Part shown: positions 1 to 64,000 of the stretch, in pieces
Layout of the letters: each line of letters starts with the position of its first letter
How positions within the stretch are numbered: position 1 is the stretch's first letter
Source of the DNA: Candidatus Methylomirabilis tolerans
GTDB taxonomy: Bacteria > Methylomirabilota > Methylomirabilia > Methylomirabilales > Methylomirabilaceae
Direction of reading: 5' to 3'
Assembly (NCBI GenBank): GCA_019912425.1
Contig: JAIOIU010000102.1
Location: forward strand, 37,655 to 101,654
DNA length: 64,000 nucleotides
Translations under genes and position numbers: made by a program
The notes under the pieces: model-generated
Databases searched by the model: none
Told to the model about the DNA's origin: nothing
The model's input: the letters and a program-made list of their open reading frames with translations, nothing else

Positions 1-1059
1 CGCGGGGTCGTGTCCGCCGCCTCGTATGAAGCCCGCGCGTTCGGCATCCACTCGGCCATGCCGATCAGCCAAGCCTACCGGCGGTGTCCGGATGGGGTGT
101 TCCTCCCGGTACGGATGTCGCACTATCAGGCCGTCTCCGCGCACATCTTCCAGATCTTTTCCCGATACACCGACCTCGTAGAGCCGCTCAGTCTGGATGA
201 GGCCTTCCTGGACGTGACCGGGAGCCTCCGGCTCTTCGGCCCTGCAGAGAGCATTGGACGGCGGATCCAGGCGGAGATCCGAGCCGAGACGGCGCTTGGG
301 GCCTCCGTCGGCATCGCCGCCAACAAGTTCGTCGCCAAGGTCGCCTCCGACCTGCGGAAACCGAACGGCTTCGTGGTCGTTCCGCCCAGGCAGGAGGCCG
401 GCTTCCTCCAGGCCCTGCCGATCGAACGGCTCTGGGGTGTCGGGCCGAAGACCGCAGGACGTCTGCGTCGGATGGGACTCACGACTATCGGCGAGGTGGC
501 GGCCCGACCTCAACTGGAGCTGGCAGCCGGCTTCGGACAGTTAGGCACGCATCTGTGGGAGTTGGCCCATGGGATCGATACGCGAGAGGTGATCCCGGAG
601 GAGCCTGCCAAATCGGTAGGAGCAGAGACTACATTTGCAGAGGATACCGCCGATCCTGCTCGGATCCGTCAGACGCTGCTGGCCCTGTCGGAGCGGGTGG
701 CTCGGCATCTGCGGGTGGATGCGCTGCAGGCCGGCGCCCTGACCCTGAAACTGCGGGATGAGACCTTCCGGACCCAGACCAGATCGGCCTCGCTGTCGGA
801 GCCCACCGATCAGCCTCAGGACCTCTACCGGATGGCGATGATGCTGCTGGAGCGGCTGCCCACCTCGGGCCGCAAGGTGCGTCTCTTGGGAGTGGCAGCC
901 TCGAAGCTGTCTGATCGCGCGGGATCGGGACAGCAACTTTCGTTGGAGCTGGATCCTGCCGGTGCCAAGCAGCGCCGATTGACGGAGGCTGTGGATCGTA
1001 TCCAGGCGCGGTTCGGGAAGAAGGCGATCCGTCCCGCCAGCCTGCTCACCCGCAGTTGA
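1..1059 (+). CDS. dinB: DNA polymerase IV (Y-family translesion polymerase), N-terminus cut by window edge
   Basis: ORF 10..1059, frame open back to base 1. Translation SAASYEARAFGIHSAMP...LSLDEAFLDVTGS...ASVGIAANKFVAKVASD...ERLWGVGPKT carries the conserved DinB/UmuC motifs. Confidence 0.9.
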   Translation, partial: RGVVSAASYEARAFGIHSAMPISQAYRRCPDGVFLPVRMSHYQAVSAHIFQIFSRYTDLVEPLSLDEAFLDVTGSLRLFGPAESIGRRIQAEIRAETALGASVGIAANKFVAKVASDLRKPNGFVVVPPRQEAGFLQALPIERLWGVGPKTAGRLRRMGLTTIGEVAARPQLELAAGFGQLGTHLWELAHGIDTREVIPEEPAKSVGAETTFAEDTADPARIRQTLLALSERVARHLRVDALQAGALTLKLRDETFRTQTRSASLSEPTDQPQDLYRMAMMLLERLPTSGRKVRLLGVAASKLSDRAGSGQQLSLELDPAGAKQRRLTEAVDRIQARFGKKAIRPASLLTRS

Positions 1060-1073
1060 CCACGTATCCCTTG

Positions 1074-1103
1074 TTGACCTTTATATGATACATTGTATAT
1101 TAT
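1074..1103 (+). promoter_or_regulatory. putative sigma70 promoter with palindromic operator candidate for the HigB/HigA-like pair
   Basis: TTGACC 1074-1079, 16-nt spacer, TATATT 1096-1101 (or TATTAT 1098-1103). Palindrome ATACA-T-TGTAT at 1088-1098. About 10 nt upstream of ATG 1114. Confidence 0.4.
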
Positions 1104-1113
1104 ATGGTACAGA

Positions 1114-1470
1114 ATGGCAGAGGACTCACAGCCCCAAAAGATTCCGCTGGCCTTCTACCGCACACCGGCGGGCAGCGAGCCCGTAAAGGAATGGCTGAAG
1201 GGCTTGGATGAGGCGGAGCGCCGCGCAATAGGACAAGACCTCCTTCGGGCACAATGGCGGTGGCCTGTGAGCAAGCCACTATGCCGATCGATCGGTAGCG
1301 GCCTATGGGAGATTCGCACGGACTTGCCGACAAGACGGACGGCGCGCGTGCTGATTTGCTGTTACCGTCGGCATCTGATTGCACTGCACGGGTTCATCAA
1401 GAAAGCGCAGGCGACGCCAGGGGAGGATATTGCAATTGCACGAAAACGTCAGAAGGAGCTGGAACGATGA
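1114..1470 (+). CDS. type II toxin, RelE/ParE superfamily (HigB / phage Gp49-like)
   Basis: ORF 1093..1470 with start moved to ATG 1114 (MAEDSQ). Small basic protein with GLWEIR...ARVLICCYRRHLIALHGFIKK, typical of Gp49/HigB-type toxins. Its stop overlaps the next ATG (ATGA at 1467-1470). Confidence 0.75.
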   Translation: MAEDSQPQKIPLAFYRTPAGSEPVKEWLKGLDEAERRAIGQDLLRAQWRWPVSKPLCRSIGSGLWEIRTDLPTRRTARVLICCYRRHLIALHGFIKKAQATPGEDIAIARKRQKELER

Positions 1471-1745
1471 GTAAGAAGCGTATAGGGTCGAGTATCGACG
1501 ACTTCCTCAAGGAGGAAGGTATCTTCGAAGAGGCTCAGGCGAAGGCGATCAAGGAGGTCGTGGCGTGGCAGCTTGCTGATGCCATGAAGAAGCAGCACAT
1601 CTCCAAAAACAAAATGGCTACGTTGCTGAAGACAAGCCGCTCCCAGGTGGACCGCCTGCTTGATCCAACACGTGACATCACGCTTTCTAGTCTACAACGG
1701 GCGGCATTAATGGTCGGTCGTCGTATCAGCATCGAACTGGTCTAG
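1467..1745 (+). CDS. XRE-type helix-turn-helix antitoxin (HigA-like)
   Basis: Internal ATG 1467 of ORF 1305..1745 (MSKKRIGSS...). HTH segment ISKNKMATLLKTSRSQVDRLL. Translationally coupled to the upstream toxin. Confidence 0.7.
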   Translation: MSKKRIGSSIDDFLKEEGIFEEAQAKAIKEVVAWQLADAMKKQHISKNKMATLLKTSRSQVDRLLDPTRDITLSSLQRAALMVGRRISIELV

Positions 1746-1853
1746 ACCCGCCTTTTTATCGCGCCCTTTCCGGACAATGACCGACTAATCCTGGAAGCCG
1801 CAATCTTCAGTCAAGCCACTCATCCGCAAAAGTCTATGTTGTCAATGCCCATG

Positions 1854-1886
1854 CCGTTCGCCCTGAGCGCGTCGAAGGGTGAACGG
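1854..1886. repeat. REP-like hairpin between convergent genes
   Basis: CCGTTCGCCCT-gagcgcgtcga-AGGGTGAACGG, an 11-bp stem with one G-U. The sequence class translates as ..FALSASKGE.., as seen in spurious ORFs of many bacterial intergenic repeats. Confidence 0.5.
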
Positions 1887-1919
1887 GGGTTTACAGGGCA
1901 GGCTCAAAAGCGCGAGGTA

Positions 1920-2381
1920 TCAGTCCTCGGCGTCCGTTCTCGGGGAGTCCCCTGAGTCGTGAGATTCGCCATAGCCGAAGGCTTCCTTGGTGGTGTGGCG
2001 ACGGGGGGAGGCGTTGTTTATTAGATAGCGCCGCGTGGTGTCCTCTATGATATCGGTGCGGAGGTTGTCGTCGCGACTGAACAGACACTCACCACGTAAG
2101 ACGTAGAGGCGGAAGGAAATCGGCGCCGTATTGAGGGTACGGACATCGACTGGGAGCTTGATCTTGCCGCTCAGGTGCGCCGACAGATTAGCAGCCAAAG
2201 CGTTGTTGAAGTGGCCGCTGGAGAGGTAGACGCCGATATCTATGTTATGGAATGCTTCAGATTTGAGAAATGAGCCGTAGACGTAGGCGAAGAGCACATC
2301 AGGCTCACGTGAAAGCTCGGTAGCGATCTGCTCCCGGATCGCGCCGCGTTCCTCCTGGCTGAGCCGGTAGAGCCGTTCCAT
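1920..2381 (-). CDS. MntA-like nucleotidyltransferase antitoxin, orphan copy (no HepT partner)
   Basis: ORF 1920..2573 with start moved to ATG 2381 (MERLYRLSQEERGAIREQI...). Clear paralog of the MntA at 6379..6789 (GSF...DIG NTase core). The C-terminus diverges after KEAFG and runs on as YGESHDSGDSPRTDAED where the paralog overlaps hepT. Confidence 0.7.
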   Translation of the reverse strand: MERLYRLSQEERGAIREQIATELSREPDVLFAYVYGSFLKSEAFHNIDIGVYLSSGHFNNALAANLSAHLSGKIKLPVDVRTLNTAPISFRLYVLRGECLFSRDDNLRTDIIEDTTRRYLINNASPRRHTTKEAFGYGESHDSGDSPRTDAED

Positions 2382-2397
2382 CAGCTTCGTCCTCTCC

Positions 2398-2494
2398 TCA
2401 GTGCTTGTTCGCCTCCCATTCTTCCCGGCAGGCTGCGCACCGCTGGGTGAAGGTAGCGGGTACCTTTCATCACAATTACAGGGGCACCGGCGGA
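2398..2494 (-). pseudogene. frameshifted C-terminal zinc-finger remnant of a TraR/DksA-family gene
   Basis: Minus-strand reading gives RRCPCNCDERYPLP in one frame and ATFTQRCAACREEWEANKH-stop in another. Compare the intact gene end RCAGCGDEIPLPRLQALPFAQRCAACQEEWEAEKR-stop at 6806. No N-terminal part is present. Confidence 0.65.
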
Positions 2495-2497
2495 CGC

Positions 2498-2773
2498 TCA
2501 AGCCATGGTGGGCTGAATGTCGACGCTTGCCCGGTAGCCAAGGCGACCCAGCATTTCGACAGCATCCTCCCACGTGAGGCCAAATGCCGACACATCTGCG
2601 AGGCCAAGCCGGGCAACTGCGTCGCGAATAACCTCGAGGTCTTTCGTGTCGAACTGGCCCTCGTTGAAGGCATCATGGGCCCAGGATACGACCTCGGCCA
2701 GAGTCCGATGGCCTTGAAGATAGGCTGCAAGCTGCTCCGCTACTGTTTCCCGAGTAATTATAGATGACGGCAT
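2498..2773 (-). CDS. small hypothetical protein (91 aa)
   Basis: Last 91 codons of ORF 2498..3100, from ATG 2773 (MPSSIITRETVAEQLAAYLQGHRTLAEVVSWAHDAF...GLTWEDAVEMLGRLGY). Acidic, helical, no signal peptide. The upstream part of the long ORF reads through a repeat element and is not credible. Confidence 0.5.
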   Translation of the reverse strand: MPSSIITRETVAEQLAAYLQGHRTLAEVVSWAHDAFNEGQFDTKDLEVIRDAVARLGLADVSAFGLTWEDAVEMLGRLGYRASVDIQPTMA

Positions 2774-2789
2774 AAGTCTCAGGCAATTT

Positions 2790-2851
2790 GTCATTCCGGG
2801 CTTGACCCGGAATCCAGTGCCTTTCTGGATTCCCGCCTTCGCGGGAATGAC
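2790..2851. repeat. structured REP/MITE-like element (the IPAKAGIQ...RGND class)
   Basis: GTCATTCC...GGAATGAC termini. Nested hairpins CCGGG-cttga-CCCGG, GGAATCCAG-tgccttt-CTGGATTCC and CCCGC-cttc-GCGGG. Translates as VIPAKAGIQKGTGFRVKPGMT in the spurious long ORF. Confidence 0.7.
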
Positions 2852-2899
2852 GTTCGTTGTCACGACGTAAGAGGTGCGGAGCCTCAGCCTGCAGATCGT

Positions 2900-2975
2900 T
2901 GCCCCGCTCCTCCCAGTCTTCCTGGCAGGCTGCGCAGCGCCGGGCGAAGGGGAGGGCCTGCGTTGGGCAGCCGCC
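2900..2975 (-). pseudogene. second TraR/DksA C-terminal remnant (second CxxC half only)
   Basis: Minus-strand reading gives GGCPTQALPFARRCAACQEDWEERG, alignable at DNA level with 6815-6870. It has no start and no stop of its own and abuts the REP element. Confidence 0.55.
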
Positions 2976-3050
2976 TCGATTGTCATTGACGAAGTCGAGA
3001 GTCGTTCCGGAAGCGGATGAAATGAATTGCGCTTAGTTGGAATGTCTCGT

Positions 3051-5099
3051 CTAGTTACTCGAGCTCTTCTCGGAATGCTTGGCTCGGATAGCCTCGGCAC
3101 GAACCTCCATTTTCTCCGCTTCGCTCTCCCGGTTTATCGTTCGGAGTAGGGCGGCGTAATTTCTCAAGATCTTCGCTACGTCTGGGTGCTCCGGGCCTAG
3201 CACTTTTTCCCTTATTGTCAGCGCTCGCCTGAAGAGGGGCTCGGCTTTAGCGTACTGACCCTGTTCCCGGTACAGCTCCGCCAAGTTGTTGAGACTTGTG
3301 GCCACGTCTGGGTGCTCCGGTCCGAGCACCTTCTCGCGAATCGTCAGCGCTTGCTCAAAAAGCAACTCCGCCTCTCGGTAGGCGCCTCGAGCGAAAGAGA
3401 GTCCTGCCAAGTTGTTGAGGCTCTGAGTCACATCCGGATGTTCCGATCCGAGCACCTTCTCGCGAATCGTCAGTGCTCGTCTGTGGAGCGACTCGGCCTG
3501 GGCGTACTTGCCCTGCGCGCTGTACAGTGCCGCCAAGTTGTTGAAGCTCACGGCTACGTTGGGATGCTCCCGCCCGAGAGCCTTCTCCGTGATCGCCAGC
3601 GCCCGTTCGGAGAGCGGTGTAGCCTGAGCGTACAGACCCTGAGCGTAGTACGAGGCCGCCAAGTTGTTGAGACTTGTGGCCACGTCGGGGTGCTCCGGTC
3701 CGAGCACCTTCTCGCGAATCCCCAGCGCCTGTTTGTAGAGTAGCTCGGCCTGCGCGTACTCGCCGTGATCATGGTACAGCGCCGCCAAGTTGTTGAGACT
3801 CGTGGCCACGTCGGGGTGCTCCAGGCCCAGCGTTTGTTCCATTATCCCCAGCGCCCGCCTGTAAAGCGGCTCGGCCTGAGCGTACAGACCCTGGGCGAAG
3901 TACAGTGCTGCCAAGTTGTTCAAACTTGTGGCTACGTGGAGGTGCTCCGATCCGAGAACCTTCTCGCGAATCTCCAACGCCCGCCTGTAGAGCAGCTCAG
4001 CTTGGGCGTACTCGCCCTGATTGTGGTACAGTGCCGCCCAGTTGTTGAGACTTGTGGCCACGTCGGGGTGTTCTGGGCCTAGCGCTTTTTCCACGATCCC
4101 CAGCGCCCGCCTGTAGAGCGGCGCAGCCTGGGTGTACTGACCTTGGGTCTTGTAAAGAACTGCCAAGTTGTTGAGACTTGCAGCCACCTCGGGGTGCTCC
4201 GGCCCTAGGGCTTTCTCCACTATCCCCAGCGCCTGTTTGTACAGCAGTTCGGCTTTCGCATATTCCCCACCTTGGTATAAGGATAATCCCAGGTTATTGA
4301 GGATTATGCTGTCGTCTGCGCGCAGGGCTGCCGCTTTCTGATAAGCAGCGGCTGACTCGCGATACCTGCCCTGGTAATAGAGAGACCTGCCAAGGAAAAA
4401 CGCCGCATCCACTACCTTCGCTTGTATCCCTCCCAGCTCCCCCTCCCGCATCCGTAGTGATTCCGACAAGTGGAGTGTTGCTTCCGGATAGTTTTCCACG
4501 TAGAGGGCAGCGAGTCCTTTCTCGTAGGGATCTTTCGTCTTATGGAGCCAGGCGCGAACGGCGCGATCTACCTCATCCGGCTCCAGGCCGTATGCCTTCG
4601 CTTGCTCGGCAAGCATTGTCCGGCGCTGCTCTTCGGTGGTCTTTTCACTAACCGACTTAGGCGCGAGTCTTTCCAAGGCGCCGGCAGTTATCGCTGCCAA
4701 GGCTCTTGGATCCTCTAGCATGGCCCTGTGGCCCCGCTTCACTAGCGTGATCGACGCGAAGTTCTCCGGGGCGTTCTCAAACCGCGGTACCACCACCCGA
4801 CCGTCCCGAGGACTGATAAACACCCAGTCCGCCTCACCGCCAGGCCCCTTCACAACCTGCAGCGATACTAAGTGTCCTGGTTGGGTTTTCGCTGCAAGCC
4901 GTAGCCGCGTCTTTCCTGCACGGTCGGTGGGCGGCCCTGTCGAGCCATCGCCCTTGGTACTCAACACAACTCCAGCAAGAGGCTGATCCTGTATATTGGC
5001 TACGTGAAGCACCAGAACGCCCTCTTCTGCGTAGACCGAACCGCACCAGGCGGCAGTGGCCACAATTCCTACGCAAAATCCGCGAGCCAACTGGCGCAC
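3051..5099 (-). CDS. secreted tetratricopeptide-repeat protein (KLC-like TPR_10/12 array) with N-terminal beta-sandwich region
   Basis: 682-aa ORF. Signal-peptide-like N-terminus MRQLARGFCVGIVATAAWCGSVYA. About ten 42-aa repeats of LGPEHPDVATSLNNLAxLYxxQGxYAQAEPLYRRALxIREKV. Confidence 0.85.
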   Translation of the reverse strand: MRQLARGFCVGIVATAAWCGSVYAEEGVLVLHVANIQDQPLAGVVLSTKGDGSTGPPTDRAGKTRLRLAAKTQPGHLVSLQVVKGPGGEADWVFISPRDGRVVVPRFENAPENFASITLVKRGHRAMLEDPRALAAITAGALERLAPKSVSEKTTEEQRRTMLAEQAKAYGLEPDEVDRAVRAWLHKTKDPYEKGLAALYVENYPEATLHLSESLRMREGELGGIQAKVVDAAFFLGRSLYYQGRYRESAAAYQKAAALRADDSIILNNLGLSLYQGGEYAKAELLYKQALGIVEKALGPEHPEVAASLNNLAVLYKTQGQYTQAAPLYRRALGIVEKALGPEHPDVATSLNNWAALYHNQGEYAQAELLYRRALEIREKVLGSEHLHVATSLNNLAALYFAQGLYAQAEPLYRRALGIMEQTLGLEHPDVATSLNNLAALYHDHGEYAQAELLYKQALGIREKVLGPEHPDVATSLNNLAASYYAQGLYAQATPLSERALAITEKALGREHPNVAVSFNNLAALYSAQGKYAQAESLHRRALTIREKVLGSEHPDVTQSLNNLAGLSFARGAYREAELLFEQALTIREKVLGPEHPDVATSLNNLAELYREQGQYAKAEPLFRRALTIREKVLGPEHPDVAKILRNYAALLRTINRESEAEKMEVRAEAIRAKHSEKSSSN
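3130..4330. repeat. tandem 126-bp coding repeats (TPR units)
   Basis: The motif gccaagttgttgag... recurs at 3283, 3409, 3535, 3661, 3787, 3913, 4039(variant) and 4165, an exact 126-bp period. Confidence 0.85.
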
Positions 5100-5101
5100 C
5101 G

Positions 5102-5956
5102 TTATTCCCTTTCGAGGACGATCATGACGGGCTCATCCCCTGCCGGGTGCCACTGGTTTTCTGGTGTATATCGCTCCTTTTCCACATGCAACAGAACTTG
5201 TTGTTCGTACGCCGCGTGCGCAGACAGAGTAAAGTTCCCAGTTGCCGTCGTTATCGTTGTCTCTTTCTCGTAGCCTGCGATGCTCACCCGTACTCCGGCA
5301 AGCCCACGACCTGAACTATCAAGGATCATTCCACGGATAGACGCTGAAGGGTCCCTCTTTAACTGGATCGTTATAGCAGGATTCTCCTCTGCTTCCAATT
5401 GCACGTCGTACTGACCGACAAGAAAGGTAGTTTCCTTTGAGGCGTAAATCGTGAGCTTCCCGTTCTTGGGTGTGGATGCCGCAGGGATATCAAGCTGCCA
5501 GCCGCCTGCAACCTTCTTCGGCTCTCCCCCAATCGAGGACCACACGCGGGCATCCTCGACGGGGACCTGCTGCTGATCGAGCACAGTGACACGCACCCGA
5601 TAAAGCTGATCCGTCACACTCACTGGAGCCCAGGGACTTAGCCACCACCAGAGCACCACTGCGAACACCGCAACCCCCCCGGTCGCCTTGATGGGCTTAT
5701 TTTCTACCTTGATGTGTCCTGTCAGGAAGTGGGCAGACAGACCACAGAGTAAAGCAGACGCCAAAGCTAAAATTCGCTGCTTATATTCCGGCAATGTCGC
5801 CGGAGCAAAAACGAACACCCCGATGGAAGACATGAGCAGCAGAGCCCCCAAGATTAAAGTTACTTTTGAGCGACTCTGGGCGCTGAGCGTACGGCTATCC
5901 ACTAATGCATTCTCCCGGATGTCTCCTCTGGACCATCTCACAGTATGGCGTGGCAT
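5102..5956 (-). CDS. membrane protein, three predicted TM helices plus periplasmic CarboxypepD_reg-like beta-sandwich region
   Basis: 284-aa ORF. Hydrophobic segments LILGALLLMSSIGVFVF, ILALASALLCGLSAHFL and GGVAVFAVVLWWWL. C-terminal IRGMILDSSGRGLAGVRVSIAG...TGNFTL. Its stop at 5102 lies 3 nt from the TPR start at 5099. Confidence 0.6.
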   Translation of the reverse strand: MPRHTVRWSRGDIRENALVDSRTLSAQSRSKVTLILGALLLMSSIGVFVFAPATLPEYKQRILALASALLCGLSAHFLTGHIKVENKPIKATGGVAVFAVVLWWWLSPWAPVSVTDQLYRVRVTVLDQQQVPVEDARVWSSIGGEPKKVAGGWQLDIPAASTPKNGKLTIYASKETTFLVGQYDVQLEAEENPAITIQLKRDPSASIRGMILDSSGRGLAGVRVSIAGYEKETTITTATGNFTLSAHAAYEQQVLLHVEKERYTPENQWHPAGDEPVMIVLERE

Positions 5957-5965
5957 GACTTCTGC

Positions 5966-6382
5966 TCAGATGAGTTTGACGATCGCCGAGGCGAAGCTTC
6001 TCAGGTCGCCTAAATGTTGGCGGATGATCTCGTGAACCTGCCCGTAGTCGATCTTCCAGTACACATGGACGAGGAGATTCCGGAAGCGTGCCATCTGTTG
6101 AAGGCGTTCCATGAGGGAAGCGGGGATGATTCCGGCGTCGCCAAGTAATCCGAAACACTCCGCGTATTCATCGGGGACGCGATTCAAGTGTTTTGCTGAA
6201 ACGTGATAGCAGAGGGCGAGGGCGGCCTCGATGGCCAGCAAGAGTCGGTAGCACGCGATGTCCAGCGCATCCTGATCGGCCAGAAATGCTTCGCGGGAAA
6301 GGGCAGCGAGCCGTTCGAGACGTTCGACCGATTCTTCGATCTCTGTACACCGTGAACGGATGAGATCGGAGTTCAGGGTCAT
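5966..6382 (-). CDS. hepT: HepT toxin (HEPN, DUF86 family) of a type VII TA pair
   Basis: ATG 6382 inside ORF 5966..6496 (MTLNSDLIRS...). R-x4-H-x-Y motif in RFRNLLVHVYW. ATGA overlap with the mntA stop (6379-6382). Confidence 0.85.
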   Translation of the reverse strand: MTLNSDLIRSRCTEIEESVERLERLAALSREAFLADQDALDIACYRLLLAIEAALALCYHVSAKHLNRVPDEYAECFGLLGDAGIIPASLMERLQQMARFRNLLVHVYWKIDYGQVHEIIRQHLGDLRSFASAIVKLI

Positions 6383-6789
6383 GTGCCGAAGGCCTCCTTC
6401 GTGGCATGACGAAGCACTGGGGCGATGTCGAAATAGCGCCGCATGGTGTCCTCCATGATGTCGGTGCGGAGGTCGTCGTTGCGACTGAGCAAACACTCAC
6501 CACGCAAGACGTGGAAGCGGAAGGAGACCGGCGCCCCGTTCAGGACGCGGGCATCGACTGGCATCTTGATCTTGCCGCTCAGGTGAGCCGACAGATTGGC
6601 AGCAATGTCGCCGTTAGTCTGGTCGGTGGATAGGTAGATCCCGATGTCTACATCGTGGAAGGCGTCAGAGTCGACAAATGAGCCGTAGACGTAGGCGAAG
6701 AGCACGTCGGGCTCACGTGAAAGCTCGGCAGCGATCTGATCCCGAATCGCGCTGCGTTCTTCCTGGCTCAGTCGGTAGAGCCGTTTCAT
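6379..6789 (-). CDS. mntA: MntA nucleotidyltransferase antitoxin
   Basis: ATG 6789 inside ORF 6379..7110 (MKRLYRLSQEERSAIRDQI...YVYGSFVDSDAFHDVDIGIYL). Sits 16 nt after the TraR/DksA stop with an aaggacgag RBS. Confidence 0.85.
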   Translation of the reverse strand: MKRLYRLSQEERSAIRDQIAAELSREPDVLFAYVYGSFVDSDAFHDVDIGIYLSTDQTNGDIAANLSAHLSGKIKMPVDARVLNGAPVSFRFHVLRGECLLSRNDDLRTDIMEDTMRRYFDIAPVLRHATKEAFGT

Positions 6790-6805
6790 CAGGCTCGTCC
6801 TTGCA

Positions 6806-7198
6806 TCATCGTTTTTCTGCTTCCCACTCTTCCTGGCAGGCTGCGCAACGCTGGGCGAAGGGCAGGGCCTGCAGGCGGGGAAGGGGGATCTCGTCGCCGC
6901 ATCCGGCGCAGCGGCCGTACGTCCCGGCCTTGTGGCGCTGGATGGCCACCTCGATCGCCTGAAGCTGTTGCTGCTGCTGCGCCACCATGGCCAGGCTGAT
7001 GTTGCCCTCCGGCGCCGCGCCCCAGCCGTGAGAACCCGGCGCATCCCGCATCTGAGACTCCTCCCGCCGCTCGTGAAGCGCCTGACGGATCCGCGCGGCA
7101 AGCCGCTCACGCCGTTCGGTCAGCAACCCCAGGAGTTGCGAGCTTCTGTCCTCTGAGTCTACCTGTGTCTGATTACGCTGCTCCACCGACGACCTCAT
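6806..7198 (-). CDS. TraR/DksA-family C4 zinc-finger protein
   Basis: 130-aa ORF. Coiled-coil N-terminal half. C-terminal CAGCGDEIPLPRLQALPFAQRCAAC four-Cys finger. Confidence 0.8.
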   Translation of the reverse strand: MRSSVEQRNQTQVDSEDRSSQLLGLLTERRERLAARIRQALHERREESQMRDAPGSHGWGAAPEGNISLAMVAQQQQQLQAIEVAIQRHKAGTYGRCAGCGDEIPLPRLQALPFAQRCAACQEEWEAEKR

Positions 7199-7206
7199 TC
7201 GGAAAG

Positions 7207-9459
7207 CTAGAGTGAAAGTGCGGGCTCCGGGTTGCCGGCCTGAGCATTATCCGCAGACAGGCCCTTTTGCAGTCGAGCCACGAGGCCCGTGTAGCGAAGC
7301 TGGATCTTCTGGTTTTTCACGGCGATGGCGATTGCCTTCTTGGTTCCTACCAGGACGACCAGGCGCTTGCCTCGCGTAATGGCGGTGTAGAGGAGGTTTC
7401 GCTGAAGCATAACGTAATGCGCGGTGTGAACCGGGATGATGACCACCGGATATTCGCTGCCCTGGCTCTTGTGGATCGTGACGGCATAGGCAAGCGCCAA
7501 CTCATCCAGCTCGTTGAAGTCGTAGGTGACGTGGCGGTCGTCAAACCGAACGGTAACTTCGCGGTCCTCCAGGTCGAGCGCGACGATCCGCCCGATGTCC
7601 CCGTTATAGACGTCCTTGTCGTAGTTGTTCCTGATCTGCATCACGCGGTCTCCCAGCCGATAGAGGCGACCGGCGCGAAGCAGTTCCGGCCCTGACGGGT
7701 TCAGGAGCGCCTGCAACGCCTGATTCAGTTGCATGGCGCCGATCGGTCCTTTCTGCATCGGGCTCAGAATCTGCAACTCCTCCATCGGGTCTACGCGATG
7801 CCGTGTCGGCAGCCCCCGCGCCGCCAGCTCCAGGATCGCCGCCTGGACCTCCAGCGCCTCTTGTTTGGCGAGCAGGTAACAGTCACCGTGCTCCTGAGCC
7901 TCCCAATCAGTGCAGAACGGCATCTCCCCCCGATTGATCCGGTGGGCATTGACCACAATCTGGCTCTCCCTGGCCTGCCGGAAGATCTCGGATAGTCGGA
8001 TGACCTGCACAAAACCCGACGCAATGATGTCGCGCAGCACCGCGCCCGGCCCGACCGAGGGGAGCTGGTCCACGTCACCCACCAGAATCAGACCGGCAGC
8101 CGGCGGGATGGCCTTCAGGAGGGAGTTCATCAGCACGATATCGATCATCGAGGCCTCATCCACGATCACCAGATCGGCCTCCAGCGGTCTGTGCTGGTCT
8201 CGCTTGAATCGACCATCCTTGGGGCTGAACTCCAGGAGGCGGTGGATGGTCTTGGCCTCCCGACCCGTAGCCTCGCTCATCCGCTTCGCCGCCCGCCCCG
8301 TGGGAGAGCAAAGGAGCATCCGGCGATGTTTCTTGTCCAGGATCTGCAGAATGCATCTCAAGATGGTCGTCTTACCGGTACCGGGACCGCCGGTGATGAC
8401 CAGCAGCTTGCGTATGAGGGCCTCACGGATCGCCTCTTTCTGTTGCTCCGCCAAGTGCAGCCTATTCGTCTGCTCCGCCCAGAGAATGGCGCGTTCGATG
8501 TCGATGTCCGCGGGGAGCTCGCCGCCTTCAGCCAGGGCCTGCAGCCGCCTGGCGACCCCTTCTTCCGCCGCATACAGCGAGGCAAGGTAGGCCGCCACTC
8601 CTTGCGGCTCTGGCTCATCCATCTGCGTGCGGTCACGCACAGGCAGGCAGATGACCTGCTCTTCGTGTCGAAGCCGCTCAACCGCCTGAGTTACCAGATC
8701 CTCGTCCACCTCTAAAATACCGGCGCTTGCTTTCGTCAGGTCACCGATCGGGTAGTACACATGGCCTTCACCGGCCAGCTCATTCAGGACATAGATGACG
8801 CCGGCCTCTACCCGCAGCGGCGAATGCTTCTCGATCCCGATCGCCTGGGCGATCCGGTCGGCGGTCTTGAAGCCGATTCCGTAAATATCCTTGGCCAGCC
8901 GGTAGGGATTCTCCTGGACGATGGCGATCGAGGATTTTCCGTAGGTCTTGAAGATCTTGGCGGCATAGGCGGAGGACACGCCATGGCCCTGCAGGAAGAT
9001 CATGACCTCCCGGATCTCTTTCTGCTCCTCCCAGGCGGTCCGAATTCGCTGAAGTCTGACCTCGCCGATCCCATCGACCGTGAGCAGGCGGGAAGGCTCC
9101 TCCTCGATGAGGCGCAGGGTGTCGATGCCGAAGACCTCCACCAGTCTTTTGGCGAAGATCGGGCCGATCCCCTTGATGAGGCCGGAGCCCAGATACTTCT
9201 CGATACCGGTGAGCGTGGCGGGGGAGATGGTTTCGAAGGCTTCGACCTTAAACTGTTCGCCGTATCGGTTGTGCTGGACCCACTCGCCGGTCAGCTTGAG
9301 GGTTTCGCCCGGCGTGACGGTCGGCAGGTTCCCCACAATGGTGGCCAGGTCGCGCCGCCCGGAGACCTGGAGCCTGGCCACCACATAGTGGTTCTCTTCG
9401 TTGACGTACGTGATTCGCTCCAGCGTTCCCTGGAGCGTGTCGTATGATCGCGCAGGCAT
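7207..9459 (-). CDS. recD2: RecD2-type SF1 ATP-dependent DNA helicase
   Basis: 750 aa. N-terminal OB/HhH region. Walker A VITGGPGTGKTT. LVGDVDQLPSVGPG. C-terminal AYAVTIHKSQGSEYP. Confidence 0.9.
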   Translation of the reverse strand: MPARSYDTLQGTLERITYVNEENHYVVARLQVSGRRDLATIVGNLPTVTPGETLKLTGEWVQHNRYGEQFKVEAFETISPATLTGIEKYLGSGLIKGIGPIFAKRLVEVFGIDTLRLIEEEPSRLLTVDGIGEVRLQRIRTAWEEQKEIREVMIFLQGHGVSSAYAAKIFKTYGKSSIAIVQENPYRLAKDIYGIGFKTADRIAQAIGIEKHSPLRVEAGVIYVLNELAGEGHVYYPIGDLTKASAGILEVDEDLVTQAVERLRHEEQVICLPVRDRTQMDEPEPQGVAAYLASLYAAEEGVARRLQALAEGGELPADIDIERAILWAEQTNRLHLAEQQKEAIREALIRKLLVITGGPGTGKTTILRCILQILDKKHRRMLLCSPTGRAAKRMSEATGREAKTIHRLLEFSPKDGRFKRDQHRPLEADLVIVDEASMIDIVLMNSLLKAIPPAAGLILVGDVDQLPSVGPGAVLRDIIASGFVQVIRLSEIFRQARESQIVVNAHRINRGEMPFCTDWEAQEHGDCYLLAKQEALEVQAAILELAARGLPTRHRVDPMEELQILSPMQKGPIGAMQLNQALQALLNPSGPELLRAGRLYRLGDRVMQIRNNYDKDVYNGDIGRIVALDLEDREVTVRFDDRHVTYDFNELDELALAYAVTIHKSQGSEYPVVIIPVHTAHYVMLQRNLLYTAITRGKRLVVLVGTKKAIAIAVKNQKIQLRYTGLVARLQKGLSADNAQAGNPEPALSL

Positions 9460-9484
9460 CTTGGCGCCACTCCGACCTGAGAGT

Positions 9485-9688
9485 TTAGCCTGTCGCCTCC
9501 TCGTACCAGGCCATCTGCACCGCCTCCAACTTGGCTTCCGAGAAGCCGTTGGGATCGTCGTCGAAGTCCGGGAGTTCAGTAATCCACTTGTGCAGAGTGG
9601 TGAACGGGACCTCCAGGGGATCCTGCTCAGGATGCGACTGAATTAGGGCCGCCGCGATCTCGTACGTGTCGTCCCAGAACAGGCTCAT
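9485..9688 (-). CDS. iscX: Fe-S assembly accessory protein IscX (YfhJ)
   Basis: 67 aa: MSLFWDDTYEIAAAL...FTTLHKWITELPDFDDDPNGFSEAKLEAVQMAWYEE. Closely parallels E. coli IscX (..FTDMHQWICDLEDFDDDPQ..) as I remember it. Confidence 0.8.
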   Translation of the reverse strand: MSLFWDDTYEIAAALIQSHPEQDPLEVPFTTLHKWITELPDFDDDPNGFSEAKLEAVQMAWYEEATG

Positions 9689-9704
9689 CTTCCTCAGCCT
9701 ACCT

Positions 9705-10307
9705 CTATAGGGTTACTTTCGGGGCGTTGGTGTACCGCGCCGTCACAGCCGACCAGTCGATAGCTCGAAAGAAGGTCTCGATGTAATCGGCTCGCTTCAG
9801 CCCATAGTCAATCATAAACGCATGTTCAAACACATCCATAATCAGCAACGGGACGCCTCCGGACAGGTGCCCGGTGTCATGTTCACCGATCCAGGCATTG
9901 CACATTCGATTGGCGACCGGGTCCAGGTATACGACCACCCAGCCGATCCCCCGCATGGCTCCCGATCCCTTGAAGTCCTTCTGCCAATTGTCGTATGAGC
10001 CGAAGTCTGCTGTAAGTTTCTGACAGAGCTCTGAGGCCGGATCCAAGCCCCTCCCGCCTTTCACCATATTCCCAAAATAGTACTCATGCAAGCGCATTCC
10101 GTTAAATTCCCAGCCAAATCGCCGCTTCAACTCCGCGTATTCCGGCGCGGCAGTCTTCCCGTCTTTCAGCATCTGACACAGCGCGTCGGCCAGTTTATTG
10201 GTATTGGCGACATACCCCTGGTAGAGCGTAAAATGATTTTTCATGAGCGGATCGCTCAATCCCTCGATTCCCAGCAACTGCTCGTAATTTCTTGCCTCGT
10301 AAGCCAT
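9705..10307 (-). CDS. Fe/Mn superoxide dismutase family protein (divergent N-terminal domain)
   Basis: Start moved to ATG 10307 (MAYEARNY), preceded by GGAGGAG. C-terminal DVFEHAFMIDY...DYIETFFRAIDW is the SOD signature. N-terminal NHFTLYQGYV replaces the canonical HHxKHHxxYV. Confidence 0.75.
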   Translation of the reverse strand: MAYEARNYEQLLGIEGLSDPLMKNHFTLYQGYVANTNKLADALCQMLKDGKTAAPEYAELKRRFGWEFNGMRLHEYYFGNMVKGGRGLDPASELCQKLTADFGSYDNWQKDFKGSGAMRGIGWVVVYLDPVANRMCNAWIGEHDTGHLSGGVPLLIMDVFEHAFMIDYGLKRADYIETFFRAIDWSAVTARYTNAPKVTL

Positions 10308-10337
10308 TGGTTGCTCCTCCTCTGACAAACCGATAAG

Positions 10338-10412
10338 GGTTGACCCGAAATCCAGTGCCTTTGTAAGCTCCCGCTTCAAGCATGCGGAGACAAGCTTTGC
10401 GGGAATGACGTT
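10338..10412. repeat. degenerate copy of the IPAKAGIQ/RGND-class element
   Basis: ttgacccgaaatccagtgccttt...ctttgcgggaatgacgttcgtt shares both arms and the flanking gacgttcgtt with the 2790-2860 copy. Confidence 0.55.
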
Positions 10413-10490
10413 CGTTATTGCGACTGACGACGCTATGCACAGCAGGGAGCATAGACACGCATGCTGGGAATGTCAAGATTCAAGGATGAG

Positions 10491-12371
10491 TCAGTCCCGC
10501 GTAGTAGGCGAGCGGGTGATGGAGGGCGCAGGCGAAGTGCCGCCCGTGGAGGTGGCTTCATGCTGACGGATGCAGGCCAGAAAGCATTGGCCGAGATCCT
10601 GGAGTTTGCGCTGGCCGACCCCCTTGATCTGCAGGAAGGCGTCCTCGGTGGTGGGGCGTTCTCGTGCCATCTCACGCAGGCTGGCGTCACTGAAGATGAG
10701 GTAGGGTGGGATGCCCCGCTCTTGGGCCATGGTCCGACGGAGGACGCGGAGCGTCTCGAACAGGTCCTCATCGTTCGTTCGTCCCAGGCCCGGCGACACG
10801 GCCCGGCGCGCGAGCCTGGACGGCGCCTCGCGCGAGGGTCTGCCGACCGTCCGAAGAAGCGGCGCTGCATCTTCTCCCCGAAGGACCCGATGACCCTGTG
10901 CAGTTACGTCGAGCGTCGGGTACTCGCCCTCGCCACGCGCCAGATATCCCTGTCCCTCGAGTTGCTCAATCCAGTTCCGCACCGTCGCCTTCGGGTACTG
11001 TCGCAGCACGCCGTAGGTATCCAGCCGACTGTGACGCATCCTCGCGATCCGGGCGGTTTCGGCCCCACGCAGGACGTCCGTCACGTAGTCGGCGCCGAAT
11101 CGCTCTCCCATCTCTGTAACGCAGGCGAGGATCTGTTGCGCCAGCGTCGCCGAGCCGTCCTCAACGGCCACCTCGCCGAGGCAGATGTCGCAGGCCCCGC
11201 ACGTGTCCGTGCGGTATGCCTGGCCGAAGTAGTTCACGAGAAAGCGGTGCCGACAGGCGGCGCCCTGGCAGTAGTTGTACATCTCACTGAGCTTCGGCAG
11301 GGCGCCCGGCGCCGGCAGCCCCTCTGCCATCAGGATGGACCGCCACAGGCCGAAGTCGCCGCCGGCGTAGAGCAGCAGGCACTCCGACGGCAGACCGTCG
11401 CGCCCGGCCCGGCCCGCCTCCTGCTGGTAGTGCTCGATGGACTTGGGCATTCCGGCGTGGATGACGTAGCGCACGTCGGACCGGTCAATGCCCATCCCGA
11501 ACGCCACCGTGGCCACCACGACATCCGCCCGTTCCGCAATGAAGTCGTCCTGAGCGCGCCGTCGTTCGGCGTCGGCCAACCCGGCGTGATACGCCACTGC
11601 CCGATATCCCCGCCGTCGCAACGCATCGGTGAGCTGGTCCACCTCTGCCCGGCGGATGCAGTAGATGATCCCGGCCGTTCCCCGGTGCCGCTCCAATGCT
11701 TCCGTGACCTGTTGTAACCGATCCGTGCGCCGGCGCACCCGGTAGACCAGATTTGGACGGTCGAAGCTCCCAACCAGTATTTCGGGTTCCCGCAGCGCCA
11801 ACTCCGTGACGATGTCCGCCCGAACCCGCGGCGTGGCCGTGGCGGTGAAGGCATGGATGGCTACGTCCGGAAAGGCCTCTCGCACCGCCTTAAGCTGCCG
11901 ATACTCCGGCCGGAAGTCGTGCCCCCACTGGCTGATACAGTGCGCCTCGTCGATCGCGAAGAATGCCACTCCGGCTTGCTTCAGCAACCTCAGGCAGGGA
12001 GGAAGCATCAGCCGCTCGGGGGCCACGTACAGGAGGTGATACCGCCCGTTGGCCACGTTTCCTTCCACCAGCCGTCGCTCGTTTGGCGTCAGGCTGCTGT
12101 TCAGGAAGGCGGCCGGCACCCCGGCGGTCGTGAGTCCGTCCACCTGGTCCTTCATGAGGGCGATGAGGGGCGACACCACCACGGCCAGCTTCCCCAACGC
12201 CGCCGCCGGCGCCTGATAGCAGAGCGACTTTCCGCCTCCCGTCGGTAGGATGACGATAGAATCCCGCCGCGCCAGCACGGCCCCTATGGCCTCTTCCTGC
12301 AATGGGAGGAGCGCGTCGTAGCCCCACACACGCTTTACGGTGTGCCTGATGTTCTCCACCCGTTCCCCCAC
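10491..12371 (-). CDS. recQ: ATP-dependent DNA helicase RecQ
   Basis: 626 aa. LPTGGGKSLCYQ, DEAHCISQWGHDFRPEY, zinc-binding CRH..C..CDIC region, C-terminal HRDC-like IFSDASLREMA. Confidence 0.92.
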   Translation of the reverse strand: MGERVENIRHTVKRVWGYDALLPLQEEAIGAVLARRDSIVILPTGGGKSLCYQAPAAALGKLAVVVSPLIALMKDQVDGLTTAGVPAAFLNSSLTPNERRLVEGNVANGRYHLLYVAPERLMLPPCLRLLKQAGVAFFAIDEAHCISQWGHDFRPEYRQLKAVREAFPDVAIHAFTATATPRVRADIVTELALREPEILVGSFDRPNLVYRVRRRTDRLQQVTEALERHRGTAGIIYCIRRAEVDQLTDALRRRGYRAVAYHAGLADAERRRAQDDFIAERADVVVATVAFGMGIDRSDVRYVIHAGMPKSIEHYQQEAGRAGRDGLPSECLLLYAGGDFGLWRSILMAEGLPAPGALPKLSEMYNYCQGAACRHRFLVNYFGQAYRTDTCGACDICLGEVAVEDGSATLAQQILACVTEMGERFGADYVTDVLRGAETARIARMRHSRLDTYGVLRQYPKATVRNWIEQLEGQGYLARGEGEYPTLDVTAQGHRVLRGEDAAPLLRTVGRPSREAPSRLARRAVSPGLGRTNDEDLFETLRVLRRTMAQERGIPPYLIFSDASLREMARERPTTEDAFLQIKGVGQRKLQDLGQCFLACIRQHEATSTGGTSPAPSITRSPTTRD

Positions 12372-12663
12372 TCCTTGCCTTCAACCGGGAGACCGCGACC
12401 CGGTAACCACCTGAAACGTTCAGGACACTTATTCAACGAGCACCAAGGCCAATTATACGGAGGTTCAGTATCTTATACCAAAATCCTTTTTATGATGACA
12501 GGCCGCTGAGCGGATTGCGCTGTCAATCCATCCTTGGGGGGGCGCTTCAGGTTGACGTGATGGGGCCTTTGTGTCTACCATAAAGGTGGTCCTGCTTTGG
12601 CATGGACCGGAGACGCAAACCAATATGGGTGCAGAGCCCTACAGGAAGGACAGGAAGGAACAG

Positions 12664-13287
12664 ATGCTTACAATCACTGAATCGGCGCAAAAGAAGCTTC
12701 GCGCAATTATAGAGGCCGAGGGGAAACCAGGTCTAGGGCTGCGTGTGGCGGTTGTTGGGGAAGGTCCTGCACGTGTCCGGTATGAGCTGGCGTTTGCGAC
12801 AGAGGAGAACAAGGAGGCCGGGGACACCGTGATCGATATTGACGGCCTCATGGTGTACGTCGATGCGGAGAGCGCGCCCAAACTCCAGGGCGCCACGGTA
12901 GACTTCGTCGAGGGGGTCCACGAAAGCGGCTTTAAGATCGACAATCCGAACGTCGGATGGAAGGACCCGATAGCGGCGGCCGTTCAACGGGTGATAGACA
13001 CTCGGGTTAATCCGGGCGTGGCGGCGCACGGCGGATCCGTGACGCTCCTTGATGTCAAGGATGGTATCGCCTACATCACCTTCGGCGGTGGGTGCCACGG
13101 CTGCGGAATGGCCGACGTGACACTGAAGCAGGGGGTCGCTGTGGCGATCCGGGAGGCGGTTCCAGAGATCCGCCAAGTCCTCGACACGACCGACCATGCG
13201 GGCGGCACCAACCCGTACTACAAGGCGTCTACCCGAGGAGCTCCCCCCTGGTCTGACGAGCAGATCGATCCATTCAAAGACTACTAA
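12664..13287 (+). CDS. NfuA-like Fe-S biogenesis protein (IscA-like N-domain plus Nfu C-domain)
   Basis: ATG 12664 inside ORF 12571..13287, preceded by aggaaggacaggaagg. MLTITESAQKKLRAII...VDF; the Nfu domain carries the GGGCHGCGMA CxxC. Confidence 0.75.
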   Translation: MLTITESAQKKLRAIIEAEGKPGLGLRVAVVGEGPARVRYELAFATEENKEAGDTVIDIDGLMVYVDAESAPKLQGATVDFVEGVHESGFKIDNPNVGWKDPIAAAVQRVIDTRVNPGVAAHGGSVTLLDVKDGIAYITFGGGCHGCGMADVTLKQGVAVAIREAVPEIRQVLDTTDHAGGTNPYYKASTRGAPPWSDEQIDPFKDY

Positions 13288-13527
13288 CCGGGTTTACCCG
13301 GCGTGGTGTATCTGACGCCTCTTGACCTTGATTTCGAGGCCGTCACGGCTTTGCACACTTGTCCGTTCTCTTCGAAACTACAGGTCTACCCAATTTGCCC
13401 GATTTGACCTCTCCGGTTGACAAGTCCAATATTTTAGAATAGGTTGCCTCCAAGCCAACTCCCCTTTTCCCCAGGATTCCGGCGGAAACGATAGAGCAGG
13501 TCACAGACGGACAAGGAAGCTGAGCCG

Positions 13528-13848
13528 ATGAAGACCGATATCAAGACGCTCATGGCAGAGCTAAAGGAAGGGCTGCAGGCGCTCTACGGCGATCGCCTGA
13601 AGGGCCTGTATCTGTTCGGCTCCTATGCTCGCCATGAGGCTGATGAAGAGTCTGATGTGGACGTACTGGTCGTCCTGGATCGCGTAGACAACTATTCCCA
13701 GGAAATCGACCGGACCGGCCAAATGGTTTCGGTCCTCTCCTTGGAGCACGGGGTCACTATCAGCCGGGTCTTCGCGACTGAGCAGCGGTGGTTAGAAGAT
13801 CAGACGATGTTCTTCTTGAATGTCCGGGAAGAGGCCGTCCCGGTATGA
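13528..13848 (+). CDS. nucleotidyltransferase-domain protein (MNT-type antitoxin)
   Basis: 106 aa. LFGSYARHEADEESDVDVLVV is the NTase G-S-x..D-x-D signature. Stop overlaps the next ATG (ATGA 13845-13848). Confidence 0.8.
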   Translation: MKTDIKTLMAELKEGLQALYGDRLKGLYLFGSYARHEADEESDVDVLVVLDRVDNYSQEIDRTGQMVSVLSLEHGVTISRVFATEQRWLEDQTMFFLNVREEAVPV

Positions 13849-14228
13849 AGGAAGAGGCCCGGACACTCCTTGAGAAGGGTTACCGCGCCTTGCACGCTGC
13901 GGAGACGCTTCTTCGCGATGACGATTACGAATTTGCGGCTGGTCGAGCCTATTATGCAATGTTGCACGCGGCTCAGGCTTTGCTGCGAGAGCATGACCTG
14001 AGGTATCGCAAACACACGAGCGTACACGCAGCATTCGGGCAGCACTTTGCCAAGACTGGCCGACTCGATCCAAAATTTCACGGTTGGCTGCTGGATGCCT
14101 TTGATGATCGGACCCGTGGTGACTACGATGCCGATGTTTCGTTCGATCGGGAGTCCATCGCAATGCGGATCGAGCAGGCCAGAGAGTTTCTGGCAATCGC
14201 CAGGCAGTGCCTGGAAAGAAGCGCATAA
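13845..14228 (+). CDS. HEPN-domain protein (toxin partner of the MNT)
   Basis: ATG 13845 inside ORF 13788..14228. MKEEARTLLEKGYRALHAAETLL...AYYAMLHAAQALL...RTRGDYD (R-x4-6-H-like HEPN core). Confidence 0.75.
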   Translation: MKEEARTLLEKGYRALHAAETLLRDDDYEFAAGRAYYAMLHAAQALLREHDLRYRKHTSVHAAFGQHFAKTGRLDPKFHGWLLDAFDDRTRGDYDADVSFDRESIAMRIEQAREFLAIARQCLERSA

Positions 14229-14260
14229 CCGGCGACCGCAAGTTGATCGAAGACTTCTTG

Positions 14261-14968
14261 TTAATTGGGTCGGTCGGCGGTCGAGGCGGCTAGCACCGTT
14301 TTGATGTCGTTCACCATGACCTGTGGCACCAGCGACCCTGCGCTGTAGATGTTGCGCACATTCCCAGCCTGGTCCAGCAGGAAGACCTTGAGGACGTGAC
14401 GGTATCGGCCGGTGAAACGGCCGTTCTCATCGTAGACCTTCACCCGATCCTGCCCGTAACTTTCCAGCACTGTCCGGAGCGCCTGTTCTGAAGGCGCAGT
14501 CAGTAGATGCCACAGCGATGGCTCCGCCCCGAAGACGCGAGCGTACTTAGCAAGCTGTGCAGGCGTATCGCGTTCAGCGTCCAGGCTGATAGTAAGCAGT
14601 ACGGCCTGGTCCTGGAGACCCTCCCGAAGGAGTTGAGCCTGAAGCTCGCGAAGCGCCACGCTCGCCAGGGGGCAGCCAAGCCGGTCGGAGCAGGCGGTAT
14701 AGATGAAGCTCACGACCGCCACCTTGCCGCGCATGAGGGACGCGGTACTGACGCGGCGGCCGGCGGTATCGATCAGGACGACTGGCGAGACGCGCCTGAT
14801 GACCGGCAGGTCATAGGTTCCGGCGGCTGGTGGGATAAACTTGGGCGAGAACACGCCCTGAATATAGGTCTCCTCCCATTCAGGGATCTCGTGGGCATTG
14901 GCCATCGGGAAGGCCGGCGTGAAAAGGCTCAACGTCATCAATGCGCCGACCGGGACGATGGGGCGCAT
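14261..14968 (-). CDS. SCO1/SenC-family thioredoxin-fold copper chaperone
   Basis: ORF 14261..15004; start probably ATG 14968 (MRPIVPV..), abutting the upstream stop. VAVVSFIYTACSDRLGCP (CxxxC-type site), ISLDAERDTP, a conserved His in RYRHVLKVFLLD. Confidence 0.75.
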   Translation of the reverse strand: MRPIVPVGALMTLSLFTPAFPMANAHEIPEWEETYIQGVFSPKFIPPAAGTYDLPVIRRVSPVVLIDTAGRRVSTASLMRGKVAVVSFIYTACSDRLGCPLASVALRELQAQLLREGLQDQAVLLTISLDAERDTPAQLAKYARVFGAEPSLWHLLTAPSEQALRTVLESYGQDRVKVYDENGRFTGRYRHVLKVFLLDQAGNVRNIYSAGSLVPQVMVNDIKTVLAASTADRPN

Positions 14969-14969
14969 G

Positions 14970-16220
14970 CTACTCACCCTTGGTACGCAGCCCTTTGCTC
15001 CCAAAGTTCATGAGGTGAGCCCGGCCCACCGCGTTGAAGTCCGTGGTGAACTTGTGGGCGAGCTTCCCGTTCTCCCACGCATAGGCCTTTAGCCAGTAGT
15101 CCCCCGGCTTATCCCATTTCGAGAGGAGTGAGTTGGTGACGTAGAGGCGCGTGCCGTCCCACGATTCGGATACCATATTCGCCATCTCGCCCACCTTTAC
15201 CTGCTCGATCAGCTTGGCCTCAAAGGGATTGGAGATGTCGTAGACGCGAAGCATGCCATCCATAAATGAGGCCACGTAAAGCTTGCTGTCATCCGGGGCG
15301 ATGCTGATATCGACGGGGAGCGTGTTACCGAGATCGGCGATCACCTTGGTCGCCCAGGTGCCGTCCGCTTGCTGGTGGATCAGGACAAGTCGATGGCCGA
15401 GAGCCGTTGCTGTAAAGGCGTAGTGGTGGTTCGGCATGAGCGCCCAGCGCAGTTCCAGCGGCGCGCCGGGGACTTGCAGGACCTGCAGCGGCTTTCGGGC
15501 ATGGAAGTCCCACACGACGACCGTATCGCCGAACTCCTTCATCGCCTCCGCATCTTTAATCAACTCGCCGAGCGGCCGCATGTAGTTCTTCTTCCCGGTA
15601 AATGAGGAGGTGAGCATGCGGTTCAGATTAATGTTGACCCGCACGTCATAGCCATAGGGCGCCTCCTTCGGCATCCAGATCGTGCGAATGAAACGCCCTT
15701 CGTTGGAGTACTCCGCCAGCCCTGTCCTGCCTGAGCTGTCGTTCGCGTTCGAGAGTGCTGTGATCAACATCCGTCCCGGCAGGGCATAGAAGGTGTGGGG
15801 ACCGACCAGACCGCCCGTGTCTTTCACAAAACTTGTAATCGTTTTGACCAGCTTGGGCCTGGCTGGATCTGAGGCAACATCGAAGATGAAGATATAGCTG
15901 TCGTCCAGACCGCCAGCCCACAGATACCGCCGATCGTCGGTAAACCCAGCATGATGGGCCTCATGTTGCCCCGGCACCGGGGCCCGGTGGATGATCTGCC
16001 CGTAGGTCTTGGACTTAGGATGTACGTCGACGGTCACGAGGCTGTCGTTGCCGTCGCCCACCCCCTTAATTCCCAGCGTCCAGACATAGACATAGTCCTC
16101 CTGCCCGGTCACCTTTGGGAGGAACGGTGACTGGCAGGTCTCATCGGCAAAAGCCGTCCCGACCATCAAGGTGATCGCTATCAGCCAGAGCCATCCTACC
16201 GGGCGATGATATGGTCTCAT
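14970..16220 (-). CDS. selenium-binding-protein (SBP56) family protein, methanethiol-oxidase-like, secreted
   Basis: 416 aa. Signal peptide MRPYHRPVGWLWLIAITLMVGTAFA. Beta-propeller-type sequence with HHAGF, GPHTFYALPG, YGYDVR, typical of SBP56. RBS gcagggaggg. Confidence 0.8.
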   Translation of the reverse strand: MRPYHRPVGWLWLIAITLMVGTAFADETCQSPFLPKVTGQEDYVYVWTLGIKGVGDGNDSLVTVDVHPKSKTYGQIIHRAPVPGQHEAHHAGFTDDRRYLWAGGLDDSYIFIFDVASDPARPKLVKTITSFVKDTGGLVGPHTFYALPGRMLITALSNANDSSGRTGLAEYSNEGRFIRTIWMPKEAPYGYDVRVNINLNRMLTSSFTGKKNYMRPLGELIKDAEAMKEFGDTVVVWDFHARKPLQVLQVPGAPLELRWALMPNHHYAFTATALGHRLVLIHQQADGTWATKVIADLGNTLPVDISIAPDDSKLYVASFMDGMLRVYDISNPFEAKLIEQVKVGEMANMVSESWDGTRLYVTNSLLSKWDKPGDYWLKAYAWENGKLAHKFTTDFNAVGRAHLMNFGSKGLRTKGE

Positions 16221-16335
16221 GCTTGTTCCCTCCCTGCATTATCGTTTCTCACGTGCTCAGCAACACAAACGCGTTGCCGAGCCTGTCCGCGCCCATCTCC
16301 TGGCCTTCGGCTCTTTGATATCGTGATCCGCGAGG

Positions 16336-16757
16336 TTATTTCGGTTTCTCCCTTGCTTCGCCGTCCAGCCCTTCCAGTGTCAAGGCGACGAAGGTATTGC
16401 CCAGCGCTGTTGTGACCCGCGTCAGCTCCAGCAGGGCCGCGACGCCGCTGGCATTGTCGTTGGCGCCTGGGGTCGGAAGACGTTGCGCTCACCGAACTCG
16501 CCGGCGAGGTGCTCCACGTGCGTCCGCAGACGTGAAACTGAGATCTGCTGGACGATGTTCACGGACCCCAAGCCTGGTTTCGGCGTGCGCGCCATCCTCT
16601 CATCCGGTGATGCCGGATCACGCTGGGTTCGACGCTGAGACATGCGGGCCCCTTGTTGAGACATTGCGGAATCGGATATCACAATGGCTCCTAAATGGCA
16701 TGCTACCAGAAAGTGCGTCGTTAGACCAGAAACCCGATCCGGATTCAATGGCCACAT
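16336..16757 (-). pseudogene. decayed M28-family aminopeptidase remnant (copy 1)
   Basis: Minus-strand frame 1: ..VSRLRTHVEHLAGEFGERNVFRPQA. After a frameshift: GANDNASGVAALLELTRVTTALGNTFVALTLEGLDGEAREKPK-stop. Only the N-terminus, the DNASG motif and the C-terminal tail survive. Confidence 0.6.
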
Positions 16758-16989
16758 ATCATCGCTTCGTGCGGCTCTTGGTCTCAGAAGAGGGTCAGTT
16801 AAACCTTAAGCTAGAGCCGATCCTCACCGGGACCCACGTCGGCGCGTCACAAAAACACTTGACACATCCGTCCGATCAGAAGGAATATCGGCCTGCCCGT
16901 GATGATCCTTCCCCTTGTACACCTATTGTACACGGAACACGAGCGGGTGCGCGTCTTCCATCCAAAATCATCAACAAGGGGGCAAAGAG

Positions 16990-17337
16990 ATGAGGCCGGT
17001 TGTGGCGGTGGGTCTGGCAGTGCTCGTCATGGTGTCCAGCACGCCGAACTGGGCGGAGGCCCAAGCACAAGAAAGCACGCTGTCGCAAGTCGGGACAGGA
17101 GTCGGAAGCGCGATAGGGACCTTCGTCTATTTCCCGTTCAAGGCAGCTTTCTGCATTCTAGGGGGAGTGGCAAGCGGCGTTACCGCAGTCTTTGCTGGAC
17201 CTGAGAACGCCGGCAAGGTCGCCAGAACCGCCTGCGGAGGGAGCTGGGTCATTACGCCAGACGTTGTCAAGGGGAAGGAGACGGTGAAGTTTACGGGAGA
17301 TCCTGCGCCCTCCCAGCAGCGTCCATCCGCCAAGTAA
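16990..17337 (+). CDS. small secreted/membrane protein, conserved unknown (paralog of 30229..30567)
   Basis: ATG 16990 after aaggggg. MRPVVAVGLAVLVMVSSTPNWAEA signal peptide, then GTGVGSAIGTFVYFPFKAAFCILGG...C.GSWVITP. Confidence 0.65.
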   Translation: MRPVVAVGLAVLVMVSSTPNWAEAQAQESTLSQVGTGVGSAIGTFVYFPFKAAFCILGGVASGVTAVFAGPENAGKVARTACGGSWVITPDVVKGKETVKFTGDPAPSQQRPSAK

Positions 17338-17393
17338 GGGAGAGTGGTCACCGGGGATCTGCCCTGGTGTGGACAGACCCCCGTCCCATGACG

Positions 17394-18008
17394 TTATTGC
17401 ATCGCCTCCGCGACCCGTCCGACCAGTTGGGCGGAAGGTGTGAGGGTTTTGTCTCCCGCCTCCTTCCACTGAGCGGGACAGACCTCATGAGGGTGATCGG
17501 CGAGATGGCGATTTGCCTTCACCTTCCGAAGGAGCTCGTCGATATTCCTGCCTACGTTATAGAAGTGGATCTCGGCGCTCACTAATTTCCCTTCCGGACT
17601 GATGATGAAGGTTCCCCTGAGCGGAAGGCCGGTCTGCTCATCATAGACCCCAAACAGCCGGGCGACAGTCCCCGTGGGATCCGCCCCCATCGGATATCTG
17701 GCGCCTTGCAGGAGCTTTTCCTCTCGCTGCCAGGCCAAGTGAACGAACTTGGTGGCGGTACTCACCGTAATGACCTCGGTCTGAAGCGCCCGCAACTGTT
17801 CGTACCGCTCTGCCAGAGCGGCATGTTCCGTTGCTCAGACGAAGGTAAAATCGGCCGGGTAGAAGAAGAGCACCGTCCACTTCTCCTTCTGCTTGAGCGT
17901 TTCAAGGCTGACCGTCCCGAACCCCCCGTTGGCCGGCTCAAATGTCTCCAACTGAAACTGGGGCACCTCGTCCCCCACCCCCACACTACAGCGCTGATTG
18001 TCTGTCAT
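17394..18008 (-). CDS. 2-Cys peroxiredoxin (AhpC/Prx1 type) with in-frame TGA at the peroxidatic Cys position, a selenocysteine candidate
   Basis: ORFs 17835..18059 and 17394..17795 are in the same frame. The join reads MTDNQ...WTVLFFYPADFTFV-TGA(17835-17837)-ATEHAALAERYEQLRALQTEVITVS...HEVCPAQW. Start ATG 18008 follows AGGAGG. A hairpin lies 11 nt after the TGA. Confidence 0.7.
17804..17823 (-). promoter_or_regulatory. candidate bacterial SECIS hairpin
   Basis: mRNA UG-CCGCUC-UGGCA-GAGCGG-UA: 6 GC-rich pairs plus a G-U and a U-A, with a 5-nt loop containing GG. The stem starts 11 nt after the UGA codon. Confidence 0.5.
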
Positions 18009-18422
18009 CTGCGTGCCTCCTGTTGTCATGCTGACTCCAAAGGATGGACCATGCCTCATTCATCTCACTGGGAGGCCGATCGCTCGTCTCCCAGACGCTA
18101 CATCATAGCTGCGTCCTGCAATACTGACAATAGGTGTGCCCGCTATTGGTCGGTAGAGCCACGTTCAATACGCTGGATGCATGAGTGTCTCACACGCGAC
18201 TCAAAGCGTTGAGAACGAGGTGAAGGGGGCATCAGATATTGGCTCAGGGGAGTCGGGCGTCTCGCTAACCCGATGAACGATTGTCCGCATACTGCCCCCG
18301 CATGTAAGAGACCCGACGTGTTCTCTCCCAGTTCCTGAAAACAAGGGAACAATTTACACGAGTCGTACGTAGCCAAATGCGAAGCACTGCTGTAACTACC
18401 TAAGAAATCACAGGGGGCTGGT

Positions 18423-18437
18423 TGGCACGGGGATTGC
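18423..18437 (+). promoter_or_regulatory. sigma54-type -24/-12 promoter candidate
   Basis: TGGCAC-gggga-TTGC matches the TGGCAC-N5-TTGC consensus exactly. It lies about 255 nt upstream of ATG 18692. Confidence 0.45.
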
Positions 18438-18691
18438 CTTGAGCTGAGGTGAACCCCATTGATGACCGAATGAGGAGGGCAGCAACACGACCGGCTGTTC
18501 ATTGAGGCGCGGAAAAAGGAGCGAGTTAGAATGGGGGATGTGGGTGCGGGTGGCGATGATTCTTGGGCTAAGGCTTGCCAAGGCGATACCAGTTGCCCCC
18601 GGTCAGGAAATAAGGGGATAAGCGGTCGCTGTGCGATCAACACCGCCAACCCCTTTGACCCGAAACGTCGAGGAGGGAGAAGGAGACAGCA

Positions 18692-19180
18692 ATGTCAGAC
18701 CAGAGGTGGAATCCGTGGAAGCTCACTACAATCGGGATAGCGGTGGTCTTTGCCACGGCACTAATCACCGGACTGGTGGTAGCAAACTGGGTTGGCAATC
18801 AGCAGACAAAGCCGGTTGCTGAGGCCCCTCGAGGGCGTGTCTCGCGCGCCGTTTCGCCGCGGATGATGCCGTCCCCCGCAGCGAGACCGTCGGGTTCGGC
18901 CGTCACGGCTTGTAATCAGTATGCAAGCTCCATGGCCGGCGACAGGACTACCGAAGTCCTGAAGGACGCCTTGGTCGGAGGGGCGCTCGGCGCAGGCGTG
19001 GGCGCGGCTGGCGGTGCGATCGCCGGAGGCGGCAAAGGCGCCGGCAAGGGAGCCGGCATCGGAGGCCTGGTGGGAGCGACTGCAGGCACTCTGTACGGCC
19101 TCAGCGAGGCTAGGCAGGCGGATGCCCGCTACGTTGCTGCCTACCGAGGCTGCATGAGGAGCCGGGGCTACAGCGGCTAG
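18692..19180 (+). CDS. glycine-zipper membrane protein
   Basis: 162 aa. N-terminal TM WKLTTIGIAVVFATALITGLVV. GGALGAGVGAAGGAIAGGGKGAGKGAGIGGLVGATAG zipper. C-terminal YVAAYRGCMRSRGY, common in this family. Confidence 0.75.
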   Translation: MSDQRWNPWKLTTIGIAVVFATALITGLVVANWVGNQQTKPVAEAPRGRVSRAVSPRMMPSPAARPSGSAVTACNQYASSMAGDRTTEVLKDALVGGALGAGVGAAGGAIAGGGKGAGKGAGIGGLVGATAGTLYGLSEARQADARYVAAYRGCMRSRGYSG

Positions 19181-19537
19181 TTCGTTGCTCGCTTCCAGCT
19201 CAAGGCAGCCAAGGCAGTGAAGAACGACAAACTGCCAAGAGCGGGCTCCCCTAATAGCGGGCCCGTGATCATATCTTGACCCCCATCTGCCGCAACTGCG
19301 GCACCCCCATTTCCTTCCTGTTCGGCCTCACTGCTAGATGTAGTTGAACGCCCATCATCTTTACGATTCCTTAACAGCAACCCCTCGAATTTTAACGGCC
19401 TTTTGATTTGACCCGACAAGACCTCGATAGTACGTTGACTATGAAGGGTCGTGGTGCGCAACCTGTCGCCTCAGCAGGCGAGCTCACGTCAGGCCCACCG
19501 ACTCTCGAGGACGTTGGCCATGAACTGAGGGATAGCT

Positions 19538-21478
19538 ATGCCTATTATCGATGAAGAGACTGAACTCAACGTATTCGAGCGGGTCGCAGAGTACCAGCCC
19601 GCTCCCTCGTGGCGCACCAAGCTCTTTGGCCGTCCGCTCGCGAGCGCCGATGCGCCGCATCAAACCATCGGCAAGACGGTCGGTCTTGCTGTCTTTGCCT
19701 CTGATAACCTCTCGTCTACCGCCTATGCGACGGACGAAATTCTGTTTGTTCTGGCTACGGTGGGGATTGCGGCCTTCGTGTACGCCCTCCCGATCTCGCT
19801 GGCCATTGTCATGTTGCTCACGATCCTCACCATCTCGTATCAGCAGACCATCCACGCCTATCCGGGTGGCGGAGGCGCGTATATCGTGGCGCGTGACAAT
19901 CTGGGCGAGTTCCCGGCCCAGACGGCAGGCGCGGCGCTCCTCACGGATTACATCCTCACGGTATCCGTCTCTGTCGCATCGGGTGTGGCCCAGCTCACCT
20001 CGGCCTACCCGTCCCTCTTTCCCTATCGGGTGGTGTTGTCGATCGGGTTCATCCTCTTCATCATGCTGATTAACCTGCGCGGCGTCAGGGAATCGGGCGT
20101 GACCTTCGCCATTCCCACCTATTTCTTCGTCGCCATTTTGTTTCTGACCGTTGGGACCGGGTTCTACCGCTACATGACGGGAAGCCTCGGGGTGGTCGTC
20201 AATCCGCCGTCCCTGCGAGCCCCCGAGATGGCCTCGGTGACGCTCTTCCTGATCCTCCATGCCTTTTCGAACGGCACGACCGCCGTTACGGGGGTGGAGG
20301 CTATCTCCAACGGCATCACGGCATTTAAGGAGCCCAAGAGCCGCAACGCGGGGATCACACTGATCTGGATGGCGGCCATCCTGGGTACGCTGTTTCTGAG
20401 CATCACGTTCCTTGCGGTCAAGATCGGGGCCCTCCCCTCGGAGGAAGAGACGGTGGTCTCGCAACTGGCCCGCACAGCATTCCAGGGACAGGGGCTGCTC
20501 TACCTGGCTACCATCGCGGGTACGACCCTCATTCTGATCATGGCCGCCAACACCGCCTTTGCAGACTTCCCCCGACTCAGCGCCCTGCAGGCCGGCGACG
20601 GCTTTTTGCCCAGACAGCTCACTTACCGAGGCAGCCGCCTCGTCTACTCCCGGGGCATCGTAGCCCTCGCCCTCATTGCCTCCCTCCTGATCGTACTGTT
20701 TCAGGCCAGCGTAACCGCCTTGATCCCACTGTACGCCATCGGGGTGTTCCTTTCCTTTACGCTCTCGCAGGCCGGCATGGCCCGTCGCTGGTGGAAGGTC
20801 GGCCGCCTCGCGCCCGGCCAGGAGGTGCAGGAGCGTGGCTCGACGCTGCGTCATGATCCACGCTGGGCGCTCAAGATGGGGATCAACGGGTTCGGCTCGG
20901 TTTGTACGGCCGTCGTGATGCTGGTCTTCGCCAGCACCAAGTTCCGCGACGGGGCGTGGATCGTCGTCCTCCTTGTGCCCGCGATGGTCATGGTGTTCTA
21001 CGCCATCCACCACCACTACCGAGACTTGGCCGCGCACCTGTCGTTGGAGGACTTCGGTCCGCCCCAGCGCATGTCGCGGCACAAGGTGATCATGCCGATC
21101 AGCGGCGTCCATCGCGGGACCGTCGCCGCGCTCCGCTACGCCCGATCACTCTCCGACGATATCACGGCGGTCTACGTCTCCATGGATCCGGCTGAAGCCG
21201 AGCGGGTGCGCAACAAGTGGGAATGGTGGGGAGAGGGGGTCCGCCTCATGGTCCTCCATTCCCCCTACCGGCTGTTCCTCGAACCTCTGGTTGGCTATAT
21301 CGAGGAGATTGCGGCTCAGCGCCAACCCAATGAGACCATTACCATTGTCGTGCCGCAGTTCGTGCCTCGCCGCCGATGGCAGAACCTGGTGCACAGCCAG
21401 GCGGCCTTATGGCTGCGAATGGCCTTACTCTTTAAGCGCGGGATTGTGATTACCGACGTGCCCTACCAACTCGAGTAA
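19538..21478 (+). CDS. APC-superfamily permease with C-terminal cytoplasmic domain
   Basis: 646 aa. FASDNLSSTAYATDEIL N-terminal signature, about 12 hydrophobic segments, then a soluble tail of roughly 170 aa. Confidence 0.8.
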   Translation: MPIIDEETELNVFERVAEYQPAPSWRTKLFGRPLASADAPHQTIGKTVGLAVFASDNLSSTAYATDEILFVLATVGIAAFVYALPISLAIVMLLTILTISYQQTIHAYPGGGGAYIVARDNLGEFPAQTAGAALLTDYILTVSVSVASGVAQLTSAYPSLFPYRVVLSIGFILFIMLINLRGVRESGVTFAIPTYFFVAILFLTVGTGFYRYMTGSLGVVVNPPSLRAPEMASVTLFLILHAFSNGTTAVTGVEAISNGITAFKEPKSRNAGITLIWMAAILGTLFLSITFLAVKIGALPSEEETVVSQLARTAFQGQGLLYLATIAGTTLILIMAANTAFADFPRLSALQAGDGFLPRQLTYRGSRLVYSRGIVALALIASLLIVLFQASVTALIPLYAIGVFLSFTLSQAGMARRWWKVGRLAPGQEVQERGSTLRHDPRWALKMGINGFGSVCTAVVMLVFASTKFRDGAWIVVLLVPAMVMVFYAIHHHYRDLAAHLSLEDFGPPQRMSRHKVIMPISGVHRGTVAALRYARSLSDDITAVYVSMDPAEAERVRNKWEWWGEGVRLMVLHSPYRLFLEPLVGYIEEIAAQRQPNETITIVVPQFVPRRRWQNLVHSQAALWLRMALLFKRGIVITDVPYQLE

Positions 21479-21502
21479 TCACGGCGAGTCAGGAGGATCA
21501 AG

Positions 21503-21586
21503 GTGCTGGATCTCGTCTATGTGGGCGTGGCGCTTGCCTGTTTCGCGCTTTCGTGGGCGCTGATCAGGCTGTGTGAGCGCCTGTAA
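21503..21586 (+). CDS. 27-aa hydrophobic peptide ORF immediately upstream of kdpF
   Basis: GTG 21503, 6 nt after AGGAGG. VLDLVYVGVALACFALSWALIRLCERL-stop. One TM-length hydrophobic stretch. Confidence 0.35.
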   Translation: MLDLVYVGVALACFALSWALIRLCERL

Positions 21587-21597
21587 AGAGAAATGAG

Positions 21598-21690
21598 ATG
21601 ACGACACTGTATCTGCTGGGTGGGATTGTGGCGCTTGGCCTGTTGATCTACCTGGTTGTCGCGCTGCTCAAACCGGAGGTCTTCTCGTGA
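21598..21690 (+). CDS. kdpF: K+-transporting ATPase subunit F
   Basis: Not in the ORF track. ATG 21598, [30 protein letters not shown]-stop. Matches the KdpF pattern (..YL..ALL.PE.F). The stop overlaps the kdpA GTG (GTGA 21687-21690). Confidence 0.8.
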
Positions 21691-23492
21691 CCGCGAACGG
21701 CTATGCCCAGTTGGGATTGTACATGGTCGTCCTGCTTGCCCTCGCCAAACCGCTCGGCGCCTATATGGCCCGCGTCTATGAGGGCCGACCGTTCGGCCTC
21801 GATCGACTCCTTGGCCCGCTCGAGCGGTGGATCTACCGCCTCTCAGGGATCCGTGCAGACGAGGAGATGCGGTGGCAGACATACGCAGGGGCGATGCTCC
21901 TCTTTAACCTGACAGGCGTGCTAATGGTCTATGCCCTCCAGCGGATGCAGGGTCTGCTCCCGCTCAATCCGCAGTCGCTCGGACCGGTGTCGCCTGACTC
22001 CGCGTTCAATACCGCCGTCAGTTTCGCCACAAACACCAATTGGCAGGGGTACGGCGGCGAGACCACGATGAGCCACCTGACGCAGATGCTGGGGCTGACG
22101 GTCCAGAACTTCCTCTCGGCGGCGACCGGCATGGCGGTTCTCGTGGCCTTCATTCGCGGCCTGGCGCGTCGTTCTGCCCAGACCATCGGCAGTTTCTGGG
22201 TGGACCTCACTCGCACCACCCTCTATATCCTTCTGCCGCTCTCGCTCGTCCTCGCCCTGGCGCTGGTGTCGCAGGGGGTCGTGCAGACATTTGGGCCATA
22301 CGCCAAGGCGAGCGTCGTCCAACCAACCACCTATGACGAACCGGTGACGGACAAAGACGGGAAGCCTGTGCTCGACGAGAAGGGCCGGCCGGCGACGAAA
22401 AAGGCGAGGTTGATGGAGCAGGTGATCGCGCGCGGCCCCGTCGCGTCCCAGGTTGCCATTAAGCAGCTCGGGACCAATGGCGGCGGTTTCTTCAACGTGA
22501 ACTCGGCGCATCCCTATGAGAACCCGACACCTCTCTCGAACTTCCTCGAGCTGCTGGCCATCCTGTTGATTCCCGCGGCCCTCTGTCACACCTTCGGGGT
22601 CATGGTCAAGGATACGCGCCAGGGCTGGGCTATCCTCGCGGCCATGACCATCATGTTCGTCGGCCTGCTCGCCCTCTGCGTCGGCGCTGAGCAAGGCGGC
22701 AATCCCCTGCTGACCGGACTGGGGATCGATCAGCACGCCGGCGAGCTGCAGGCGGGCGGCAACATGGAAGGGAAGGAGGTCCGCTTCGGCATCGTCAACT
22801 CGGCGCTGTGGGCCACGGCGACTACCGCGGCCTCCAACGGCTCGGTGAATGCGATGCACGACTCCTTCACACCGCTGGGCGGCCTGGTCCCGATATGGCT
22901 GATACAGCTTGGGGAGGTCGTCTACGGCGGCGGCGGATCGGGGCTGTACGGCATGCTGGTCTTTGCCATCATTGCCGTGTTCGTGGCGGGCTTGATGGTG
23001 GGACGCACACCCGAGTATCTGGGGAAGAAGATCGAGGCCTACGAGATGAAGATGGCCTCCCTGGTGATCCTGATCCCTCCCGCCCTGGTGTTGCTTGGCA
23101 CAGCGGTCGCCGTTGTCACCAGTGGCGGCAAGGCCGGGATCTCAAACCCCGGCCCCCACGGCTTCAGCGAGATCCTGTACGCCTTCTCCTCGGCCGGCAA
23201 CAACAACGGAAGCGCCTTTGCCGGCTTGGGCGCCAACACGCCCTTTTATAACATCTCGCTGGGGGTGGCGATGTTCTTTGCTCGCTACTGGCTGGCCATC
23301 CCGACCCTGGCGATCGCGGGGTCGCTCGCCGGCAAGAAGCCCGTCCCGCCGGGCGCAGGGACTCTCCCCACCCACACCCCCCTCTTTGTGGTGCTCCTCA
23401 TCAGCGTTGTGGTCATCGTCGGGGCGCTGACGTTTTTCCCGGCGCTCGCCCTGGGACCCATCGTGGAGCATCTGATCATGATGTCGTCATAG
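21687..23492 (+). CDS. kdpA: K+-transporting ATPase subunit A
   Basis: 601 aa. Polytopic, with the [17 protein letters not shown] and [11 protein letters not shown] selectivity-filter-like motifs. Confidence 0.95.
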
Positions 23493-23506
23493 CCGGGAGA
23501 GAGCTG

Positions 23507-25573
23507 ATGGCCGCTCGAGGCAAGACCCGCTCATTATTCGATCCCGCCATCGTGCGTCAGGCGGTGGTGGATGCTTGCCGCAAACTTGCGCCGCAGCGCC
23601 AGGTGCGCAACCCGGTCATGTTCGTGGTCTACATCGGCTCCATGCTGACAACGGGACTATTCATCCAGGCGCTGTTCGGCAGAGGTGAGGCGCCGGCCGG
23701 GTTCATCCTGGCAATCTCGGTCTGGCTCTGGTTCACGGTGCTCTTCGCCAATTTCGCCGAGGCGATGGCCGAGGGGCGAGGCAAGGCGCAGGCGGCATCG
23801 CTGCGAAAGGCGCGACGGGACGTCCAGGCCAAGCTTCTCACGCGTCCCGAGCGGAGCGGCGAGCGCACGATGGTCCCGGCCACGGCATTGCGGAAGGGCG
23901 ACGTGGTGCTGGTGGAGGCGGGCGATACGATCCCGGCCGACGGCGAGGTGATCGAAGGGATCGCCTCGGTGAACGAGGCGGCGATCACCGGCGAGAGCGC
24001 GCCGGTCATCCGAGAGAGCGGTGGCGACCGCAGCGCGGTAACCGGAGGGACCCAGGTCCTCTCCGACTGGCTGATCGTGCGGATAGCGGCGAATCCGGGC
24101 GAGGCTTTCCTGGATCGGATGATTGCGCTGGTTGAAGGGGCCAAACGTCAGAAGACGCCCAACGAGATCGCGCTCGACATCCTGTTGGCGGCGTTGACCA
24201 TTATCTTCCTGCTTGCGACCGCCACCGTGCTGCCGTTTTCGATCTACAGCGCTGAGGCCGCCGGGCAGGGCAGCCCCGTGACGGTGACGGTCCTCGTTGC
24301 GCTGCTCGTCTGCCTGATCCCCACGACCATCGGCGGGCTGCTCTCGGCCATCGGCATCGCCGGGATGGACCGGATGATCCAGAAAAACGTCATCGCCATG
24401 TCAGGGCGCGCCGTGGAGGCCGCCGGCGATGTTGACGTCCTCCTGCTCGACAAGACCGGTACCATTACCCTCGGCAATCGCCAGGCCACCGCCTTCATAC
24501 CGACGCAAGGGGTCGATGAGCAGGCACTGGCGGATGCGGCCCAACTCGCCTCGCTCTCCGATGAGACGCCGGAGGGCCGCTCGATCGTTGTCCTTGCCAA
24601 GGAGCGGTACGGTCTTCGCGAGCGTGACCTTCACGTCCTGGGAGCGACCTTCGTCCCTTTTACCGCCCAGACCCGGATGAGCGGCGTCAGCCTGAACGGC
24701 CGCGAGATCCGCAAGGGCGCCGCGGATGCCATCGAATCATATGTTCGACGCCTCGGGGGGAAGTTTCCGCCGGATGTTCGCACCAAGGTGGACATGATCG
24801 CCAAGCACGGCGGAACGCCCTTGGTGGTCGCCGACGGCGCCAGAGTGCTCGGCGCGGTGCAGCTCAAAGATATCGTCAAGGGAGGGATCAGAGAACGGTT
24901 CCTTGAGCTGAGGGGCATGGGGATCAAGACGATCATGATCACCGGGGACAACCCGCTGACGGCGGCCGCGATTGCGGCGGAGGCAGGCGTGGACGAGTTC
25001 CTGGCTGAGGCGACGCCGGAGGCCAAGCTCACGCTGATCCGCGAGCTGCAGGCGCAGGGTCGCCTGGTGGCGATGACCGGCGATGGGACCAACGATGCCC
25101 CGGCGCTGGCCCAGGCGGACGTCGCGGTGGCCATGAATACCGGGACGCAGGCGGCGAAAGAGGCCAGCAACATGGTAGACCTCGATTCGAACCCGACGAA
25201 GCTCCTGGAAGTGGTCGAGACGGGTAAGCAGATGCTCATGACGCGGGGCGCGCTGACAACCTTCAGCATCGCCAACGACGTGGCCAAGTATTTCGCGATC
25301 ATCCCGGCGGCCTTTGCGACCACCTACCCTGCCCTGGGCGCGCTGAACATCATGCAGCTCGCCACGCCGGCCAGCGCTATCCTTTCAGCCGTCATCTTCA
25401 ATGCGCTGATCATCATCGCGCTGATCCCGCTGTCGCTTGGCGGGGTCCGCTATCGGGCGGTCGGCGCGGCTGTGCTGTTGCGGCGCCACCTGTGGATCTA
25501 CGGGGCCGGGGGGCTTGTGGCGCCGTTCATCGGGATCAAGCTCATCGATCTCTTGCTCCTGGCCTTTCCCTAA
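23507..25573 (+). CDS. kdpB: K+-transporting P-type ATPase subunit B
   Basis: 688 aa. DKTGTIT phosphorylation motif, [13 protein letters not shown] hinge. Confidence 0.95.
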
Positions 25574-25603
25574 GTCGGGTCAACGGCGTCACCAGACAGG
25601 GGA

Positions 25604-26185
25604 GTGGATGATATGCGTGCGCATCTGAGACCGGCGATCGTCTCGCTGGCGCTCTTCACGATCCTTACGGGGCTCATCTATCCGCTCATCGTTACGGGCG
25701 TAGCCCAACGGCTTTTTCCGAGTCAGGCCAATGGCAGCCCGATCGTCCGGAGCGGCCAGGCGGCCGGCTCTGCGCTCATCGGGCAGCCGTTTGACGACGC
25801 GAAGTATTTCTGGGGAAGGGCATCCGGTACCGCTCCCTTCCCGTACAATGCCGGGGCCTCCTCAGGATCCAACCTCGGTCCAACGAACGAGACGCTGCGC
25901 AAGGCCATCCGGTCGCGCATCGAGGCCTTGCGTGCGGCCGACCCGAACAACCAGGCCCCTGTCCCCGTAGATCTGGTCACGGCGTCAGCCAGCGGACTGG
26001 ATCCGCACGTGAGTCCGGCCGGCGCCCTCTACCAGGTCAGGCGGGTTGCCCGAGCGCGCGGGCTGGACGACGCCACGGTGCGCCACGTCGTCGAGCAGCA
26101 CATCGAAGGGCGCCAGCTCGGCATCCTGGGCGAGCCGCGAGTCAACGTGCTACAATTAAACGAGGCGCTGGACGCGATGAGATAG
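25604..26185 (+). CDS. kdpC: K+-transporting ATPase subunit C
   Basis: 193 aa. LRPAIVSLALFTILTGLIYPL N-terminal TM. SASGLDPHVSPAGALYQ motif. The start could instead be ATG 25613. Confidence 0.9.
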   Translation: MDDMRAHLRPAIVSLALFTILTGLIYPLIVTGVAQRLFPSQANGSPIVRSGQAAGSALIGQPFDDAKYFWGRASGTAPFPYNAGASSGSNLGPTNETLRKAIRSRIEALRAADPNNQAPVPVDLVTASASGLDPHVSPAGALYQVRRVARARGLDDATVRHVVEQHIEGRQLGILGEPRVNVLQLNEALDAMR

Positions 26186-26223
26186 CACGACCCGAACGAG
26201 GTTCGCAGGATGCTTTCTGAGTC

Positions 26224-28926
26224 ATGACCGTCATGTCCGAACATCGCCCCGATCCTGAGGCCCTTCTGGCTCGCGTGAAGGAGGAAGCGGCGCGTAAGAA
26301 GCGCGGCAAGCTGAAGGTCTTCCTGGGCGCGGCCGCGGGTGTCGGCAAGACCTACGCCATGCTCGAAGCCGCTCGCGAGCAGCGCGCTGAGGGCGTGGAT
26401 GTCGTGGCCGGCTTGATAGAAACCCATGGGCGACCGGAGACCGAGGCCCTGCTCCAGGGGCTCGAGATCCTCGCCTCTCACCGCCTCGAGTATCGCGGCA
26501 CAACCCTTAAGGAGTTCGACCTCGATACCGCGCTCACCCGGCATCCCACCGTGATCCTGGTCGATGAGCTGGCGCATACCAACGCGCCGGGCAGTCGACA
26601 CACGAAGCGCTGGCAGGACATCATAGAACTGCTCGGCGCCGGGATCCACGTCTACACCACGCTGAACGTCCAACACCTCGAGAGTCTCAACGACATCGTC
26701 ACCAGGATCACCGGGACAGTCGTACGCGAAACGATTCCCGACTCGGTCCTCGAACAGGCCGATGAGATCGAGCTGATCGACCTGCCCCCTGACGACCTGC
26801 TCCAGCGTCTCAAGGAAGGCAAGATCTACGTCCCGGAGCTGGCGAAGGAGGCGATCGGCAACTTCTTTCGTAAAGGCAATCTGACCGCGCTGCGGGAACT
26901 GGCGCTCCGGCGCACGGCCGACCGCGTGGACGCGCAGATGCGCGCCTATATGAGTGACCAGGCCATCCCCACGACCTGGCCCGTCACGGAGCGCCTCATA
27001 GTCCTGGTCGGTCCGAGTCCACATTCTGCCCAGACCGTACGAGGCGCCAAACGGATGGCGGCAGCGCTTCGGGCGGAATGGATTGCGGTCTATGTCGAGA
27101 CGGAAGCGTACGCCCGGCTGTCCGAGACGGACCGAAGACGCGTGGCCGAGAATCTCCGGCTGGCCGAGCAGCTCGGGGCGGAGGTGGTCACCCTCAGCGG
27201 GTCGCAGACCAATGAGAGTGCGGCAGTCCTGCGGTATGCCAGCGAACGTAACGTCACCAAGATCATCCTGGGCAAACCGACCCGCTCCTTGTGGAGGCGG
27301 ATCGTGGCCGGTTCCATCGTTGACGCCCTTGTGCGCGGTAGTGGTGACATCGATATCTACGTTATCAGCGGAACGGGGATCCCGCACGCGCCGGTTGCCA
27401 GGGTGGAGCGAGCCCCCGAGCCGGACTGGTCAGCCTATGGCCGCGCCGCGACCGTTGTCGCGCTCTGCACGGCGGTGGCATGGCTGATGTACCCGTATTT
27501 CGAGCTCTCCAATCTCATCATGGTCTATCTGCTCGGGGTGACCGGCGTTGCCGCCCGCTCCGGACCTGGCCCCTCCGTCCTGGCCTCCATCCTTAGTGTG
27601 GCGGTCTTCGATTTCTTTTTTGTCGTCCCGCACTTTACGTTTCGGGTGGCTGATGCGCAATACCTCGTGACCTTTGCAGTCATGCTCGTTGTGGCCCTCG
27701 TGATCAGCGGCTTCACGGTGCGGATTCGCATCCAGGCGGAGTCCGCACGCCAGCGCGAGCGGCGAACGGCCGCACTGTACGCACTGAGTCGGGAACTGGC
27801 GAGCGCGCGAGGCGTAGAACACGTGCTGCGGGCCGCCGGCCGACACATTGCTGACGTCTTCGGCGGCCAGGTCGCGGTGCTGCTCCCGGACCCGAGCGGC
27901 CACCTCGGCCTTCAGGTAGGCCCGTCCGCCCAGTTTGAGGTGACTCCCTCGGAGCGTGGGGTGGCCCAGTGGGTGTATGAGCATGGACAGACGGCCGGTT
28001 GTGGGACGTCAACGTTACCGGGAGCTAAGGTCTTGTATCTGCCTTTGGTCGCGTCGCAGGGTATCCTGGGCGTGTTGGGGCTGCTGCCGGCGGACCCACG
28101 CTCGCTCGAAGCGCCTGAGCAACTCCATCAGCTCGAGACATTTGCCAATCAGACCGCACTGGCGCTCGAGCGCACGCAGCTTGCAGCGGCGGCGCAGGAG
28201 GCGCAGGTACGCGCGGAAGCCGAAAGACTGCGCAGTTCGCTCCTGAGTTCGGTTTCTCACGATCTCAGGACACCTCTCGCCACTATCACCGGCGCCGCGA
28301 GCAGCCTGCTGGAAGGAGATAAAATTCTCGATGATCAGACCCAGCAAGATCTGCTGGAATCGCTCGTCGAGGAGGCCGAGCGCCTCAACCGTCTGGTGAA
28401 CAACCTGCTTGAGATGACGCGGATGGAGTCCGGAACCCTCCAGGTTCGCAAAGAGTGGCATGTCTTGGAGGAGGTCGTCGGCGCCGCGCTGGGCCGCCTG
28501 GCGAAGCTCTTGTGCGACCGCCCCGTGACCACGTCATTGCCGGCCGATCTGCCCCTCGTTCCGATCGACGACGTGCTGATTGAGCAGGTCCTGATCAATC
28601 TGCTGGACAATGCCATCAAGCATACGCCTGATGGCGGCCCTCTGGAGATTACGGTGCGGGCGCACAACGGTACGGTCACCGTGGAGGTCGCCGACCGGGG
28701 GCCAGGCCTGCCGCCAGGCGACGAGGAGAGGGTGTTTGAGAAATTTTATCGGGGACCCGGTCTCACATCGCGCGGCACTGGTCTTGGGCTGGCCATCTGC
28801 CGGGGTATCGTGGAGGCGCATGGCGGCCGCATCCGGGCCGAGAACCGACCGGAGGGCGGCGTGGCGTTCCGCTTTACCATCCCTCTGACCGGGACACCTC
28901 CAGAGGTGGAAGGCGTCGATGTCTGA
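26224..28926 (+). CDS. kdpD: sensor histidine kinase KdpD
   Basis: 900 aa. N-terminal KdpD domain with GAAAGVGKTYAM, Usp-like region, 4 TM, GAF-like region, H-box SSVSHDLRTPL, and an ATPase domain with the DRGPGLP and GTGLGLAI boxes. Confidence 0.95.
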   Translation: MTVMSEHRPDPEALLARVKEEAARKKRGKLKVFLGAAAGVGKTYAMLEAAREQRAEGVDVVAGLIETHGRPETEALLQGLEILASHRLEYRGTTLKEFDLDTALTRHPTVILVDELAHTNAPGSRHTKRWQDIIELLGAGIHVYTTLNVQHLESLNDIVTRITGTVVRETIPDSVLEQADEIELIDLPPDDLLQRLKEGKIYVPELAKEAIGNFFRKGNLTALRELALRRTADRVDAQMRAYMSDQAIPTTWPVTERLIVLVGPSPHSAQTVRGAKRMAAALRAEWIAVYVETEAYARLSETDRRRVAENLRLAEQLGAEVVTLSGSQTNESAAVLRYASERNVTKIILGKPTRSLWRRIVAGSIVDALVRGSGDIDIYVISGTGIPHAPVARVERAPEPDWSAYGRAATVVALCTAVAWLMYPYFELSNLIMVYLLGVTGVAARSGPGPSVLASILSVAVFDFFFVVPHFTFRVADAQYLVTFAVMLVVALVISGFTVRIRIQAESARQRERRTAALYALSRELASARGVEHVLRAAGRHIADVFGGQVAVLLPDPSGHLGLQVGPSAQFEVTPSERGVAQWVYEHGQTAGCGTSTLPGAKVLYLPLVASQGILGVLGLLPADPRSLEAPEQLHQLETFANQTALALERTQLAAAAQEAQVRAEAERLRSSLLSSVSHDLRTPLATITGAASSLLEGDKILDDQTQQDLLESLVEEAERLNRLVNNLLEMTRMESGTLQVRKEWHVLEEVVGAALGRLAKLLCDRPVTTSLPADLPLVPIDDVLIEQVLINLLDNAIKHTPDGGPLEITVRAHNGTVTVEVADRGPGLPPGDEERVFEKFYRGPGLTSRGTGLGLAICRGIVEAHGGRIRAENRPEGGVAFRFTIPLTGTPPEVEGVDV

Positions 28927-29659
28927 GATGGCAGAGAGTCAGGTGTCGGCAACCGACGCGCTCGGACCGGGCGGACCGGCCGTCGTGCTCATCGAGGATG
29001 AACGACCGATTCGGCGCTTCCTCCGCGCCACCCTGGTCAGTCATGGGTACCGGCTCTTTGAGGCGGCTACGGGTGAGGAGGGCTTGGCGGAGGCGGCCGC
29101 CCGCCCGCCCGACGTCGTCATCCTCGACCTCGGTCTGCCCGACATCGACGGCCTCGAGGTCATCCGGCGACTCCGCGAGTGGACTACCGTACCGATCATC
29201 GTGCTCTCGGCGCGCGGACAGGAACGCGATAAGATCGCTGCGCTGGATGCGGGCGCTGACGACTACGTGAGCAAGCCCTTCGGAGTCGGCGAGCTGCTGG
29301 CGCGCATGCGGGTAGTCTTGCGGCACGCAGCGCGTAGCCTCAAGGAGAATGCCGATCCTGCGTTCGCGGTGAGCGATCTCCATGTGGACTTGGTGGTGAG
29401 AAGGGTTGTGGTCGCCGGAAGAGAGGTTCACCTGACCCCGATCGAGTACAGGTTACTGACGACCCTCATTCACTATGCGGGAAAGGTGGTAACCCAGCAG
29501 CAGTTGCTGAAGGAGGTCTGGGGCCCCCAGTGCACCGAGCAGGCCCATTACCTCCGGGTCTACGTCGCCCAGCTCAGACGGAAGCTCGAAGCCGACCCGG
29601 CGCGTCCCCGCTACCTGTTGACCGAACCCGGTGTGGGCTACCGCTTGGCATCGGAATAG
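28919..29659 (+). CDS. kdpE: OmpR-family response regulator KdpE
   Basis: 246 aa. Receiver domain VVILDLGLPDIDG. Winged-helix C-terminus LTPIEYRLLTTL...VGYRL. Overlaps the kdpD stop by 8 nt. Confidence 0.92.
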   Translation: MSEMAESQVSATDALGPGGPAVVLIEDERPIRRFLRATLVSHGYRLFEAATGEEGLAEAAARPPDVVILDLGLPDIDGLEVIRRLREWTTVPIIVLSARGQERDKIAALDAGADDYVSKPFGVGELLARMRVVLRHAARSLKENADPAFAVSDLHVDLVVRRVVVAGREVHLTPIEYRLLTTLIHYAGKVVTQQQLLKEVWGPQCTEQAHYLRVYVAQLRRKLEADPARPRYLLTEPGVGYRLASE

Positions 29660-30085
29660 CCGCAGAAGGCGAGTCCCGTCCGCTCTCCAGCCCTTCTATT
29701 GCCAACGCCGCGAAGGTCTCGGCGAGCCCCGCCGTCACCCGGGTGAACTCCGGATATGCCAGCTTCTCGGAAGTATCTTTGCGGGTATGGTAATAGGGGT
29801 AGCGGTAGAATGCGGTGCCGGTGACCATGATGGCGCAGTAGCCATGCCGCCAAAACGACCGGTGATCGCTCCAGGCGACCCCGGGGACAAAACGGGAAGT
29901 CGCCACGTGTTCGAGTGGAAAGTCGGAGTGTTGGCGAAAGATCCGCACCGCGCAGCGCCTCAGGCCGAAAGACGTTGCGCTCACCGATCTCGCCGGCGAG
30001 GCGCTCGATGAGCCCGCAGGCGCGAGACTGAGACCTGCTGAGCGATGCGTACGGTCCCTAAGGCTGGCTTTGATATGTGGGACAT
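29574..30085 (-). pseudogene. decayed M28-family aminopeptidase remnant (copy 2), multiply frameshifted and internally deleted
   Basis: Three frames are needed. MSHISKPALGTVRIAQQVSVSRLRAH / LIERLAGEIGERNVFRPEALR / ..FPLEHVATSRFVPGVAWSDHRSFWRHGYCAIMVTGTAFYRYPYYHTRKDT... (SDH..F and YHT..D are M28 C-terminal motifs). The catalytic core is missing. The 3' end overlaps kdpE convergently. Confidence 0.65.
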
Positions 30086-30228
30086 GGTATCATCACATCG
30101 ACGTCAGATCGCGCGAGTCTCGATTCTGATCGAGATGGGGTTGTCGTGACCGTTTTCCACTCCTGAGTTATCGTACACCAGAGAAGATGCTGCTGTTAGA
30201 GAAAATCATCAGCAGGAGGATGGACGAG

Positions 30229-30567
30229 ATGAGACAGATCGTGGCATTGGGCATCGCAATGCTTGTGATCGGGCATAGTACTCAAAGCTGGGCAGGATCA
30301 GAAGCGAGTAGGCAGCACAGCACGCTCAGGCAGGCCGGCACAGGGATCGGGAGTGCCGTGGGGACAATCGTGTATTTCCCGTTCAAGGCGGCCTTCTGTA
30401 TTGTGGGCGGGCTGGTCGGCGGCGTAACCCTGATGGTTGCGGGCTCCGAGCAAGCGGGGCGAGTCGTAGACACCTCCTGCCGAGGGACTTGGACGATCAC
30501 GCCGGCTATCGTAGCAGGCGAAGAGCCGGTCTACTTTGTGGGCAATCCCTCCGGGCAACAACAGTGA
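30229..30567 (+). CDS. small secreted/membrane protein, paralog of 16990..17337
   Basis: ATG 30229, 9 nt after AGGAGG. MRQIVALGIAMLVIGHSTQSWA signal peptide. GTGIGSAVGTIVYFPFKAAFCIVGG...C.GTWTITP. Confidence 0.65.
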   Translation: MRQIVALGIAMLVIGHSTQSWAGSEASRQHSTLRQAGTGIGSAVGTIVYFPFKAAFCIVGGLVGGVTLMVAGSEQAGRVVDTSCRGTWTITPAIVAGEEPVYFVGNPSGQQQ

Positions 30568-30595
30568 GGAGATGGCCAACCTCTTGAAGTTCTCC

Positions 30596-30624
30596 TTTGG
30601 AAAAACGCGGCAAGTGTGTTATAG
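30596..30624 (+). promoter_or_regulatory. putative sigma70 promoter for the DEAD-box helicase gene
   Basis: TTGGAA 30596-30601, 17-nt spacer, TATAGT 30619-30624 with tgtgt just upstream. Implies a leader of about 190 nt before ATG 30823. Confidence 0.4.
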
Positions 30625-30822
30625 TGACTTGAAATTGTAGTAGTGATGTCGATCGAGGCTGTAACGCGGCCCGATCCATTGTCGAGTTGGGACGTTCAAT
30701 CCCGCACGGTGACTTCTCCGGTGATCCCACCGTTAGCCCCACTCAATCCGACCGGATAAACAGCACGGGCGCATCCTATCCATCACGGAATAGACGCGCC
30801 TAAAAGCAGCATTAGGAGGATT

Positions 30823-32262
30823 ATGTCGTTTTCGTCATTTAAACTCAACGCGAACCTGTTGAAAGCCGTCCACAACATGGGGTTTAAGAGCCCAACGCCG
30901 ATTCAGCGCGTGGCTGTTCCTCCCCTTCTGGAGGGCCGGGACGTTATGGCCAGCGCCGTGACGGGCAGCGGCAAGACGGCGGCGTTCCTGCTACCCATCC
31001 TTCATTGTCTTATGGAGAAGCCCAGGGGAACGACGAGGGCGCTCGTTCTGGCGCCCACCCGGGAGCTGGCGGCGCAGATCTCGGATCACCTCCGCGAGCT
31101 CGCAGCGCATACTCCCCTGAAAGGCGCCGCGGTCTACGGGGGCGTCTCCATGGGACCCCAGGAACAGGCGTTTCGCAGAGGCGTTGACGTCCTGATTGCG
31201 ACCCCCGGTCGGCTCCTCGACCATTTCCAGTACCCGTACGCACGCCTCTCCGGCATTGAGCACCTCGTGCTCGACGAGGCGGACCGCATGCTCGACATGG
31301 GTTTTCTGCCGGACATCCGCCGCATCCTGCAACACGTCCCCAAGAAACGGCAGACCCTGCTCTTTTCGGCGACCTTGCCGGCGCCCATCATGGAACTTGC
31401 CCGGGACATGCTCCAGAACCCGGTCTCCCTGAACATCGAGCGCAAGGCCGCGCCGGCGGCGGGGATCACCCATGTGGCCTACCCTGTCCCGCATGAGCTG
31501 AAGTCCACCCTCTTCCTGGAACTGGTGAGGACCAGCCCGTCCAAACATGTCCTCGCCTTCACCCGAACCAAGCACCGGGCCAACCGGCTGGCCGACTTCC
31601 TCGACAAGCACGGCGTCACCTGCGAACGGATTCACGGTAACCGCAGTCAGGCGCAGAGGACCGACGCCCTAGCCAGCTTCAAGCGGGGTCGATGCCGCGT
31701 CCTCGTCGCAACAGACATCGCCGCCCGCGGCATCGACGTGGAGGCGTTGGGCCTCGTCGTAAATTTCGACGTCCCGCAGCTCCCCGAGGATTACATCCAC
31801 CGGGTCGGGCGCACAGGACGGGTGGACGCCACGGGCGATGCGTACACCCTTGTCTCGCCGAATGAAGAGGACACCCTCCGCGCCATCGAGCGTGCCATCG
31901 GCACACGCCTGCCGCGCCAGAAGGTCCAGGGGTTCAATTACGCCACGACACCCACTGAACGCTTTGAGGTCCCCCTCGCCGAACGTATTGCCGCTATCCG
32001 CACTCGAAAAGCGGAGGAGCGGGTCCGGGCAAAGGCCAATGCGGCGCGTCGCGCTACGCAAGGAGGCATCGTGGGTTCCGCCGGCAACGGGACGGCGGGG
32101 CAGACTCCCAGGAGCTATCGCGTAGCCAGCCCAAGCCGCGTGGCCGGACAGCCGGTCACCGGAAAATCCTTCAGCAGGCCCGTGAGTGGACGCTTGAACG
32201 GGACGGCCGACTGGCGAAATCATGGCTCCACCACAGAAACGCGGAGCGCTCGGAGGGCGTAG
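30823..32262 (+). CDS. DEAD-box ATP-dependent RNA helicase (RhlE-like) with basic C-terminal tail
   Basis: 479 aa. Q-motif GFKSPTPIQ, AVTGSGKTAAF, DEAD, SAT, HRVGRTGR. Confidence 0.92.
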   Translation: MSFSSFKLNANLLKAVHNMGFKSPTPIQRVAVPPLLEGRDVMASAVTGSGKTAAFLLPILHCLMEKPRGTTRALVLAPTRELAAQISDHLRELAAHTPLKGAAVYGGVSMGPQEQAFRRGVDVLIATPGRLLDHFQYPYARLSGIEHLVLDEADRMLDMGFLPDIRRILQHVPKKRQTLLFSATLPAPIMELARDMLQNPVSLNIERKAAPAAGITHVAYPVPHELKSTLFLELVRTSPSKHVLAFTRTKHRANRLADFLDKHGVTCERIHGNRSQAQRTDALASFKRGRCRVLVATDIAARGIDVEALGLVVNFDVPQLPEDYIHRVGRTGRVDATGDAYTLVSPNEEDTLRAIERAIGTRLPRQKVQGFNYATTPTERFEVPLAERIAAIRTRKAEERVRAKANAARRATQGGIVGSAGNGTAGQTPRSYRVASPSRVAGQPVTGKSFSRPVSGRLNGTADWRNHGSTTETRSARRA

Positions 32263-32270
32263 ACCATGTC

Positions 32271-33140
32271 TTACCTGCCCTTCAGCCCCTCCAGGCCGAT
32301 TTGGCCGCATTTCTGGCCGGCCAGACGGCAGGCATGCGAAAGAGCATCGGCTAACCCAAGGCCCTTGAGATAGGCATCAATGAGGCCGGCGTTGAAGGTA
32401 TCGCCGGCTCCTAGCGTGTCTTGGGCTTTGATGGGAGGGAAAGCGGGGCTGTACTGAACCTCTCCCGGATAGGTAAGGCCGTACGCCCCCTCCTTGCCCC
32501 ATGTGACAATCAGGTCCGCTTGCGGCGCCTGCTCTCGCATCCGGAGCAGGAAGGGGCGGGGCGCGTCGAATCCTAGGTGGTTAGCATAGGCATGTGAGAA
32601 GATCAGCATCCCCGCGCCTGCGAACACCGCCTCGATTCCGGGGCGCGGCTTCTCTACCTCAACTGAGCATAGGGGTCCAGGGCTGGCATCGCGGATCCGG
32701 TGCACCATGCGGGCCGTCTCTGGACCATCTCGGCCCTCGAAGTGAACCCAGTCGAACCGCGTCAGATCGATCTGGTGAAACTCCTCATGGCCATACTCCG
32801 GCAGATCTCGATAGTGTACGATGGTGCGTGTGCCCTCTTCGAGACTCAGCAGGACGCATGAGGTTGGCGGCCGGCCGGGAACGCGGCGGCAGACGGCGAG
32901 GTCGATCCCATGCCTGGCCAGGCACTCGATGATCGGGGCGGCCTCCGGACCATCCGGCAGTACGCCTCCAAAGGCGCACGCATGACCCAGTTGACTGAGG
33001 ACAACAAGGGTATTGGCAGCGTTACCACCAGGGCTGGTGCGGAGCCCCATGGCGCGAAGCTCGGCGTCCTCAGCAGGGTAGCGCGTAAGCGTAAAGATAA
33101 GGTCAAGCGTCGCCGTCCCAATAGCCAGGATACGCGCCAT
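32271..33140 (-). CDS. PfkB-family carbohydrate kinase (ketohexokinase/ribokinase-like)
   Basis: 289 aa. GGNAANT N-terminal motif, DTLGAGDTFNAG C-terminal PfkB signature. Confidence 0.8.
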   Translation of the reverse strand: MARILAIGTATLDLIFTLTRYPAEDAELRAMGLRTSPGGNAANTLVVLSQLGHACAFGGVLPDGPEAAPIIECLARHGIDLAVCRRVPGRPPTSCVLLSLEEGTRTIVHYRDLPEYGHEEFHQIDLTRFDWVHFEGRDGPETARMVHRIRDASPGPLCSVEVEKPRPGIEAVFAGAGMLIFSHAYANHLGFDAPRPFLLRMREQAPQADLIVTWGKEGAYGLTYPGEVQYSPAFPPIKAQDTLGAGDTFNAGLIDAYLKGLGLADALSHACRLAGQKCGQIGLEGLKGR

Positions 33141-33169
33141 GCAGGTTCCCCCTTGTCGTGGTGGTCGGC

Positions 33170-33442
33170 TCAGTCAAACTGGTAATGCTTTTTGACGGGA
33201 TGGCGGATGTCCCAGGTGCAGGCCATCCCAACGGGAAAGGTCACAAGATCTCCCTTGCTGATCTGTACCGACTCCCCGCCCTCTGGCGTCACGATCACCT
33301 CCCCCTCCAGGATATAACAGGTTTCCGTGCTATTGTAGCTCCACGGAAAGGTAGAGACCTCTTTACTCCAGATCGGCCAATCCTCGACCCTGAGCGCTGT
33401 GAGTCGCTCTGGGGAGGGGTTGCGCTCCACTCGGATCTTCAT
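33170..33442 (-). CDS. small cupin-domain protein (DUF861/cupin_3-like)
   Basis: 90 aa. ETCYILEGEVIVTPEGGESVQISKGDLVTFPVGMACTWDI is a single cupin barrel. Confidence 0.7.
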   Translation of the reverse strand: MKIRVERNPSPERLTALRVEDWPIWSKEVSTFPWSYNSTETCYILEGEVIVTPEGGESVQISKGDLVTFPVGMACTWDIRHPVKKHYQFD

Positions 33443-33572
33443 GCATCCGTCCTCCTTTCGTTGCAGTGTGCCTTTTCAAAAAGTAGTCGCATGGTAAGCC
33501 GCCCTTGACGCACCGGTCAAGCCGAAACTGGGACCGGAGGATGCGTTGTGATTCGCTCTGTCGAACGATCCT

Positions 33573-33600
33573 TTGAGCTGCGCGCTCGCTCTGTTATTAT
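33573..33600 (+). promoter_or_regulatory. weak sigma70 promoter candidate
   Basis: TTGAGC 33573-33578, 16-nt spacer, TATTAT 33595-33600. The -10 sits in the loop of the hairpin GCTCTG-ttattat-CAGAGC. Confidence 0.25.
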
Positions 33601-33658
33601 CAGAGCAAGAGCCCATGCGGTGCTGCTGCACCCTGGTACACAAAAATAGAATTCTGGC

Positions 33659-33731
33659 TAAGCGATCAGCTCTCAGCGGTCAGCTCTTCTGATACTTCCC
33701 CTGTTTTGTCCGAAGCTGAGCGCTGACGGCT
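33659..33731. repeat. TCAGC/GCTGA hairpin repeat family, copy 1
   Basis: Left arm agcgaTCAGCtcTCAGCggTCAGCtcttc, right arm gaaGCTGAgcGCTGAcggct, separated by about 25 nt. Confidence 0.6.
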
Positions 33732-33807
33732 ATTTTCTTAAGGAGAGGCCATACCGACTCCTGAGGAACTCAAAGAAGAAGAAAAGAAGTTACGGCAACT
33801 TCAACTC

Positions 33808-33990
33808 GTGGTCAGCCTCACGATGAGCACGATCAGCCAGACTACACTGTCGCTGGAGGAGGCCTCCAAGATGGTCACCGCCACAAGGGAGTTGGCGCTA
33901 CGCCTCTTTCCAGGGAAAGAGCTGGCCTTCGATCTGATCTATCAGCCCCGCTTTCGGAGGCTCCTGGCCGAACGATTCCGCCTCCATTGA
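33808..33990 (+). CDS. small hypothetical protein, start uncertain
   Basis: 60-aa ORF from GTG 33808. The frame stays open upstream to an ATA at 33751, which sits 4 nt after AAGGAGAG. No family recognised. Confidence 0.3.
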   Translation: MVSLTMSTISQTTLSLEEASKMVTATRELALRLFPGKELAFDLIYQPRFRRLLAERFRLH

Positions 33991-34023
33991 GGTGGGAGCC
34001 TGTCCGGCACTCTAACCGCGATC

Positions 34024-34923
34024 ATGGTCCAACTACCACAACAGCGCGCTGAGGCCGACCTGCTCCTCGGCGCCCATATGTCAATCGCGGGCGGAATCGA
34101 TCTGGCGCCGCTGAGGGGTCAGCAGATTGGTTGCCGAACCATCCAGCTTTTTATCAAAAGCAGCAACCAGTGGCGGGCCAGGTCCCTGCCCACCGAGGAG
34201 ATTGACCGATTCCGCGCAAACCTTCGGGCTGCTGCAATTGCTCCAGCCGTGGCTCATAGCGCCTACCTGATCAATCTAGCCTCCACTGATCCTGCGCTGC
34301 ATCAGAGGTCCATGGCAGCCTGCCTGGAGGAGATCGAGCGGGCCGAGGCGCTCAGCATTCCATATCTGGTGATCCATCCGGGGGCCCACATGGGAGCGGG
34401 CGAGGAGGCGGGATTACGACAGGTAGCGAATAGTTTTCGCGAGCTTCTCATGCGAACGAAGGGCTGTCGAGTCCAGGTAGTACTCGAAACGACTGCCGGC
34501 CAGGGAACTACCTTGGGGCACCGGTTCGAGCAGATCGCGCTGCTCCTGGATCAGATCGGCCTCCCGGAGCGGACAGGGGTCTGTCTGGATACCTGCCACC
34601 TGTTTGCTGCCGGCTACGATATCCGAACACCGGAGGGATATGACGCCGTCGTCCATGTGTTTGACCGGATCGTGGGTATGCCCTCCCTCAAGGTCATTCA
34701 CGTCAACGACTGCAAGAAGGAGTTGGGAAGCCGCGTGGACCGTCATGAGCATATCGGCAAGGGAACGATCGGACTCGATGCGTTCCGCTGCCTCGTTACT
34801 GATCCCCGCTTACGTGGGATCCCGATGATCATCGAAACTCCGAAGGACAATAACTTCGTCACAGCCGATCGCCAAAATCTTGAAACCCTCCGAGGTCTTA
34901 TGGGGGAGCAGCAGGCTGCGTAA
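34024..34923 (+). CDS. nfo: deoxyribonuclease IV (endonuclease IV)
   Basis: 299 aa. LLLGAHMSIAGG, HSAYLINLAS, LVIHPGAH, LETTAGQG, CLDTCHLFAAGYD, IHVNDCK: the AP-endonuclease-2 TIM-barrel motifs. Confidence 0.92.
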   Translation: MVQLPQQRAEADLLLGAHMSIAGGIDLAPLRGQQIGCRTIQLFIKSSNQWRARSLPTEEIDRFRANLRAAAIAPAVAHSAYLINLASTDPALHQRSMAACLEEIERAEALSIPYLVIHPGAHMGAGEEAGLRQVANSFRELLMRTKGCRVQVVLETTAGQGTTLGHRFEQIALLLDQIGLPERTGVCLDTCHLFAAGYDIRTPEGYDAVVHVFDRIVGMPSLKVIHVNDCKKELGSRVDRHEHIGKGTIGLDAFRCLVTDPRLRGIPMIIETPKDNNFVTADRQNLETLRGLMGEQQAA

Positions 34924-35095
34924 TAGCCTGCCGCGTAACTTCGTTGATCGTTCCACCGTACCGGGAAGGTTTTTGGTTGCATTGATGCTGAAAAGGAGCT
35001 AACGTGAGAAGAAGCGGGAAGAATTCCGTACCTGCGACCCTGCCGCAGGCCGACGAAATAGAAGGTGCAGTGAGGGCGCCCAGGGCTGTCTCGCT

Positions 35096-35821
35096 ATGAT
35101 CCAGATGTTCCATGTGTACAAGACGTTTGGAAAAGATCTGGAGGCCTTGGTCGATGTCGATCTTCATATTCACAAAGGGGAGATGGTCTTCCTGGCTGGT
35201 CCCAATGGCGCCGGGAAAAGCACGCTACTCCGTTTGATCTTTTGCGACGAGCTTCCCACCTCTGGTCAGATCCTGGTCAATGGCCGCAATATCGTCCGCA
35301 TGAAACCGAGGGCGGTCCCGGAACTGAGGCGGACTCTGGGGATCGTTTTTCAGGATTTCAAGCTCCTTCGCGATCGGACTATCGAGGAAAACCTTGCCTT
35401 GGTTGCCAGGGTCGTCGGCATGACAACGTTGCAGGTGCAGCGTAAGGTCGAACAACTGCTGAAGCTGGTTGGGCTTTCACACAAGGCGCGGGTGGTACCG
35501 TATAAGCTGTCAAACGGTGAGCAGCAGCGGGTGGCGGTGGCGAGAGCGCTGATGAATGATCCTGTCATCCTCTTAGCGGACGAGCCGACCGGAAACCTGG
35601 ATCCTGAACTGGCCGCAGACGTCATACGACTTCTTTTTGAGATTAATGCGCAGGGAACCACCGTCCTGGTGGCTACTCACAATCTCAAACTGGCGGAGGA
35701 GGCGGGCTGTCGCACAGTATTCCTCAAACAAGGAAGGATCGTCGAGGAGTGGCAGCGGGTGAACCGGCCGGCAGGCTGGGCGCAAGAGAAAAGGGTCTGG
35801 AGTTCAACCAGTCTGCCTTGA
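35096..35821 (+). CDS. ftsE: cell-division ATP-binding protein FtsE
   Basis: 241 aa. GPNGAGKST, LSNGEQQRVAVARAL, LLADEPTGNLD. Followed by ftsX. Confidence 0.9.
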   Translation: MIQMFHVYKTFGKDLEALVDVDLHIHKGEMVFLAGPNGAGKSTLLRLIFCDELPTSGQILVNGRNIVRMKPRAVPELRRTLGIVFQDFKLLRDRTIEENLALVARVVGMTTLQVQRKVEQLLKLVGLSHKARVVPYKLSNGEQQRVAVARALMNDPVILLADEPTGNLDPELAADVIRLLFEINAQGTTVLVATHNLKLAEEAGCRTVFLKQGRIVEEWQRVNRPAGWAQEKRVWSSTSLP

Positions 35822-35848
35822 ATCTTCCTCGGCGCGTCTTGCGTGTGA

Positions 35849-36748
35849 GTGGTGGTTGAGAAGCTGAAACATCTGTTGGCTTATGCTCTGATCAACCTGG
35901 TTCGCGCCGGATGGGGCGGGTTGGCGTCGATCGTCAGCATTGCGGTATCGTTCGTCATCATCGGCATCTTTCTTCTGTTGATCCAACATTTCAGCGCGCT
36001 TGTTACTGAGTGGAAAGAACAACTCCAGGTTTCTGTCTTCCTGGATGACCAGATTACTCCGTTACAGCTAGATATGCTCAGGCGACGAATCGAAAATGAG
36101 GCAGCCGTCAGGACCTTTACGTTCACGACAAAGGAAGAGGCTCTTGCCAGCTTCCGTCGAGAACTCAAGGGGCAGGAAAGTCTCCTTGAGGGCTTGGGTG
36201 ATAATCCGCTCCCCGCTTCATATCAACTCAAGATCCGCGAAGGGTATCAAAGCCCGGAAGCCCTCAAAGGGCTCAGCGCATTCCTGAGCCGCCTCGAGGG
36301 GGTGGAGGATATCCAGTATGGACAGGAGTGGGTTGAGCGTATTGCCCGAGTCGCGCAACTCATCAGGCTGCTCGGCGCCATCATCGGTTCGGTGCTGACG
36401 CTAGGGTCAGCCATGATCGTCTCGAATACCATTCGGCTTGCCGTCTATACGCGCGCGCAGGAGATCGAGATCATGCGACTCGTCGGTGCTACCAAGGCGT
36501 ATATCCGCGCCCCCTTTCTTGTGGAGGGGATGCTTCAGGGCAGCCTTGGCGCCGGGCTTGCCCTGGGTGTACTGTTTGCAGCTTACCGATTCGTCGCGCC
36601 GACCTTCAATGTGGCCTCTCCACTCTTCTCTACAGCAGCGGGGCAGGGATTCCTGGAATCGTCGATGATGGCAGGTTTGGTGGGGGGAGGCGCAGTGATC
36701 GGCGCCCTGGGCAGCGCACTCGCCGTCAGCCGCTTCTTGAAGCTATAG
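35849..36748 (+). CDS. ftsX: cell-division permease FtsX
   Basis: 299 aa. One N-terminal TM, a periplasmic domain, three C-terminal TMs with the EIEIMRLVGAT motif. Confidence 0.88.
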   Translation: MVVEKLKHLLAYALINLVRAGWGGLASIVSIAVSFVIIGIFLLLIQHFSALVTEWKEQLQVSVFLDDQITPLQLDMLRRRIENEAAVRTFTFTTKEEALASFRRELKGQESLLEGLGDNPLPASYQLKIREGYQSPEALKGLSAFLSRLEGVEDIQYGQEWVERIARVAQLIRLLGAIIGSVLTLGSAMIVSNTIRLAVYTRAQEIEIMRLVGATKAYIRAPFLVEGMLQGSLGAGLALGVLFAAYRFVAPTFNVASPLFSTAAGQGFLESSMMAGLVGGGAVIGALGSALAVSRFLKL

Positions 36749-36773
36749 CCGATAGTGACGGTAAGGGAGAAGA

Positions 36774-38009
36774 ATGACTTGTTCACCTCGTGCCCTCTTG
36801 ACGGTGGTGGCCCTCATAACAACCCTTCTCCTCGGCCCGTCATCCGGCTTGGCAGCCGACACAAAGATGGGGCACTCGTCGCGCCTCCGCGAGAAGCGCG
36901 AAGAACTCAAGCAGGTCAAAAGGGATCTGGACCGGGAGCGTCAACAGGCGAAGCAGACAGCGCGGAAAGAGCGAACGCTTTTCGATGAGTTGAAGCGGAC
37001 AGACCGGGCACTTCAGCAGAAGGGACGGGAACTGAAAGAGTTGCAGGCCAGGCTGAAGGTAAGCACGGAACGGCTTCAGACTACTCAGCGTGATATCGCA
37101 CTGACCCGGACTCAGCTTGACCGAATGCAGGGCCTGTTCCGGAGGCGTATCCGCGCCATCTATAAACAAGGGCGCCACGGCTATGTTCAGGCGCTCCTGT
37201 CCGCGGATGACCTGTCCGGTACCGGGCGCCGCATACGATACCTCGCGGCGATCGCCAATCAGGATCAGCGGATGGTTGCCGCCTACACGGTGACTCTCGA
37301 GACGCTGCGCACTCAACAGGCCGAGCTGGAGCGATCAAAAACCGCGCTGACGATGGATCAGAAGGCCGTCACGGAAAAGCGCGAGGAGGTCTTGGAGGAG
37401 CAGCATACCAGGCGCCTGCTGCTGGGCGAGGTTCAGGAGCAGAAAAAGGGCCATCTGACCGCCATCCGGGAGCTGGAGCTGGCAACCAGAGAGCTCCAGA
37501 ACCTCATCGGTCGCCTGCAGAAAAAGAGGCGGCCCCAGATCGGGAAAGCGCCTTATCCTGGGTCGTTGCGGGTTCCCGACGTTTCTAAAGGACCGCTCGG
37601 CCCGTTTGCATCGCTCAAGGGCCGCTTACCGTGGCCGACGACCGGCACCATGGTCTCTACGTTCGGTCGGCGAGAGCACGCACGTTACAGGACGATGATC
37701 TTCAACCACGGCATCGAGATCCGTGCTCCCGAGAAGCAAAAGATCGCGTCGGTCTTTGAAGGCGTTGTACTGTACGCCGATTGGTTCAAAGGGTATGGCC
37801 GCTTGATCGTCCTTGATCACGGGGAAGACTACTATACGGTGTATGCACATGCTGCAGAGATACTCGTCAAGGTGGGCGACCGGGTGGCAAAGGGACAGAC
37901 TATCGGGTTAATCGGTAACACGGGGTCGGTGAACGGGTCGCAGCTCTATTTTGAAGTGCGGCATCGGGGAAGGCCCCAGGATCCTGTGGCCTGGCTTGCC
38001 CCCAACTAA
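36774..38009 (+). CDS. EnvC-like murein hydrolase activator (coiled coil plus M23/LytM domain)
   Basis: 411 aa. Signal peptide, long coiled-coil region, C-terminal GYGRLIVLDHGEDYYTVYAH...QLYFEVRH. Confidence 0.85.
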   Translation: MTCSPRALLTVVALITTLLLGPSSGLAADTKMGHSSRLREKREELKQVKRDLDRERQQAKQTARKERTLFDELKRTDRALQQKGRELKELQARLKVSTERLQTTQRDIALTRTQLDRMQGLFRRRIRAIYKQGRHGYVQALLSADDLSGTGRRIRYLAAIANQDQRMVAAYTVTLETLRTQQAELERSKTALTMDQKAVTEKREEVLEEQHTRRLLLGEVQEQKKGHLTAIRELELATRELQNLIGRLQKKRRPQIGKAPYPGSLRVPDVSKGPLGPFASLKGRLPWPTTGTMVSTFGRREHARYRTMIFNHGIEIRAPEKQKIASVFEGVVLYADWFKGYGRLIVLDHGEDYYTVYAHAAEILVKVGDRVAKGQTIGLIGNTGSVNGSQLYFEVRHRGRPQDPVAWLAPN

Positions 38010-38013
38010 ATGT

Positions 38014-38054
38014 AGCCGTCAGCCATCAGCTAATAGCTGGATGCTGATAGCTGG
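38014..38054. repeat. TCAGC/GCTGA hairpin repeat family, copy 2
   Basis: agccgTCAGCcaTCAGCtaatagctggatGCTGAtagctgg is an imperfect long hairpin directly after the envC-like stop. Confidence 0.6.
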
Positions 38055-38071
38055 TTATCTGGGAGGAATCG

Positions 38072-39415
38072 ATGAGATCCGGAGGTCCTTTTCAGAAAGG
38101 GCGAAAGAGTCTGGCCATTGTATTGATCTTGCTGTTGTTGATCATCGGTGGCGGAGGCCATCATGAGGTCACGGCTGTCGAGGACAACTACGAGCGGTTA
38201 AAGGTCTTCACGGAGGTCCTGTCGCTGGTCCAGACGAATTATGTGGAGGAAACGAAGCCTCGCGACCTCATCTACAGCAGTATTAAAGGGATGCTGGAGT
38301 CGCTCGATCCTCACAGCGCGTTCATGCCGCCCGATATTTTCAAAGAGATGCAGGTTGAGACTCAGGGCTTGTTTGGCGGTCTGGGGATCGAGATTACAGT
38401 GAAGGATAGAATGCTCACGGTGGTGGCGCCGATTGAAGGAACCCCAGCCGATCGGGCCGGCATGCATCCTGGCGACCGGATCGTGAAGATCGATGGAAGC
38501 CCAACTAAAGATATGACTCTCATGGAAGCAGTGAAAAAGCTTCGAGGCTCCAAGGGCACGAGCGTCACCCTGACCATCCTCCGTGAGGAGTCCCCTGGCC
38601 CGTTCGATCTGACGTTGGTTCGGGAAGTCATCGAGGTGAAGAGCGTGAAGGCCAAAGATCTTGGCGATGGGATCGCCTACGTCCGGATCAGTGCGTTCCA
38701 GGAGCGGACCGGGAAAGACCTCCTGAAGGCGATCGAGCAGTTGGGACAGGGCGTGATGTCGGCCATGGTGCTGGACCTTCGCAACAACCCGGGTGGCCTC
38801 CTGAATCAGGCTGTCCAGGTGTCCGATCTGTTCCTGGACCAAGGACAGCTCATTGTCTACACCGAGGGTCGGCTCAAGAACCAGGATCTCCGCTTCTCGG
38901 CAGAACACGGGGCCCAGATCCCCAAAATTCCCATTGTAGTCCTGGTGAATGGGGGCTCCGCCAGCGCCTCCGAGATTGTCGCAGGCGCGCTGCAGGACTG
39001 GAAAAGGGCGGTGATCCTTGGGACAAAAACCTTCGGGAAAGGATCGGTACAAACGGTTGTTCCGCTGAGCGATGGTTCCGGTCTGCGTTTGACTACGGCG
39101 AAGTACTTTACGCCGCAGGGACGGTCGATCCACGGCACCGGGCTTGTACCCGATATCATCGTAGAGGCACCACGGCCCACCGTAGCCAAGGCGCAGAGTG
39201 CCCCACCGGATGAAAAGGAGGGTGAGGCTGGAAAAGAGCGGCCTGAGAGACGGCAGGAAAAGAAAATTTCCGAAGAGGAAGGAGACGCGAGTCTCCAGAT
39301 CAGTAAGCGAGAGGGGCCTGATCCCAGTGCCGACGTCCAGTTAAAGCGGGCGATGGAAATTCTCAAGGCGAGTCGGATTATCGAGAAGGGATTCGTAAAA
39401 GGGAATGCAGGGTAA
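38072..39415 (+). CDS. ctpA: carboxy-terminal processing protease (S41, PDZ-containing)
   Basis: 447 aa. PDZ segment GGLGIEI...PADRAGMHPGDRIVKIDG. Catalytic GGSASASEI and TFGKGSVQ. Confidence 0.9.
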   Translation: MRSGGPFQKGRKSLAIVLILLLLIIGGGGHHEVTAVEDNYERLKVFTEVLSLVQTNYVEETKPRDLIYSSIKGMLESLDPHSAFMPPDIFKEMQVETQGLFGGLGIEITVKDRMLTVVAPIEGTPADRAGMHPGDRIVKIDGSPTKDMTLMEAVKKLRGSKGTSVTLTILREESPGPFDLTLVREVIEVKSVKAKDLGDGIAYVRISAFQERTGKDLLKAIEQLGQGVMSAMVLDLRNNPGGLLNQAVQVSDLFLDQGQLIVYTEGRLKNQDLRFSAEHGAQIPKIPIVVLVNGGSASASEIVAGALQDWKRAVILGTKTFGKGSVQTVVPLSDGSGLRLTTAKYFTPQGRSIHGTGLVPDIIVEAPRPTVAKAQSAPPDEKEGEAGKERPERRQEKKISEEEGDASLQISKREGPDPSADVQLKRAMEILKASRIIEKGFVKGNAG

Positions 39416-39416
39416 G

Positions 39417-39482
39417 GCAGCGGTCAGCCATCAGCATTCAGCGGTCGGCCTAAAGCTGTTTGCTGAAAGCTGAGAGCTGATA
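39417..39482. repeat. TCAGC/GCTGA hairpin repeat family, copy 3
   Basis: gcagcggTCAGCcaTCAGCatTCAGCggtcggcctaaagctgtttGCTGAaaGCTGAgaGCTGAtag, directly after the ctpA stop. Confidence 0.65.
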
Positions 39483-39495
39483 GTTGCTCTTTACA

Positions 39496-40569
39496 ATGGC
39501 ACATTTGACCTTAGGGATCGAAACCTCATGTGATGAGACGGCGGCGGCTGTACTGGAGGATGGCCGGCGAATCCGTTCTTCCGTCGTCGCCTCTCAGGAT
39601 CTCCTCCACGCCCCCTACGGCGGGATCGTTCCCGAGTTGGCCTCCCGCCGTCACGTGGAGGCGATCTGGCCGGTGGTGCGGGAGGCATTGACCGTGGCAG
39701 GGGTCAGCCTAGCCGAGCTGAACGGGATTGCGGCAACGTCAGGACCTGGGTTGATCGGTTCTCTGCTGGTCGGTCTCTGCTTCGGGAAGGCACTCGCCTT
39801 TGCCCGTCATATCCCGCTGGTCGGCGTCAACCACCTGGAGGGGCATCTCTATGCCGCCCTATTGGATCATGAGGAACTCTCCTTCCCCTTCACCGGACTC
39901 GTGGCGTCGGGCGGCCACACTCACCTCTATCTGGCAATGGCCCCAGGTGAGTATCGCTTACTCGGTCGGACCAGGGACGATGCTGCCGGAGAGGCCTTCG
40001 ATAAAGTGGCCAAATTTCTCGGCCTTGGTTATCCAGGCGGGCCGTTGATTGAGGAGTGGGCGAGGAAGGGCGACCCGAACGCTGTGCGATTTCCCAGATC
40101 GGTTCCTCCGCGAGGGTCATACGATTTCAGCTTCAGCGGTCTGAAGACTGCAGTCGTCAATTTTGTCAAGCGTTCAACATTCAATGTTCAACGTTCAGAT
40201 AGTGGTTCGCGTCAGCCTTCAGCCTTCAGCTTTCAGCCTGCCCTTGACCCTGCCTTGGTGGCGGATATCTGCGCCGGATTTCAAGAGGCTGTGGTAGATG
40301 TGCTGGTTCGAGTGAGCCTGACGGCGGCGAAGGAATCTGCCTCGCAACGTCTCATCCTGGCCGGAGGGGTAGCCTGTAATGGTAGGCTCCGGTCAAAGCT
40401 TACAGAGCGAGCGATGGAGGAGGGTGTACACGTCTACTACCCCAAACCGTCTCTCTGTACCGATAATACTGCTATGATTGCGGCTGCCGGCTACCCTCGC
40501 ATGCTGCGCGGCGAGAGAGTCCCGCTTTCGTTGAACGCCGATGCCGATCTTGCGCTCGGTGTGATGTAA
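39496..40569 (+). CDS. tsaD: tRNA N6-adenosine threonylcarbamoyltransferase TsaD, with an in-frame repeat-derived insertion
   Basis: ATG 39496 (MAHLTLGIETSCDETAAAV). HxxxH region VNHLEGH. SFSGLKT. The inserted low-complexity stretch is KRSTFNVQRSDSGSRQPSAFSFQPALDP. Confidence 0.9.
   Translation: MAHLTLGIETSCDETAAAVLEDGRRIRSSVVASQDLLHAPYGGIVPELASRRHVEAIWPVVREALTVAGVSLAELNGIAATSGPGLIGSLLVGLCFGKALAFARHIPLVGVNHLEGHLYAALLDHEELSFPFTGLVASGGHTHLYLAMAPGEYRLLGRTRDDAAGEAFDKVAKFLGLGYPGGPLIEEWARKGDPNAVRFPRSVPPRGSYDFSFSGLKTAVVNFVKRSTFNVQRSDSGSRQPSAFSFQPALDPALVADICAGFQEAVVDVLVRVSLTAAKESASQRLILAGGVACNGRLRSKLTERAMEEGVHVYYPKPSLCTDNTAMIAAAGYPRMLRGERVPLSLNADADLALGVM
40171..40238 (+). repeat. heptamer tandem repeats inside tsaD (TTCAAC-type then TCAGCCT-type)
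   Basis: cGTTCAACaTTCAATgTTCAACgTTCAG at 40171-40197. gTCAGCCTTCAGCCTTCAGCTTTCAGCC at 40211-40238. The second block has the same pentamer as the intergenic family. Confidence 0.7.
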
Positions 40570-40579
40570 GAGCATACGA

Positions 40580-41119
40580 ATGGCGAAGCTACCGATTCTG
40601 CTCTACCCATCTCCCGTTATCCGAAAGAAGTCACTGTCGGTCACGTCGATTAATGGCGAGCTTCAGCGCTTCATTGATGATATGGTGGAAACCATGCATG
40701 CGGCTCCAGGCATGGGTCTTGCCGCTCCCCAAGTGGGAACACTCAAACGGGTCATCGTTCTGGACCCGCCTGATGATGTCGGGCTCACCGGGCCCCTGGC
40801 CCTCATCAATCCCGTGCTGATTGGCGGTGAAGGGCAAATCATGGAAGAAGAGGGATGTCTCTGTATCCCGGACCTGAATGAGCCGGTCTCGCGATTTCAG
40901 CAGGTGGCGGTCAAGGCATATGATCGGAATGAGAAGGAGATCGTTCTGGAGGGGGCTGACCTGCTAGCGCGTATCCTGCAACACGAGATCGACCACCTGG
41001 ATGGTATCCTGTTTATCGACCGCCTCAGCACCGCAAAGCGTCTTCTGCTCAAGCGACGGCTGAAGAACAGCATTCAGCGATCAGCGGTCAGCAGGCAGCC
41101 TAAAGCTGACGGCCGATAA
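40580..41119 (+). CDS. def: peptide deformylase
   Basis: 179 aa. GMGLAAPQVG, EGCLCIP, HEIDHLDG. The last ~17 codons (NSIQRSAVSRQPKADGR) are encoded by a TCAGC-family repeat. Confidence 0.92.
   Translation: MAKLPILLYPSPVIRKKSLSVTSINGELQRFIDDMVETMHAAPGMGLAAPQVGTLKRVIVLDPPDDVGLTGPLALINPVLIGGEGQIMEEEGCLCIPDLNEPVSRFQQVAVKAYDRNEKEIVLEGADLLARILQHEIDHLDGILFIDRLSTAKRLLLKRRLKNSIQRSAVSRQPKADGR
41068..41113. repeat. TCAGC/GCTGA hairpin repeat family, copy 4 (overlaps the def 3' end)
   Basis: cagcatTCAGCgaTCAGCggTCAGCaggcagcctaaaGCTGAcggcc. Shares cagcattcagcg and gcctaaagctg with copy 3. Confidence 0.65.
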
Positions 41120-41128
41120 CGCTACCCG

Positions 41129-42091
41129 CTACAATTTCTTCTCGACGTGAGCCTTTGTCTTGAGACTCTCAATCCACTCCTTAAATTTCGCCTCGGTCTT
41201 CTGTTCAAACAGGATAGCACGCAGACGCTCCTTCACCTGGTCGAACGCAAGGCCTTGACCGAAAGCTCGCTCCTCGACGACAATAAGGTGGAAGCCGGCC
41301 GGAGTCGTGATGACGTCGCTGGCTTGCCCGATCGGCAGGGCAAGGACGGCCTGCTCCAACTCCGGGGCGAGTTCTCCGCGCTTCATTGTCCAGACCTCAC
41401 CACTGGCCGACGCGAGCGGTCCTTCCGAGTATTGCTTGGCGACCGTCGAGAAATTGGCTCCCGTTTTAAGAAGTTCCTTTGCCTCTTCAATCCGGTTCTT
41501 GGCACGCGATATCTCGCTGGGCGTCGCCTGCGGCGGCACAGTCACAAGAAGATGGCGAATTTTAAATTGGGGACTCTCCTTAAATTGCGCCTGCTGTTGC
41601 TCGTAATACTGCTGGACCTCCTCGTCAAGCACGACGACCTTGGCTCGTACCCGCCTGGCCACCAGCTTCGTCAGCACGACCTGCTCGGCGATCCCCTTCC
41701 GAAACTGCTCCTCGCTGAGCAGTTCTCTGGACAGAGCGGCTCTCAACTCTTCATCGCTGGCTAACCCGTTGCGCTTCTTCAGTTCCTCGATGGTGGACTG
41801 AATCTCCACAGGGGTCGCCTCAGTCTTGTCCTTCTGCGCCTCCTGGAGTTGCAGCCTTCTGAGAATCAACTCGTCCAGGATCTGGCGTTCCGTGCTGCGA
41901 AGCTGCCGCTCTCGTTCCATCCCCGGCGTTTCCTGCATGATCCTTCGGATAGCCTGAAGCCCTTCCTCTTGTACCTCGGTCAGGGTGATCACGTCATCAT
42001 TGACCACGGCGACGACACGATCAAGGATGACGGCCTCGGACACAAACGCCCTCATGCCTATCCAGAGGATGGCCATCCCCAACACGAGCAT
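41129..42091 (-). CDS. SurA-like periplasmic peptidyl-prolyl isomerase (PpiC/parvulin type)
   Basis: 320 aa. N-terminal anchor/signal, SurA_N-like DRVVAVVNDDVITLTEV, parvulin domain IRHLLV...FSTVAKQYSEGP...GFHLI. Confidence 0.8.
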   Translation of the reverse strand: MLVLGMAILWIGMRAFVSEAVILDRVVAVVNDDVITLTEVQEEGLQAIRRIMQETPGMERERQLRSTERQILDELILRRLQLQEAQKDKTEATPVEIQSTIEELKKRNGLASDEELRAALSRELLSEEQFRKGIAEQVVLTKLVARRVRAKVVVLDEEVQQYYEQQQAQFKESPQFKIRHLLVTVPPQATPSEISRAKNRIEEAKELLKTGANFSTVAKQYSEGPLASASGEVWTMKRGELAPELEQAVLALPIGQASDVITTPAGFHLIVVEERAFGQGLAFDQVKERLRAILFEQKTEAKFKEWIESLKTKAHVEKKL

Positions 42092-42097
42092 AGGATG

Positions 42098-42120
42098 TAG
42101 GGGGGAGGGGGTAGGGTGTA
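42098..42120. repeat. G-run element (gtaggggggagggggtagggtgta)
   Basis: Intergenic between the surA-like start and the mfd stop. Same G/C-run character as the insert inside mfd at 44633-44695. Confidence 0.35.
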
Positions 42121-42169
42121 GAAATCTACTGACCGCATTCCACTGCTGCCACCCGCCACCCTGCCTGAT

Positions 42170-45100
42170 TCATCGACACTCCTGAAGTTGCGACAGCAAC
42201 GCCTGAGCGGTAGCGATGTTGTCGCGCCCATTCACCGTGTATTCCAGTGCATCGCTTCCCGTACGCGTGGTGTTTCCGGGGATATAGCGCAATCGGCCGC
42301 CCTCTTTATGAAGCAAGGCGGCTACCTTGGCTGGGGCAAGGGGCGGTGGCTCGCTGAAGGCGAAGCGGATGGTCTTGCCTGTAATATTGACCTCACGAAT
42401 GCAGAGCGATCTGGCCAGGATCCTGAGGGTCATCGCGGTCAGGAGCCGTTCTGTCTCATGGGGGGGCTCACCAAAGCGATCGACCAGTTCCTCCCGAAAG
42501 GCAGAGATCTCCTGTGGGAGAGAGAGCGCGGCCAACCGCTTGTAGAGCTGGAGTCGAATGTTGGGGTCCTCCACATAGGCCTCCGGCACATACCCCTCCG
42601 CCTCCAGCCTGATGGAAGGCTCGACAGGCTCCGCAGCCGCTTCACCCTTCAGATTTCTGACCGTTGACTCGATCAGGCGGCAGTACAGATCAAATCCCAC
42701 GGCGGCGATCTGGCCGTGTTGCTCCGATCCCAGGAGGTTGCCCGCTCCTCTGATCTCCAGGTCCTTCGCCGCTACCTTGAATCCGGCGCCGAGTTCGGTC
42801 AGTTCTGCGATGGCCTGGAGCCTCTTCTTTGCGACCTCTGAGAGCGCAGCATCCTCCGGCACCAGGAGATAAGCGTACGCTCGATGCTTATCCCGACCGA
42901 CTCGCCCGCGAAGCTGGTAGAGCTGCGCGAGGCCCAAGGCATCAGCTCGATCAATGATAATGGTGTTGGCGGTACCGACATCCAGTCCGGATTCGATGAT
43001 GGTGGTGCACAGTAGAATATCGAACTTTCCGCCGTAGAAGTCGCACATGATCCGTTCCAGGCGTGCTTCCGGCAGCTCACCGTGGGCTACCGTCAGCCTC
43101 GCCCGTGGAACCAACCGCTTGATCAGACGCGCTACGCTCTGGATGCTCTCCACGCGATTATGCACAAAGAAGACCTGTCCTCGTCTATCCAGCTCCTGCT
43201 CTATCGCCTCCTTGATGAGGGCCTGGTCGAACCTGGCTACGATCGTCTTGATTGAGAGGCGCTCCTCCGGCGGGGTCTCGATGGTACTGATATCCCTAAC
43301 CCCCAGCATCGACATGTGCAGCGTTCTCGGGATCGGCGTCGCGGTGAGCGTCAGAACATTGACCTGTCGCCGGATCTGCTTCATGCGCTCCTTGGCTGCG
43401 ACGCCGAAGCGGTGCTCCTCATCCACCACAAGCAGTCCCAGGTCCCGGAAGTGGACATCCTTCTGGAGCAGGCGGTGGGTCCCGATCACGATATCGACGA
43501 TGCCCTCACGGACGCCACGCAGTACGTCGCCCTGCTCTTTGCGGCTGCGGAAGCGGGAGAGCATCTCAATCTTGATCGGAAAATTGCCGAACCGCTCAGA
43601 AAACGTCCGGGAATGCTGTAAGGCGAGGACAGTAGTCGGAACCAGGACCGCCACCTGCTTCCCCCCCATAACCGTCTTAAAGGCGGCCCGCATCGCCACT
43701 TCGGTCTTACCATATCCGACGTCACCGCAGATCAGACGGTCCATCGGCCGATCTCGCTCCATGTCGGCCTTGGCCTCGGCGATCGCCCGAAGCTGGCCCG
43801 GGGTTTCTTCGTATGGGAATCCAGCCTCGAATTCCCGTTGCCACGGCGTATCAGAAGGGAGAGCATACCCCTTGACAACCTGCCTGGCCGCATACAGGCT
43901 GAGCAGCTCCTGGGCCATCTCGCGGACGGAAGCCCTGACTCGCTCCTTGGCCTTAGTCCATGAGGCGCTCCCCAATCGATCGAGGGTGGGTGGAGCACTA
44001 TCGGCGCCCGCATACCGATAGACTAGATGGAGTTTGCTGGTCGGCACATAGAGCTTGGCGTGATCGGCGTAGATGATGAGCAGATAATCGCCTTCTATCC
44101 CGCCAACAGTAAGTTGCCGCAGTCCTTTGTATATGCCGATCCCGTGATCCTCGTGGACAACGAAATCGCCATAGGCGAGGTCCTGGTAGGAGGCAAGGGC
44201 GGAGACCGCCTTCGGACGTAAGCGGCGGGGCGGAAGATGTCGCATCCCAAAGATTTCGGTTTCGGTGATATAAGTCAGTGACGCCTCATCCAGATGGAAG
44301 CCACCGCTGAGTTCACCAGTAATGACAGTGATTTCGCTTGGCAACGCCATCCCTGAGCCGATAGAGGCTGCGACCTCATGTTCCCTGAGTACCTCAGCCA
44401 GGCGCCGACCTTGGGCCTCACTCCTGCAGACCAGGTGGATTCTTCGGCCCTGCCGACGCCACCCTTCAAGGTCGCGTGTGAGCTCCATCATTCGGCCACG
44501 GTAGGCCGTGATGGTGCGCACCTGGAACCCGATCGCTGCCTCTTCCGTAAGACTGTTCGATTGCAGGAATTCCTCCAGGAAGATTCGCGGCCTCAGGGAG
44601 AGTCTCTGCTCAACGTCGCTCCAGTCGAGGATCCCCCCCACCCTGCCCTCCCCCGCACCCAGAGGGTACTCGGGGGAAGGGTTAGGGAGAGGACGTGAGG
44701 CGTCTTGCGAAAGGCTGGCCGCGTGAGCCTGCAGACCCGCCGGATCTACCAGGACCCATGCGGCATCGGGCGACACGTACTGCAGAAGATCGGCTGATTC
44801 CTCCAGAGCCTGCTGACACGCTTCACCCGTCAAAGGCGCTTCTACAACAGGCAGGACGGAGACCTGCTCGACAGCGCGAATGGACCGCTGGGTGGCTGGA
44901 TCGAATGCGCGAAGCTCAAGTATCTCATCGCCGAAGAATTCAGCGCGAACAGGAAGATCCGATTCTTCGACACGGCTCAGGACGGATTTGGGAGGGAAGA
45001 GGTCGAGGAGATTCCCGCGCAGGCTGTATTCGCCGCAATCCGTCACCTGATTCACTCGACGGTAGCCGCCCACCTCCAGGGCGCCCACCAACTCATCCCG

Positions 45101-45526
45101 CGGGATCAGTCGTCCAACGTACAGCGTAAAGGCGGCTCCCAGGAGGGCTGACGGGGGAGAAAGGCGTTCAACAGCCGTTCGGATAGAGACAACCGTCAGG
45201 GGCAGCTCTTTCGTGGCAAGACCTGCCAGGCAGGCAATCCGCTGATACCGGGTCTCGGGGTCCTCATCACGTTCAGGTAAGAAGCCGACCGGACCGCGGA
45301 AGAAGACGCGCAGATCTTTCGCCAGCAGTTCGGCCTCGGCAGGCAAGGAGACCAACACCACGATGGGACGTTTCGCCTGACGAGCGATCTGAGAGAGAAT
45401 CAACGCCTTTGAGGTCCCGAAGAGACCGGTGAGATACAGTGCGTCGACCCCGTCGTCAAGCCGGGACACGATCTCCTGAATCTCAGGAATCAGGAGATCC
45501 TCTAACTGCTCTATCGATCGTATCAT
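42170..45526 (-). CDS. mfd: transcription-repair coupling factor Mfd
   Basis: 1118 aa. UvrB-homology N-terminus, CarD-like GDFVVHEDHGIGIY, helicase motifs GDVGYGKTEVA and DEEHRFGV, TRG motif, C-terminal D7. Confidence 0.95.
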   Translation of the reverse strand: MIRSIEQLEDLLIPEIQEIVSRLDDGVDALYLTGLFGTSKALILSQIARQAKRPIVVLVSLPAEAELLAKDLRVFFRGPVGFLPERDEDPETRYQRIACLAGLATKELPLTVVSIRTAVERLSPPSALLGAAFTLYVGRLIPRDELVGALEVGGYRRVNQVTDCGEYSLRGNLLDLFPPKSVLSRVEESDLPVRAEFFGDEILELRAFDPATQRSIRAVEQVSVLPVVEAPLTGEACQQALEESADLLQYVSPDAAWVLVDPAGLQAHAASLSQDASRPLPNPSPEYPLGAGEGRVGGILDWSDVEQRLSLRPRIFLEEFLQSNSLTEEAAIGFQVRTITAYRGRMMELTRDLEGWRRQGRRIHLVCRSEAQGRRLAEVLREHEVAASIGSGMALPSEITVITGELSGGFHLDEASLTYITETEIFGMRHLPPRRLRPKAVSALASYQDLAYGDFVVHEDHGIGIYKGLRQLTVGGIEGDYLLIIYADHAKLYVPTSKLHLVYRYAGADSAPPTLDRLGSASWTKAKERVRASVREMAQELLSLYAARQVVKGYALPSDTPWQREFEAGFPYEETPGQLRAIAEAKADMERDRPMDRLICGDVGYGKTEVAMRAAFKTVMGGKQVAVLVPTTVLALQHSRTFSERFGNFPIKIEMLSRFRSRKEQGDVLRGVREGIVDIVIGTHRLLQKDVHFRDLGLLVVDEEHRFGVAAKERMKQIRRQVNVLTLTATPIPRTLHMSMLGVRDISTIETPPEERLSIKTIVARFDQALIKEAIEQELDRRGQVFFVHNRVESIQSVARLIKRLVPRARLTVAHGELPEARLERIMCDFYGGKFDILLCTTIIESGLDVGTANTIIIDRADALGLAQLYQLRGRVGRDKHRAYAYLLVPEDAALSEVAKKRLQAIAELTELGAGFKVAAKDLEIRGAGNLLGSEQHGQIAAVGFDLYCRLIESTVRNLKGEAAAEPVEPSIRLEAEGYVPEAYVEDPNIRLQLYKRLAALSLPQEISAFREELVDRFGEPPHETERLLTAMTLRILARSLCIREVNITGKTIRFAFSEPPPLAPAKVAALLHKEGGRLRYIPGNTTRTGSDALEYTVNGRDNIATAQALLSQLQECR
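44633..44695. repeat. C/G-run inverted-repeat element inserted in-frame in mfd
   Basis: cccccccaccctgccctcccccgcacccagagggtactcgggggaagggttagggagagg. The arm ccctcccccg pairs with cgggggaaggg. Translated in mfd as LPNPSPEYPLGAGEGRVGG. Confidence 0.5.
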
Positions 45527-45531
45527 CGTAA

Positions 45532-45553
45532 GGTCAGCTCTCAGCCTTCGGCC
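45532..45553. repeat. TCAGC repeat family, short copy 5
   Basis: ggTCAGCtcTCAGCcttcggcc spans the gap between the mfd start and the upstream gene stop, and encodes the last residues (..KTAEG) of that gene. Confidence 0.45.
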
Positions 45554-46047
45554 GTTTTCGGAGGTGCCATCTCCATGATACGACGTATGATGCTGCTCGT
45601 GGAAGAGCCCTCCACTAACGGAATCGTGACGACTCGCCCACCACGCCTCTCGACCATCTCTCGACCGACGACCTCTTCCTTCGCCCAGTCGGCGCCCTTA
45701 ACCAACACATCCGGCTCAAGCGCGTCGATGGTGCAGCTTGGGTCTCGTTCCTCGAAGATGACGACGTAGTCAACCGAGGCCAGAGCCGCGAGCAACTCTG
45801 CCCGCTCATCCTGTGAGAGCACAGGCCGAGATCGGCCCTTGAGAAGCTGAACCGACACATCACTGTTCAGGCCAACGATCAACAGGTCGCCCAGCGCCCT
45901 CGCTTGCTGTAGCAAGCGGGTATGTCCTCGATGGAGGAGATCGAAACAACCATTGGTAAATACTACCCGCTCTCCCAGCGCCCGGCGCTGTTGGACGATG
46001 GTAGCCAGTTCGCAGAGCGATCTGATCTTGCCGGTGCCTACCGTCAT
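45541..46047 (-). CDS. D-glycero-beta-D-manno-heptose 1-phosphate adenylyltransferase (RfaE/HldE domain II type cytidylyltransferase-fold)
   Basis: ATG 46047 inside ORF 45541..46221, after ggaagg. VVFTNGCFDLLHRGHTRLL HxGH motif. VKGADW...GGRV...STSSII. Confidence 0.8.
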   Translation of the reverse strand: MTVGTGKIRSLCELATIVQQRRALGERVVFTNGCFDLLHRGHTRLLQQARALGDLLIVGLNSDVSVQLLKGRSRPVLSQDERAELLAALASVDYVVIFEERDPSCTIDALEPDVLVKGADWAKEEVVGREMVERRGGRVVTIPLVEGSSTSSIIRRIMEMAPPKTAEG

Positions 46048-46304
46048 TCCGCCTTCCCGGCCTTCCCTGGTACAAGGGAGAGCGATCCGCGCAGAGTGGC
46101 CTGTTCGATCAGTCGCCTCCCCTTTGCAGCATACGGAGCGGAGGTCATCAGCCGGATCTCTCCAAGCGGGCCGAAGGTAATCCCATGAAATCCGCCGACT
46201 CGCATAGAGCGGAGCCAACACGGAACACCATAACGTTGCAGATGCAACCGAAGGAGTTCCGCCTGCATCTCATCGTACGTGGCATAAATCATCTGTTCAT
46301 GCAT
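46044..46304 (-). CDS. small DUF2007-like protein, start uncertain
   Basis: ORF 46044..46415. Chosen start is ATG 46304 (MHEQMIYATYDEMQAELLRLHLQRYGVPCWL). The stop overlaps the downstream ATG. Confidence 0.4.
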   Translation of the reverse strand: MHEQMIYATYDEMQAELLRLHLQRYGVPCWLRSMRVGGFHGITFGPLGEIRLMTSAPYAAKGRRLIEQATLRGSLSLVPGKAGKAE

Positions 46305-46441
46305 CCGTGGCCTACCTGGCCCGACGGCGGCTCGATCGAACGACATGAGGTAAGGCGATTTCACGGTGGGGAGACCGGGCGACGGGTACGGATCGGTGCA
46401 GCAAAACAACCTCACAATTTCCGAGGAAACTCCTTAAACGA

Positions 46442-47176
46442 TTATTGTAAGACGAAATGAGCCCTCCGATTCCATTTCCAGGCCGACTCATCGTGACCTG
46501 GGGCGAAGGGTCGCTCCTTCCCGTAACTGATGATCTTGATCCTCTTGGTATCGATCCCGGCAGCCGCGAGGTAATTCGCCACCGACTTGGCGCGTTTCTG
46601 ACTGAGAGCGAGATTGTATTCCTGCGTCCCGCGCTCGTCGCAGTGGCCCTCGATGATGATCGAGGCGGTCGGATTTCTCGTCAACCATCGGATGTTCTCA
46701 TTCAGACTCTTTTTCATATCCGTCCGGATCGATCCTCTATCGTAGTCAAAAAAAATATCCTTCAGGGGTGATGCCTTCTCTGCTCCTCCTGCCTGCGCCG
46801 TTTCCGACTGTGGCATCACAGGAGGCAAGACCGCCTCAGCGGGGATCCTTGCCGCAGGGGCAGCAGCGGCCATCTTCGCTTTCAGTGCAGCAAAAGCAGC
46901 CTGGCACTTACTACGTATGCGGGCATCAGGATCGGCAAACGGATTGAACTCCGTGGCTTCATGAATAAACCAATCCAGGCAGGTTTCTGCAGCGGCGAAC
47001 TCCTCGGGCGCGCGCATCTCAGCCCCGGCGGTCTTCACCTCGGCAAGGGTGGCCTTCATGCCGTCTATATCAGGGCGATACGACGCGGTGGTCGCACACC
47101 CTGTGATGATCAGAGCCACCGATGCACAGATCAGCGCGAGCTGGAATACCCGGCCAGTCTTCAGATTCCTGTCCAT
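46442..47176 (-). CDS. pal: OmpA-domain peptidoglycan-associated lipoprotein (Pal-like) with DUF4398-like N-region
   Basis: 244 aa. Lipobox LIITGC. C-terminal IIIEGHCDERGTQEYNLALSQKRAKSVANYL OmpA_C signature. Confidence 0.8.
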   Translation of the reverse strand: MDRNLKTGRVFQLALICASVALIITGCATTASYRPDIDGMKATLAEVKTAGAEMRAPEEFAAAETCLDWFIHEATEFNPFADPDARIRSKCQAAFAALKAKMAAAAPAARIPAEAVLPPVMPQSETAQAGGAEKASPLKDIFFDYDRGSIRTDMKKSLNENIRWLTRNPTASIIIEGHCDERGTQEYNLALSQKRAKSVANYLAAAGIDTKRIKIISYGKERPFAPGHDESAWKWNRRAHFVLQ

Positions 47177-47210
47177 CTTCGGTCCCTCTCTCCTTAAGGC
47201 AGCTATCAGC

Positions 47211-47567
47211 CTATTTTCCGCGCTGTGCTATCGCCTTGGCCTCTTCTGCGGCCTTCCTGGCGATGCCTGCCGCCATTTCCGCCGTCGCCAGATCACGCTC
47301 AAACAGCTCCCGCTCCGCAAGAACGAGATATTCCTGCGCCCTGGCCATCTGGTAGCGGGCCGCTTTGATATTCGATGCACCCTTGGTCTTCGCCTCGGCA
47401 AGAGCCACTTGAGCAGCGGTTACAGCGGCGGGGGCAGTCCGCTCCCCGGCAACCCAATCGTAGGATTCCGACCTGAGATGCACCCCTGAGCAGCTCCAGA
47501 GTAATGTCACCACGCTAATCACGGTAAGTGCAAGGGGCTGCCGAACAGCCCGGCCGCTGATTCTCAT
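47211..47567 (-). CDS. DUF4398-like lipoprotein
   Basis: 118 aa. Signal plus LLWSCS lipobox-like. Helical AEAKTKGASNIKAARYQMARAQEYLVLAEREL. Confidence 0.55.
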   Translation of the reverse strand: MRISGRAVRQPLALTVISVVTLLWSCSGVHLRSESYDWVAGERTAPAAVTAAQVALAEAKTKGASNIKAARYQMARAQEYLVLAERELFERDLATAEMAAGIARKAAEEAKAIAQRGK

Positions 47568-47836
47568 CGCGTCCCTCCTGTGTTTCCTATACAGGGTAGG
47601 TGAAATCTGATGTGGGCGACAACGCAGTAACGGCGATACGCCTACCTATCGATAGGATAAACGCGCATCATCTATCACGGTCCACTTCACCAGTCACAAC
47701 CAACGTCTTTCTCAATATATAGATGGACCTTGCTGAAACGCCGCTATGCCCCGATCACCACGAGGCTTACGACACTGCAGACCGGCTCCGCAAGCATAGA
47801 CATCACGGGACGCCTTCCACGCAGACGCCATCTCGA

Positions 47837-49099
47837 TCACACGTCGCTCGCCGAAGATGAGAGTGGATCGGTAAACAGCCGGACGGCAAGCGAAGAGTCG
47901 CGACCGTTTCCTGTTCCCTCGGCCAGCCAGGAGCGCAATGGGCCGTAGACGAGTCGCGTATAGAAGGCGAGACCCAGACGGCTCAGGAGGAGCACTGTCG
48001 AGACCGCCGTCCAGACGGTCACCGCCACTAAGCCCCAATCCGGCCGGCCAAGCGCCAAACTGCCGGTCAGCAGGAGCAGATTGGGATTGCGCCGGGCCAT
48101 CACCAGCCTGAAGTAGGAATCAAAGGGTCGCCAGCAGAAGATACTGTACCGGCCGAGCCAATATTCAAACGTGCCCTCAACAAGGCGCCCGACAATATAG
48201 CCGATAAAGATCACCCACATCGCGAGATCCAGCGTGAGCGACGGTATGCCTGGATAGAACGACTCCAACCCGCGACCCCACAATAGGTACCAAAATGGTG
48301 GATGTATCAAATCCATGATGTGGTCGAAAAAGTGACCGAATCGGGTTGACGTCACCGTGACCCGAGCGAGCTTTCCGTCTACCGTATCCAGGAAGGTCAT
48401 GCACCATGCGGCAAGAAGTCCCCACCCATACAGACCGTTCGCAAAAAGGGCGCCGGCTGCGCAAACCAGCAGTACGCTGATCGACGTGACATGATTCGGC
48501 CGTAAACCGAGGGTCACACACAGGCGCGTGGCCCATCGAGCCGGGACAGGCCAAAACCATTTTGTCACCAGGTCGGTCACGCCTTTATAGGAGTTGGAAA
48601 ATAATCGCTCCTCCAACGCCCGTTTTGTCTCGATCCTGATCGATGCCACAAACGGCGGTGCCGATTTCAGCAACGACTTATGAAACGAGGATACGCGGTC
48701 CTCAAGTCGTTCTACCCGGACGGATGGAAGGGTATTCACGCTCCTCTCTCCGGAAAGAAGAGCGCAGGCCTCTCTAACCAAATTAGCGGCTACGTGAGCC
48801 GCAACTACCCGTCGAGACGGCCCTTCCGGTACCTCAAGGATGATATTCAACGAGGCAGCCAGATCATGGAGGACCCGGCCATCGAAGAGGTAATCCCCGC
48901 GAACGATAAGCACGGAGTCACTTGGTTTCACTAAGGAAAGATCATCCGCAATAGCCGTAACCCCTGCCTGTCTCAGCACGCGTCGGTAGCGCTCGCGAGA
49001 CGATAGCCTCCACAGCGTAACCGGGGCTTCTCCAAGTATATGGGCGTAAACAGTCATTATTCTCAGTCGGCGCGCTTCCAGAAAGTCGGGCGGTGCCAC
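47837..49099 (-). CDS. CDP-alcohol phosphatidyltransferase-family membrane enzyme with a degenerate N-terminal nucleotidyltransferase-like domain
   Basis: 420 aa. The exact family motif D-x2-D-G-x2-A-R-x8-G-x3-D-x3-D is present in LDTVDGKLARVTVTSTRFGHFFDHIMD. Several TM segments. The ~150-aa soluble N-terminus lacks a clear GxGxR loop. Confidence 0.8.
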   Translation of the reverse strand: MAPPDFLEARRLRIMTVYAHILGEAPVTLWRLSSRERYRRVLRQAGVTAIADDLSLVKPSDSVLIVRGDYLFDGRVLHDLAASLNIILEVPEGPSRRVVAAHVAANLVREACALLSGERSVNTLPSVRVERLEDRVSSFHKSLLKSAPPFVASIRIETKRALEERLFSNSYKGVTDLVTKWFWPVPARWATRLCVTLGLRPNHVTSISVLLVCAAGALFANGLYGWGLLAAWCMTFLDTVDGKLARVTVTSTRFGHFFDHIMDLIHPPFWYLLWGRGLESFYPGIPSLTLDLAMWVIFIGYIVGRLVEGTFEYWLGRYSIFCWRPFDSYFRLVMARRNPNLLLLTGSLALGRPDWGLVAVTVWTAVSTVLLLSRLGLAFYTRLVYGPLRSWLAEGTGNGRDSSLAVRLFTDPLSSSASDV

Positions 49100-49199
49100 C
49101 CGGTAGTTGCCCGGTGGCCCAGCGAAATGTTCATAAAGCCGGATAGGAAACGACTAGGTATACTACTATACACAGGTCGACTTCGTCAAGATCGTGCGC

Positions 49200-50972
49200 T
49201 TACCCGGGATTACCCTTGTGCGTGATTGGAACACAACTCGGATCATAGTCATTCATGACCAAGGAAACCTCACCGTGTCGAATGCGGTAGACCCTGTCGG
49301 CGGACTCCACCATGACAGGTTGATGCGAAATGGCCAGAATCGTCAGCCGATCCAGAAGACCGCGTAACGTACGGCATATCTCAGCCGCATTTTCCGGATC
49401 GAGCGCGCTGGTCACTTCATCCAGGATCAACAGTTTGGGCCGATGCACCAGCGCCCTGGCAATCGCAATGCGTTGTCGCTGGCCTCCTGACAACATCGAA
49501 CCGCGTTCCCCAACCGAACTATAGATCCCGGATGGTCGTGCCACAACAAACTCCCAGGCGCCTGCAGCGCGCAATGCGGCTTCAGCATCAGCCTCGCTCA
49601 GATCCGGATCGCCAAGCGTCACATTCTGCAGCACTGTGTCATGGAACAGGAAGGTTTCTTGCGGCACATATCCGATCATCCTCCGCCACTGCCTCAGATC
49701 AACACTGTCCAATGACAGGTCGTCGATCCGGACATGACCTTGCTGTGGGCGCAGCAGACCCGTAAACAGATCCGCTATCGTTGTTTTCCCTGCCCCAGAT
49801 GGTCCCATAATAGCAGTAAACGACCCTACTGGAACGACCAGTGACGCATTCCACAGTACCCAGTGTTTTCCATATCCAAAGTTGACTTTATCAAGGCAAA
49901 GGGCCTTCTCCAGGTGAGGGGCCAGGCCTCCTGGCTCTGTTTCACGATCGCGGTTCGCGCTGTCAATGGCCGCTTGCAACGACCAGAAGGCACTTTCCAG
50001 GGTTCGCATTTTCTGGTATTGCCGCTGCATCTTAGCTAGACAGGTCAGCAATCGAGCAAGAAGGAACACCATAACCATCACGATATTGAACGGCATCTGC
50101 CACCGGCTAAGGGCCACATATAACCCGACAGCGATAAGGACGGCTAACAGAATCTCCTGGGAGGAGCTGAGCAGCTCGGTGCTGAGTACTTCACGCTGAA
50201 ACGCCAGGTTTAATCGCTTGGCGTTGGACTTGAGGGGAGGGCCGATCAACTCTTCACGCGCCATTGCCTTGAGGGGTTTGATGGATTGAAGGCTATCAGT
50301 CAGGCCGGCGAGAAGGGATTTTAATAAATGGGTTTGGCGGCTTCCAGCTCGATGCGCCATGCGGATGAAACGGTTGAGTCCATAGAAGATCACGATTCCG
50401 GGAACCAGGATTCCCAGGGTTGTCTTCCCCGCAACAACGAAGGCCACACATGCATACACAATCGCCTCGATAAACAGGGTCGTACTCTTGGCGCCCTCAA
50501 GATACCCCATTGAGGCTCGCATCGCTTCAGTGCCTACGGCATTAGCGAAGCTTCCGACAGGTTGGCGTACGTAATACTCCCACCGAGCGGCCAGCAGAGC
50601 TTGGAGCAGCGAGAGTCGCAGTTCAGTGGCAACGTGTGTAACCGTATAGCCGACCTGGGTTTTGGCCAATAGAAGAAATACCCCTTTAGCGACCACACAG
50701 AGGACAATCACGACCAACAATGTACCGACTGTCGGCCTGAGTCCGACGACTGAAAGGGCTTGCGTCAGGATACGCTGCGCGCCGGATGGGATCACACCGG
50801 TTCCAAAGGTCTTTTCACCGGTCGCCATGCTCAGCATCGGAAGCAGAAAGAGGAGGCCGACCCCCTCCGCGATGCTGGCGAACAGCAGGCAGATCAGCGT
50901 AAGCGCGCTCCGTCGCGGATACATCCGAATGATGGTGCTTAAAAATCGCATAGCGCCACCCGACGACTTCAA
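49200..50972 (-). CDS. ABC exporter, fused permease-ATPase (MsbA/lipid-flippase type architecture)
   Basis: 590 aa. Six-TM N-terminal half. GPSGAGKTT, LSGGQRQRIAIARAL, LILDEVTSALD. Confidence 0.85.
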   Translation of the reverse strand: MKSSGGAMRFLSTIIRMYPRRSALTLICLLFASIAEGVGLLFLLPMLSMATGEKTFGTGVIPSGAQRILTQALSVVGLRPTVGTLLVVIVLCVVAKGVFLLLAKTQVGYTVTHVATELRLSLLQALLAARWEYYVRQPVGSFANAVGTEAMRASMGYLEGAKSTTLFIEAIVYACVAFVVAGKTTLGILVPGIVIFYGLNRFIRMAHRAGSRQTHLLKSLLAGLTDSLQSIKPLKAMAREELIGPPLKSNAKRLNLAFQREVLSTELLSSSQEILLAVLIAVGLYVALSRWQMPFNIVMVMVFLLARLLTCLAKMQRQYQKMRTLESAFWSLQAAIDSANRDRETEPGGLAPHLEKALCLDKVNFGYGKHWVLWNASLVVPVGSFTAIMGPSGAGKTTIADLFTGLLRPQQGHVRIDDLSLDSVDLRQWRRMIGYVPQETFLFHDTVLQNVTLGDPDLSEADAEAALRAAGAWEFVVARPSGIYSSVGERGSMLSGGQRQRIAIARALVHRPKLLILDEVTSALDPENAAEICRTLRGLLDRLTILAISHQPVMVESADRVYRIRHGEVSLVMNDYDPSCVPITHKGNPG

Positions 50973-51174
50973 ATAGGGTTGATCGCAGAGCAGGAACCTT
51001 GACGATGCTGGGGAATTCCACGTACAACTCGGTACGCTGGCCGGCTCAGATTATCCCTAATGTCCAGGCCCGCACCATTTGAGCTGATATGAGGGTACCA
51101 ACACCCAAAACGGATCGATCTACAGTTATTCGGCTATCTCCAAAGACGGAGGTTATGGAGGTAGTCGGGTTGGT

Positions 51175-52533
51175 TTATGCGAGCCGGACCTCGAAGATGT
51201 CCTCGTGTCGGCGCCTTACTTCTACCGGGCGCAAAGCCCCGGTGATCCTCCGCAACCGCTCCGCTCGCTCCTGAAGGGCCGAGACTTCCAGGCGCGGGAA
51301 ACGCTGCCGATTGTACTCCACGCTATGGCGAGGGCTGCCGGAGCGCTGTTTCCGACGCCGTTTGATGCTTCGTACTTCGGCCTTGATTATGCCGGAGAGG
51401 CGTAGCGGGATACGGGTAAGACCCGCATAGGGGGAGCGGCGTGGGAGGAGCTTGATCAACCGAGCCGAGGCCAGCCCGTTGTCGAACCCATAGATGAAGC
51501 GGTCGACAAGACGGCGGCGGGCGCCGCCCGGATCGGGGTCGAAATCAGGGTTGCGGATGGCCGCGATGACCTCATCGGCAGTACGACACCGCGGACCCAG
51601 TTCATTGGGGAATCGGAGTTCATGGCGTGGGTCCTCGATGGGAGTATAGGGTATGATGCGCGTGCCGAGGAGAAAACCCTCTACCGCGGTTGTACACCCG
51701 CACTGGATCAGGCAATTGGACGCTATGAGCCAGGGCACCACGTTCCCCTCATGGCGAACGGAGACGTTTGGATACGTCGCGAGGAGCGTTCGCCAGAAGT
51801 CGTGGTTCTCGGCGGGGTGGGGCCTCAGCACGATCCGCCGGTCGGGGAACGCCCGCGCGACCGCCGGGATGAGGGCCTGGAAGGCCTCGAACACCACCCG
51901 CTTGTAGTGGAAGAGCCCGCGGGCGAACTCGTCCGGCATCCCGAGAGACCAATGTCCACGCACCCATTCTCCGTTCTTCATATATAGGAGGTTCAGGGTC
52001 TCGTGATAGCCGTTGACGTGGTTGAAGTTCGTATTGAAGAGGATAAAGTCGCCGAATTCCCGACGCAGTTCGTCCACCCGATCCTGAAAGAGTGTGCGCA
52101 TCTCCGGTCGCAGAATATCCGCTCGCGGGTTACCGAGGACTCGGACTGCCTCCCGTCGGCAAGCGGGATGGCCATAGAAGAGGTCGCGGTTATCCTCGCC
52201 CCACGCCACAAGCAGGTCGATCAGATCGAAGGCGTCCTTCGCAATGCGACGAGCGTAATAGATATCCGGCGCGTAGTGAGCGACCGCCTCCTCATCCCAT
52301 GCGATGATGTAGTGGCCAATCCGCCGTATGATGTGCAGCATCTTCATGCTGGGCTCCGTCAGCGACTTGGCGATGTAGAGACTCGGGGGGAAACGGCCAA
52401 TCCGTTCGTGGATGCGCCATTTGGCGCCGATGATGCTCGTCCAGCCCTCTTGAGCGGCGAGAACAGCTACAAGCAGCTTGGCATCCAGCTCGCGAACCTG
52501 GTTCTCGACCGGAATGATTAAGAGCGGCTTCAT
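51175..52533 (-). CDS. uncharacterised surface-carbohydrate biosynthesis protein, candidate glycosyltransferase
   Basis: 452 aa, soluble. MKPLLIIPVENQVRELDAKLL... Two Rossmann-like halves by hydrophobic pattern, basic C-terminal tail. From memory it resembles families found beside NeuB genes, but no catalytic motif could be verified by eye. Confidence 0.4.
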   Translation of the reverse strand: MKPLLIIPVENQVRELDAKLLVAVLAAQEGWTSIIGAKWRIHERIGRFPPSLYIAKSLTEPSMKMLHIIRRIGHYIIAWDEEAVAHYAPDIYYARRIAKDAFDLIDLLVAWGEDNRDLFYGHPACRREAVRVLGNPRADILRPEMRTLFQDRVDELRREFGDFILFNTNFNHVNGYHETLNLLYMKNGEWVRGHWSLGMPDEFARGLFHYKRVVFEAFQALIPAVARAFPDRRIVLRPHPAENHDFWRTLLATYPNVSVRHEGNVVPWLIASNCLIQCGCTTAVEGFLLGTRIIPYTPIEDPRHELRFPNELGPRCRTADEVIAAIRNPDFDPDPGGARRRLVDRFIYGFDNGLASARLIKLLPRRSPYAGLTRIPLRLSGIIKAEVRSIKRRRKQRSGSPRHSVEYNRQRFPRLEVSALQERAERLRRITGALRPVEVRRRHEDIFEVRLA

Positions 52534-52837
52534 CTGCCGGCTTCCCTCCCGATGGCCTTCTCCTTGTTCATTCGGAATAACTCCTCGGGCATATTACGGC
52601 TTGTCCGTTCAAGAACGCATTGTTCGGCCAATCCGAGCAACAGTACACTGATCTGGCTTAAGCAGACGCTAGATCGAAGCCGAACGCTTGAATGGCGACC
52701 CAACTTTCTTCTGAATACGCCGTATGCTTTACCGTTTCTACGGTCTGTTGCGTAAAATTAGGCATTGCGGCACCTACCATCTCAACGAAGTGGGATCCCT
52801 AATTCGTGATGCACAATCTTCATCAGATATAGAGCCA

Positions 52838-54784
52838 TTAGGGCCTATTGCAGCCTGAGGCGGAATCACGACTCTTTAATATCCTTGCGGCAAGGGAAGC
52901 GCCATCGAGTCCATGATATTTCAGCACCTCTGACGGTGTTCCCCATGCCGGGTATCCTTCAATGCCAAACTTTTGGAAATGCCGATTATCCATCACGTGA
53001 GAAGCCGTGAGTGTGTTGAGAAGTGTATCGCCCAATCCGCCCACAGGCGCATGATCTTCCAGTACAAACAGAGCACGACATGTATCGATAACCTCTTGTA
53101 ACCAGTCCGTGTGCACCCGGTTGATCCAGGGCATGTTGACCACTTTCAGGTGAAAGCCGCTCTCGCGTAAGATTTCGGCAGCCAATAATGCCTCATGAAG
53201 CATGATGGGTCCGTATGCGAACAGGACGGCATCGCGTCCATCCACCAGTGTGACGCCACGCCCAGGCTCTAGTCGGTAGCCTTGGGGCAATTCGATGATG
53301 CGTGGCGAGGGGCCGATGACAAGCCTCAATACGCAGCTTTCCTCTGCTTCTTTCACGCAATATTCAACCGCCATCCGTGTCTCCGCGGCATTGCAGGGCT
53401 GGATCACGACAAGGTTCGGTAGCGCCCCAACAAGGGAGATATCCCGGATGCTCTGGTGCGATTGGCCGGGTCCGGCAGGGATCAGGCCAGCGTAGTGGCA
53501 GACGTAGATAATCTTGGTCTGCTCGCACGCATTATTATAGATCTGCTCGTTGGCTCGCGAAGCCAAGAAGGCTGCAAAGGTGTTCACCACGGGCAGCAGT
53601 CCCTGGAGCGCCAGTCCGCCGGCCATCGACACCATATCCTGCTCGGCAATCCCATTCTCGATAAAGCGTTCGGGGTAGGTGAGCTCAAAGGCGCGAATGC
53701 GACAGTCGGCGGCCAGATCGGCATCCAACACCACGAGTTCCTCCCGTTCGGCGGCGATGTCCACGAGCGCCCGGCCAAAGGCGTCGGCGACGTATTCGCT
53801 AGACACGGCCTTAGCGCCCTTGTCTTCCTGGGTAAGCTCTTCCATTGCGAGCGGCAACAGCCCCAGTCTCTCCATGCGCGCCTGAATGCGCGTCACGATT
53901 TCCTGGTAGGCATCGGTAAAGGATCGATCATCCGGGGCGCCGGAATGCCAACGATAGAGCCCACCGCCGGTCTTCAGGGCCGTTGGGTGCTCCATAAACG
54001 ACACGCCGCGGCCCTTAATGGTATCGGCAATGAGGACCTTGGGCGTGTCGGTAATCGCCTTGAACTCAGCAAACACCTTCTCCAGTTGTCGAAAATCATG
54101 CCCATCGCAGCGAGCCACGTGCCATCCAAAAGTCCGCAACTTGGTTTCCAGATCGCCTAGATCGCAGATGTCACGGACGGGCTTATCCGACTGTACCTTG
54201 TTGTGATCGATGATCAGACTGATATTCGCGATTCGCTGATGAGCCGCCGCCTGTAACGCTTCGTAGACCTGACCCTCCTGCATTTCGCCGTCGCCGTTCA
54301 TCACGAACACGCGCCCCTGATGACATCTCAGGCGCTTCGCAAAGGCCATGCCCTTCGCCTTGGAGATGCCCATCCCCAGTGAGCCGGAGTTGGCCTCGAT
54401 ACCGGATGTGCTGACATCGGGATGTCCGCACGTTCCCTCCAGCCTTCTGAGTGTGGTGAACTGCTCCTTCGGAAGAATGCCCAAAGAAAACAGGATAGCG
54501 TACTGACCGGGCACATCATGGCCTTTCGAGGAGAAGTAGATATCACGATCGGGATGCTCGACGCCGACAGTGACGGTATTCATTTCCGCATAGTACAACC
54601 ACACAACAATGTCCATCGCGCTGAAGCTTGAGCCCAGGTGTCCGGAGCCGGCACGCTTGACGGAGGCCAGCGTGTTGGCCCGGCACATATCAGCGATCAG
54701 CGCAAGCCTGTCATATTGATCAATTGCGGCCGCACGGACGCGTTGAAACTCTTCCAACGGGATAAGCGTGACCATATGAAGCAT
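52838..54784 (-). CDS. transketolase-family ThDP enzyme (N- and C-terminal halves fused in one polypeptide)
   Basis: 648 aa. GSGHLGSSFS, NGDGEMQEGQVYEA ThDP-binding motif, a pyrimidine-binding half with FENGIAEQDM, and a C-terminal domain. Confidence 0.8.
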   Translation of the reverse strand: MLHMVTLIPLEEFQRVRAAAIDQYDRLALIADMCRANTLASVKRAGSGHLGSSFSAMDIVVWLYYAEMNTVTVGVEHPDRDIYFSSKGHDVPGQYAILFSLGILPKEQFTTLRRLEGTCGHPDVSTSGIEANSGSLGMGISKAKGMAFAKRLRCHQGRVFVMNGDGEMQEGQVYEALQAAAHQRIANISLIIDHNKVQSDKPVRDICDLGDLETKLRTFGWHVARCDGHDFRQLEKVFAEFKAITDTPKVLIADTIKGRGVSFMEHPTALKTGGGLYRWHSGAPDDRSFTDAYQEIVTRIQARMERLGLLPLAMEELTQEDKGAKAVSSEYVADAFGRALVDIAAEREELVVLDADLAADCRIRAFELTYPERFIENGIAEQDMVSMAGGLALQGLLPVVNTFAAFLASRANEQIYNNACEQTKIIYVCHYAGLIPAGPGQSHQSIRDISLVGALPNLVVIQPCNAAETRMAVEYCVKEAEESCVLRLVIGPSPRIIELPQGYRLEPGRGVTLVDGRDAVLFAYGPIMLHEALLAAEILRESGFHLKVVNMPWINRVHTDWLQEVIDTCRALFVLEDHAPVGGLGDTLLNTLTASHVMDNRHFQKFGIEGYPAWGTPSEVLKYHGLDGASLAARILKSRDSASGCNRP

Positions 54785-54805
54785 CAGAAGGACATTGGCA
54801 TAAAA

Positions 54806-55588
54806 TTATGCGAATATCCCATCATTCCTGAATTTCTCCATCAGTTTTTCAACAATAAAAAAATCAATAGGAGAATCGATATCAATAGCCCGCTCCTGGG
54901 GGATGATATGATATCGCACAAAATCTCCAGTAAGAGAAGCGGTCTCGTAAATGACATTCGTACGACAGGCTATGACATTCGAACGAAAGTAGGCTTTTTC
55001 ATAATGTTGCCTCGCAATCGGTGTGACCTCTCTACCGCTTTCCGTGAAGTATGTAACCAGGTGCTGACCGCCCTTTCCATCGTTAATCAGTTTCAGGGCT
55101 TTTAGTGGATGCTGGCGTGCTTCCGCAATCACCACAGCCGATTGTGCCAACGGATCTTTTAAGAGTTCTTCAATACAGGAGTCAATATCTTCCGGCATCT
55201 GCAGAGGAACCGTTGTCATCATACGTACGACGATATCCGGTTTATATTGTTCATACTCCATCAACCATTCCACCATATGCTTGACGTATTCCCATTCCGG
55301 TGAATGGTCGGCCGCAAGTTCCTTTGGGCGAAGATATGGGACGTCCGCGCCGTATCGTCGTGCAATTGCCGCGTACTCTTCCGAATCAGTGGATACTATG
55401 ACGCGGTTAACATACCTCGACGCCTTAGCCGTTTCAATGATCCAGGCTATCAATGGTTTTTCCATGAGTAAGCGGATGTTTTTATGGGGGACTCCTTTGG
55501 AGCCGGAACGGGCCCCAATAATGCCCAGAATCTTCAGATCCGGATATCTGTCTACACGCATGGGCGCAATCGCGTACCCGATGGCCAT
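54806..55588 (-). CDS. CMP-sugar-acid cytidylyltransferase (acylneuraminate/KDO cytidylyltransferase family, CTP_transf_3)
   Basis: 260 aa. GIIGARSGSKGVPHKNIRLL P-loop-like motif, VIVSTDSEEYAAIARRYGA, RPKELAADHSP. Confidence 0.8.
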   Translation of the reverse strand: MAIGYAIAPMRVDRYPDLKILGIIGARSGSKGVPHKNIRLLMEKPLIAWIIETAKASRYVNRVIVSTDSEEYAAIARRYGADVPYLRPKELAADHSPEWEYVKHMVEWLMEYEQYKPDIVVRMMTTVPLQMPEDIDSCIEELLKDPLAQSAVVIAEARQHPLKALKLINDGKGGQHLVTYFTESGREVTPIARQHYEKAYFRSNVIACRTNVIYETASLTGDFVRYHIIPQERAIDIDSPIDFFIVEKLMEKFRNDGIFA

Positions 55589-55613
55589 GCACCGGATAAC
55601 CCTTCTACACGTA

Positions 55614-56543
55614 TCATCTAATCCTTTCCATGATCATTGTGTAGACTTCTTGAATCGCAGGACACGGAACATGGTGCAACTTTGCCAGTCTCAAAATTGC
55701 GCCTGGAATAGCATCGACTTCCGAGGGGATACGTTTTCCAATATCGCGCTGAAGCGAGGTGGTGAGCGTTGGTGGTAGTGCATCAATCTGATGCATCACC
55801 GCCTCGGGATCGATCTTCACTCCCTCCTTGCGTGCCACTGCTACCCCCTCTCCGACACAGCCTTCTAACTTACGGCGCCATACCGGGTCTTGACGGATGA
55901 AACCAATCGTCTCTTGGCTGGCGGCAGTTGTCGAAGCGATCGCGTTGAGGCGAGCCAATTTTCGCCAAATGACTTCGGCTTCTCGATTACATACAAGAGT
56001 CTCAACCCCCATTCGCGACAAGAATTCACCGATGCGACACAAGTCCTTTTTGGGAATATCGTGATTTGAGGCTAACTCGATATGAGGGGCGTGACGCGAG
56101 GAATGAATTATATGATTCCAGCCGACCTTGACGGCCTCTATCGCACCGATCATACCGACTGCCACCCGGTTTCCCACACGTTCGCGAATGGCAGAAACAT
56201 GCTCGAACCCATTAAGAAGCGGGATCACCACGGAATTCGAAACGAGCGCCCTTGAAACCAACCCGAGCGCATCGTTCAAGAAAGGAGCTTTTACAGCAAT
56301 AAACAAGAGATCTGGCTCATAATTAAGCTGGTGGACGGCTTGAGGGTATGCCAACACCTCTCCAAATCGAGCGCTCTCCAGGCGTATGCCATGCTCATTA
56401 ATGACGCGTACCTGTTCTGGCTTGCCGATACAGGTTACCAACACACCCTGTTTCCAGAATATCGAGGCCAGAAACCCACCTATAGCGCCGAGGCCGAGTA
56501 TTGCCACGGATGGCTCTGCTTTATTTTGGCCAGGGGTGTTCAC
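55614..56543 (-). CDS. ketopantoate-reductase-family (ApbA/PanE) 2-oxoacid/oxosugar reductase
   Basis: 309 aa. VAILGLGAIGGFLA Rossmann motif. Family-typical ..PLLNG.., with ST.QD-like TTSLQRD near the C-terminus. Confidence 0.7.
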   Translation of the reverse strand: MNTPGQNKAEPSVAILGLGAIGGFLASIFWKQGVLVTCIGKPEQVRVINEHGIRLESARFGEVLAYPQAVHQLNYEPDLLFIAVKAPFLNDALGLVSRALVSNSVVIPLLNGFEHVSAIRERVGNRVAVGMIGAIEAVKVGWNHIIHSSRHAPHIELASNHDIPKKDLCRIGEFLSRMGVETLVCNREAEVIWRKLARLNAIASTTAASQETIGFIRQDPVWRRKLEGCVGEGVAVARKEGVKIDPEAVMHQIDALPPTLTTSLQRDIGKRIPSEVDAIPGAILRLAKLHHVPCPAIQEVYTMIMERIR

Positions 56544-57726
56544 GGATTACTTGTTCATTAACCTCAGTTCCCCATCCAGGCCCTGTCGGGACGTGGAGAT
56601 ATCCATTCTCAATGCGTGGAGGATTGGTAAAGAGATCCTCTCGCCACGGCACATCATCAACATCGATCTCCATGATCCTGAGGTTAGGGATCATCGCACA
56701 AAATTGGGCGCTGATGAAAGTCGACAAATACCCATTATAATTGTGTGGAGTGACATTCATCTCGTACAGTTCTGCCGCATCAGATATTTTCTTTGATTGC
56801 GCAAACCCGTTCCAGATGATATCAACGCTTGCAACGTCCATCGCGTGTTTCTCAAAGTACGGCCGGTACTGCCGCATCCCGTACAAATTCTCGCCACTGC
56901 ATACGGGAGTATTGATAGAATTTCTGATCTGTACAAGAGCCTCAGGGTCGTACGAATCTATCTCAAGCCACAGCAGGCCAAATTGCTCCAGCATCTTTCC
57001 GATCTTAATGTACCCTTCCGTCCTAAAATTGAAATTGAGGTCCAAGATAATATCGATTGTGTTACCTACTGCAGCGCGTAACACACCAACCCAGTCCTCA
57101 ACAGCCCGCAGCAACGGTCTATCTGCGTTCAACTCCGGCCCGCCCGAACTCTTGAGAAACCCGGGCATATAGACATACGGATCGTCGCCCACAATTCCGA
57201 TATTCGTTTTTATTGCCCTATAACCACTGGCAAGTATCTCTTGACCAAATCGCTTGACATCATCAAAAGACTTAATCTGTTCCCTGCAGACTATCCGCCA
57301 AGCGCGAATCCGCGTCGTTCCACAGTGCGACCAGTACAGTGGTATTTTTTCTCGTAACGGTCCCCCAAAAAGCTCATACACCGATAAGCCAAGCGCTTTT
57401 GCTTTTATATCAAGCAAAGCATTCTCAATGCCTCCAATGGCTTTCTGAACTATGCTTCCGGGACTTTGACGAGTCCTGGAATACATATCCCAATAGAGTT
57501 TCTCGGTGACACGGGGATCTTGACCTATCAGAAGCGGCGACAAATCTCTCACAACTCCCTCTAGGCCCCTAGGAGAACCGTGTGAATCAGTACATTCGCT
57601 CCATCCAATGATTCCCTGATCGGTCCTGACCTTAATAAACGTCCATGGTCTCCAGCCGGCGTCGCAATGTAGTGTTTCAACGCTGACAATCTTCATATCG
57701 TATCCCGCACACGACCACTCAATCAT
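56521..57726 (-). CDS. enolase-superfamily enzyme (mandelate racemase / sugar-acid dehydratase type)
   Basis: 401 aa. MKIVSVETLHCDAGWRPWTFIKVRTDQGIIGWSECT capping domain. ...IENALLDIKAKALG. Barrel with metal-ligand-like D/E positions (LDLNF.., WLEIDS..). The start may be ATG 57696. Confidence 0.75.
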   Translation of the reverse strand: MIEWSCAGYDMKIVSVETLHCDAGWRPWTFIKVRTDQGIIGWSECTDSHGSPRGLEGVVRDLSPLLIGQDPRVTEKLYWDMYSRTRQSPGSIVQKAIGGIENALLDIKAKALGLSVYELFGGPLREKIPLYWSHCGTTRIRAWRIVCREQIKSFDDVKRFGQEILASGYRAIKTNIGIVGDDPYVYMPGFLKSSGGPELNADRPLLRAVEDWVGVLRAAVGNTIDIILDLNFNFRTEGYIKIGKMLEQFGLLWLEIDSYDPEALVQIRNSINTPVCSGENLYGMRQYRPYFEKHAMDVASVDIIWNGFAQSKKISDAAELYEMNVTPHNYNGYLSTFISAQFCAMIPNLRIMEIDVDDVPWREDLFTNPPRIENGYLHVPTGPGWGTEVNEQVIREHPWPK

Positions 57727-57735
57727 CGACCCTTC

Positions 57736-59208
57736 CTACAGTTTGGTGGGGTCGGTGCTGATGTAGATATCTTTTAACTCTGAATAGACGTCCAACGCCT
57801 CTGTGCCGGGCTCGCGTGAGCCGTTTCCCGATTGCTTCAGACCGCCAAAAGGCATGTGGGGTTCGCTTCCATAGGTTCCGGCATTCACGATGGCCACCCC
57901 GGCCTGTACCTTTTGTGTGAACTGGATCGCTCGATGCAAGTTGCGGGTATGGATGCAGGCTGTCAGTCCATAGAGAGAATCGTTCGCGAGGGCCAGAGCC
58001 TCTGCGAAATCCTTGACGCGATACAGGCAGGCAATCGGACCAAACAACTCTGTTGATGAGATATCATCGTGTGCCCCCACATTCTCAATGATCGTGGGCG
58101 TCATGTAAAAGCCGTTGCGGTGTGGTAGATCGGTCAGCCTGTGCCCTCCGGCGAGAACGGCGGCGCCCTTCTGTCGCGCCCCTTCGATCGCATCGAGCAT
58201 ACGGGTGAGCTGCTTCTCGTTTATTACAGGACCAAGATCATCGTCATCGGTCGGTCCGACCTTGAGTTGCTTCGCGCCTGTTACGACCATGTCGCGAAAC
58301 CGGTCATAGACGGCGTCAAAGACGATGATCCGGCTCCCCGACGCGCAACGCTGTCCGGCATTGCTGAAGGCTGAAAGCAACGCCCACCTGGCCGCGTTCT
58401 CCAGATCGGCATCGTCGCACACGACGAACGGGTTCTTGCCGCCTAGTTCAAGTGATACCTTCGCCAAGCGCTCGCCCGCAACCCGCTGGATGGAGCGTCC
58501 GACCGCGGTCGAGCCGGTAAAACTGATCACCCCTACGTCAGGGTGTTCCACGAGCGGCGCGCCCGCTTCTTCTCCATACCCCTGGATGATATTGAGCAGA
58601 GCGGCAGGTAGACCCGCCTCCTGAGCGATGTGACCGACAATCCAGGCAGTCGCCGGCGTATCTTCTGCCGCTTTCAGTACAACGGCGTTACCGCAGATCA
58701 AGGCCGGAAAGATCTTCCAGGCTACATTGGCAATCGGAGTATTGGCAGGCACAATCAGACCGGCGATACCGATCGGCTGACGTATGGTCATGGCAGACCG
58801 ATCAGGAATCCCGCTGGTTGTCGTGCGACCATACAACCGCTGTCCCTCGCCGGCATAAAACAGCCCCAACGCAATCGCTCCACCAGTCTCGGCATACGCA
58901 TCTTTGTACGACTTGCCGGTCTCTAACGCGACGATTTGCGCAATCTCCCGCTGCCGCGCCTCCATTCCAAGGACGATTTTATGTAAGAGCATTCCACGCT
59001 GAACGGGCGGGGTATCCGCCCAGGAGGGTTGAGCCCGCTTGGCGGCTTTGACCGCCTGATGCACATCCTCAGCCAGTGACCGAGTTACGCGGCACGCCAC
59101 CCGACCATCGGCAGGATTCAGCTTGTCAAACCACTCACATGAGATGGCTGGACGCTGCCGTCCATCAATCCAGTTCGGGATCTCCGCTGGGAAGAGCCTT
59201 GTCCCCAT
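57736..59208 (-). CDS. NAD(P)-dependent aldehyde dehydrogenase
   Basis: 490 aa. FTGSTAVG, LELGGKNP, catalytic Cys region NAGQRCASGSRI, and the EEAFGP variant STELFGP. Confidence 0.88.
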   Translation of the reverse strand: MGTRLFPAEIPNWIDGRQRPAISCEWFDKLNPADGRVACRVTRSLAEDVHQAVKAAKRAQPSWADTPPVQRGMLLHKIVLGMEARQREIAQIVALETGKSYKDAYAETGGAIALGLFYAGEGQRLYGRTTTSGIPDRSAMTIRQPIGIAGLIVPANTPIANVAWKIFPALICGNAVVLKAAEDTPATAWIVGHIAQEAGLPAALLNIIQGYGEEAGAPLVEHPDVGVISFTGSTAVGRSIQRVAGERLAKVSLELGGKNPFVVCDDADLENAARWALLSAFSNAGQRCASGSRIIVFDAVYDRFRDMVVTGAKQLKVGPTDDDDLGPVINEKQLTRMLDAIEGARQKGAAVLAGGHRLTDLPHRNGFYMTPTIIENVGAHDDISSTELFGPIACLYRVKDFAEALALANDSLYGLTACIHTRNLHRAIQFTQKVQAGVAIVNAGTYGSEPHMPFGGLKQSGNGSREPGTEALDVYSELKDIYISTDPTKL

Positions 59209-59214
59209 TGTCGT

Positions 59215-60033
59215 TTACCAGGCCGTCCACCCGCCGTCAATAATGACGTTTGCTCCGGTCATATACGATGAGGCGTCAGAGACCAAAAAGGTGATGGCCC
59301 CGTTGTATTCATCCTCGTGCGCCATCCGCCCGAGCGGAACTCGCGCAGCATAGTTTGCGAGGAACTGTTCATTCTGGTTGTTAAACACCCCGCCGAGGGT
59401 AAGGGTATTGGCCCGTACGTTGTTGCCTGCCCAATATGTCGCAAGATAACGGGTCAGGTTGAGAAGCGCGGACTTGGAGGCAGAATAGGCCGCCGGCTTG
59501 ACAAACGGTGTTCCGCCTGCGCGGCGATATTCATAGATGCGCTGATCAGGGGCGACCATCCCATAGATGGAGCCGATGTTGATGATCGAGCCGCGGCCGG
59601 ATCCAGCCATCTGTCCTCCTACGACCTGGCAGCAGAGGAAGGCGCCTTTCACGCCGACCTCCATCACCTTGTCCCACGAGCTTTCCGGGTAGTGCTCAAA
59701 AGGTCCGTTTTCCTCTGCCGGCGCATTGGGTGGAGCATCAAGGGCCGCATTATTGATCAACGCATGGGGCACGCCCCACTTCGCATTGACCTGACTCAAA
59801 CCGGCCTCAATCGAGCGTCGTTGCGTGATATCCACTTGTACGAACATGAGGTTCTCGTCGTTGCGTCGCCCCGCAAACCGTTCGGTGACCCGTTGCTCGT
59901 CAACCTGGATATCGAAGATAGCGACCTTGGCTCCCCGATCCGCCAGCGCGAGGCTGAACCGGCGACCGAGCTGCCCAAGCCCGCCGGTGACAATGGCAAT
60001 CTTCTCCTGTACGCTAAAGAGGTCTTGAGCCAT
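59215..60033 (-). CDS. short-chain dehydrogenase/reductase
   Basis: 272 aa. VTGGLGQLG cofactor motif, NNAA, YSASKSAL catalytic Y-x3-K. Confidence 0.85.
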   Translation of the reverse strand: MAQDLFSVQEKIAIVTGGLGQLGRRFSLALADRGAKVAIFDIQVDEQRVTERFAGRRNDENLMFVQVDITQRRSIEAGLSQVNAKWGVPHALINNAALDAPPNAPAEENGPFEHYPESSWDKVMEVGVKGAFLCCQVVGGQMAGSGRGSIINIGSIYGMVAPDQRIYEYRRAGGTPFVKPAAYSASKSALLNLTRYLATYWAGNNVRANTLTLGGVFNNQNEQFLANYAARVPLGRMAHEDEYNGAITFLVSDASSYMTGANVIIDGGWTAW

Positions 60034-60041
60034 TCAAGCGG

Positions 60042-60569
60042 CTACTCCCGTTGCTGCGGCGCCAGAATACGCTCGAAGAGATCGCAGACCTCACGCACCG
60101 CTCCATGGCCGCCGCGCGCCTTCGTTTGATACAGGGCGTAGGGGAGCACATCCGGATGGGCGTCCTGGACGACAATGGGGAGCTTGACACACATCAGGCA
60201 TGGCATGTCATTGACGTCGTTACCGACGAACGCCGTTTGCGCCAGGGAGAGGCCCATCTCCTGGACGCGGGTTTCAAGCGCCGCGCGTTTATCTTTGCAT
60301 CCTTGAAGGCACTGAATGCCCAGCTTCCTGCCGCGAGCTGAGACAACCGGATTCGTCTCCGTCGAGACGATGAGCGTTGCAAGTCCAAGCCGTTCGAGCC
60401 GTTGCAGTCCCAGGCCGTCGCCACGAGAGCACCGTACCGCCTCGCGACCGTCTTCAAAGACGTACACCATGTTATCGGTGAACACCCCGTCGAAGTCAAA
60501 GACCACCAAGCGTATCTCACGGATGCGCTCCTCAAGGAAGCGGACCTTAGGCATTGTTGCGCTGTCCAT
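60042..60569 (-). CDS. HAD-superfamily KdsC-type phosphatase (ulosonate-phosphate phosphatase)
   Basis: 175 aa. LVVFDFDGVFTDN, ..GDGLG.., FVGNDVNDMP, typical of the KDO8P/KDN9P/Neu5Ac9P phosphatase family. Confidence 0.8.
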   Translation of the reverse strand: MDSATMPKVRFLEERIREIRLVVFDFDGVFTDNMVYVFEDGREAVRCSRGDGLGLQRLERLGLATLIVSTETNPVVSARGRKLGIQCLQGCKDKRAALETRVQEMGLSLAQTAFVGNDVNDMPCLMCVKLPIVVQDAHPDVLPYALYQTKARGGHGAVREVCDLFERILAPQQRE

Positions 60570-61630
60570 TACCCTTCAGCGCCTGTCAGGTCCTCGAACG
60601 AGATATTCTCGTCCGCATTCAGGCGGCGACGGAGCGCCTGTCCGATGACATGTTCGAGTTCGAAAGGCGGCACGCCGTCGCTCGGCGATTTGATGGCGAT
60701 ATCGTCCCGTGTCAAGACGTGGCCGGTCGGTAACTCATGGGCCGCGACAAGCTTCTTGCCCATCTTGAACAGCGGTTTGTCCTCGCCGGGAAGCGGCCGC
60801 TTTTTTCCGTCACCCAAGGCGGCGCGTACTCGATGTAGGTCCCGCACCAGCTTCTGTAGGCCGATCGGCTCCAGAGAGAAGGCGTGGTCTGTTCCCTTCC
60901 AGGCGCGATTCAGGGTGAAGTGCTTTTCGATGACCTGCGCGCCCAGGACATTCGCCATCAGGGCCATAGCGATCCCGTTTTGATGATCCGAGAGTCCGAT
61001 CACCACATCCGGGAATCGCTCGCGGTAGGTCATAATCACACGTAAGTTCATGTCTTGAGGCTCGACCGGGTAACTCGCCGTCGATTGCAGGAGACACAGT
61101 TGTGGGTTGATCGGCATAATCGTATCGTACGCGCGTTGTACATCCTCGATGGTGCCCCCACCAGTACTGACGATCATCGGCTTACCAATCCAGGCGACGT
61201 ATGTGAGGAACGGCGTATTCTTCAGATCCCCTGATGCAATCTTGAAGGCCGGCATATCGAGTTCTGCCAGAAAGTCGGCGCTCACGAAGTCGAAGGCCGT
61301 GGCAAACATCGTCACACGTAATTCGTTCGCATAGCGCTTCAGCTCACAATACTCCTCCCTCCCAAATTCCAACGCCTCGCGATGAGCGCCATACGTGGGA
61401 CCGAAGCTGTTCTCGTTGTTGTAGGGCATATCGTAGATTGCGCGTGTGTACAGCGAGCGATTATCACGTTTCTGTAGTTTGACGGCGTTCACGCCACACT
61501 GTTTGGCGACACGAAACATCTCCTTAGCCTGTTCCAGGCTACCCTGGTGATTGTGACCGATCTCAGCGATGACGTAGCAGTCGCTGTCGTCGTGAATATG
61601 ATCGGATCCGATAGTCAAATTCCGCGGCAT
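60569..61630 (-). CDS. NeuB-family sialic-acid-type (ulosonic acid) synthase with C-terminal SAF domain
   Basis: 353 aa. CYVIAEIGHNHQGSLEQAKEMFRVAKQCGVNAVKLQKR, ..SDHQNG.., EKHFTL, and a C-terminal SAF-like LTRDDIAIKSP. Confidence 0.88.
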   Translation of the reverse strand: MPRNLTIGSDHIHDDSDCYVIAEIGHNHQGSLEQAKEMFRVAKQCGVNAVKLQKRDNRSLYTRAIYDMPYNNENSFGPTYGAHREALEFGREEYCELKRYANELRVTMFATAFDFVSADFLAELDMPAFKIASGDLKNTPFLTYVAWIGKPMIVSTGGGTIEDVQRAYDTIMPINPQLCLLQSTASYPVEPQDMNLRVIMTYRERFPDVVIGLSDHQNGIAMALMANVLGAQVIEKHFTLNRAWKGTDHAFSLEPIGLQKLVRDLHRVRAALGDGKKRPLPGEDKPLFKMGKKLVAAHELPTGHVLTRDDIAIKSPSDGVPPFELEHVIGQALRRRLNADENISFEDLTGAEG

Positions 61631-61750
61631 AAAACCTATTCTCCCTCCCTATACATAATGTGCCGACTCCCCCGACGGTGGCACGGACAGAAGGAAGTGC
61701 GTCTGACGGGGAAGAGCATCGATCGATGATGCCGATGGCTTCGAGCGACG

Positions 61751-62938
61751 TTACACGGAGGACGCTGTCTTGATGGACGCGAAGGCCTCACAGATACGGT
61801 TGATCTGGTCAGGGGTATGCGCCGCACTGACACTGCATCGGAGCAGGCTCCCCCCATCTGGGGCGGCCGGCGGCAAGATCATATTTACGTAAACGTCTTG
61901 GCGGAGAAGACCGTTCCAGAAGGCAATCGTATCTTCCGCCTGTTCGAACCGTACTGCTATGATCGGACTGGGTTCCGGGCTAAGCCTGAATCCTAACCCC
62001 TTTAACCAATCGAACAATCGTTGCGCATTCGTCCAGAGCTTCATACGCAGCTCAGGTTCTGTTTGGAGTCTTCGCAGAGCAACCCTCGTGGAAGCAATCA
62101 CTGAGGGACATGGGGATGCGGTGAAAATATACGGACGGCTCGCATACCTGATCAGTTCCATCACGGGATGATCCGAGACGCAGAATCCACCGGTAGCGCC
62201 AAGACTCTTGCTGAAGGTCCCGACGATAAAATCGACGCTACCCTCGACGCCGGCCTCTTCGGAGCGCCCGCGGCCCCGTTCCCCCAAGACTCCGAGCGAG
62301 TGAGCTTCGTCTACGAGCAGATAGGCGCCATGCTCCTGTTTCAAGGCTGCTATCTCCACCAGCGCTGCGCGATCCCCCAACATACTATAAATGCCTTCCG
62401 CGATGATCAGCGTATTAGGACAACGCTTCCCCAGACGTGTTAGACGCTTATGGAGGTCGGCCGTATCGTTGTGGCGAAACCGAATAATCTCAGCGCCGCT
62501 CATCCGGCAGCCATCATAGATACTCGCATGACAGTCGGCATCGATCAGGATCACGTCGCCATGGCCCGCGAGCGCCGAAATCACTCCAAGGTTAGCCAGA
62601 TAGCCGGTCGAAAAGACATCACACCATCGACGTCCATAAAATTCGGCCAGCTCTTGCTCTAACGCAAGGTGTCCACTAAAATTACCATTCGCCATTCTGG
62701 AACCGGTGGTACCGGTTCCTTGCTCCCGTACAGCGTTGACCGCGGCATCAATACACTCAGGGTCGAACGTTAATCCCAGGTAGTTATTCGTCCCTGCCAG
62801 GATCACCTGCCGGCCGTTCACGATAGCTTCAGTCGGCGACACAAGGCGCTCAATCGTCACACGAAAGGGATCCTCGCTTACCCGCGCTAACGACGTCCGG
62901 GCGTCAGCCAACTGTCTAAATTTCTTGAGAAGGGCCAT
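61751..62938 (-). CDS. alpha-oxoamine synthase, serine-palmitoyltransferase-like
   Basis: 395 aa. GTNNYLGLTFDP...GTGTTGSRMANG, STGYLANLG, RFRHND, PLP-lysine GTFSKSLG, RPYIFTAS, YVNMILPPAAPDGGSLLRCSVSAAHT. From memory this tracks bacterial SPT more closely than BioF or Kbl. Confidence 0.75.
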   Translation of the reverse strand: MALLKKFRQLADARTSLARVSEDPFRVTIERLVSPTEAIVNGRQVILAGTNNYLGLTFDPECIDAAVNAVREQGTGTTGSRMANGNFSGHLALEQELAEFYGRRWCDVFSTGYLANLGVISALAGHGDVILIDADCHASIYDGCRMSGAEIIRFRHNDTADLHKRLTRLGKRCPNTLIIAEGIYSMLGDRAALVEIAALKQEHGAYLLVDEAHSLGVLGERGRGRSEEAGVEGSVDFIVGTFSKSLGATGGFCVSDHPVMELIRYASRPYIFTASPCPSVIASTRVALRRLQTEPELRMKLWTNAQRLFDWLKGLGFRLSPEPSPIIAVRFEQAEDTIAFWNGLLRQDVYVNMILPPAAPDGGSLLRCSVSAAHTPDQINRICEAFASIKTASSV

Positions 62939-63186
62939 TACCTCGGCTCCAGGAGTTGCTCAATCTGCCTGGCGAAATCTCCAATAGTCCGTACGTCCGA
63001 GACGATGTTTAAAGGAATAGAAATGTCGAATCGTTCCTCTACCTCGAGCAATAGTTCCATGACCTTCAGCGAATCGAGATCGAGATCGGCGACGAGCTCT
63101 GTCTCTTCCGAAAGGGTCTGTCCGTTCTGCCCATGCGGTCGCAGGATTTCGTAGAGTTGCGGCAGTATTGCCTCGTAGTGAGCCAT
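62938..63186 (-). CDS. acyl carrier protein
   Basis: 82 aa. The phosphopantetheine site DLDLDSLKVMELLLEVEERF. The TAATG junction overlaps the SPT-like start. Confidence 0.85.
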   Translation of the reverse strand: MAHYEAILPQLYEILRPHGQNGQTLSEETELVADLDLDSLKVMELLLEVEERFDISIPLNIVSDVRTIGDFARQIEQLLEPR

Positions 63187-63236
63187 CTGTGAGTCAGCCT
63201 GACGTATATTGGGTTAGGCGGCCGCCCTTATCCTGG

Positions 63237-64000
63237 TCAGGGAAGGCCAAAAGTAAGTCGCAGACCTTCTTCCAAACGCACCTTTGGCGTCCAGCCGGAA
63301 ACCCGGGAGAACGGGATGCTGTCGCAGGTCCAGTCCGGATGTCTGAACTCCCGCACCTTCCCAGGGGTGAACATCGGCGCATATCCTATCATAGATGCGA
63401 CCATCTTGTTGAGCCACGCAATGATATTCATGATCAGCTCAGGCACCCGGAAAGAGAATACCCGTTTTCCCCGAAGTTGCTGGACGGTCTTGATGACCTC
63501 ATGCCAAGTATATCCCTTGGGATACCCATCATCCAACTCGAACGCGTGCTTCTCTCGGACATTGCCCTTCAGCCATTGTATCACGGCCTCCGCAAGGTCT
63601 TCTACGTAGAGTAAGGAGAATCTGGCGTCTTGTCTGCCTAGTATGGGAGCGATCCCATACAGCATCAGGCGAAGCAGGGGACGTATTGCGCGGTCCTCCG
63701 GGCCATAGACCACCGGGGGGCGAAGGGCGGTCCAGGGAAGATCGGCTACTGCGGCTACGGCAAGCTCCCCCAACCGCTTACTGGCTGCGTAGGGCGATAA
63801 TTCCGGCTCTCGAGCCGCCAACGATGATATTAAGAGAAACCGGGGTACGGGACTTCGGCCTGCGGTAATATGCGCCAACCGTGAGACCGCCTCAACATTT
63901 GTTCGATAAAAGTCGGCCTCGGTAATCCCCCGTACTACCCCTGCGCAGTGGATTACGGCATCCACTTCGTCCACCAGGCTTTCGAGACAATTGCGATCTT
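63237..64000 (-). CDS. NAD-dependent epimerase/dehydratase-family reductase (extended SDR), N-terminus beyond window
   Basis: Frame is open to base 64000 (..LESLVDEVDAVIHCAG). Catalytic YAASK. A long C-terminal substrate domain. Confidence 0.8.
   Translation of the reverse strand, partial: DRNCLESLVDEVDAVIHCAGVVRGITEADFYRTNVEAVSRLAHITAGRSPVPRFLLISSLAAREPELSPYAASKRLGELAVAAVADLPWTALRPPVVYGPEDRAIRPLLRLMLYGIAPILGRQDARFSLLYVEDLAEAVIQWLKGNVREKHAFELDDGYPKGYTWHEVIKTVQQLRGKRVFSFRVPELIMNIIAWLNKMVASMIGYAPMFTPGKVREFRHPDWTCDSIPFSRVSGWTPKVRLEEGLRLTFGLP

Follow-up and report, generated by a model that had tools for sequence, protein, structure and literature searches.

A probable selenocysteine-containing 2-Cys peroxiredoxin read through an in-frame UGA in Candidatus Methylomirabilis tolerans

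Within the window, the whole 64-kb stretch of Candidatus Methylomirabilis tolerans DNA that was analyzed, a 204-codon gene on the minus strand (18008..17394) encodes, by its translation, a peroxiredoxin of the AhpC-type 2-Cys class. The list of open reading frames presents this gene as two minus-strand pieces, 17835..18059 (74 aa) and 17394..17795 (133 aa), which share one frame, as the original prediction held: the joined translation of 18059..17394 reads ...KWTVLFFYPADFTFV*ATEHAALAERYEQLRALQTEVITVST..., with a single internal stop, and the read-through product across both frames is also given as ...KWTVLFFYPADFTFV*ATEHAALAERYEQLR.... The stop is a TGA at codon 58 (17837..17835, counted from the ATG at 18008..18006), set in the peptide context WTVLFFYPADFTFV-X-ATEHAALAER, where X is codon 58. 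It is followed by the expected 146 codons without interruption, the frame staying open to a TAA at 17396..17394. We take the ATG at 18008..18006 as the true start, as the N-terminus from there aligns with full-length homologues and the extension upstream of it shows no conservation in the homologue alignment. The strong ribosome-binding site anticipated at the start was found as a Shine-Dalgarno AGGAGG read directly from the sequence (18021..18016, minus strand), 7 nt before the ATG. Farther upstream on the same strand lies a candidate sigma-70-like promoter, TTGTCA-17-TATGAT (18102..18130), proposed from a consensus match only, at 10 of 12 positions; chance alone would give 0.5 such sites in the region.

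Domain and structure comparisons place the read-through product firmly among the peroxiredoxins. With cysteine replacing the stop, it scores 121.3 bits against the Pfam AhpC-TSA model (PF00578; cut-off 26) and 22.5 bits against the peroxiredoxin C-terminal domain (PF10417; cut-off 21.1), and it matches 135 solved peroxiredoxin chains, the best of them an AhpC (E = 3e-45, residues 27-199). At 45% identity to solved AhpC, the fold of the protein can be regarded as already fixed. In this alignment the TGA coincides exactly with the peroxidatic cysteine, YPADFTFVC-PTE in PDB entry 1yf1 facing YPADFTFV-U-ATE in the window, in agreement with the position originally proposed. The PxxxTxxC(U) motif reads P51-A-D-F-T55-F-V-U58, with P51 to U58 and R131 lying in invariant columns, and all active-site residues other than position 58 are intact. 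These comprise Thr55 of the PxxxTxxU motif (ACC, 17844..17846, minus strand), Arg131 (AGG, 17616..17618, minus strand), which aligns with the conserved arginine of AhpC, and, in a further invariant column, the resolving Cys177 (TGT, 17480..17478, minus strand). Cys177 aligns with EVCPAKW of AhpC and sits in the HEVCPAQW motif already reported as intact. The domain, the active-site motif with its arginine and the resolving cysteine are thus all those of the AhpC/Prx1 class of typical 2-Cys peroxiredoxins, and the alignments with the peroxidatic cysteine of AhpC and with Cys-form homologues mark the UGA at 17835..17837 (minus strand) as a putative selenocysteine (Sec) codon at the peroxidatic position. 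Translation, Pfam matches, solved AhpC and the homologue alignment concur in describing 17394..18008 (minus strand) as a candidate complete selenoprotein gene, read through the TGA.

The protein nevertheless scores below the cut-offs of both relevant equivalog models, at 194.5 bits for AhpC (TIGR03137; cut-off 272) and 173.1 bits for PrxU (NF040737; cut-off 270), the latter result indicating that it is not a PrxU orthologue. By its sequence, it belongs instead to a sister subfamily, FTFV-U/C-ATE, that carries an N-terminal Cys cluster and stands apart from the AhpC and PrxU equivalogs. In the FTFVCATEF form of this subfamily, alanine follows the catalytic cysteine in place of the usual proline. 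The N-terminal cluster takes the form CC or CxCxxC, and the window protein has an N-terminal extension with one cysteine. A search for an AhpF-like gene found none within the 64-kb window and none adjoining the homologues.

Searching the protein database yielded full-length Cys forms only, about 200 residues long and no more than 71% identical to the window protein. All public gene calls that we found for the gene and its alleles are split into a 57-residue fragment and a 123- or 133-residue fragment. Because of this splitting, the putative selenoprotein is invisible in protein databases, and the antioxidant repertoire of the host is under-counted. Since predicted-protein databases cannot reveal read-through genes, we scanned the DNA of species genomes (596 Gb) for sequences that encode FYPxDFTFV and then a TGA. 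Such a sequence occurs in at least 120 species genomes from many phyla, against a chance expectation of about 0.14 by our own arithmetic, and nearly all matches listed have 139-150 intact peroxiredoxin codons after the TGA. The closest TGA forms among the matches listed, at 57-65% identity, come from metagenome-assembled genomes (MAGs) labelled Nitrospirota, Nitrospiraceae, Thermodesulfovibrionia, Planctomycetota and Rokuibacteriota.

A scan of metagenomes guided by the protein yielded the best 80 relatives, at 61-72% identity, the motif being located in 79 and missing in one. Among the 79, the catalytic codon is TGA in 55, TGC in 18 and TGT in 6, and Sec and Cys forms interleave in a neighbour-joining tree in which the window protein forms a long basal branch of the subfamily. 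The alternation between Cys and Sec at this codon that the original prediction had proposed looking for among orthologues is therefore present, with 55 TGA forms to 24 with TGC or TGT. Its remark that Sec-containing peroxiredoxins are rare proves overstated for the U/C-ATE subfamily, where TGA forms are the majority. As a separate observation, two loci, L122 and L123, look like a Sec/Cys switch caught midway.

Immediately 3′ of the UGA, the coding sequence contains a hairpin, UGCCGCUCU-GGC-AGAGCGGUA (17823..17803, minus strand), which starts 11 nt after the UGA. Its 9-bp stem pairs 17823..17815 with 17811..17803 around a GGC loop (17814..17812), and the 11-nt spacer (17824..17834, minus strand), read from the sequence, covers the codons Ala-Thr-Glu-His and has the same length in all TGA forms of the subfamily. 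The 38-nt hairpin stretch has a free energy of -13.4 kcal/mol (z = -2.0 against shuffles), and the folding z-scores, at -2.0 to -2.7, are modest and weak taken alone; it is the comparative evidence, from how Sec and Cys forms differ and from covariation, that sets the hairpin above chance. Rfam returned no SECIS match over the whole window at the gathering threshold and, at E <= 10 on 17600..18000, only chance snoRNA-like matches and no SECIS, although Rfam may or may not model bacterial SECIS elements of this kind. The minimum-energy fold of the window also contains a longer lower helix in which the UGA is itself paired; this helix was dropped as it is not conserved in the lineage alleles L207 and L208.

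The comparison of Sec and Cys forms gives a much sharper picture. The TGA forms of the subfamily share an 11-nt spacer, a 9-bp stem and a GGC loop over the codons Ala-Ala-Leu-Ala-Glu-Gln/Arg. Every one of the 56 distinct TGA forms has the hairpin, and 54 of them make 8-9 of the 9 pairs. Of the 22 distinct Cys forms, by contrast, 17 make only 3-6 of the 9 pairs, with free variation at their wobble positions. At its wobble base, the second Ala codon has U in 55 of 56 Sec forms but U, A, G or C in Cys forms; the third Ala codon has A or G there in all Sec forms, either of which pairs with U, but U or C in 14 of 22 Cys forms. This difference in stem pairing sits at synonymous sites and so reflects a constraint beyond the requirements of the protein sequence. 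GCU and GCA, the Ala codons that the stem requires, are the two rarest Ala codons in the host organism. Across this set of 56 TGA forms, 95.6% of cells are paired, a share that drops to 15-63% on sliding the partner, and six cells are changed on both sides, a number reached by none of 500 shuffles. Pair 18-32 illustrates this variation, being U-A in 43 TGA forms, U-G in 6, C-G in 5 and A-U in 1. The window stem has C-G at this pair, where a synonymous GCU-to-GCC change is compensated by a Gln CAG to Arg CGG change. On comparative grounds, the hairpin is a SECIS-type element, conserved, covarying and specific to the Sec forms; the GC-rich hairpin that had been noted at a SECIS-compatible distance from the TGA is thus borne out, conserved with covariation in TGA forms and absent from most Cys forms.

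We then considered whether the TGA could be something other than a Sec codon. A sequencing or assembly error, or a UGA read as Cys or Trp, has nothing specific in its favour beyond the fact that any MAG might contain a single-base error. Exact copies of the 57-residue and 123-residue fragments of the gene are present on 10-11 contigs and cluster with diverged variants that are interrupted at the same point, and an independent Logan assembly (SRR15661995) matches the window at 100% identity over 6.6 kb, TGA included. That the TGA recurs in independent assemblies, and also in diverged alleles of other samples, speaks against an artefact of assembly. As for an altered reading of the codon, TGA is the ordinary stop of 12 of the 46 genes of the window, so that the code is standard and the recoding local, with no reassignment of the codon. 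The conserved downstream hairpin is moreover a hallmark of SelB-dependent decoding and not of near-cognate read-through. Error and Cys or Trp insertion are accordingly so improbable that they carry almost no weight.

Diverged alleles within the lineage bear on whether the gene is alive. The DNA of four contigs from four other samples (L207, L208, L209 and L210, of which the last two are identical) provides three distinct alleles, and the TGA at codon 58 and the whole 204-codon frame are kept in 4 of 4 lineage loci. Divergence from the window at synonymous sites reaches a dS of 0.30-0.45 among these alleles. Across the window and the three alleles, dN/dS is 0.11-0.19 for codons 59-204, after the UGA, and 0.07-0.26 for codons 1-57. 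Of the codons that differ, 15 of 44 and 11 of 38 carry nonsynonymous changes, where neutrality would predict about 72% (p about 1e-7). The hairpin, from its second pair on, and its loop are invariant among the lineage alleles, and neighbouring wobble sites vary.

These data weigh directly on the reading that a nonsense mutation from TGC or TGT to TGA killed a Cys-type peroxiredoxin whose remainder has not yet decayed. Such a reading can draw on the single base change that separates TGA from TGC or TGT, on the splitting of the gene by gene callers and on the occurrence of Cys forms within the same subfamily. However, the low dN/dS beyond the UGA indicates that this part is translated in frame and under selection, which effectively excludes a decaying pseudogene, and the retention of TGA and frame by three alleles of such divergence, the preservation of a Sec-form-specific hairpin through a compensatory change and the fact that TGA is the majority state of the subfamily all point the same way. 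We therefore regard a recently killed gene as extremely unlikely. The original prediction had likewise judged simple gene decay improbable, and had named degradation of close relatives downstream of the codon as the outcome that would speak against Sec; the relatives, three alleles from four samples, are intact and under purifying selection.

Together, the codon position, the Sec-specific hairpin and the selection after the UGA support the initial identification of the TGA as a selenocysteine candidate: 18008..17394 very probably encodes a single 204-residue typical 2-Cys peroxiredoxin (AhpC/Prx1) with a peroxidatic Sec from UGA codon 58 and the hairpin as its SECIS.

The genomic setting of this predicted selenoprotein gene is specific to the lineage. 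The genes for SBP56 and an amino-acid permease adjoin in M. oxyfera MAGs (L202, L203) and in two further relatives (L205, L206), whereas in the window they are parted by a 3.1-kb segment (16230..19357, no strand assigned; blastn synteny comparison) that is absent from all four. The segment contains a small membrane-protein gene, the peroxiredoxin gene and a gene for a Gly-zipper protein. Its GC content, 0.593, is the same as that of the window, which marks it as lineage-specific but not obviously a recent import. Homologues beyond the lineage of the gene are at best 61-72% identical, and those that are named are mostly labelled Nitrospirota.

This setting could suggest a horizontally acquired selenoprotein gene that is poorly or not decoded, its SECIS being unfit for the SelB of the host, and that rides as a silent passenger on a strain-specific island. 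That M. oxyfera MAGs and the two other relatives lack the segment at the syntenic site, and that the closest homologues outside the lineage are distant, would fit such a history, and with the segment missing from the M. oxyfera MAGs the fit of the SECIS to the host SelB is an assumption. Yet purifying selection has acted within the lineage across the whole range of dS, with the hairpin near-invariant among alleles; the GC content of the island, equal to that of the genome, speaks against a recent acquisition; and the same hairpin shape recurs in many phyla, which speaks for a broad compatibility with SelB. We consider an undecoded passenger very unlikely, and return to the functional selenoprotein as the preferred reading.

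Decoding of the UGA would call on a Sec machinery encoded outside the window. Within the 64 kb, no tRNA-Sec was found, ARAGORN detecting no tRNA and Rfam giving no match at the gathering threshold, and Pfam identified no SelA, SelB or SelD among the 46 open reading frames. The window proteins KdpB, RhlE and NeuB group, at 90% identity or above, with proteins of Candidatus Methylomirabilis oxyfera, Methylomirabilis sp. and NC10 bacteria, which makes M. oxyfera a close relative of the host. The Sec trait is defined by SelD, SelA and SelB (Peng et al. 2016), and M. oxyfera is listed as Sec-utilizing, with 6 known selenoproteins (PMC5029168 Table S2). At the level of the phylum, a Methylomirabilota MAG has 63 predicted selenoprotein genes (2026 review, PMC13188914), and Sec-type hydrogenases have been reported. 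The Sec machinery is thus documented in the literature for both genus and phylum, and the source genome presumably shares it. Elsewhere in the window, a mechanical search for other TGA-split genes produced 208 candidates; the intergenic ones were rejected, being the normal stop codons of an MNT/HEPN pair, a cupin gene and a gene for a small membrane protein.

We infer actual Sec insertion in the host along the lines of bacterial Sec decoding as summarised previously (PMC9312934, PMC5029168), and the catalytic cycle, with its reductant and substrate, from the general chemistry of peroxiredoxins. The 9-bp hairpin with its GGC loop, 11 nt past the UGA, would act as a bacterial SECIS and bind SelB carrying Sec-tRNA(Sec), so that the ribosome would insert Sec at the UGA without termination. 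The selenolate of Sec58, positioned by Thr55 and Arg131, would then attack the peroxide and form a selenenic acid, which Cys177 of the partner subunit would resolve to a selenenylsulfide. With AhpF absent nearby, a thioredoxin-type reductant may recycle the peroxiredoxin.

Sec-peroxiredoxins as such are already known, and the current understanding of selenoproteins is unchanged. They go back to PrxU of Eubacterium acidaminophilum (Sohling et al. 2001), and Prx (TxxU) is a standard bacterial selenoprotein family, with 12 members in a 2006 survey and 91 members in 78 organisms in a 2016 survey, where it was the seventh most common selenoprotein family. Like the PrxU-type proteins, the window protein has an AhpC/TSA domain in which Sec would take the place of the peroxidatic Cys, its gene having a putative SECIS hairpin right after the UGA; unlike PrxU, the protein falls below the NF040737 cut-off, has Ala and not Pro after the Sec/Cys position and belongs to a subfamily with an N-terminal Cys cluster. 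With AhpC of Salmonella and E. coli (PDB 1yf1, 4o5r and others) it shares YPADFTFV-[C/U], the active-site Arg and EVCPA[KQ]W, and it differs from them in the predicted Sec at the peroxidatic site, in ATE for PTE, in a Cys-containing N-terminal extension and in the lack of an AhpF gene in the window.

The putative SECIS can be set beside that of E. coli fdhF, whose essential upper stem-loop, reportedly described by Liu et al. in 1998, is said to start 11 nt after the UGA and to have a G in its apical loop. Both elements are located within the coding sequence, just 3′ of the UGA, and the window hairpin has a spacer equal to the 11 nt reported for fdhF and a GGC loop. Unlike the fdhF element, the window hairpin has a different sequence, a perfect 9-bp stem, a 3-nt loop and no bulged U, and its binding to SelB is a prediction.

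For the host, a nitrite-dependent methane oxidiser, the gene would add a Sec-dependent peroxidase, in a phylum that is emerging as unusually selenoprotein-rich. For the subfamily, the pattern suggests frequent switching between Sec and Cys, with the SECIS constraining synonymous sites only while Sec is in use. In other phyla, homologues have as neighbours genes for a Fur-family regulator (18 loci), an Rrf2 regulator (21 loci), desulfoferrodoxin (13 loci), a 4Fe-4S membrane protein (16 loci) and, by by-eye assignment only, cbb3 oxidase subunits (9 loci). These neighbourhoods fit a thioredoxin-dependent peroxidase of an oxygen-defence regulon.

A more far-reaching scenario, which we put forward as speculative and on balance improbable, would make FTFV-[U/C]-ATE a distinct Sec-dominant clade in which the N-terminal Cys cluster acts together with the Sec-Cys pair as a third centre, for redox chemistry or metal binding. 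Its members would form part of an oxygen-defence module of anaerobes, regulated by Fur-family and Rrf2 proteins, alongside superoxide reductase and cbb3 oxidase, and the Methylomirabilis lineage would have gained its copy on the 3-kb island, detoxifying peroxides or peroxynitrite from its own NO-derived oxygen. The left part of that segment (16230..19357) is a diverged duplicate of window positions 29686..30503, to which it is 66-80% identical.

Selenocysteine (Sec) and Cys forms of the peroxiredoxin sit side by side among the 80 nearest metagenomic relatives of the window gene (L121-L200). Two loci, L122 and L123, carry TGC at the catalytic codon (near position 6170) and retain a perfect SECIS hairpin, and their sister L124 has TGA at that codon; on these sequences, the state of L122 and L123 looks like a very recent switch from Sec to Cys. 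A further TGA form, L139, contains an in-frame TAG within the hairpin (GAG TAG) and was therefore regarded as a pseudogene or sequencing error. Among the listed matches from species genomes (L001-L120), TGA forms were also found in many phyla for the peroxiredoxin subfamilies U-PTEL, U-ATEV and U-ATEI, whose hairpins are distinct (for example, GGCAGCGGUCGCUGCC) and start about 15 nt past the UGA.

Unlike classical AhpC, the subfamily of the window peroxiredoxin conserves an N-terminal Cys cluster (MSExCCG... or CECLGC) immediately upstream of VGxxVPxF, as seen in the N-termini of L121-L200. At least one Cys occupies this site in 47 of 50 Sec forms versus 14 of 23 Cys forms, and the window protein has one, Cys7 (17988-17990). 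Across these relatives and the genome loci, homologues in other phyla are preceded on the same strand by a Fur-family regulator and followed by an Rrf2 regulator; desulfoferrodoxin and a 4Fe-4S membrane protein are also among the flanking genes, as are cbb3 oxidase subunits, the last assigned by eye. A Cys-rich protein of 144 residues, for which no Pfam match was found, adjoins Sec forms only (10 loci).

Within the window, the gene lies in a 3.1-kb segment (16230-19357) that is missing at the syntenic SBP56/permease junction of M. oxyfera MAGs (2655-2777 in the M. oxyfera locus L202) and of two other relatives, L205 and L206. The left part of this segment (16364-17303) duplicates window 29686-30503 at 66-80% identity; the latter region carries both a small membrane-protein gene and what is left of an M28 peptidase gene. 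Of the M. oxyfera M28 peptidase gene (compare L202 16875-17819), the window retains two short remnants (29686-30070), and it lacks the large PAS sensor gene that adjoins the peptidase gene in M. oxyfera. On the minus strand at 14261-16220, 1.2 kb from the selenoprotein gene, an SBP56 gene (selenium-binding protein/methanethiol-oxidase family) overlaps a SCO1/SenC copper-chaperone gene, a pair that M. oxyfera also keeps. The ~680 nt separating the peroxiredoxin start from a divergent Gly-zipper gene (18009-18691) contain no supported gene; their sole feature is a sigma-70-like promoter match (18130-18102), and the 166-residue ORF placed there by public gene calls lacks a family match.

Elsewhere in the window, three MNT/HepT-type nucleotidyltransferase/HEPN toxin-antitoxin-like pairs fall inside 14 kb (1920-2573, 5966-7110 and 13495-14228), and in the third of these the HEPN gene begins on bases shared with a TGA stop.

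Follow-up and report, generated by a model that had tools for sequence, protein, structure and literature searches.

A described system with which the one considered here can be compared is the sphingolipid locus of Caulobacter. Its core genes run in the order ligase, reductase, acyl carrier protein (ACP), and spt, and its ceramide phosphoglycerate gene set comprises CpgA, CpgB, and CpgC together with a flippase candidate, CC_1166 (PMC11324152); PGAP-annotated E. coli shows the same succession of acyl-AMP ligase, reductase, ACP, and spt. For sphingolipids that carry sugars, PMC11762602 cites Jensen (1991) on an aminoglycosphingolipid from Chlorobium limicola. The window analyzed here, a 64,000-nt stretch of DNA from a Methylomirabilis-like (NC10) organism, ends in a block that we read, on balance and with modest confidence, as a sphingolipid locus into which a CMP-ulosonic-acid cassette has been inserted, the predicted product being an acidic glycosphingolipid. 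The locus thus points to an undescribed lipid of this kind in several phyla of environmental bacteria. The preliminary description had gone further, holding that such a lipid was not described for bacteria at all, which is too strong given the Chlorobium compound; it is the lipid of this particular locus that is undescribed in the literature, where we found no lipid chemistry for any carrier of a locus joining serine palmitoyltransferase (SPT) to the cassette.

From 47837 to the window end, the ORF listing gives 14 successive ORFs, all on the minus strand and with no credible plus-strand gene between them, just as first described, and the original domain naming of all 14 proteins was reproduced with Pfam and NCBIfam profiles (Table 1). 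Intergenic gaps are mostly 6-50 nt, the larger ones being 120 nt (SPT-NeuB), 304 nt (transketolase-Surf), 202 nt, and 100 nt. The TAATG stop/start junctions at 62938 (ACP/SPT) and 60569 (NeuB/phosphatase) are both real. The 23-nt overlap reported at 56521-56543, between the enolase-family and PanE-like genes, exists only with longest-ORF starts; the lengths of homologues (391 aa and 297 aa, respectively) place the starts near 57696 and 56507, probably the true ones, which leaves a 13-nt gap, the same as in metagenome contig L089.

Table 1. Features of the block, in order of transcription.
Feature	Position	Strand	Evidence
Epimerase-family reductase (CerR-type ceramide reductase, extended SDR)	63237 to >64000	-	Pfam Epimerase
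ACP (dedicated acyl carrier protein)	62938-63186	-	PP-binding, E = 7e-10
Serine palmitoyltransferase (SPT)	61751-62938	-	Aminotran_1_2; SPT equivalog NF047599
NeuB-family ulosonic-acid (phosphate) synthase	60569-61630	-	NeuB + SAF
KdsC-type (C0 HAD) sugar-acid phosphate phosphatase	60042-60569	-	KdsC-type HAD
Classical SDR oxidoreductase	59215-60033	-	adh_short_C2, 148.5 bits
Aldehyde dehydrogenase (ALDH)	57736-59208	-	Aldedh, 507.7 bits
Low-GC replacement cassette (enolase-superfamily, PanE-like, alternative cytidylyltransferase)	54785-57735	-	homology break + GC
Enolase-superfamily enzyme, acid-sugar dehydratase-like	56521-57726	-	MR_MLE_N + MR_MLE_C
Ketopantoate-reductase-family (PanE-like) oxidoreductase	55614-56543	-	ApbA + ApbA_C
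CMP-ulosonic-acid synthetase (cytidylyltransferase)	54806-55588	-	CTP_transf_3, 84.7 bits
Fused transketolase-family ThDP enzyme	52838-54784	-	three transketolase domains
"Surface carbohydrate biosynthesis protein" (Surf)	51175-52533	-	TIGR04396; no Pfam match
MsbA/HepA-like half-type ABC exporter	49200-50972	-	ABC_membrane + ABC_tran
CDP-alcohol phosphotransferase, CpgA-like	47837-49099	-	CDP-OH_P_transf

That the first triad is a bacterial ceramide core, as had been proposed, is borne out by an SPT equivalog match, the failure of the rival models, and a shared gene order. The oxoamine synthase scores 620.8 bits against NF047599 (cut-off 500) and falls below the cut-offs for BioF (335 versus 426), Kbl (307 versus 460), CqsA (200 versus 428), and ALAS; by these profile criteria it groups with neither BioF nor Kbl and is a true serine palmitoyltransferase. 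It has 520 relatives in GTDB genomes, and the ACP gene is kept in nearly all of the 80 SPT loci. A reductase gene adjoins ACP and SPT in the E. coli and Caulobacter loci as well (PMC11324152). The reductase ORF here is open to the window edge and matches Pfam Epimerase only over positions 64-227 of 240, so its N-terminus is cut by that edge, as the first account implied; it is 83% identical to a full-length 317-aa gene in loci L085 and L001. Relatives carry, just past the position equivalent to 64000, a ligase, a GNAT, a pair of nucleotidyltransferases, and an LptF/G paralogue; in L003 and L001, these are an acyl-AMP ligase (767 bits, cut-off 600), a 400-aa GNAT that is a candidate ceramide synthase, an NTP_transferase, an NTP_transf_3 protein, and LptF/G. 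The window stops short of both acyl-AMP ligase and ceramide synthase, and this was counted against the glycosphingolipid reading.

Judged by its recurrence across loci, the set of NeuB, KdsC-type phosphatase, SDR, ALDH, cytidylyltransferase, and transketolase genes is a conserved unit and a portable cassette, of which SDR, ALDH, and transketolase are core members. Among 41 full-range SPT loci (at least 9.5 kb downstream), a NeuB-type cassette adjoins SPT in 19, from Methylomirabilota and many Desulfobacterales, with the gene order kept and all genes co-directional; ALDH is retained in 17 of these 19, and transketolase identity across SPT-linked loci is 60-88%. A third, independent lineage is represented by two Planctomycetota-like loci, L081 and L095, in which a different NulO pathway (NeuC/NeuB/NeuA) lies beside a Cpg-type set. 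That set, which is complete, surrounds the Surf homologue with an exporter, a phosphoesterase, a CDP-alcohol transferase, two NTP transferases, a Tam41-like protein, LptF/G, and a DAGK kinase; the Surf homologue and the NTP_transf_3 gene ahead of it overlap. The two halves of the block, for which chance juxtaposition had been a worry, are therefore syntenic in relatives and across phyla, and in terms of gene order the adjacency is more than chance.

Adjacency could nevertheless arise from outer-membrane biogenesis co-regulation or a shared insertion hot-spot, with no covalent product. Two envelope pathways would then be merely co-located, one making ceramide or phosphoceramide and the other an ulosonic acid with which the TIGR04396 transferase decorates LPS, capsule, or glycoprotein. 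We consider this unlikely, though it is the alternative that survives best. The cassette also occurs at 75-80% identity in 3 polysaccharide loci (L092, L093, and L094) that carry Wzx, GT4, and KpsS-like genes and have no SPT; the SDR gene comes after NeuB/KdsC in polysaccharide loci as in SPT-linked ones, and the L092 transketolase is 77% identical. Hence the cassette is not intrinsically a lipid pathway, and ceramide as its acceptor is something we infer. TIGR04396 is, moreover, a general "surface carbohydrate" family whose relatives, where studied by experiment, act on glycans attached to protein (PMC5420450), and HldC, encoded at 45541-46047, shows that the organism encodes LPS heptose synthesis, making LPS an alternative acceptor. 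Gene content downstream of SPT-ABC varies among loci and this region takes foreign cassettes, although such variability is also what would be expected of a head-group cassette site. Against mere co-location, the adjacency is found in at least 2 phyla with order and strand kept, and in the window the cassette sits between SPT and the exporter. SPT loci lack accompanying Wzx/Wzy, polymerase, and initiating glycosyltransferase genes, and Pfam and NCBIfam profiles detected no Wzx/Wzy or other polysaccharide machinery in the window block. In L081 and L095, finally, there is an overlap between the transferase gene and one of the head-group genes, inside a Cpg-type operon.

For attachment of the sugar acid, the sole glycosyltransferase candidate in the block is Surf (TIGR04396, 326.6 bits, cut-off 125). 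It matches the BFO_1060 NulO-transferase family weakly and under cut-off (67.8 bits), has no predicted TM segment, and appears soluble. Its AF2 model (pLDDT 92) retrieves generic GT-B proteins with Foldseek (epimerases, GT4, and TagF, TM ~0.5), with no sialyltransferases among the matches. Its invariant motifs, WDEE (residues 79-82) and RPHPxE (237-242), resemble the acidic and HP motifs reported in bacterial sialyltransferases and T. forsythia NulO transferases (PMC5420450), and the combination of GT-B fold and such motifs makes it the strongest contender for the attachment step, as a putative CMP-ulosonic-acid transferase. Within the 41 full-range SPT loci, Surf and NeuB occur together in 11, Surf alone in none, NeuB alone in 8, and neither in 22 (Fisher p = 2e-5, for loci that are not phylogenetically independent), and the Surf gene abuts the sugar-acid cassette in every SPT locus that carries it. 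TIGR04396 homologues turn up in unrelated contexts too (L083).

The same protein might instead act not as a glycosyltransferase but as a phosphotransferase of the TagF type, drawing on a CDP-activated acid (CDP-glycerate, for example) to lengthen the ceramide phospho-head group and leaving the cassette with another transferase or target. Foldseek retrieves TagF at E ~1e-6, Surf follows two CpgD/CC_1153-type nucleotidyltransferase genes in L081 and L095, an ELM1-family protein beside NeuC/NeuB/NeuA in those loci could be the NulO transferase, and TagF-like logic for CDP-glycerate has been explicitly proposed in the Caulobacter literature (PMC12275187). We regard this as improbable, since in SPT loci Surf is never found without NeuB, even where both nucleotidyltransferases are present (e.g., L008, L015, L060, and L070), and always abuts the cassette. 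Its HP and acidic motifs suit CMP-sugar enzymes, and the relatives of its family include NulO transferases implicated by genetics (PMC5420450); T. forsythia transferase mutants accumulate CMP-sugar.

As to the sugar acid itself, NCBIfam gives an equivalog-level assignment for none of the 6 cassette enzymes. The NeuB-type synthase (Pfam NeuB, 248.6 bits, plus SAF) falls short of NeuB_NnaB (283 versus 400) and PseI (223 versus 340), its best PDB matches being SpsE, NmNeuB, and PseI at ~140-150 bits. The phosphatase matches KdsC PRK09484 (116.6 bits), TIGR01670 (96.6), and KDN-9-P phosphatase (82.6), all under cut-off. For the SDR, the best match is PRK09186 at 169 bits; for ALDH, it is alpha-ketoglutarate semialdehyde dehydrogenase (433 versus 770). 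The transketolase scores 393 against 488 for PRK05899.2-5 and is closest in the PDB to human-type and split transketolases (~217 bits). The KdsC-type phosphatase implies a sugar-phosphate substrate, as in Kdn/Kdo routes, and since amino-sugar enzymes are missing, a non-aminated Kdn/Kdo-like acid appears likelier than the sialic-acid-like head group first suggested. A ganglioside mimic bearing a genuine sialic acid (a 5-amino nonulosonic acid) would accord with the NeuB-family synthase and NeuA/PseF-like cytidylyltransferase, with NeuC/NeuB/NeuA in the Planctomycetota-like loci, and with the neuraminic acid that the Chlorobium sphingolipid is said to contain, but it is the most doubtful reading of all, because the NeuB_NnaB, PseI, and PseF cut-offs are all missed and the window cassette and its ~20 relatives have the KdsC-type phosphatase and no NeuC, aminotransferase, or N-acetyltransferase.

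The last three genes had been taken together as those needed to attach a head group and flip a lipid. Neither the exporter nor the CDP-alcohol transferase is peculiar to the sugar acid, since the former mostly occurs without NeuB and the latter within a Cpg-type set. The exporter reaches no equivalog (MsbA, 213 versus 602). In 44 of 70 loci it is the gene immediately after SPT, whether NeuB is present or not, and most of these loci have no NeuB; it is a candidate sphingolipid flippase by analogy with CC_1166, a potential flippase in the Caulobacter locus (PMC11324152). Matched by domain and neighborhood only, the pair look like counterparts of CC_1166 and CpgA. The CDP-alcohol transferase has a cytoplasmic N-terminal extension of ~190 aa, several TM-like segments, and an intact DxxDGxxAR...GxxxDxxxD motif at residue 238. 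It is 40% identical to the L081 and L095 genes, and along its whole length it shares 71% identity with a gene in L087 that is followed by a DAGK_cat kinase and a Tam41-like gene. Its gene travels with such partners, but neither the CpgB-like kinase nor the CpgC-like gene found behind it in L087 is present in the window, a point likewise counted against the glycosphingolipid reading.

Under the glycosphingolipid reading, the NeuB-type enzyme would carry out the condensation of PEP and a phosphorylated aldose, with the phosphatase then removing the phosphate. SDR and ALDH would oxidize the sugar, perhaps as far as a dicarboxylic acid, the transketolase might supply or lengthen the carbon chain, and the cytidylyltransferase would make the CMP-activated 3-deoxy-2-ulosonic acid. 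At the cytoplasmic face, Surf would transfer the sugar to one of two acceptors, either ceramide itself or a phospho-head group that the CpgA-like CDP-alcohol transferase would have made, after which the MsbA-like exporter would flip the lipid and LptF/G paralogues would hand it on to the outer membrane, where it could serve as an anionic lipid with an LPS-like role.

Part of the cassette has been exchanged in this organism. Homology to L001, L003, and L085 ends at the ALDH stop codon and restarts at the transketolase start codon; GC content in the stretch between is 0.49, compared with 0.57 on either side (GC3 0.49-0.53 compared with 0.61-0.74). Its enolase-family and PanE-like genes are found in none of the 80 genome loci with SPT, and the replacement is seen, in the same arrangement, only in the window and L089. 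On this homology break, the trio is a strain-level swap for the single cytidylyltransferase gene of relatives, to which the window's cytidylyltransferase is 31-33% identical (L001, L003, and L085; PseF 122, cut-off 205.7; PDB NeuA 9ftb, 99 bits). The enolase-family protein matches PDB 2oo6 at 387 bits and has 391-aa homologues at 65-98% identity in many phyla, and the PanE-like protein exceeds the TIGR00745 subfamily cut-off (158.8 versus 141). The exchange probably changes the sugar acid in this strain. The PanE-like gene always adjoins the enolase-family gene (L089 and L091), and in L091, a NulO-rich glycan locus, the two are paired with CTP_transf_3.

That the locus encodes sphingolipid synthesis can be stated with high confidence. 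Its oxoamine synthase exceeds the cut-off of NF047599, the NCBIfam equivalog model for serine palmitoyltransferase (SPT; 620.8 bits against 500), and falls below those of the rival families BioF (335 < 426), Kbl (307 < 460) and CqsA (200 < 428), with ALAS failing as well; it is thus an SPT, and not one of the BioF or Kbl enzymes with which, as the preliminary description had allowed, it might have grouped. The protein shares 90% identity with the SPT of a Candidatus Methylomirabilis MAG and 80-83% with those of other Methylomirabilota, a group with which the window's GC content (0.59) also agrees. In a contig labelled “Patescibacteria group bacterium” (DATMXF010000092.1) the SPT locus matches that of the window at 83% identity and has Methylomirabilis-like neighbours; the contig is probably mis-binned. 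In the Pfam scan a PP-binding ACP and an Epimerase-family reductase adjoin spt, and the order reductase-ACP-SPT is nearly universal among the 80 SPT loci of our synteny survey (tblastn and protein clustering on GTDB genomes, Chlorobi not among them). The reductase, first gene of the locus, is cut by the window edge, its ORF being open through 63998 and its match covering only positions 64-227 of the Epimerase profile. The content beyond position 64000 is deduced from three relatives (L001, L003 and L085), in which the genes immediately upstream of the reductase encode an acyl-AMP ligase for fatty acids (767 > 600 bits), a ceramide synthase candidate of the GNAT type (400 aa), NTP_transferase and NTP_transf_3 proteins and an LptF/G permease. 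Searches of the 64-kb window for a ceramide kinase, a CpgC-like gene, cerS, the ligase, LptF/G, nucleotidyltransferases, a desaturase and DUF2141 found none of them. The arrangement of ligase, reductase, ACP and spt matches the published Caulobacter locus (PMC11324152). It recurs in some PGAP-annotated E. coli genomes (NZ_CP028192.1, 1229261-1257961), where ligase, epimerase-family reductase, ACP and spt are followed by lptG and lptF paralogues, in a locus that also holds yghO, lies between glcC and yghR, and is without ABC exporter, CDP-alcohol transferase or NeuB cassette.

Fourteen successive ORFs, all on the minus strand, run from 47837 to the window end, and the domain calls made for them from the bare sequence were reproduced in every case by Pfam and NCBIfam scans. 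The stop/start overlaps at 62938 and 60569 are likewise real, each a TAATG. The 23-nt overlap reported at 56521-56543 proved to be an artefact of choosing the longest ORF: judged by the lengths of their homologues (391 and 297 aa), the enolase-family and PanE-like genes are separated instead by a 13-nt spacer, which is also found in metagenome contig L089. Intergenic gaps are mostly 6-50 nt, with wider ones before NeuB (120 nt), before the gene for the TIGR04396 “surface carbohydrate biosynthesis protein” (here Surf; 304 nt), before the ABC exporter (202 nt) and before the CDP-alcohol transferase (100 nt). A scan of 45-64 kb for consensus promoters and terminators gave counts not above those of shuffled sequence (13 vs 11.1; 17 vs 13.8) and holds no information on operon boundaries. 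The non-coding gap between transketolase (TK) and Surf is specific to the window: the two genes abut in L003, L087 and L089, and in L085 a TylF-type methyltransferase occupies the interval. A decayed TylF methyltransferase was sought in the window's gap, and no remnant was found there.

Coordinates of features in the window, in the order in which they lie
Feature	Positions	Orientation and place	Remark
Kdp potassium-uptake operon	21687-29659		KdpA, KdpB, KdpD, KdpE
HldC (ADP-heptose, LPS heptose synthesis)	45541-46047 (longest ORF to 46221)	co-directional with the locus	rfaE domain II, 194.8 > 181.5
OmpA-family protein	46442-47176	co-directional, downstream of the locus	
Lipoprotein-like ORF	47211-47567	co-directional, downstream of the locus	118 aa
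Surf	51175-52533	minus	candidate transferase
TK-Surf gap	52534-52837		non-coding, 304 nt
Swapped segment	54785-57735	minus	enolase-superfamily, PanE-like and cytidylyltransferase genes
SPT	61751-62938	minus	

The preliminary description had joined a lipid half and a sugar-acid half into one locus, with chance adjacency as the alternative. In relatives the two halves are syntenic: among the 41 SPT loci with at least 9.5 kb of downstream sequence, a cassette of NeuB, (KdsC-type phosphatase), SDR, ALDH, cytidylyltransferase, transketolase and TIGR04396 protein adjoins SPT in 19, which belong to Methylomirabilota and to many Desulfobacterales, and its order and strand are conserved. In Desulfobacterales it comes after the exporter, in Methylomirabilis before it. 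The comparative gene order thus argues, with high confidence, for a non-random association of the cassette with the sphingolipid locus. In 44 of 70 loci SPT is immediately followed by an MsbA-like exporter; the slot downstream of SPT and exporter otherwise varies between loci, as would be expected of a site for head-group cassettes. In some Desulfobacterales (L030, L040, L050; L029, L031, L063) a PLD-like protein (PLDc_2) or a GT4 glycosyltransferase stands beside the TIGR04396 gene, which suggests further head-group variants. In L087, a Methylomirabilis-related contig, a Gly_transf_sug gene (PF04488, a family that includes eukaryotic sphingolipid glycosyltransferases) and a GT1-family gene precede NeuB at 567-2755, where the window has SPT. 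In L085 (13459-15220) and L087 (18010-20649) the exporter or the CDP-alcohol transferase is followed by genes for a fatty-acid desaturase and a DUF2141 protein; the window is without both, and their products may act on the sphingoid chain or the acyl chain.

The most serious challenge to a lipid acceptor comes from the cassette itself. Close homologues of the window's NeuB, SDR, ALDH and TK (75-80% identity) are found in ordinary polysaccharide loci without SPT (L092, L093 and L094), where their neighbours include Wzx, GT4 and dTDP-sugar genes and a KpsS-like protein. This makes the cassette a general source of a CMP-ulosonic acid, co-opted by sphingolipid loci, and it is mainly because the cassette also serves ordinary polysaccharide loci that the lipid acceptor has to be deduced. 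Attachment of the sugar acid to the sphingolipid is nonetheless the reading we favor, with moderate confidence and a probability a little above even.

The preliminary description had proposed a sialic-acid-like head group, and here the evidence points elsewhere. The NeuB-family synthase, at 60569-61630, is clear at the domain level (PF03102, 248.6 bits; SAF domain PF08666, 32.8 bits), and it falls below the cut-offs that would make it specific (NeuB_NnaB, 283 < 399.65; PseI, 222.6 < 340), as do the phosphatase (KdsC, 116.6 < 208; KDN-9-P phosphatase, 82.6 < 180) and the cytidylyltransferase (PseF, 122 < 205.7; KdsB, 28.7 < 155). Synthesis of sialic, pseudaminic or legionaminic acid requires NeuC, PseB,C,H,G or LegB,C,H,G, respectively, and none of these was found, either among the 14 genes or in the relatives' SPT-linked cassettes; of the loci examined, only the Planctomycetota-like L081 and L095 have Epimerase_2 (NeuC). 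Since genes for NeuC, aminotransferase and acetyltransferase are absent and a KdsC-type phosphatase is present, the gene content speaks for a Kdn/Kdo-like acid that is non-aminated and has a sugar phosphate as its precursor, and a true sialic acid is retained with low confidence only. The cassette resembles Kdn and Kdo routes (for instance, the KDN-9-P synthase and phosphatase of Bacteroides thetaiotaomicron) in its NeuB-family synthase, KdsC-family phosphatase and CTP_transf_3 enzyme, and neither involves amino-sugar enzymes. Unlike those routes, however, it always comes with an SDR and a transketolase and usually with an ALDH, none of which takes part in the Kdn and Kdo pathways known to us. 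One may speculate that these three enzymes oxidize the sugar, perhaps to an ulosaric acid, or alter its chain length. A literature search found no paper describing a cassette of this composition.

The candidate for attaching the sugar acid is Surf, which is a full member of TIGR04396 (326.6 bits > 125) and gives no Pfam hit even at E <= 10. Against the BFO_1060 family model NF046086 it scores 67.8 bits (E = 9e-19), below the cut-off of 200. Because a sequence search of the PDB gave nothing above noise, its structure was predicted: the AlphaFold (AF2) model, built from 57 homologues (pLDDT 92, pTM 0.90), is a GT-B fold of two Rossmann domains, which Foldseek matches at probability 1.00 to GT4 HepE, UDP-GlcNAc 2-epimerases and TagF, with TM 0.4-0.55, all generic PDB matches. 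Two stretches are invariant in the 57 sequences, W79-D80-E81-E82 (followed by A, not G) and R237-P238-H239-P240-x-E242, and in sequence they look similar to the acidic and HP motifs known from sialyltransferases of bacteria. Of the 41 SPT loci, 11 have both Surf and NeuB, none has Surf only, 8 (mostly cut by the locus end) have NeuB only and 22 have neither, a co-occurrence with Fisher p = 2e-5 on loci that are not independent. Moreover, in L081 and L095 the Surf homologue overlaps a preceding NTP_transf_3 gene inside a complete Cpg-type set, as the head-group genes of Caulobacter are called, and NeuC/NeuB/NeuA lie a few kilobases away; the two loci represent a third lineage, with another sugar-acid pathway and the same association of Surf with sphingolipid genes.

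Two transferase groups offer comparisons. KpsS and KpsC, the beta-Kdo transferases responsible for the Kdo-lipid anchor in group 2 capsules, use a CMP-activated ulosonic acid as donor and lyso-phosphatidylglycerol, a membrane lipid whose head is a phospho-polyol, as acceptor. In polysaccharide locus L092 the same cassette has a KpsS-like Capsule_synth protein as its neighbour, and this protein aligns weakly with Surf across the HP-motif region (profile-profile probability 34%); Surf, however, has no Capsule_synth Pfam hit, and its proposed acceptor is a sphingolipid rather than lyso-phosphatidylglycerol. The second group comprises the Tannerella forsythia members of the BFO_1060 family, genetically implicated as pseudaminic and legionaminic acid transferases (PMC5420450). 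Surf is like Tanf_01245, TFUB4_00887 and BFO_1060 in length (about 445-450 aa), in a predicted GT-B/TagB-type fold and in lying immediately beside a CMP-nonulosonic acid biosynthesis locus, and its acidic and HP stretches may correspond to the motifs of those proteins, but the Tannerella acceptor is a protein-bound glycan (PMC5420450) and that proposed for Surf a lipid.

The remaining lipid genes have a known counterpart in the Caulobacter crescentus locus CC_1152-CC_1168, which leads to ceramide diphosphoglycerate, CPG2 (PMC11324152, PMC12275187, bioRxiv 10.64898/2026.04.12.717747). The window and its relatives have in common with it the acyl-AMP ligase, reductase, ACP, SPT and ceramide synthase and, at the domain level, a CDP-alcohol transferase (CpgA), a DAGK-type kinase (CpgB), a putative NDP-ceramide former (CpgC), two nucleotidyltransferases (CpgD, CC_1153), a phosphoesterase (CC_1158), a putative flippase (CC_1166) and LptF2/G2. 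The ceramide core, CDP-alcohol transferase, exporter and Lpt paralogues are thus new members of a known system, and an anionic head group with LPS-like export is a logic common to the Caulobacter locus and the lipid proposed here. The likeness of the window's ABC exporter to CC_1166, itself only a candidate for the Caulobacter sphingolipid flippase, and of its CDP-alcohol transferase to CC_1159 (CpgA) is one of domain descriptions (PMC11324152) and neighbourhood. The window differs in having both a NeuB-type cassette and a TIGR04396 protein, neither of which is described for the Caulobacter locus (PMC11324152, PMC12275187, bioRxiv 10.64898/2026.04.12.717747), and in being without the kinase and the CpgC-like gene: a tblastn search of the 64 kb with L071 and L087 representatives gave no match to a DAGK_cat ceramide kinase (CpgB) or to a Tam41-like/CpgC-like gene. 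Both may lie elsewhere in the genome.

The CDP-alcohol transferase (PF01066) has TM-like segments and an intact motif, DTVDGKLAR...G...D...D, at residue 238. In L043, L049, L055, L071, L078, L087, L081 and L095 it adjoins SPT together with a DAGK_cat kinase and a Tam41-like gene, the latter a weak match to Tam41, the mitochondrial CDP-DAG synthase family. By analogy with CDP-diacylglycerol, these are the genes to be expected of a CDP-ceramide route, and they agree with the NDP-ceramide proposal made for CC_1161 of Caulobacter. Because it travels with the kinase and the Tam41-like protein, the CDP-alcohol transferase belongs to the Caulobacter-type set and not to the sugar-acid module.

Taken as a whole, the reading would be of an unrecognized class of bacterial “ganglioside-like” lipids, and in this full form it is tentative, with a chance somewhat short of even. 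Ceramides or ceramide phosphoglycerates would be capped by a CMP-derived ulosonic acid, oxidized or modified in chain length, that the TIGR04396 GT-B transferase attaches, and a dedicated MsbA-like flippase and LptF/G paralogues would carry the product, an anionic lipid comparable to LPS, to the outer membrane. Uncultured anaerobes of the Methylomirabilota, Desulfobacterota and Planctomycetota would widely possess the trait, which would have arisen through repeated capture of different cassettes, either Kdn/Kdo-like with transketolase, SDR and ALDH, or NeuC/NeuB/NeuA. If this is true, a head group derived from a CMP-ulosonic acid would have its parallels both in the gangliosides of eukaryotes and in the Kdo-lipid A core of LPS; a function would be assigned to the large TIGR04396 family; the MsbA-like exporter beside SPT would be nominated as sphingolipid flippase; the widespread cassette would be flagged as an uncharacterized sugar-acid pathway; and there would be a lipid-biomarker prediction for nitrite-dependent methane oxidizers and sulfate reducers.

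The genetics of bacterial sphingolipids has been worked out only recently, and few head groups are known: hexoses, uronic acids, phosphoglycerate, phosphoethanolamine and inositol phosphate. Sphingomonas GSL-1, a glucuronosyl-ceramide, is a uronic-acid glycosphingolipid that serves in place of LPS, and the aminoglycosphingolipid of Chlorobium limicola, to which, to our knowledge, no genes have been assigned, is said to contain neuraminic acid; if it does, it is a direct chemical precedent. Both are like the proposed lipid in being ceramides with an acidic sugar in a Gram-negative envelope, but the uronic acids of Sphingomonas derive from UDP-sugars, whereas the proposed lipid would use a CMP-ulosonic route. 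The claim that such a lipid is undescribed for bacteria therefore has to be divided. For the genes, no description of an ulosonic-acid cassette and TIGR04396 transferase within sphingolipid loci was found in the literature searched, and searches for a link of NeuB or nonulosonic acids to bacterial SPT loci, and for Methylomirabilis sphingolipids, returned nothing relevant. For the chemistry it goes too far, given the Sphingomonas and Chlorobium precedents. A survey of Black Sea sphingolipids lists no sugar-acid head group (PMC11334938), and the Chlorobium lipid (Jensen 1991) is cited in PMC11762602.

Within the cassette the window carries a strain-level swap, in which enolase-superfamily, PanE-like and cytidylyltransferase genes take the place of the single cytidylyltransferase of relatives. 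Its limits are exact, the stop codon of ALDH at one end and the start codon of the transketolase at the other, and its GC is 0.49 against 0.57 in the flanks (GC3 0.49-0.53 against 0.61-0.74). L089 has the same arrangement, and in L091, a glycan locus rich in nonulosonic acid genes, the enolase/PanE pair stands beside CTP_transf_3 genes. The best structural relative of the enolase-family enzyme is PDB 2oo6, itself without an assigned function. Homologues of the window's enzyme that are annotated from Patescibacteria/CPR and many other phyla (P0129, P0150, P0151, P0198, P0226) are 65-76% identical to it, an unusually high conservation that suggests frequent horizontal transfer of this glycan sub-cassette.

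Downstream of 47837 the same strand continues with the 118-aa ORF, the OmpA-family gene, HldC, Mfd and SurA, none of which has any link to the locus in relatives. The cytidylyltransferase-like gene now identified as HldC was considered as a supplier of CDP-alcohol to the CDP-alcohol transferase and was rejected, since it scores above the NCBIfam cut-off for HldC. Its presence directly downstream makes it probable, as far as genes can tell, that the organism makes heptose-containing LPS besides any sphingolipid. The remaining window is housekeeping, with the Kdp operon, helicases and cell-division genes; the Kdp genes lie in a stretch of higher GC (0.64-0.65) than the window as a whole (0.59).

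Follow-up and report, generated by a model that had tools for sequence, protein, structure and literature searches.

The closest described counterparts of the locus analysed here are the KDN pathway of Bacteroides thetaiotaomicron and the animal Neu5Ac-9-P route, which combine a NanS/NANS synthase, a C0-type HAD phosphatase and a CMP-synthetase and dispense with the NeuC epimerase. The NeuB-family enzymes that condense PEP in these routes have Asp at position 134 and lack Arg314, which in the enzymes of bacteria contacts the N-acetyl carbonyl and which the animal 9-phosphate synthases do not have (PMC11339185, PMC8208679). Together, E134D and the loss of R314 are the reported signature of the eukaryotic, phosphosugar-using NanS (PMC8208679). 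A second point of reference is the Caulobacter crescentus locus for ceramide and ceramide-diphosphoglycerate (spt, acp, cerR, an acyl-ACP synthetase, bCerS and CpgA-D), where CC_1159/CpgA, from the CDP-alcohol phosphatidyltransferase family, is used for sphingolipid head groups (PMC11324152). The third is formed by the bacterial GT-B sialyl and beta-Kdo transferases, CMP-sugar-dependent enzymes that carry HP and D/E-D/E-G motifs (PMC2169525, PMC10148158); these and TagF/TarL use CMP- or CDP-linked donors.

The window, i.e. the whole 64,000-nucleotide stretch of Candidatus Methylomirabilis tolerans DNA that was analysed, contains a run of minus-strand genes (52838-61630) in the order NeuB, HAD phosphatase, SDR, ALDH, MR_MLE enzyme, KPR-like reductase, cytidylyltransferase and transketolase-like enzyme. 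Taken together with its genomic position and the pathway favoured below, we give slightly better than even credence to the view that these genes form a single operon for a third ulosonic acid of this genome, beside Kdo and pseudaminic acid.

A NanS-like synthase and its coupled phosphatase

The sequence-only reading of this DNA had recognised NeuB, a KdsC-type phosphatase and a cytidylyltransferase unaccompanied by NeuC or by any sugar aminotransferase or acetyltransferase, and open reading frames, profile searches and a genome-wide search all bear this out. The three genes are intact minus-strand ORFs; the end of the HAD gene (60042) and the start of the cytidylyltransferase (55588) lie 4.45 kb apart (4.5 kb in the earlier estimate) on one strand throughout, and the genes between are separated by 6-25 nt or overlap. 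No NeuC, sugar aminotransferase or sugar N-acetyltransferase was found between 42 and 64 kb of the window or in the 15 kb past its end. A search of the entire genome (99.96 % complete) with PF02350, the UDP-GlcNAc 2-epimerase (NeuC/WecB) family, returned nothing above cut-off, the top match being 22 bits. A PLP enzyme is encoded directly before NeuB, but it is a serine palmitoyltransferase and no aminotransferase for sugars. The Kdo and pseudaminic acid genes are separate from the NeuB operon: a true KdsC is found on contig C10 (174.3 bits in the TIGR01670/NF007019 test), and a complete pseudaminic acid cluster of PseB, PseC, PseG, PseI and a methylase occupies another contig.

NeuB (60569..61630, minus strand, 353 aa) is a NanS-like ulosonate synthase that passes the Pfam cut-offs for both PF03102 (248.6 vs 22.1 bits) and SAF (32.8 vs 21 bits). 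In an alignment to 1xuu, the metal-binding and catalytic residues (E25, H215, E234 and H236 of the N. meningitidis enzyme) are kept within AEIGHNH, GLSDH and EKHFT. Identification as a Neu5Ac/legionaminic acid synthase or as PseI was rejected, because the protein remains under both equivalog cut-offs (283.2 vs 399.65 bits on TIGR03569 and 222.6 vs 340.25 bits on TIGR03586, on which the genome's real PseI on contig C139 scores 504.1 bits) and its N-acetyl-binding Arg314 is replaced. Comparison of the N-acetyl-contacting positions, which had been proposed as a check, gave E134D and R314S relative to N. meningitidis NeuB: SGE has become SGD at position 134, and the SAF-domain site KRPGNG reads KSPSDG. 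Position 314 is Ser, Ala or Cys across the related NeuB proteins discussed below, and Arg is retained by the genome's own PseI. These residues are of the phosphosugar-using NanS type, and in conjunction with the sub-cut-off scores and the coupling of NeuB to the phosphatase they support the 9-phosphate, non-amino route put forward from the sequence at the outset. Neither of the two findings that the sequence-only reading had named as telling against it was made, that is, neither NeuC-like and aminotransferase genes co-transcribed just past the window nor a firm place of NeuB among the Neu5Ac, Leg or Pse synthases. The substrate would be a sugar 6-phosphate, judging from two features, the coupled HAD enzyme and the signature residues.

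The phosphatase (60042..60569, minus strand, 175 aa) is a KdsC-family C0 HAD enzyme and is translationally coupled to NeuB, its start overlapping the NeuB stop by one base (TAATG), as had been noted. It misses the cut-offs of both KdsC models (TIGR01670, 96.6 vs 106.95 bits; NF007019, 116.6 vs 208 bits) and of the KDN-9-P phosphatase model NF058599 (82.6 vs 180 bits). Its best match among solved structures is 3mmz (126 bits), and the BT1713 entries (3e81 and others) reach just 63 bits; orthology with the KDN-9-P phosphatase was rejected on these scores. The locus thus shares with the Bacteroides and animal routes a KdsC-family phosphatase, CMP activation and the absence of NeuC, but the phosphatase is not the Bacteroides orthologue, and the SDR, ALDH and transketolase-like enzyme are obligatory extra partners, joined here by the MR_MLE and KPR enzymes. 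A plain Bacteroides KDN arrangement, as first suggested, does not describe it, and given the extra partners the product is probably not KDN.

A cassette shared by more than ten phyla

More than ten phyla have NeuB homologues of 60-90 % identity, and much of the gene neighbourhood travels with these homologues. Among 43 related loci in which 9 kb or more of sequence follows NeuB, the partners follow in similar order: an SDR in 41, a cytidylyltransferase in 35, an ALDH in 32, and a transketolase and a HAD phosphatase in 23 each, the latter being absent beside NeuB from the other 20. The SDR, ALDH and transketolase-like enzyme are the most faithful partners of NeuB. KPR and MR_MLE enzymes are each present in 14 of the 43, KPR with an ALDH in all but one case. 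Some loci have the transketolase and no ALDH, others ALDH, KPR and MR_MLE enzyme and no transketolase, and one fixed pathway therefore cannot fit all variants. No description of this NeuB-(HAD)-SDR-ALDH-cytidylyltransferase-transketolase cassette was found in the literature searched.

The window copy has the same genes (co-linear NeuB, SDR, ALDH, CTP_transf_3 and single-chain transketolase), the same order and the same altered transketolase pocket, in which the catalytic His and ThDP motifs are kept and the phosphate-binding Arg and Ser replaced. It differs in three respects. Outside Methylomirabilis the cassette resides among Wzy-like, GT4 and Gmd genes in polysaccharide loci of the ordinary kind, and spt is missing from 70 of 72 related loci, whereas the window copy has become part of a sphingolipid locus. 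The probable transferase of this copy is a TIGR04396 protein, in place of the Wzy- and GT4-type proteins found beside the cassette elsewhere. Finally, the window copy carries a swapped-in, low-GC block of three genes. These encode an enolase-superfamily acid-sugar dehydratase-like enzyme (56521..57726, minus strand, 401 aa; MR_MLE_N and MR_MLE_C), whose best solved relative is 2oo6 (387 bits; function not known); a ketopantoate-reductase-like 2-oxoacid reductase, KPR (55614..56543, minus strand, 309 aa; ApbA and ApbA_C, TIGR00745 158.8 bits); and the CMP-ulosonate synthetase (54806..55588, minus strand, 260 aa; CTP_transf_3, PF02348 84.7 bits), which scores 122 bits on the PseF model (cut-off 205). 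Their GC3 values are 0.51, 0.53 and 0.49, respectively. The cytidylyltransferase is 81 % identical to that of a deltaproteobacterial MAG (L010) but only 31-32 % identical to the same-position cytidylyltransferase of sister Methylomirabilis genomes; the MR_MLE enzyme is 74 % identical to its counterpart in the same MAG and missing from a sister genome. Judged by composition and identities, the block is foreign and horizontally acquired, and has displaced another cytidylyltransferase.

A variable slot in a sphingolipid locus

The gene upstream of NeuB encodes serine palmitoyltransferase (Spt; 61751..62938, minus strand, 395 aa; NF047599 620.8 bits, cut-off 500), and the 120-nt gap between the two contains a ribosome-binding site, GGGAGGGAG. 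It is preceded by a dedicated acyl carrier protein (62938..63186, minus strand, 82 aa; PP-binding 39.4 bits), which overlaps the spt start by one base, and by an epimerase-family, CerR-like reductase (63237..64000, minus strand, PF01370) that leaves the window and measures 306 aa in full. Beyond the window follow a fatty acyl-AMP ligase (NF006624 761.9 bits, cut-off 600) and a GNAT protein; a 407-aa protein 7 kb past the window gives a weak GNAT match (36 bits) in the test for bacterial ceramide synthase. The locus thus has the Spt/ACP/CerR/acyl-AMP ligase core of the Caulobacter ceramide locus, with Spt above its equivalog cut-off and the ACP adjacent, and a candidate for the GNAT member of that core.

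Downstream of the cassette lie the TIGR04396 'surface carbohydrate biosynthesis protein' (51175..52533, minus strand, 452 aa; 326.6 bits, cut-off 125), an MsbA/PglK-like ABC exporter (49200..50972, minus strand, 590 aa; ABC_tran and ABC_membrane) and a CDP-alcohol phosphatidyltransferase with an N-terminal extension (47837..49099, minus strand, 420 aa; PF01066 42 bits). Each of the four sister genomes examined has the exporter beside the slot (76-91 % identity) and, after the exporter, the CDP-alcohol transferase, so that a frame of ACP, Spt, variable genes, ABC exporter and CDP-alcohol transferase is common to these genomes and the window. In the sister genomes the genes in the slot encode GT4 transferases, a sulfotransferase, an AsnB-like enzyme, a methyltransferase and a kinase. 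The cassette thus fills a slot that varies from strain to strain and is bounded by the ceramide genes on one side and the conserved exporter and CDP-alcohol transferase on the other. It is present in four of 20 genomes of the genus, directly after spt every time, the four being kin and not four independent events. The CDP-alcohol transferase resembles CpgA, and COG1213-type nucleotidyltransferases like CpgD lie just outside the window; unlike in Caulobacter, there is no ceramide kinase in the stretch examined, and the variable glycan slot, filled in this strain by the CMP-ulosonic acid operon, has no Caulobacter counterpart. The LPS genes LptF/G and HldE domain II are also located near the locus. 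While the gene trio stands as first read, the sequence-only reading had overlooked this sphingolipid context.

The TIGR04396 protein is a probable transferase for the CMP-sugar, judging from its predicted structure and conserved motifs. The AlphaFold model (pLDDT 90.8) has a GT-B fold, like the sialyl and beta-Kdo transferases and TagF/TarL, with TarL/TagF and 2-epimerases as nearest structures (Z 17-20); UDP-GlcNAc 2-epimerases equal TarL/TagF in score, and by its fold the protein could be a transferase, a TagF-like phosphotransferase or a 2-epimerase. Sequence similarity to the known transferases is not detectable. H239-P240, where the C-terminal domain begins, and the acidic D80-E81-E82 in the N-terminal domain are invariant in 32 homologues; DEE is followed by Ala, which takes the third motif position held by Gly in the sialyl and beta-Kdo enzymes.

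The position of the cassette directly after spt, inside the slot between the ceramide genes and the exporter/CDP-alcohol transferase frame, suggests a ceramide-linked head group, and this sphingolipid location is a new feature of the cassette. The TIGR04396 protein would thus probably attach the sugar to a ceramide-based lipid that is exported by the ABC protein, a proposal whose chances we put at about even. The same sugar could instead be destined for LPS, in its core or O-antigen, for a capsule-like polymer or for a glycoprotein of the cell surface, with spt adjacency reflecting a general envelope-biogenesis neighbourhood. This fits the rarity of spt and frequency of Wzy-like, GT4 and Gmd genes in related loci, the proximity of LptF/G and the HldE domain, the unspecific annotation of TIGR04396 proteins (only 'surface carbohydrate biosynthesis') and the resemblance of the ABC protein to the glycan exporters PglK and HepA. 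We nevertheless consider it unlikely, if the most serious competitor, since the slot is framed by genus-constant Spt, ACP, CerR and acyl-AMP ligase on one side and by the exporter and CDP-alcohol transferase on the other, the latter in a family used for Caulobacter sphingolipid head groups (PMC11324152), and since all four copies in the genus directly follow spt. Contigs from two RNA libraries, 100 % identical to the locus and spanning it, also bridge the spt/NeuB junction, although as contigs alone they leave a single transcript unproven and may stem from contaminating DNA.

Proposed reworking of the sugar after condensation

The sequence-only reading had assigned the intervening enzymes to the synthesis of the sugar substrate; the transketolase-like enzyme argues for a later role. 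This single-chain ThDP enzyme (52838..54784, minus strand, 648 aa; Transketolase_N, pyr and C domains) misses the canonical transketolase model TIGR00232 (176.4 vs 682 bits), matches NF004559 best (393 vs 488 bits) and has the human-type transketolase as its closest solved relative (217 bits). It retains the catalytic His residues, the GDG...N motif and the cofactor Glu, and human R318, S345 and R474 align with Ala, Asp and Ile. In the 12 cassette transketolases listed of 23 aligned, E. coli R358, S385 and D469 correspond to Ala, Asp and Pro, which occupy phosphate- and hydroxyl-binding positions (residue list in PMC8016368); the genome's own canonical transketolase (contig C73) is normal. With its phosphate-binding residues lost, the enzyme is more likely to tailor the condensed product than to supply a precursor. 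The ALDH (57736..59208, minus strand, 490 aa; PF00171 507.7 bits), which comes closest to the models for alpha-ketoglutaric semialdehyde and 2,5-dioxovalerate dehydrogenases without reaching their cut-offs, would destroy an aldose, and for both reasons the intervening enzymes, including the SDR (59215..60033, minus strand, 272 aa; adh_short_C2 148.5 bits), probably act post-condensation.

From gene content, synteny and residue changes we infer the chemical steps, and the acceptor, as follows. NanS-like NeuB would condense PEP with a non-amino sugar phosphate, and the coupled HAD enzyme would strip the terminal phosphate. SDR, transketolase-like enzyme and ALDH would then rework the freed tail; in the likeliest version, which we hold tentatively and at well below even confidence, the penultimate hydroxyl is oxidised to a ketone, the last two carbons are lost in a ThDP-dependent step and the new aldehyde becomes a second carboxylate. 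In this strain the new carboxylate would permit dehydration of the enolase type and then re-reduction of the KPR type, together amounting to a deoxygenation, before the co-acquired cytidylyltransferase produces the CMP-sugar.

A plain KDN-type pathway would reverse this order: SDR, ALDH, dehydratase, reductase and transketolase would first build the sugar phosphate from which NeuB, HAD and cytidylyltransferase make CMP-KDN or a close non-amino analogue. The trio follows the logic of the Bacteroides route, transketolases usually make sugar phosphates, and the match of the HAD to the KDN-9-P phosphatase model and the absence of amino-sugar enzymes from 42-64 kb of the window, the 15 kb past its end and (by PF02350) the genome also speak for such a pathway. 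Such a pathway is improbable, however: that phosphatase match is far under its cut-off, NeuB seems to require a phosphorylated substrate while the transketolase-like family has lost two to three phosphate-binding residues, the ALDH takes away the aldehyde that NeuB needs, an enolase-type dehydratase requires a carboxylate next to the abstracted proton, and the order NeuB-HAD-SDR-ALDH parallels that of the reactions after condensation. That SDR, ALDH, MR_MLE, KPR and transketolase are an unrelated sugar-acid catabolic module interposed by chance is scarcely credible, for although the named families closest to them are catabolic (KGSA dehydrogenase, galactonate or mannonate dehydratase, gluconate 5-dehydrogenase), the spacing of 6-25 nt indicates one operon, no catabolic-operon transporter or regulator is present, and SDR, ALDH and transketolase co-travel with NeuB and cytidylyltransferase in the same order across more than ten phyla.

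Implications

On the preferred reading, that of tailoring after condensation and transfer to a ceramide-based lipid, the sialic-acid-like acidic sugar may decorate a ceramide lipid of the methane-oxidising Methylomirabilis. In its fullest form, a doubtful one that we offer with reserve, the product would be a ganglioside-like lipid, namely ceramide with a head group formed by a hitherto undescribed, CMP-derived, doubly acidic deoxy-ulosaric sugar. If true, the sphingolipid locus would work in the manner of O-antigen loci, recombination at its slot providing every strain with a lipid head group of its own, and the same cassette elsewhere would encode a biosynthesis of heptulosaric (Dha-type) acids, for which no route has been known so far.

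A third ulosonic acid pathway

The minus strand of the window carries consecutive intact genes between 42 and 64 kb, among which the Pfam and NCBIfam models assign a NeuB-family synthase with a SAF domain (60569-61630), a KdsC-type C0 HAD phosphatase (60042-60569) and a CTP_transf_3 cytidylyltransferase (54806-55588). The sequence-only reading had described a one-base overlap of NeuB and HAD and a cytidylyltransferase about 4.5 kb downstream on the same strand, and this is what is found: NeuB stop and HAD start share a base in TAATG, and the HAD end and the cytidylyltransferase start are 4.45 kb apart, bridged by genes that overlap or are separated by gaps of 6-25 nt. The absence of NeuC and amino-sugar enzymes that it had noted likewise holds. 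No NeuC, sugar aminotransferase or sugar acetyltransferase was detected in the window region and the 15 kb past the window end, and a PF02350 (NeuC/WecB family) profile search of the whole 99.96 %-complete assembly returned nothing above the cut-off.

The type of the synthase was judged by HMM cut-offs and signature residues. On the Neu5Ac/Leg synthase model, whose cut-off is 399.65 bits, NeuB reaches 283 bits, and on the PseI model (cut-off 340) it reaches 222 bits, compared with 504 bits for the PseI of the same genome. An alignment with N. meningitidis NeuB reveals that the metal and catalytic residues are retained, that E134 is replaced by Asp and that R314 (KRPGNG) is replaced by Ser (KSPSDG). 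The R314 position is Ser, Ala or Cys in cassette-type homologues from seven phyla and Arg in the own-genome PseI. R314 contacts the N-acetyl carbonyl of ManNAc and is kept in bacterial synthases but missing in the mammalian Neu5Ac-9-P synthase (PMC11339185), while eukaryotic NanS has both R314V and E134D (PMC8208679). The comparison of these residues, which the sequence-only reading had suggested, favours a phosphorylated substrate without an N-acetyl group. The HAD is a KdsC-family member, yet an orthologue of neither KdsC nor the Bacteroides KDN-9-P phosphatase.

A complete pseudaminic acid cluster is located on another contig of the genome (C139, L078:6561-18246, minus strand) and comprises PseB, PseC, a cytidylyltransferase, a Pse-associated methylase, PseI and a PglK-like ABC exporter; PseB, PseC, PseG, PseI and the Pse methylase all exceed their equivalog cut-offs. 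Elsewhere the genome encodes a true KdsC (174 bits) as well as a KdsB-like cytidylyltransferase, and the NeuB operon is therefore a third, separate ulosonic acid pathway. On C139, PseG carries a fused formyltransferase domain (747 aa), pointing to a Pse derivative with an N-formyl group. A further contig (C64, L077/L079) contains a 347-aa open frame with a very weak NeuB-family match of 26 bits.

A cassette shared across phyla

Close relatives of this NeuB are encoded at 72 loci in GTDB representative genomes, mostly at 59-90 % identity, the closest loci being those of Candidatus Methylomirabilis MAGs of the NC10 phylum (~90 %). The hosts, bacteria of many phyla from soil, groundwater and marine habitats as well as one archaeon, include Acidobacteriota, Chloroflexota including SAR202, Actinomycetota (Gaiellales), Desulfobacterota, Gemmatimonadota, Planctomycetota, Latescibacterota and a member of the Methanoregulaceae. 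Partner genes were counted at the 43 loci where 9 kb or more is available downstream of NeuB, most of which have a similar gene order: an SDR accompanies NeuB at 41 of the 43, a cytidylyltransferase at 35, an ALDH at 32, a transketolase-like gene and a HAD at 23 each, and KPR-like and MR_MLE-like genes at 14 each. Such conserved extra partners make plain KDN unlikely as the product and, together with the character of the HAD, speak against the plain Bacteroides KDN arrangement. The sequence-only reading was thus right about the type of route, whereas its notion of a KDN-like pathway whose intervening enzymes make the substrate probably does not hold. Our literature search found no description of the cassette, and the pathway is of the CMP-ulosonic acid kind and a new variant of it.

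The cassette is itself variable. Where KPR and MR_MLE occur, ALDH is present as well, except at one locus, which looks frameshifted; some variants contain the transketolase-like gene without ALDH and others ALDH, KPR and MR_MLE without the transketolase-like gene, so that several products must exist. In the Gaiellales-type loci (L037:4049-5092 and 20 others, mostly Actinomycetota) the cassette NeuB is immediately preceded by a GDP-mannose 4,6-dehydratase gene and accompanied by GT4 and Wzy-like genes. The dehydratase may provide another sugar for the same glycan, or it may point to a 6-deoxy precursor.

Variation of this kind is visible in the window. The cytidylyltransferase, KPR and MR_MLE genes have a GC3 of 0.49-0.53 compared with 0.61-0.74 for their neighbours, and they match a deltaproteobacterial groundwater MAG with 81, 52 and 74 % identity, respectively. 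Two sister Methylomirabilis genomes (G006 and L004) have the order NeuB-HAD-SDR-ALDH-cytidylyltransferase-TK (TK, transketolase-like gene), with no KPR or MR_MLE gene and a cytidylyltransferase only 31-32 % identical to that of the window. Low GC3, mismatch with the sister genomes and deltaproteobacterial likeness together mark the NeuB-linked cytidylyltransferase as part of a swapped-in module, acquired by gene transfer, which probably alters the final sugar.

Proposed remodelling of the ulosonate tail

The transketolase-like enzyme is nearest to human-type and split-chain transketolases and retains the ThDP motif (GDG...N), the cofactor Glu and the catalytic His residues. Human R318, S345 and R474, which we take to be phosphate-binding residues, align with Ala, Asp and Ile. 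All three are among the human active-site residues listed in PMC8016368. When 23 cassette enzymes were aligned with the canonical transketolase of the same genome, the equivalents of E. coli R358, S385 and D469 were Ala, Asp and Pro in all 12 cassette enzymes whose residues were read. A ThDP enzyme without a phosphate pocket would fit a role on the dephosphorylated ulosonate, rather than in supplying a sugar phosphate to NeuB.

The gene content suggests how the product of condensation might be remodelled. The SDR would oxidise the penultimate hydroxyl to a ketol, the group that a transketolase cleaves, the transketolase-like enzyme would convert the ketol into an aldehyde, and the ALDH would oxidise the aldehyde to a new carboxylate. 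Enolase-superfamily dehydratases require a carboxylate beside the abstracted proton and KPR-type enzymes reduce 2-oxo acids, and hence the MR_MLE/KPR pair could deoxygenate the position adjacent to the new carboxylate. Dha is just one candidate product, because on stereochemical reasoning trimming two carbons from KDN itself would not yield the D-lyxo configuration; a literature search found no bacterial heptulosaric acid biosynthesis.

The nearest solved structures to the enolase-superfamily protein (56521-57726) are those of the 2oo6/3sn0 series (387 bits). They show a protein from structural genomics that was deposited under the name 'putative L-alanine-DL-glutamate epimerase' and whose function is not established; the neighbouring cassette genes may hint at its true class of substrate.

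A variable slot in a sphingolipid locus

Directly upstream of the operon lies a serine palmitoyltransferase (Spt; 620 bits against a cut-off of 500), then its ACP and a CerR-like reductase, with a fatty acyl-AMP ligase past the window end. Downstream of the operon are a TIGR04396 protein, an MsbA/PglK-like ABC exporter and a CDP-alcohol phosphatidyltransferase of the same Pfam family as Caulobacter CC_1159/CpgA (PMC11324152, PMC12275187). A NeuB-like nature of Caulobacter cpgA was ruled out, as the papers give a CDP-alcohol transferase, a kinase and a nucleotidyltransferase. Four other Methylomirabilis genomes keep the frame ACP-Spt ... ABC-CDP-alcohol transferase around an interval of 1.3 to 13 kb. 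The contents of this interval are either a methyltransferase with a small protein, or GT4 transferases, a sulfotransferase, an AsnB-like amidotransferase or a kinase-like protein. Spt is encoded in 13 of the 20 genomes of the genus and the cassette NeuB in four, always immediately after spt; the two genomes with the closest Spt (both 91 % identity) differ in that one has the cassette and the other has none. Judging from these comparisons the locus behaves as a variable glycan slot within a sphingolipid cluster, which is our main new point, and the placement of a cassette of this kind in a sphingolipid head-group slot is new. No paper connecting Methylomirabilis with sphingolipids was found in our literature search. 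The unpublished genome G057 serves as a basis for none of these conclusions.

A slot of this nature makes a ceramide-based acceptor for the sugar plausible. It falls short of proof because the cassette elsewhere resides in ordinary polysaccharide loci, and LPS genes are near. A possible precedent is an aminoglycosphingolipid of Chlorobium, in which neuraminic acid is reportedly a constituent. The Chlorobium lipid is that of Jensen 1991, as cited in PMC11762602.

Several neighbouring genes deserve mention. The CDP-alcohol phosphatidyltransferase (47837-49099) has an N-terminal extension of ~190 aa ahead of the catalytic motif, matches inositol-phosphate-type synthases weakly and adjoins the ABC exporter in every Methylomirabilis genome examined. 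Beside the ceramide core, 3-9 kb past the window end (L002:3168-8799, contig C15 of the same genome), are a TagF-like CDP-glycerol-type phosphotransferase, two COG1213/MobA-like nucleotidyltransferases that resemble CpgD of Caulobacter, an FkbM methyltransferase and a GNAT of 407 aa that may be the ceramide synthase; these genes suggest a phospho-alcohol sphingolipid head group, related to yet distinct from ceramide diphosphoglycerate. A stand-alone HldE domain II protein (heptose-1-phosphate adenylyltransferase, 45541-46221; 193.6 bits, over the cut-off) with an extra N-terminal segment of ~70 aa is encoded between mfd and an OmpA-family gene.

A candidate transferase

The 452-aa TIGR04396 protein (51175-52533, minus strand; 326 bits, cut-off 125) also shows weak similarity to the BFO_1060 glycosyltransferase domain, and GT-B is the fold of its confident AlphaFold model (pLDDT 90.8). 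Its closest fold matches are TarL (Z 20.4), UDP-GlcNAc 2-epimerases (Z 19.7-19.9), NeuC (Z 18.5) and TagF (Z 16.8), which make GT-B clear and leave transferase, TagF-like and 2-epimerase types inseparable; comparison of the sequence with solved structures returned only noise. Atlas searches added no named relatives. A cryptic NeuC was rejected, because PF02350 finds none genome-wide at E 0.001 and the protein is a TIGR04396 member. H239-P240 and D80-E81-E82 are invariant among 32 homologues. They resemble the HP and D/E-D/E-G motifs known from bacterial sialyltransferases, and the former also resembles the HP motif of beta-Kdo transferases (PMC2169525, PMC10148158). With moderate confidence, the protein is predicted to be the transferase for the CMP-sugar.

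Expression

Two metatranscriptome libraries of one bioreactor study contain contigs 100 % identical to the locus that cover all of 45-64 kb, and single contigs span the spt/NeuB and HAD/SDR/ALDH junctions; being compatible with separate transcripts or DNA carry-over, they are a weak sign of expression. A promoter and terminator scan of 47-64 kb gave counts equal to the shuffled expectation and was uninformative on the operon limits. A sediment metatranscriptome from a different study (X13) yielded contigs 95-99 % identical to the flanks (45000-50400 and 62700-64000) and almost none over 50700-62000, which may reflect a natural, cassette-free relative with different slot content, a gap in contig cover being no evidence of absence.

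Implications

The CMP-ulosonic acid routes known to us are those of Kdo, Neu5Ac, KDN, Leg and Pse, and the cassette extends this chemistry with a dehydrogenase, a transketolase put to a new use and an aldehyde dehydrogenase. Should a trimmed di-acid be the product, the cassette would provide the first enzymology of heptulosaric-type sugars; for one of these, Dha, the activated form in plants was still unidentified as of 2012 (PMC3355719). The organism grows in bioreactor enrichments with existing metagenomes and metatranscriptomes, which opens the head-group slot reading to direct lipidomics. Bacterial sphingolipid head groups, such as that of Caulobacter ceramide diphosphoglycerate, are only recently being elucidated, and a head-group slot that varies between strains and can accommodate a sialic-acid-like pathway would represent a new principle of outer-membrane diversity.
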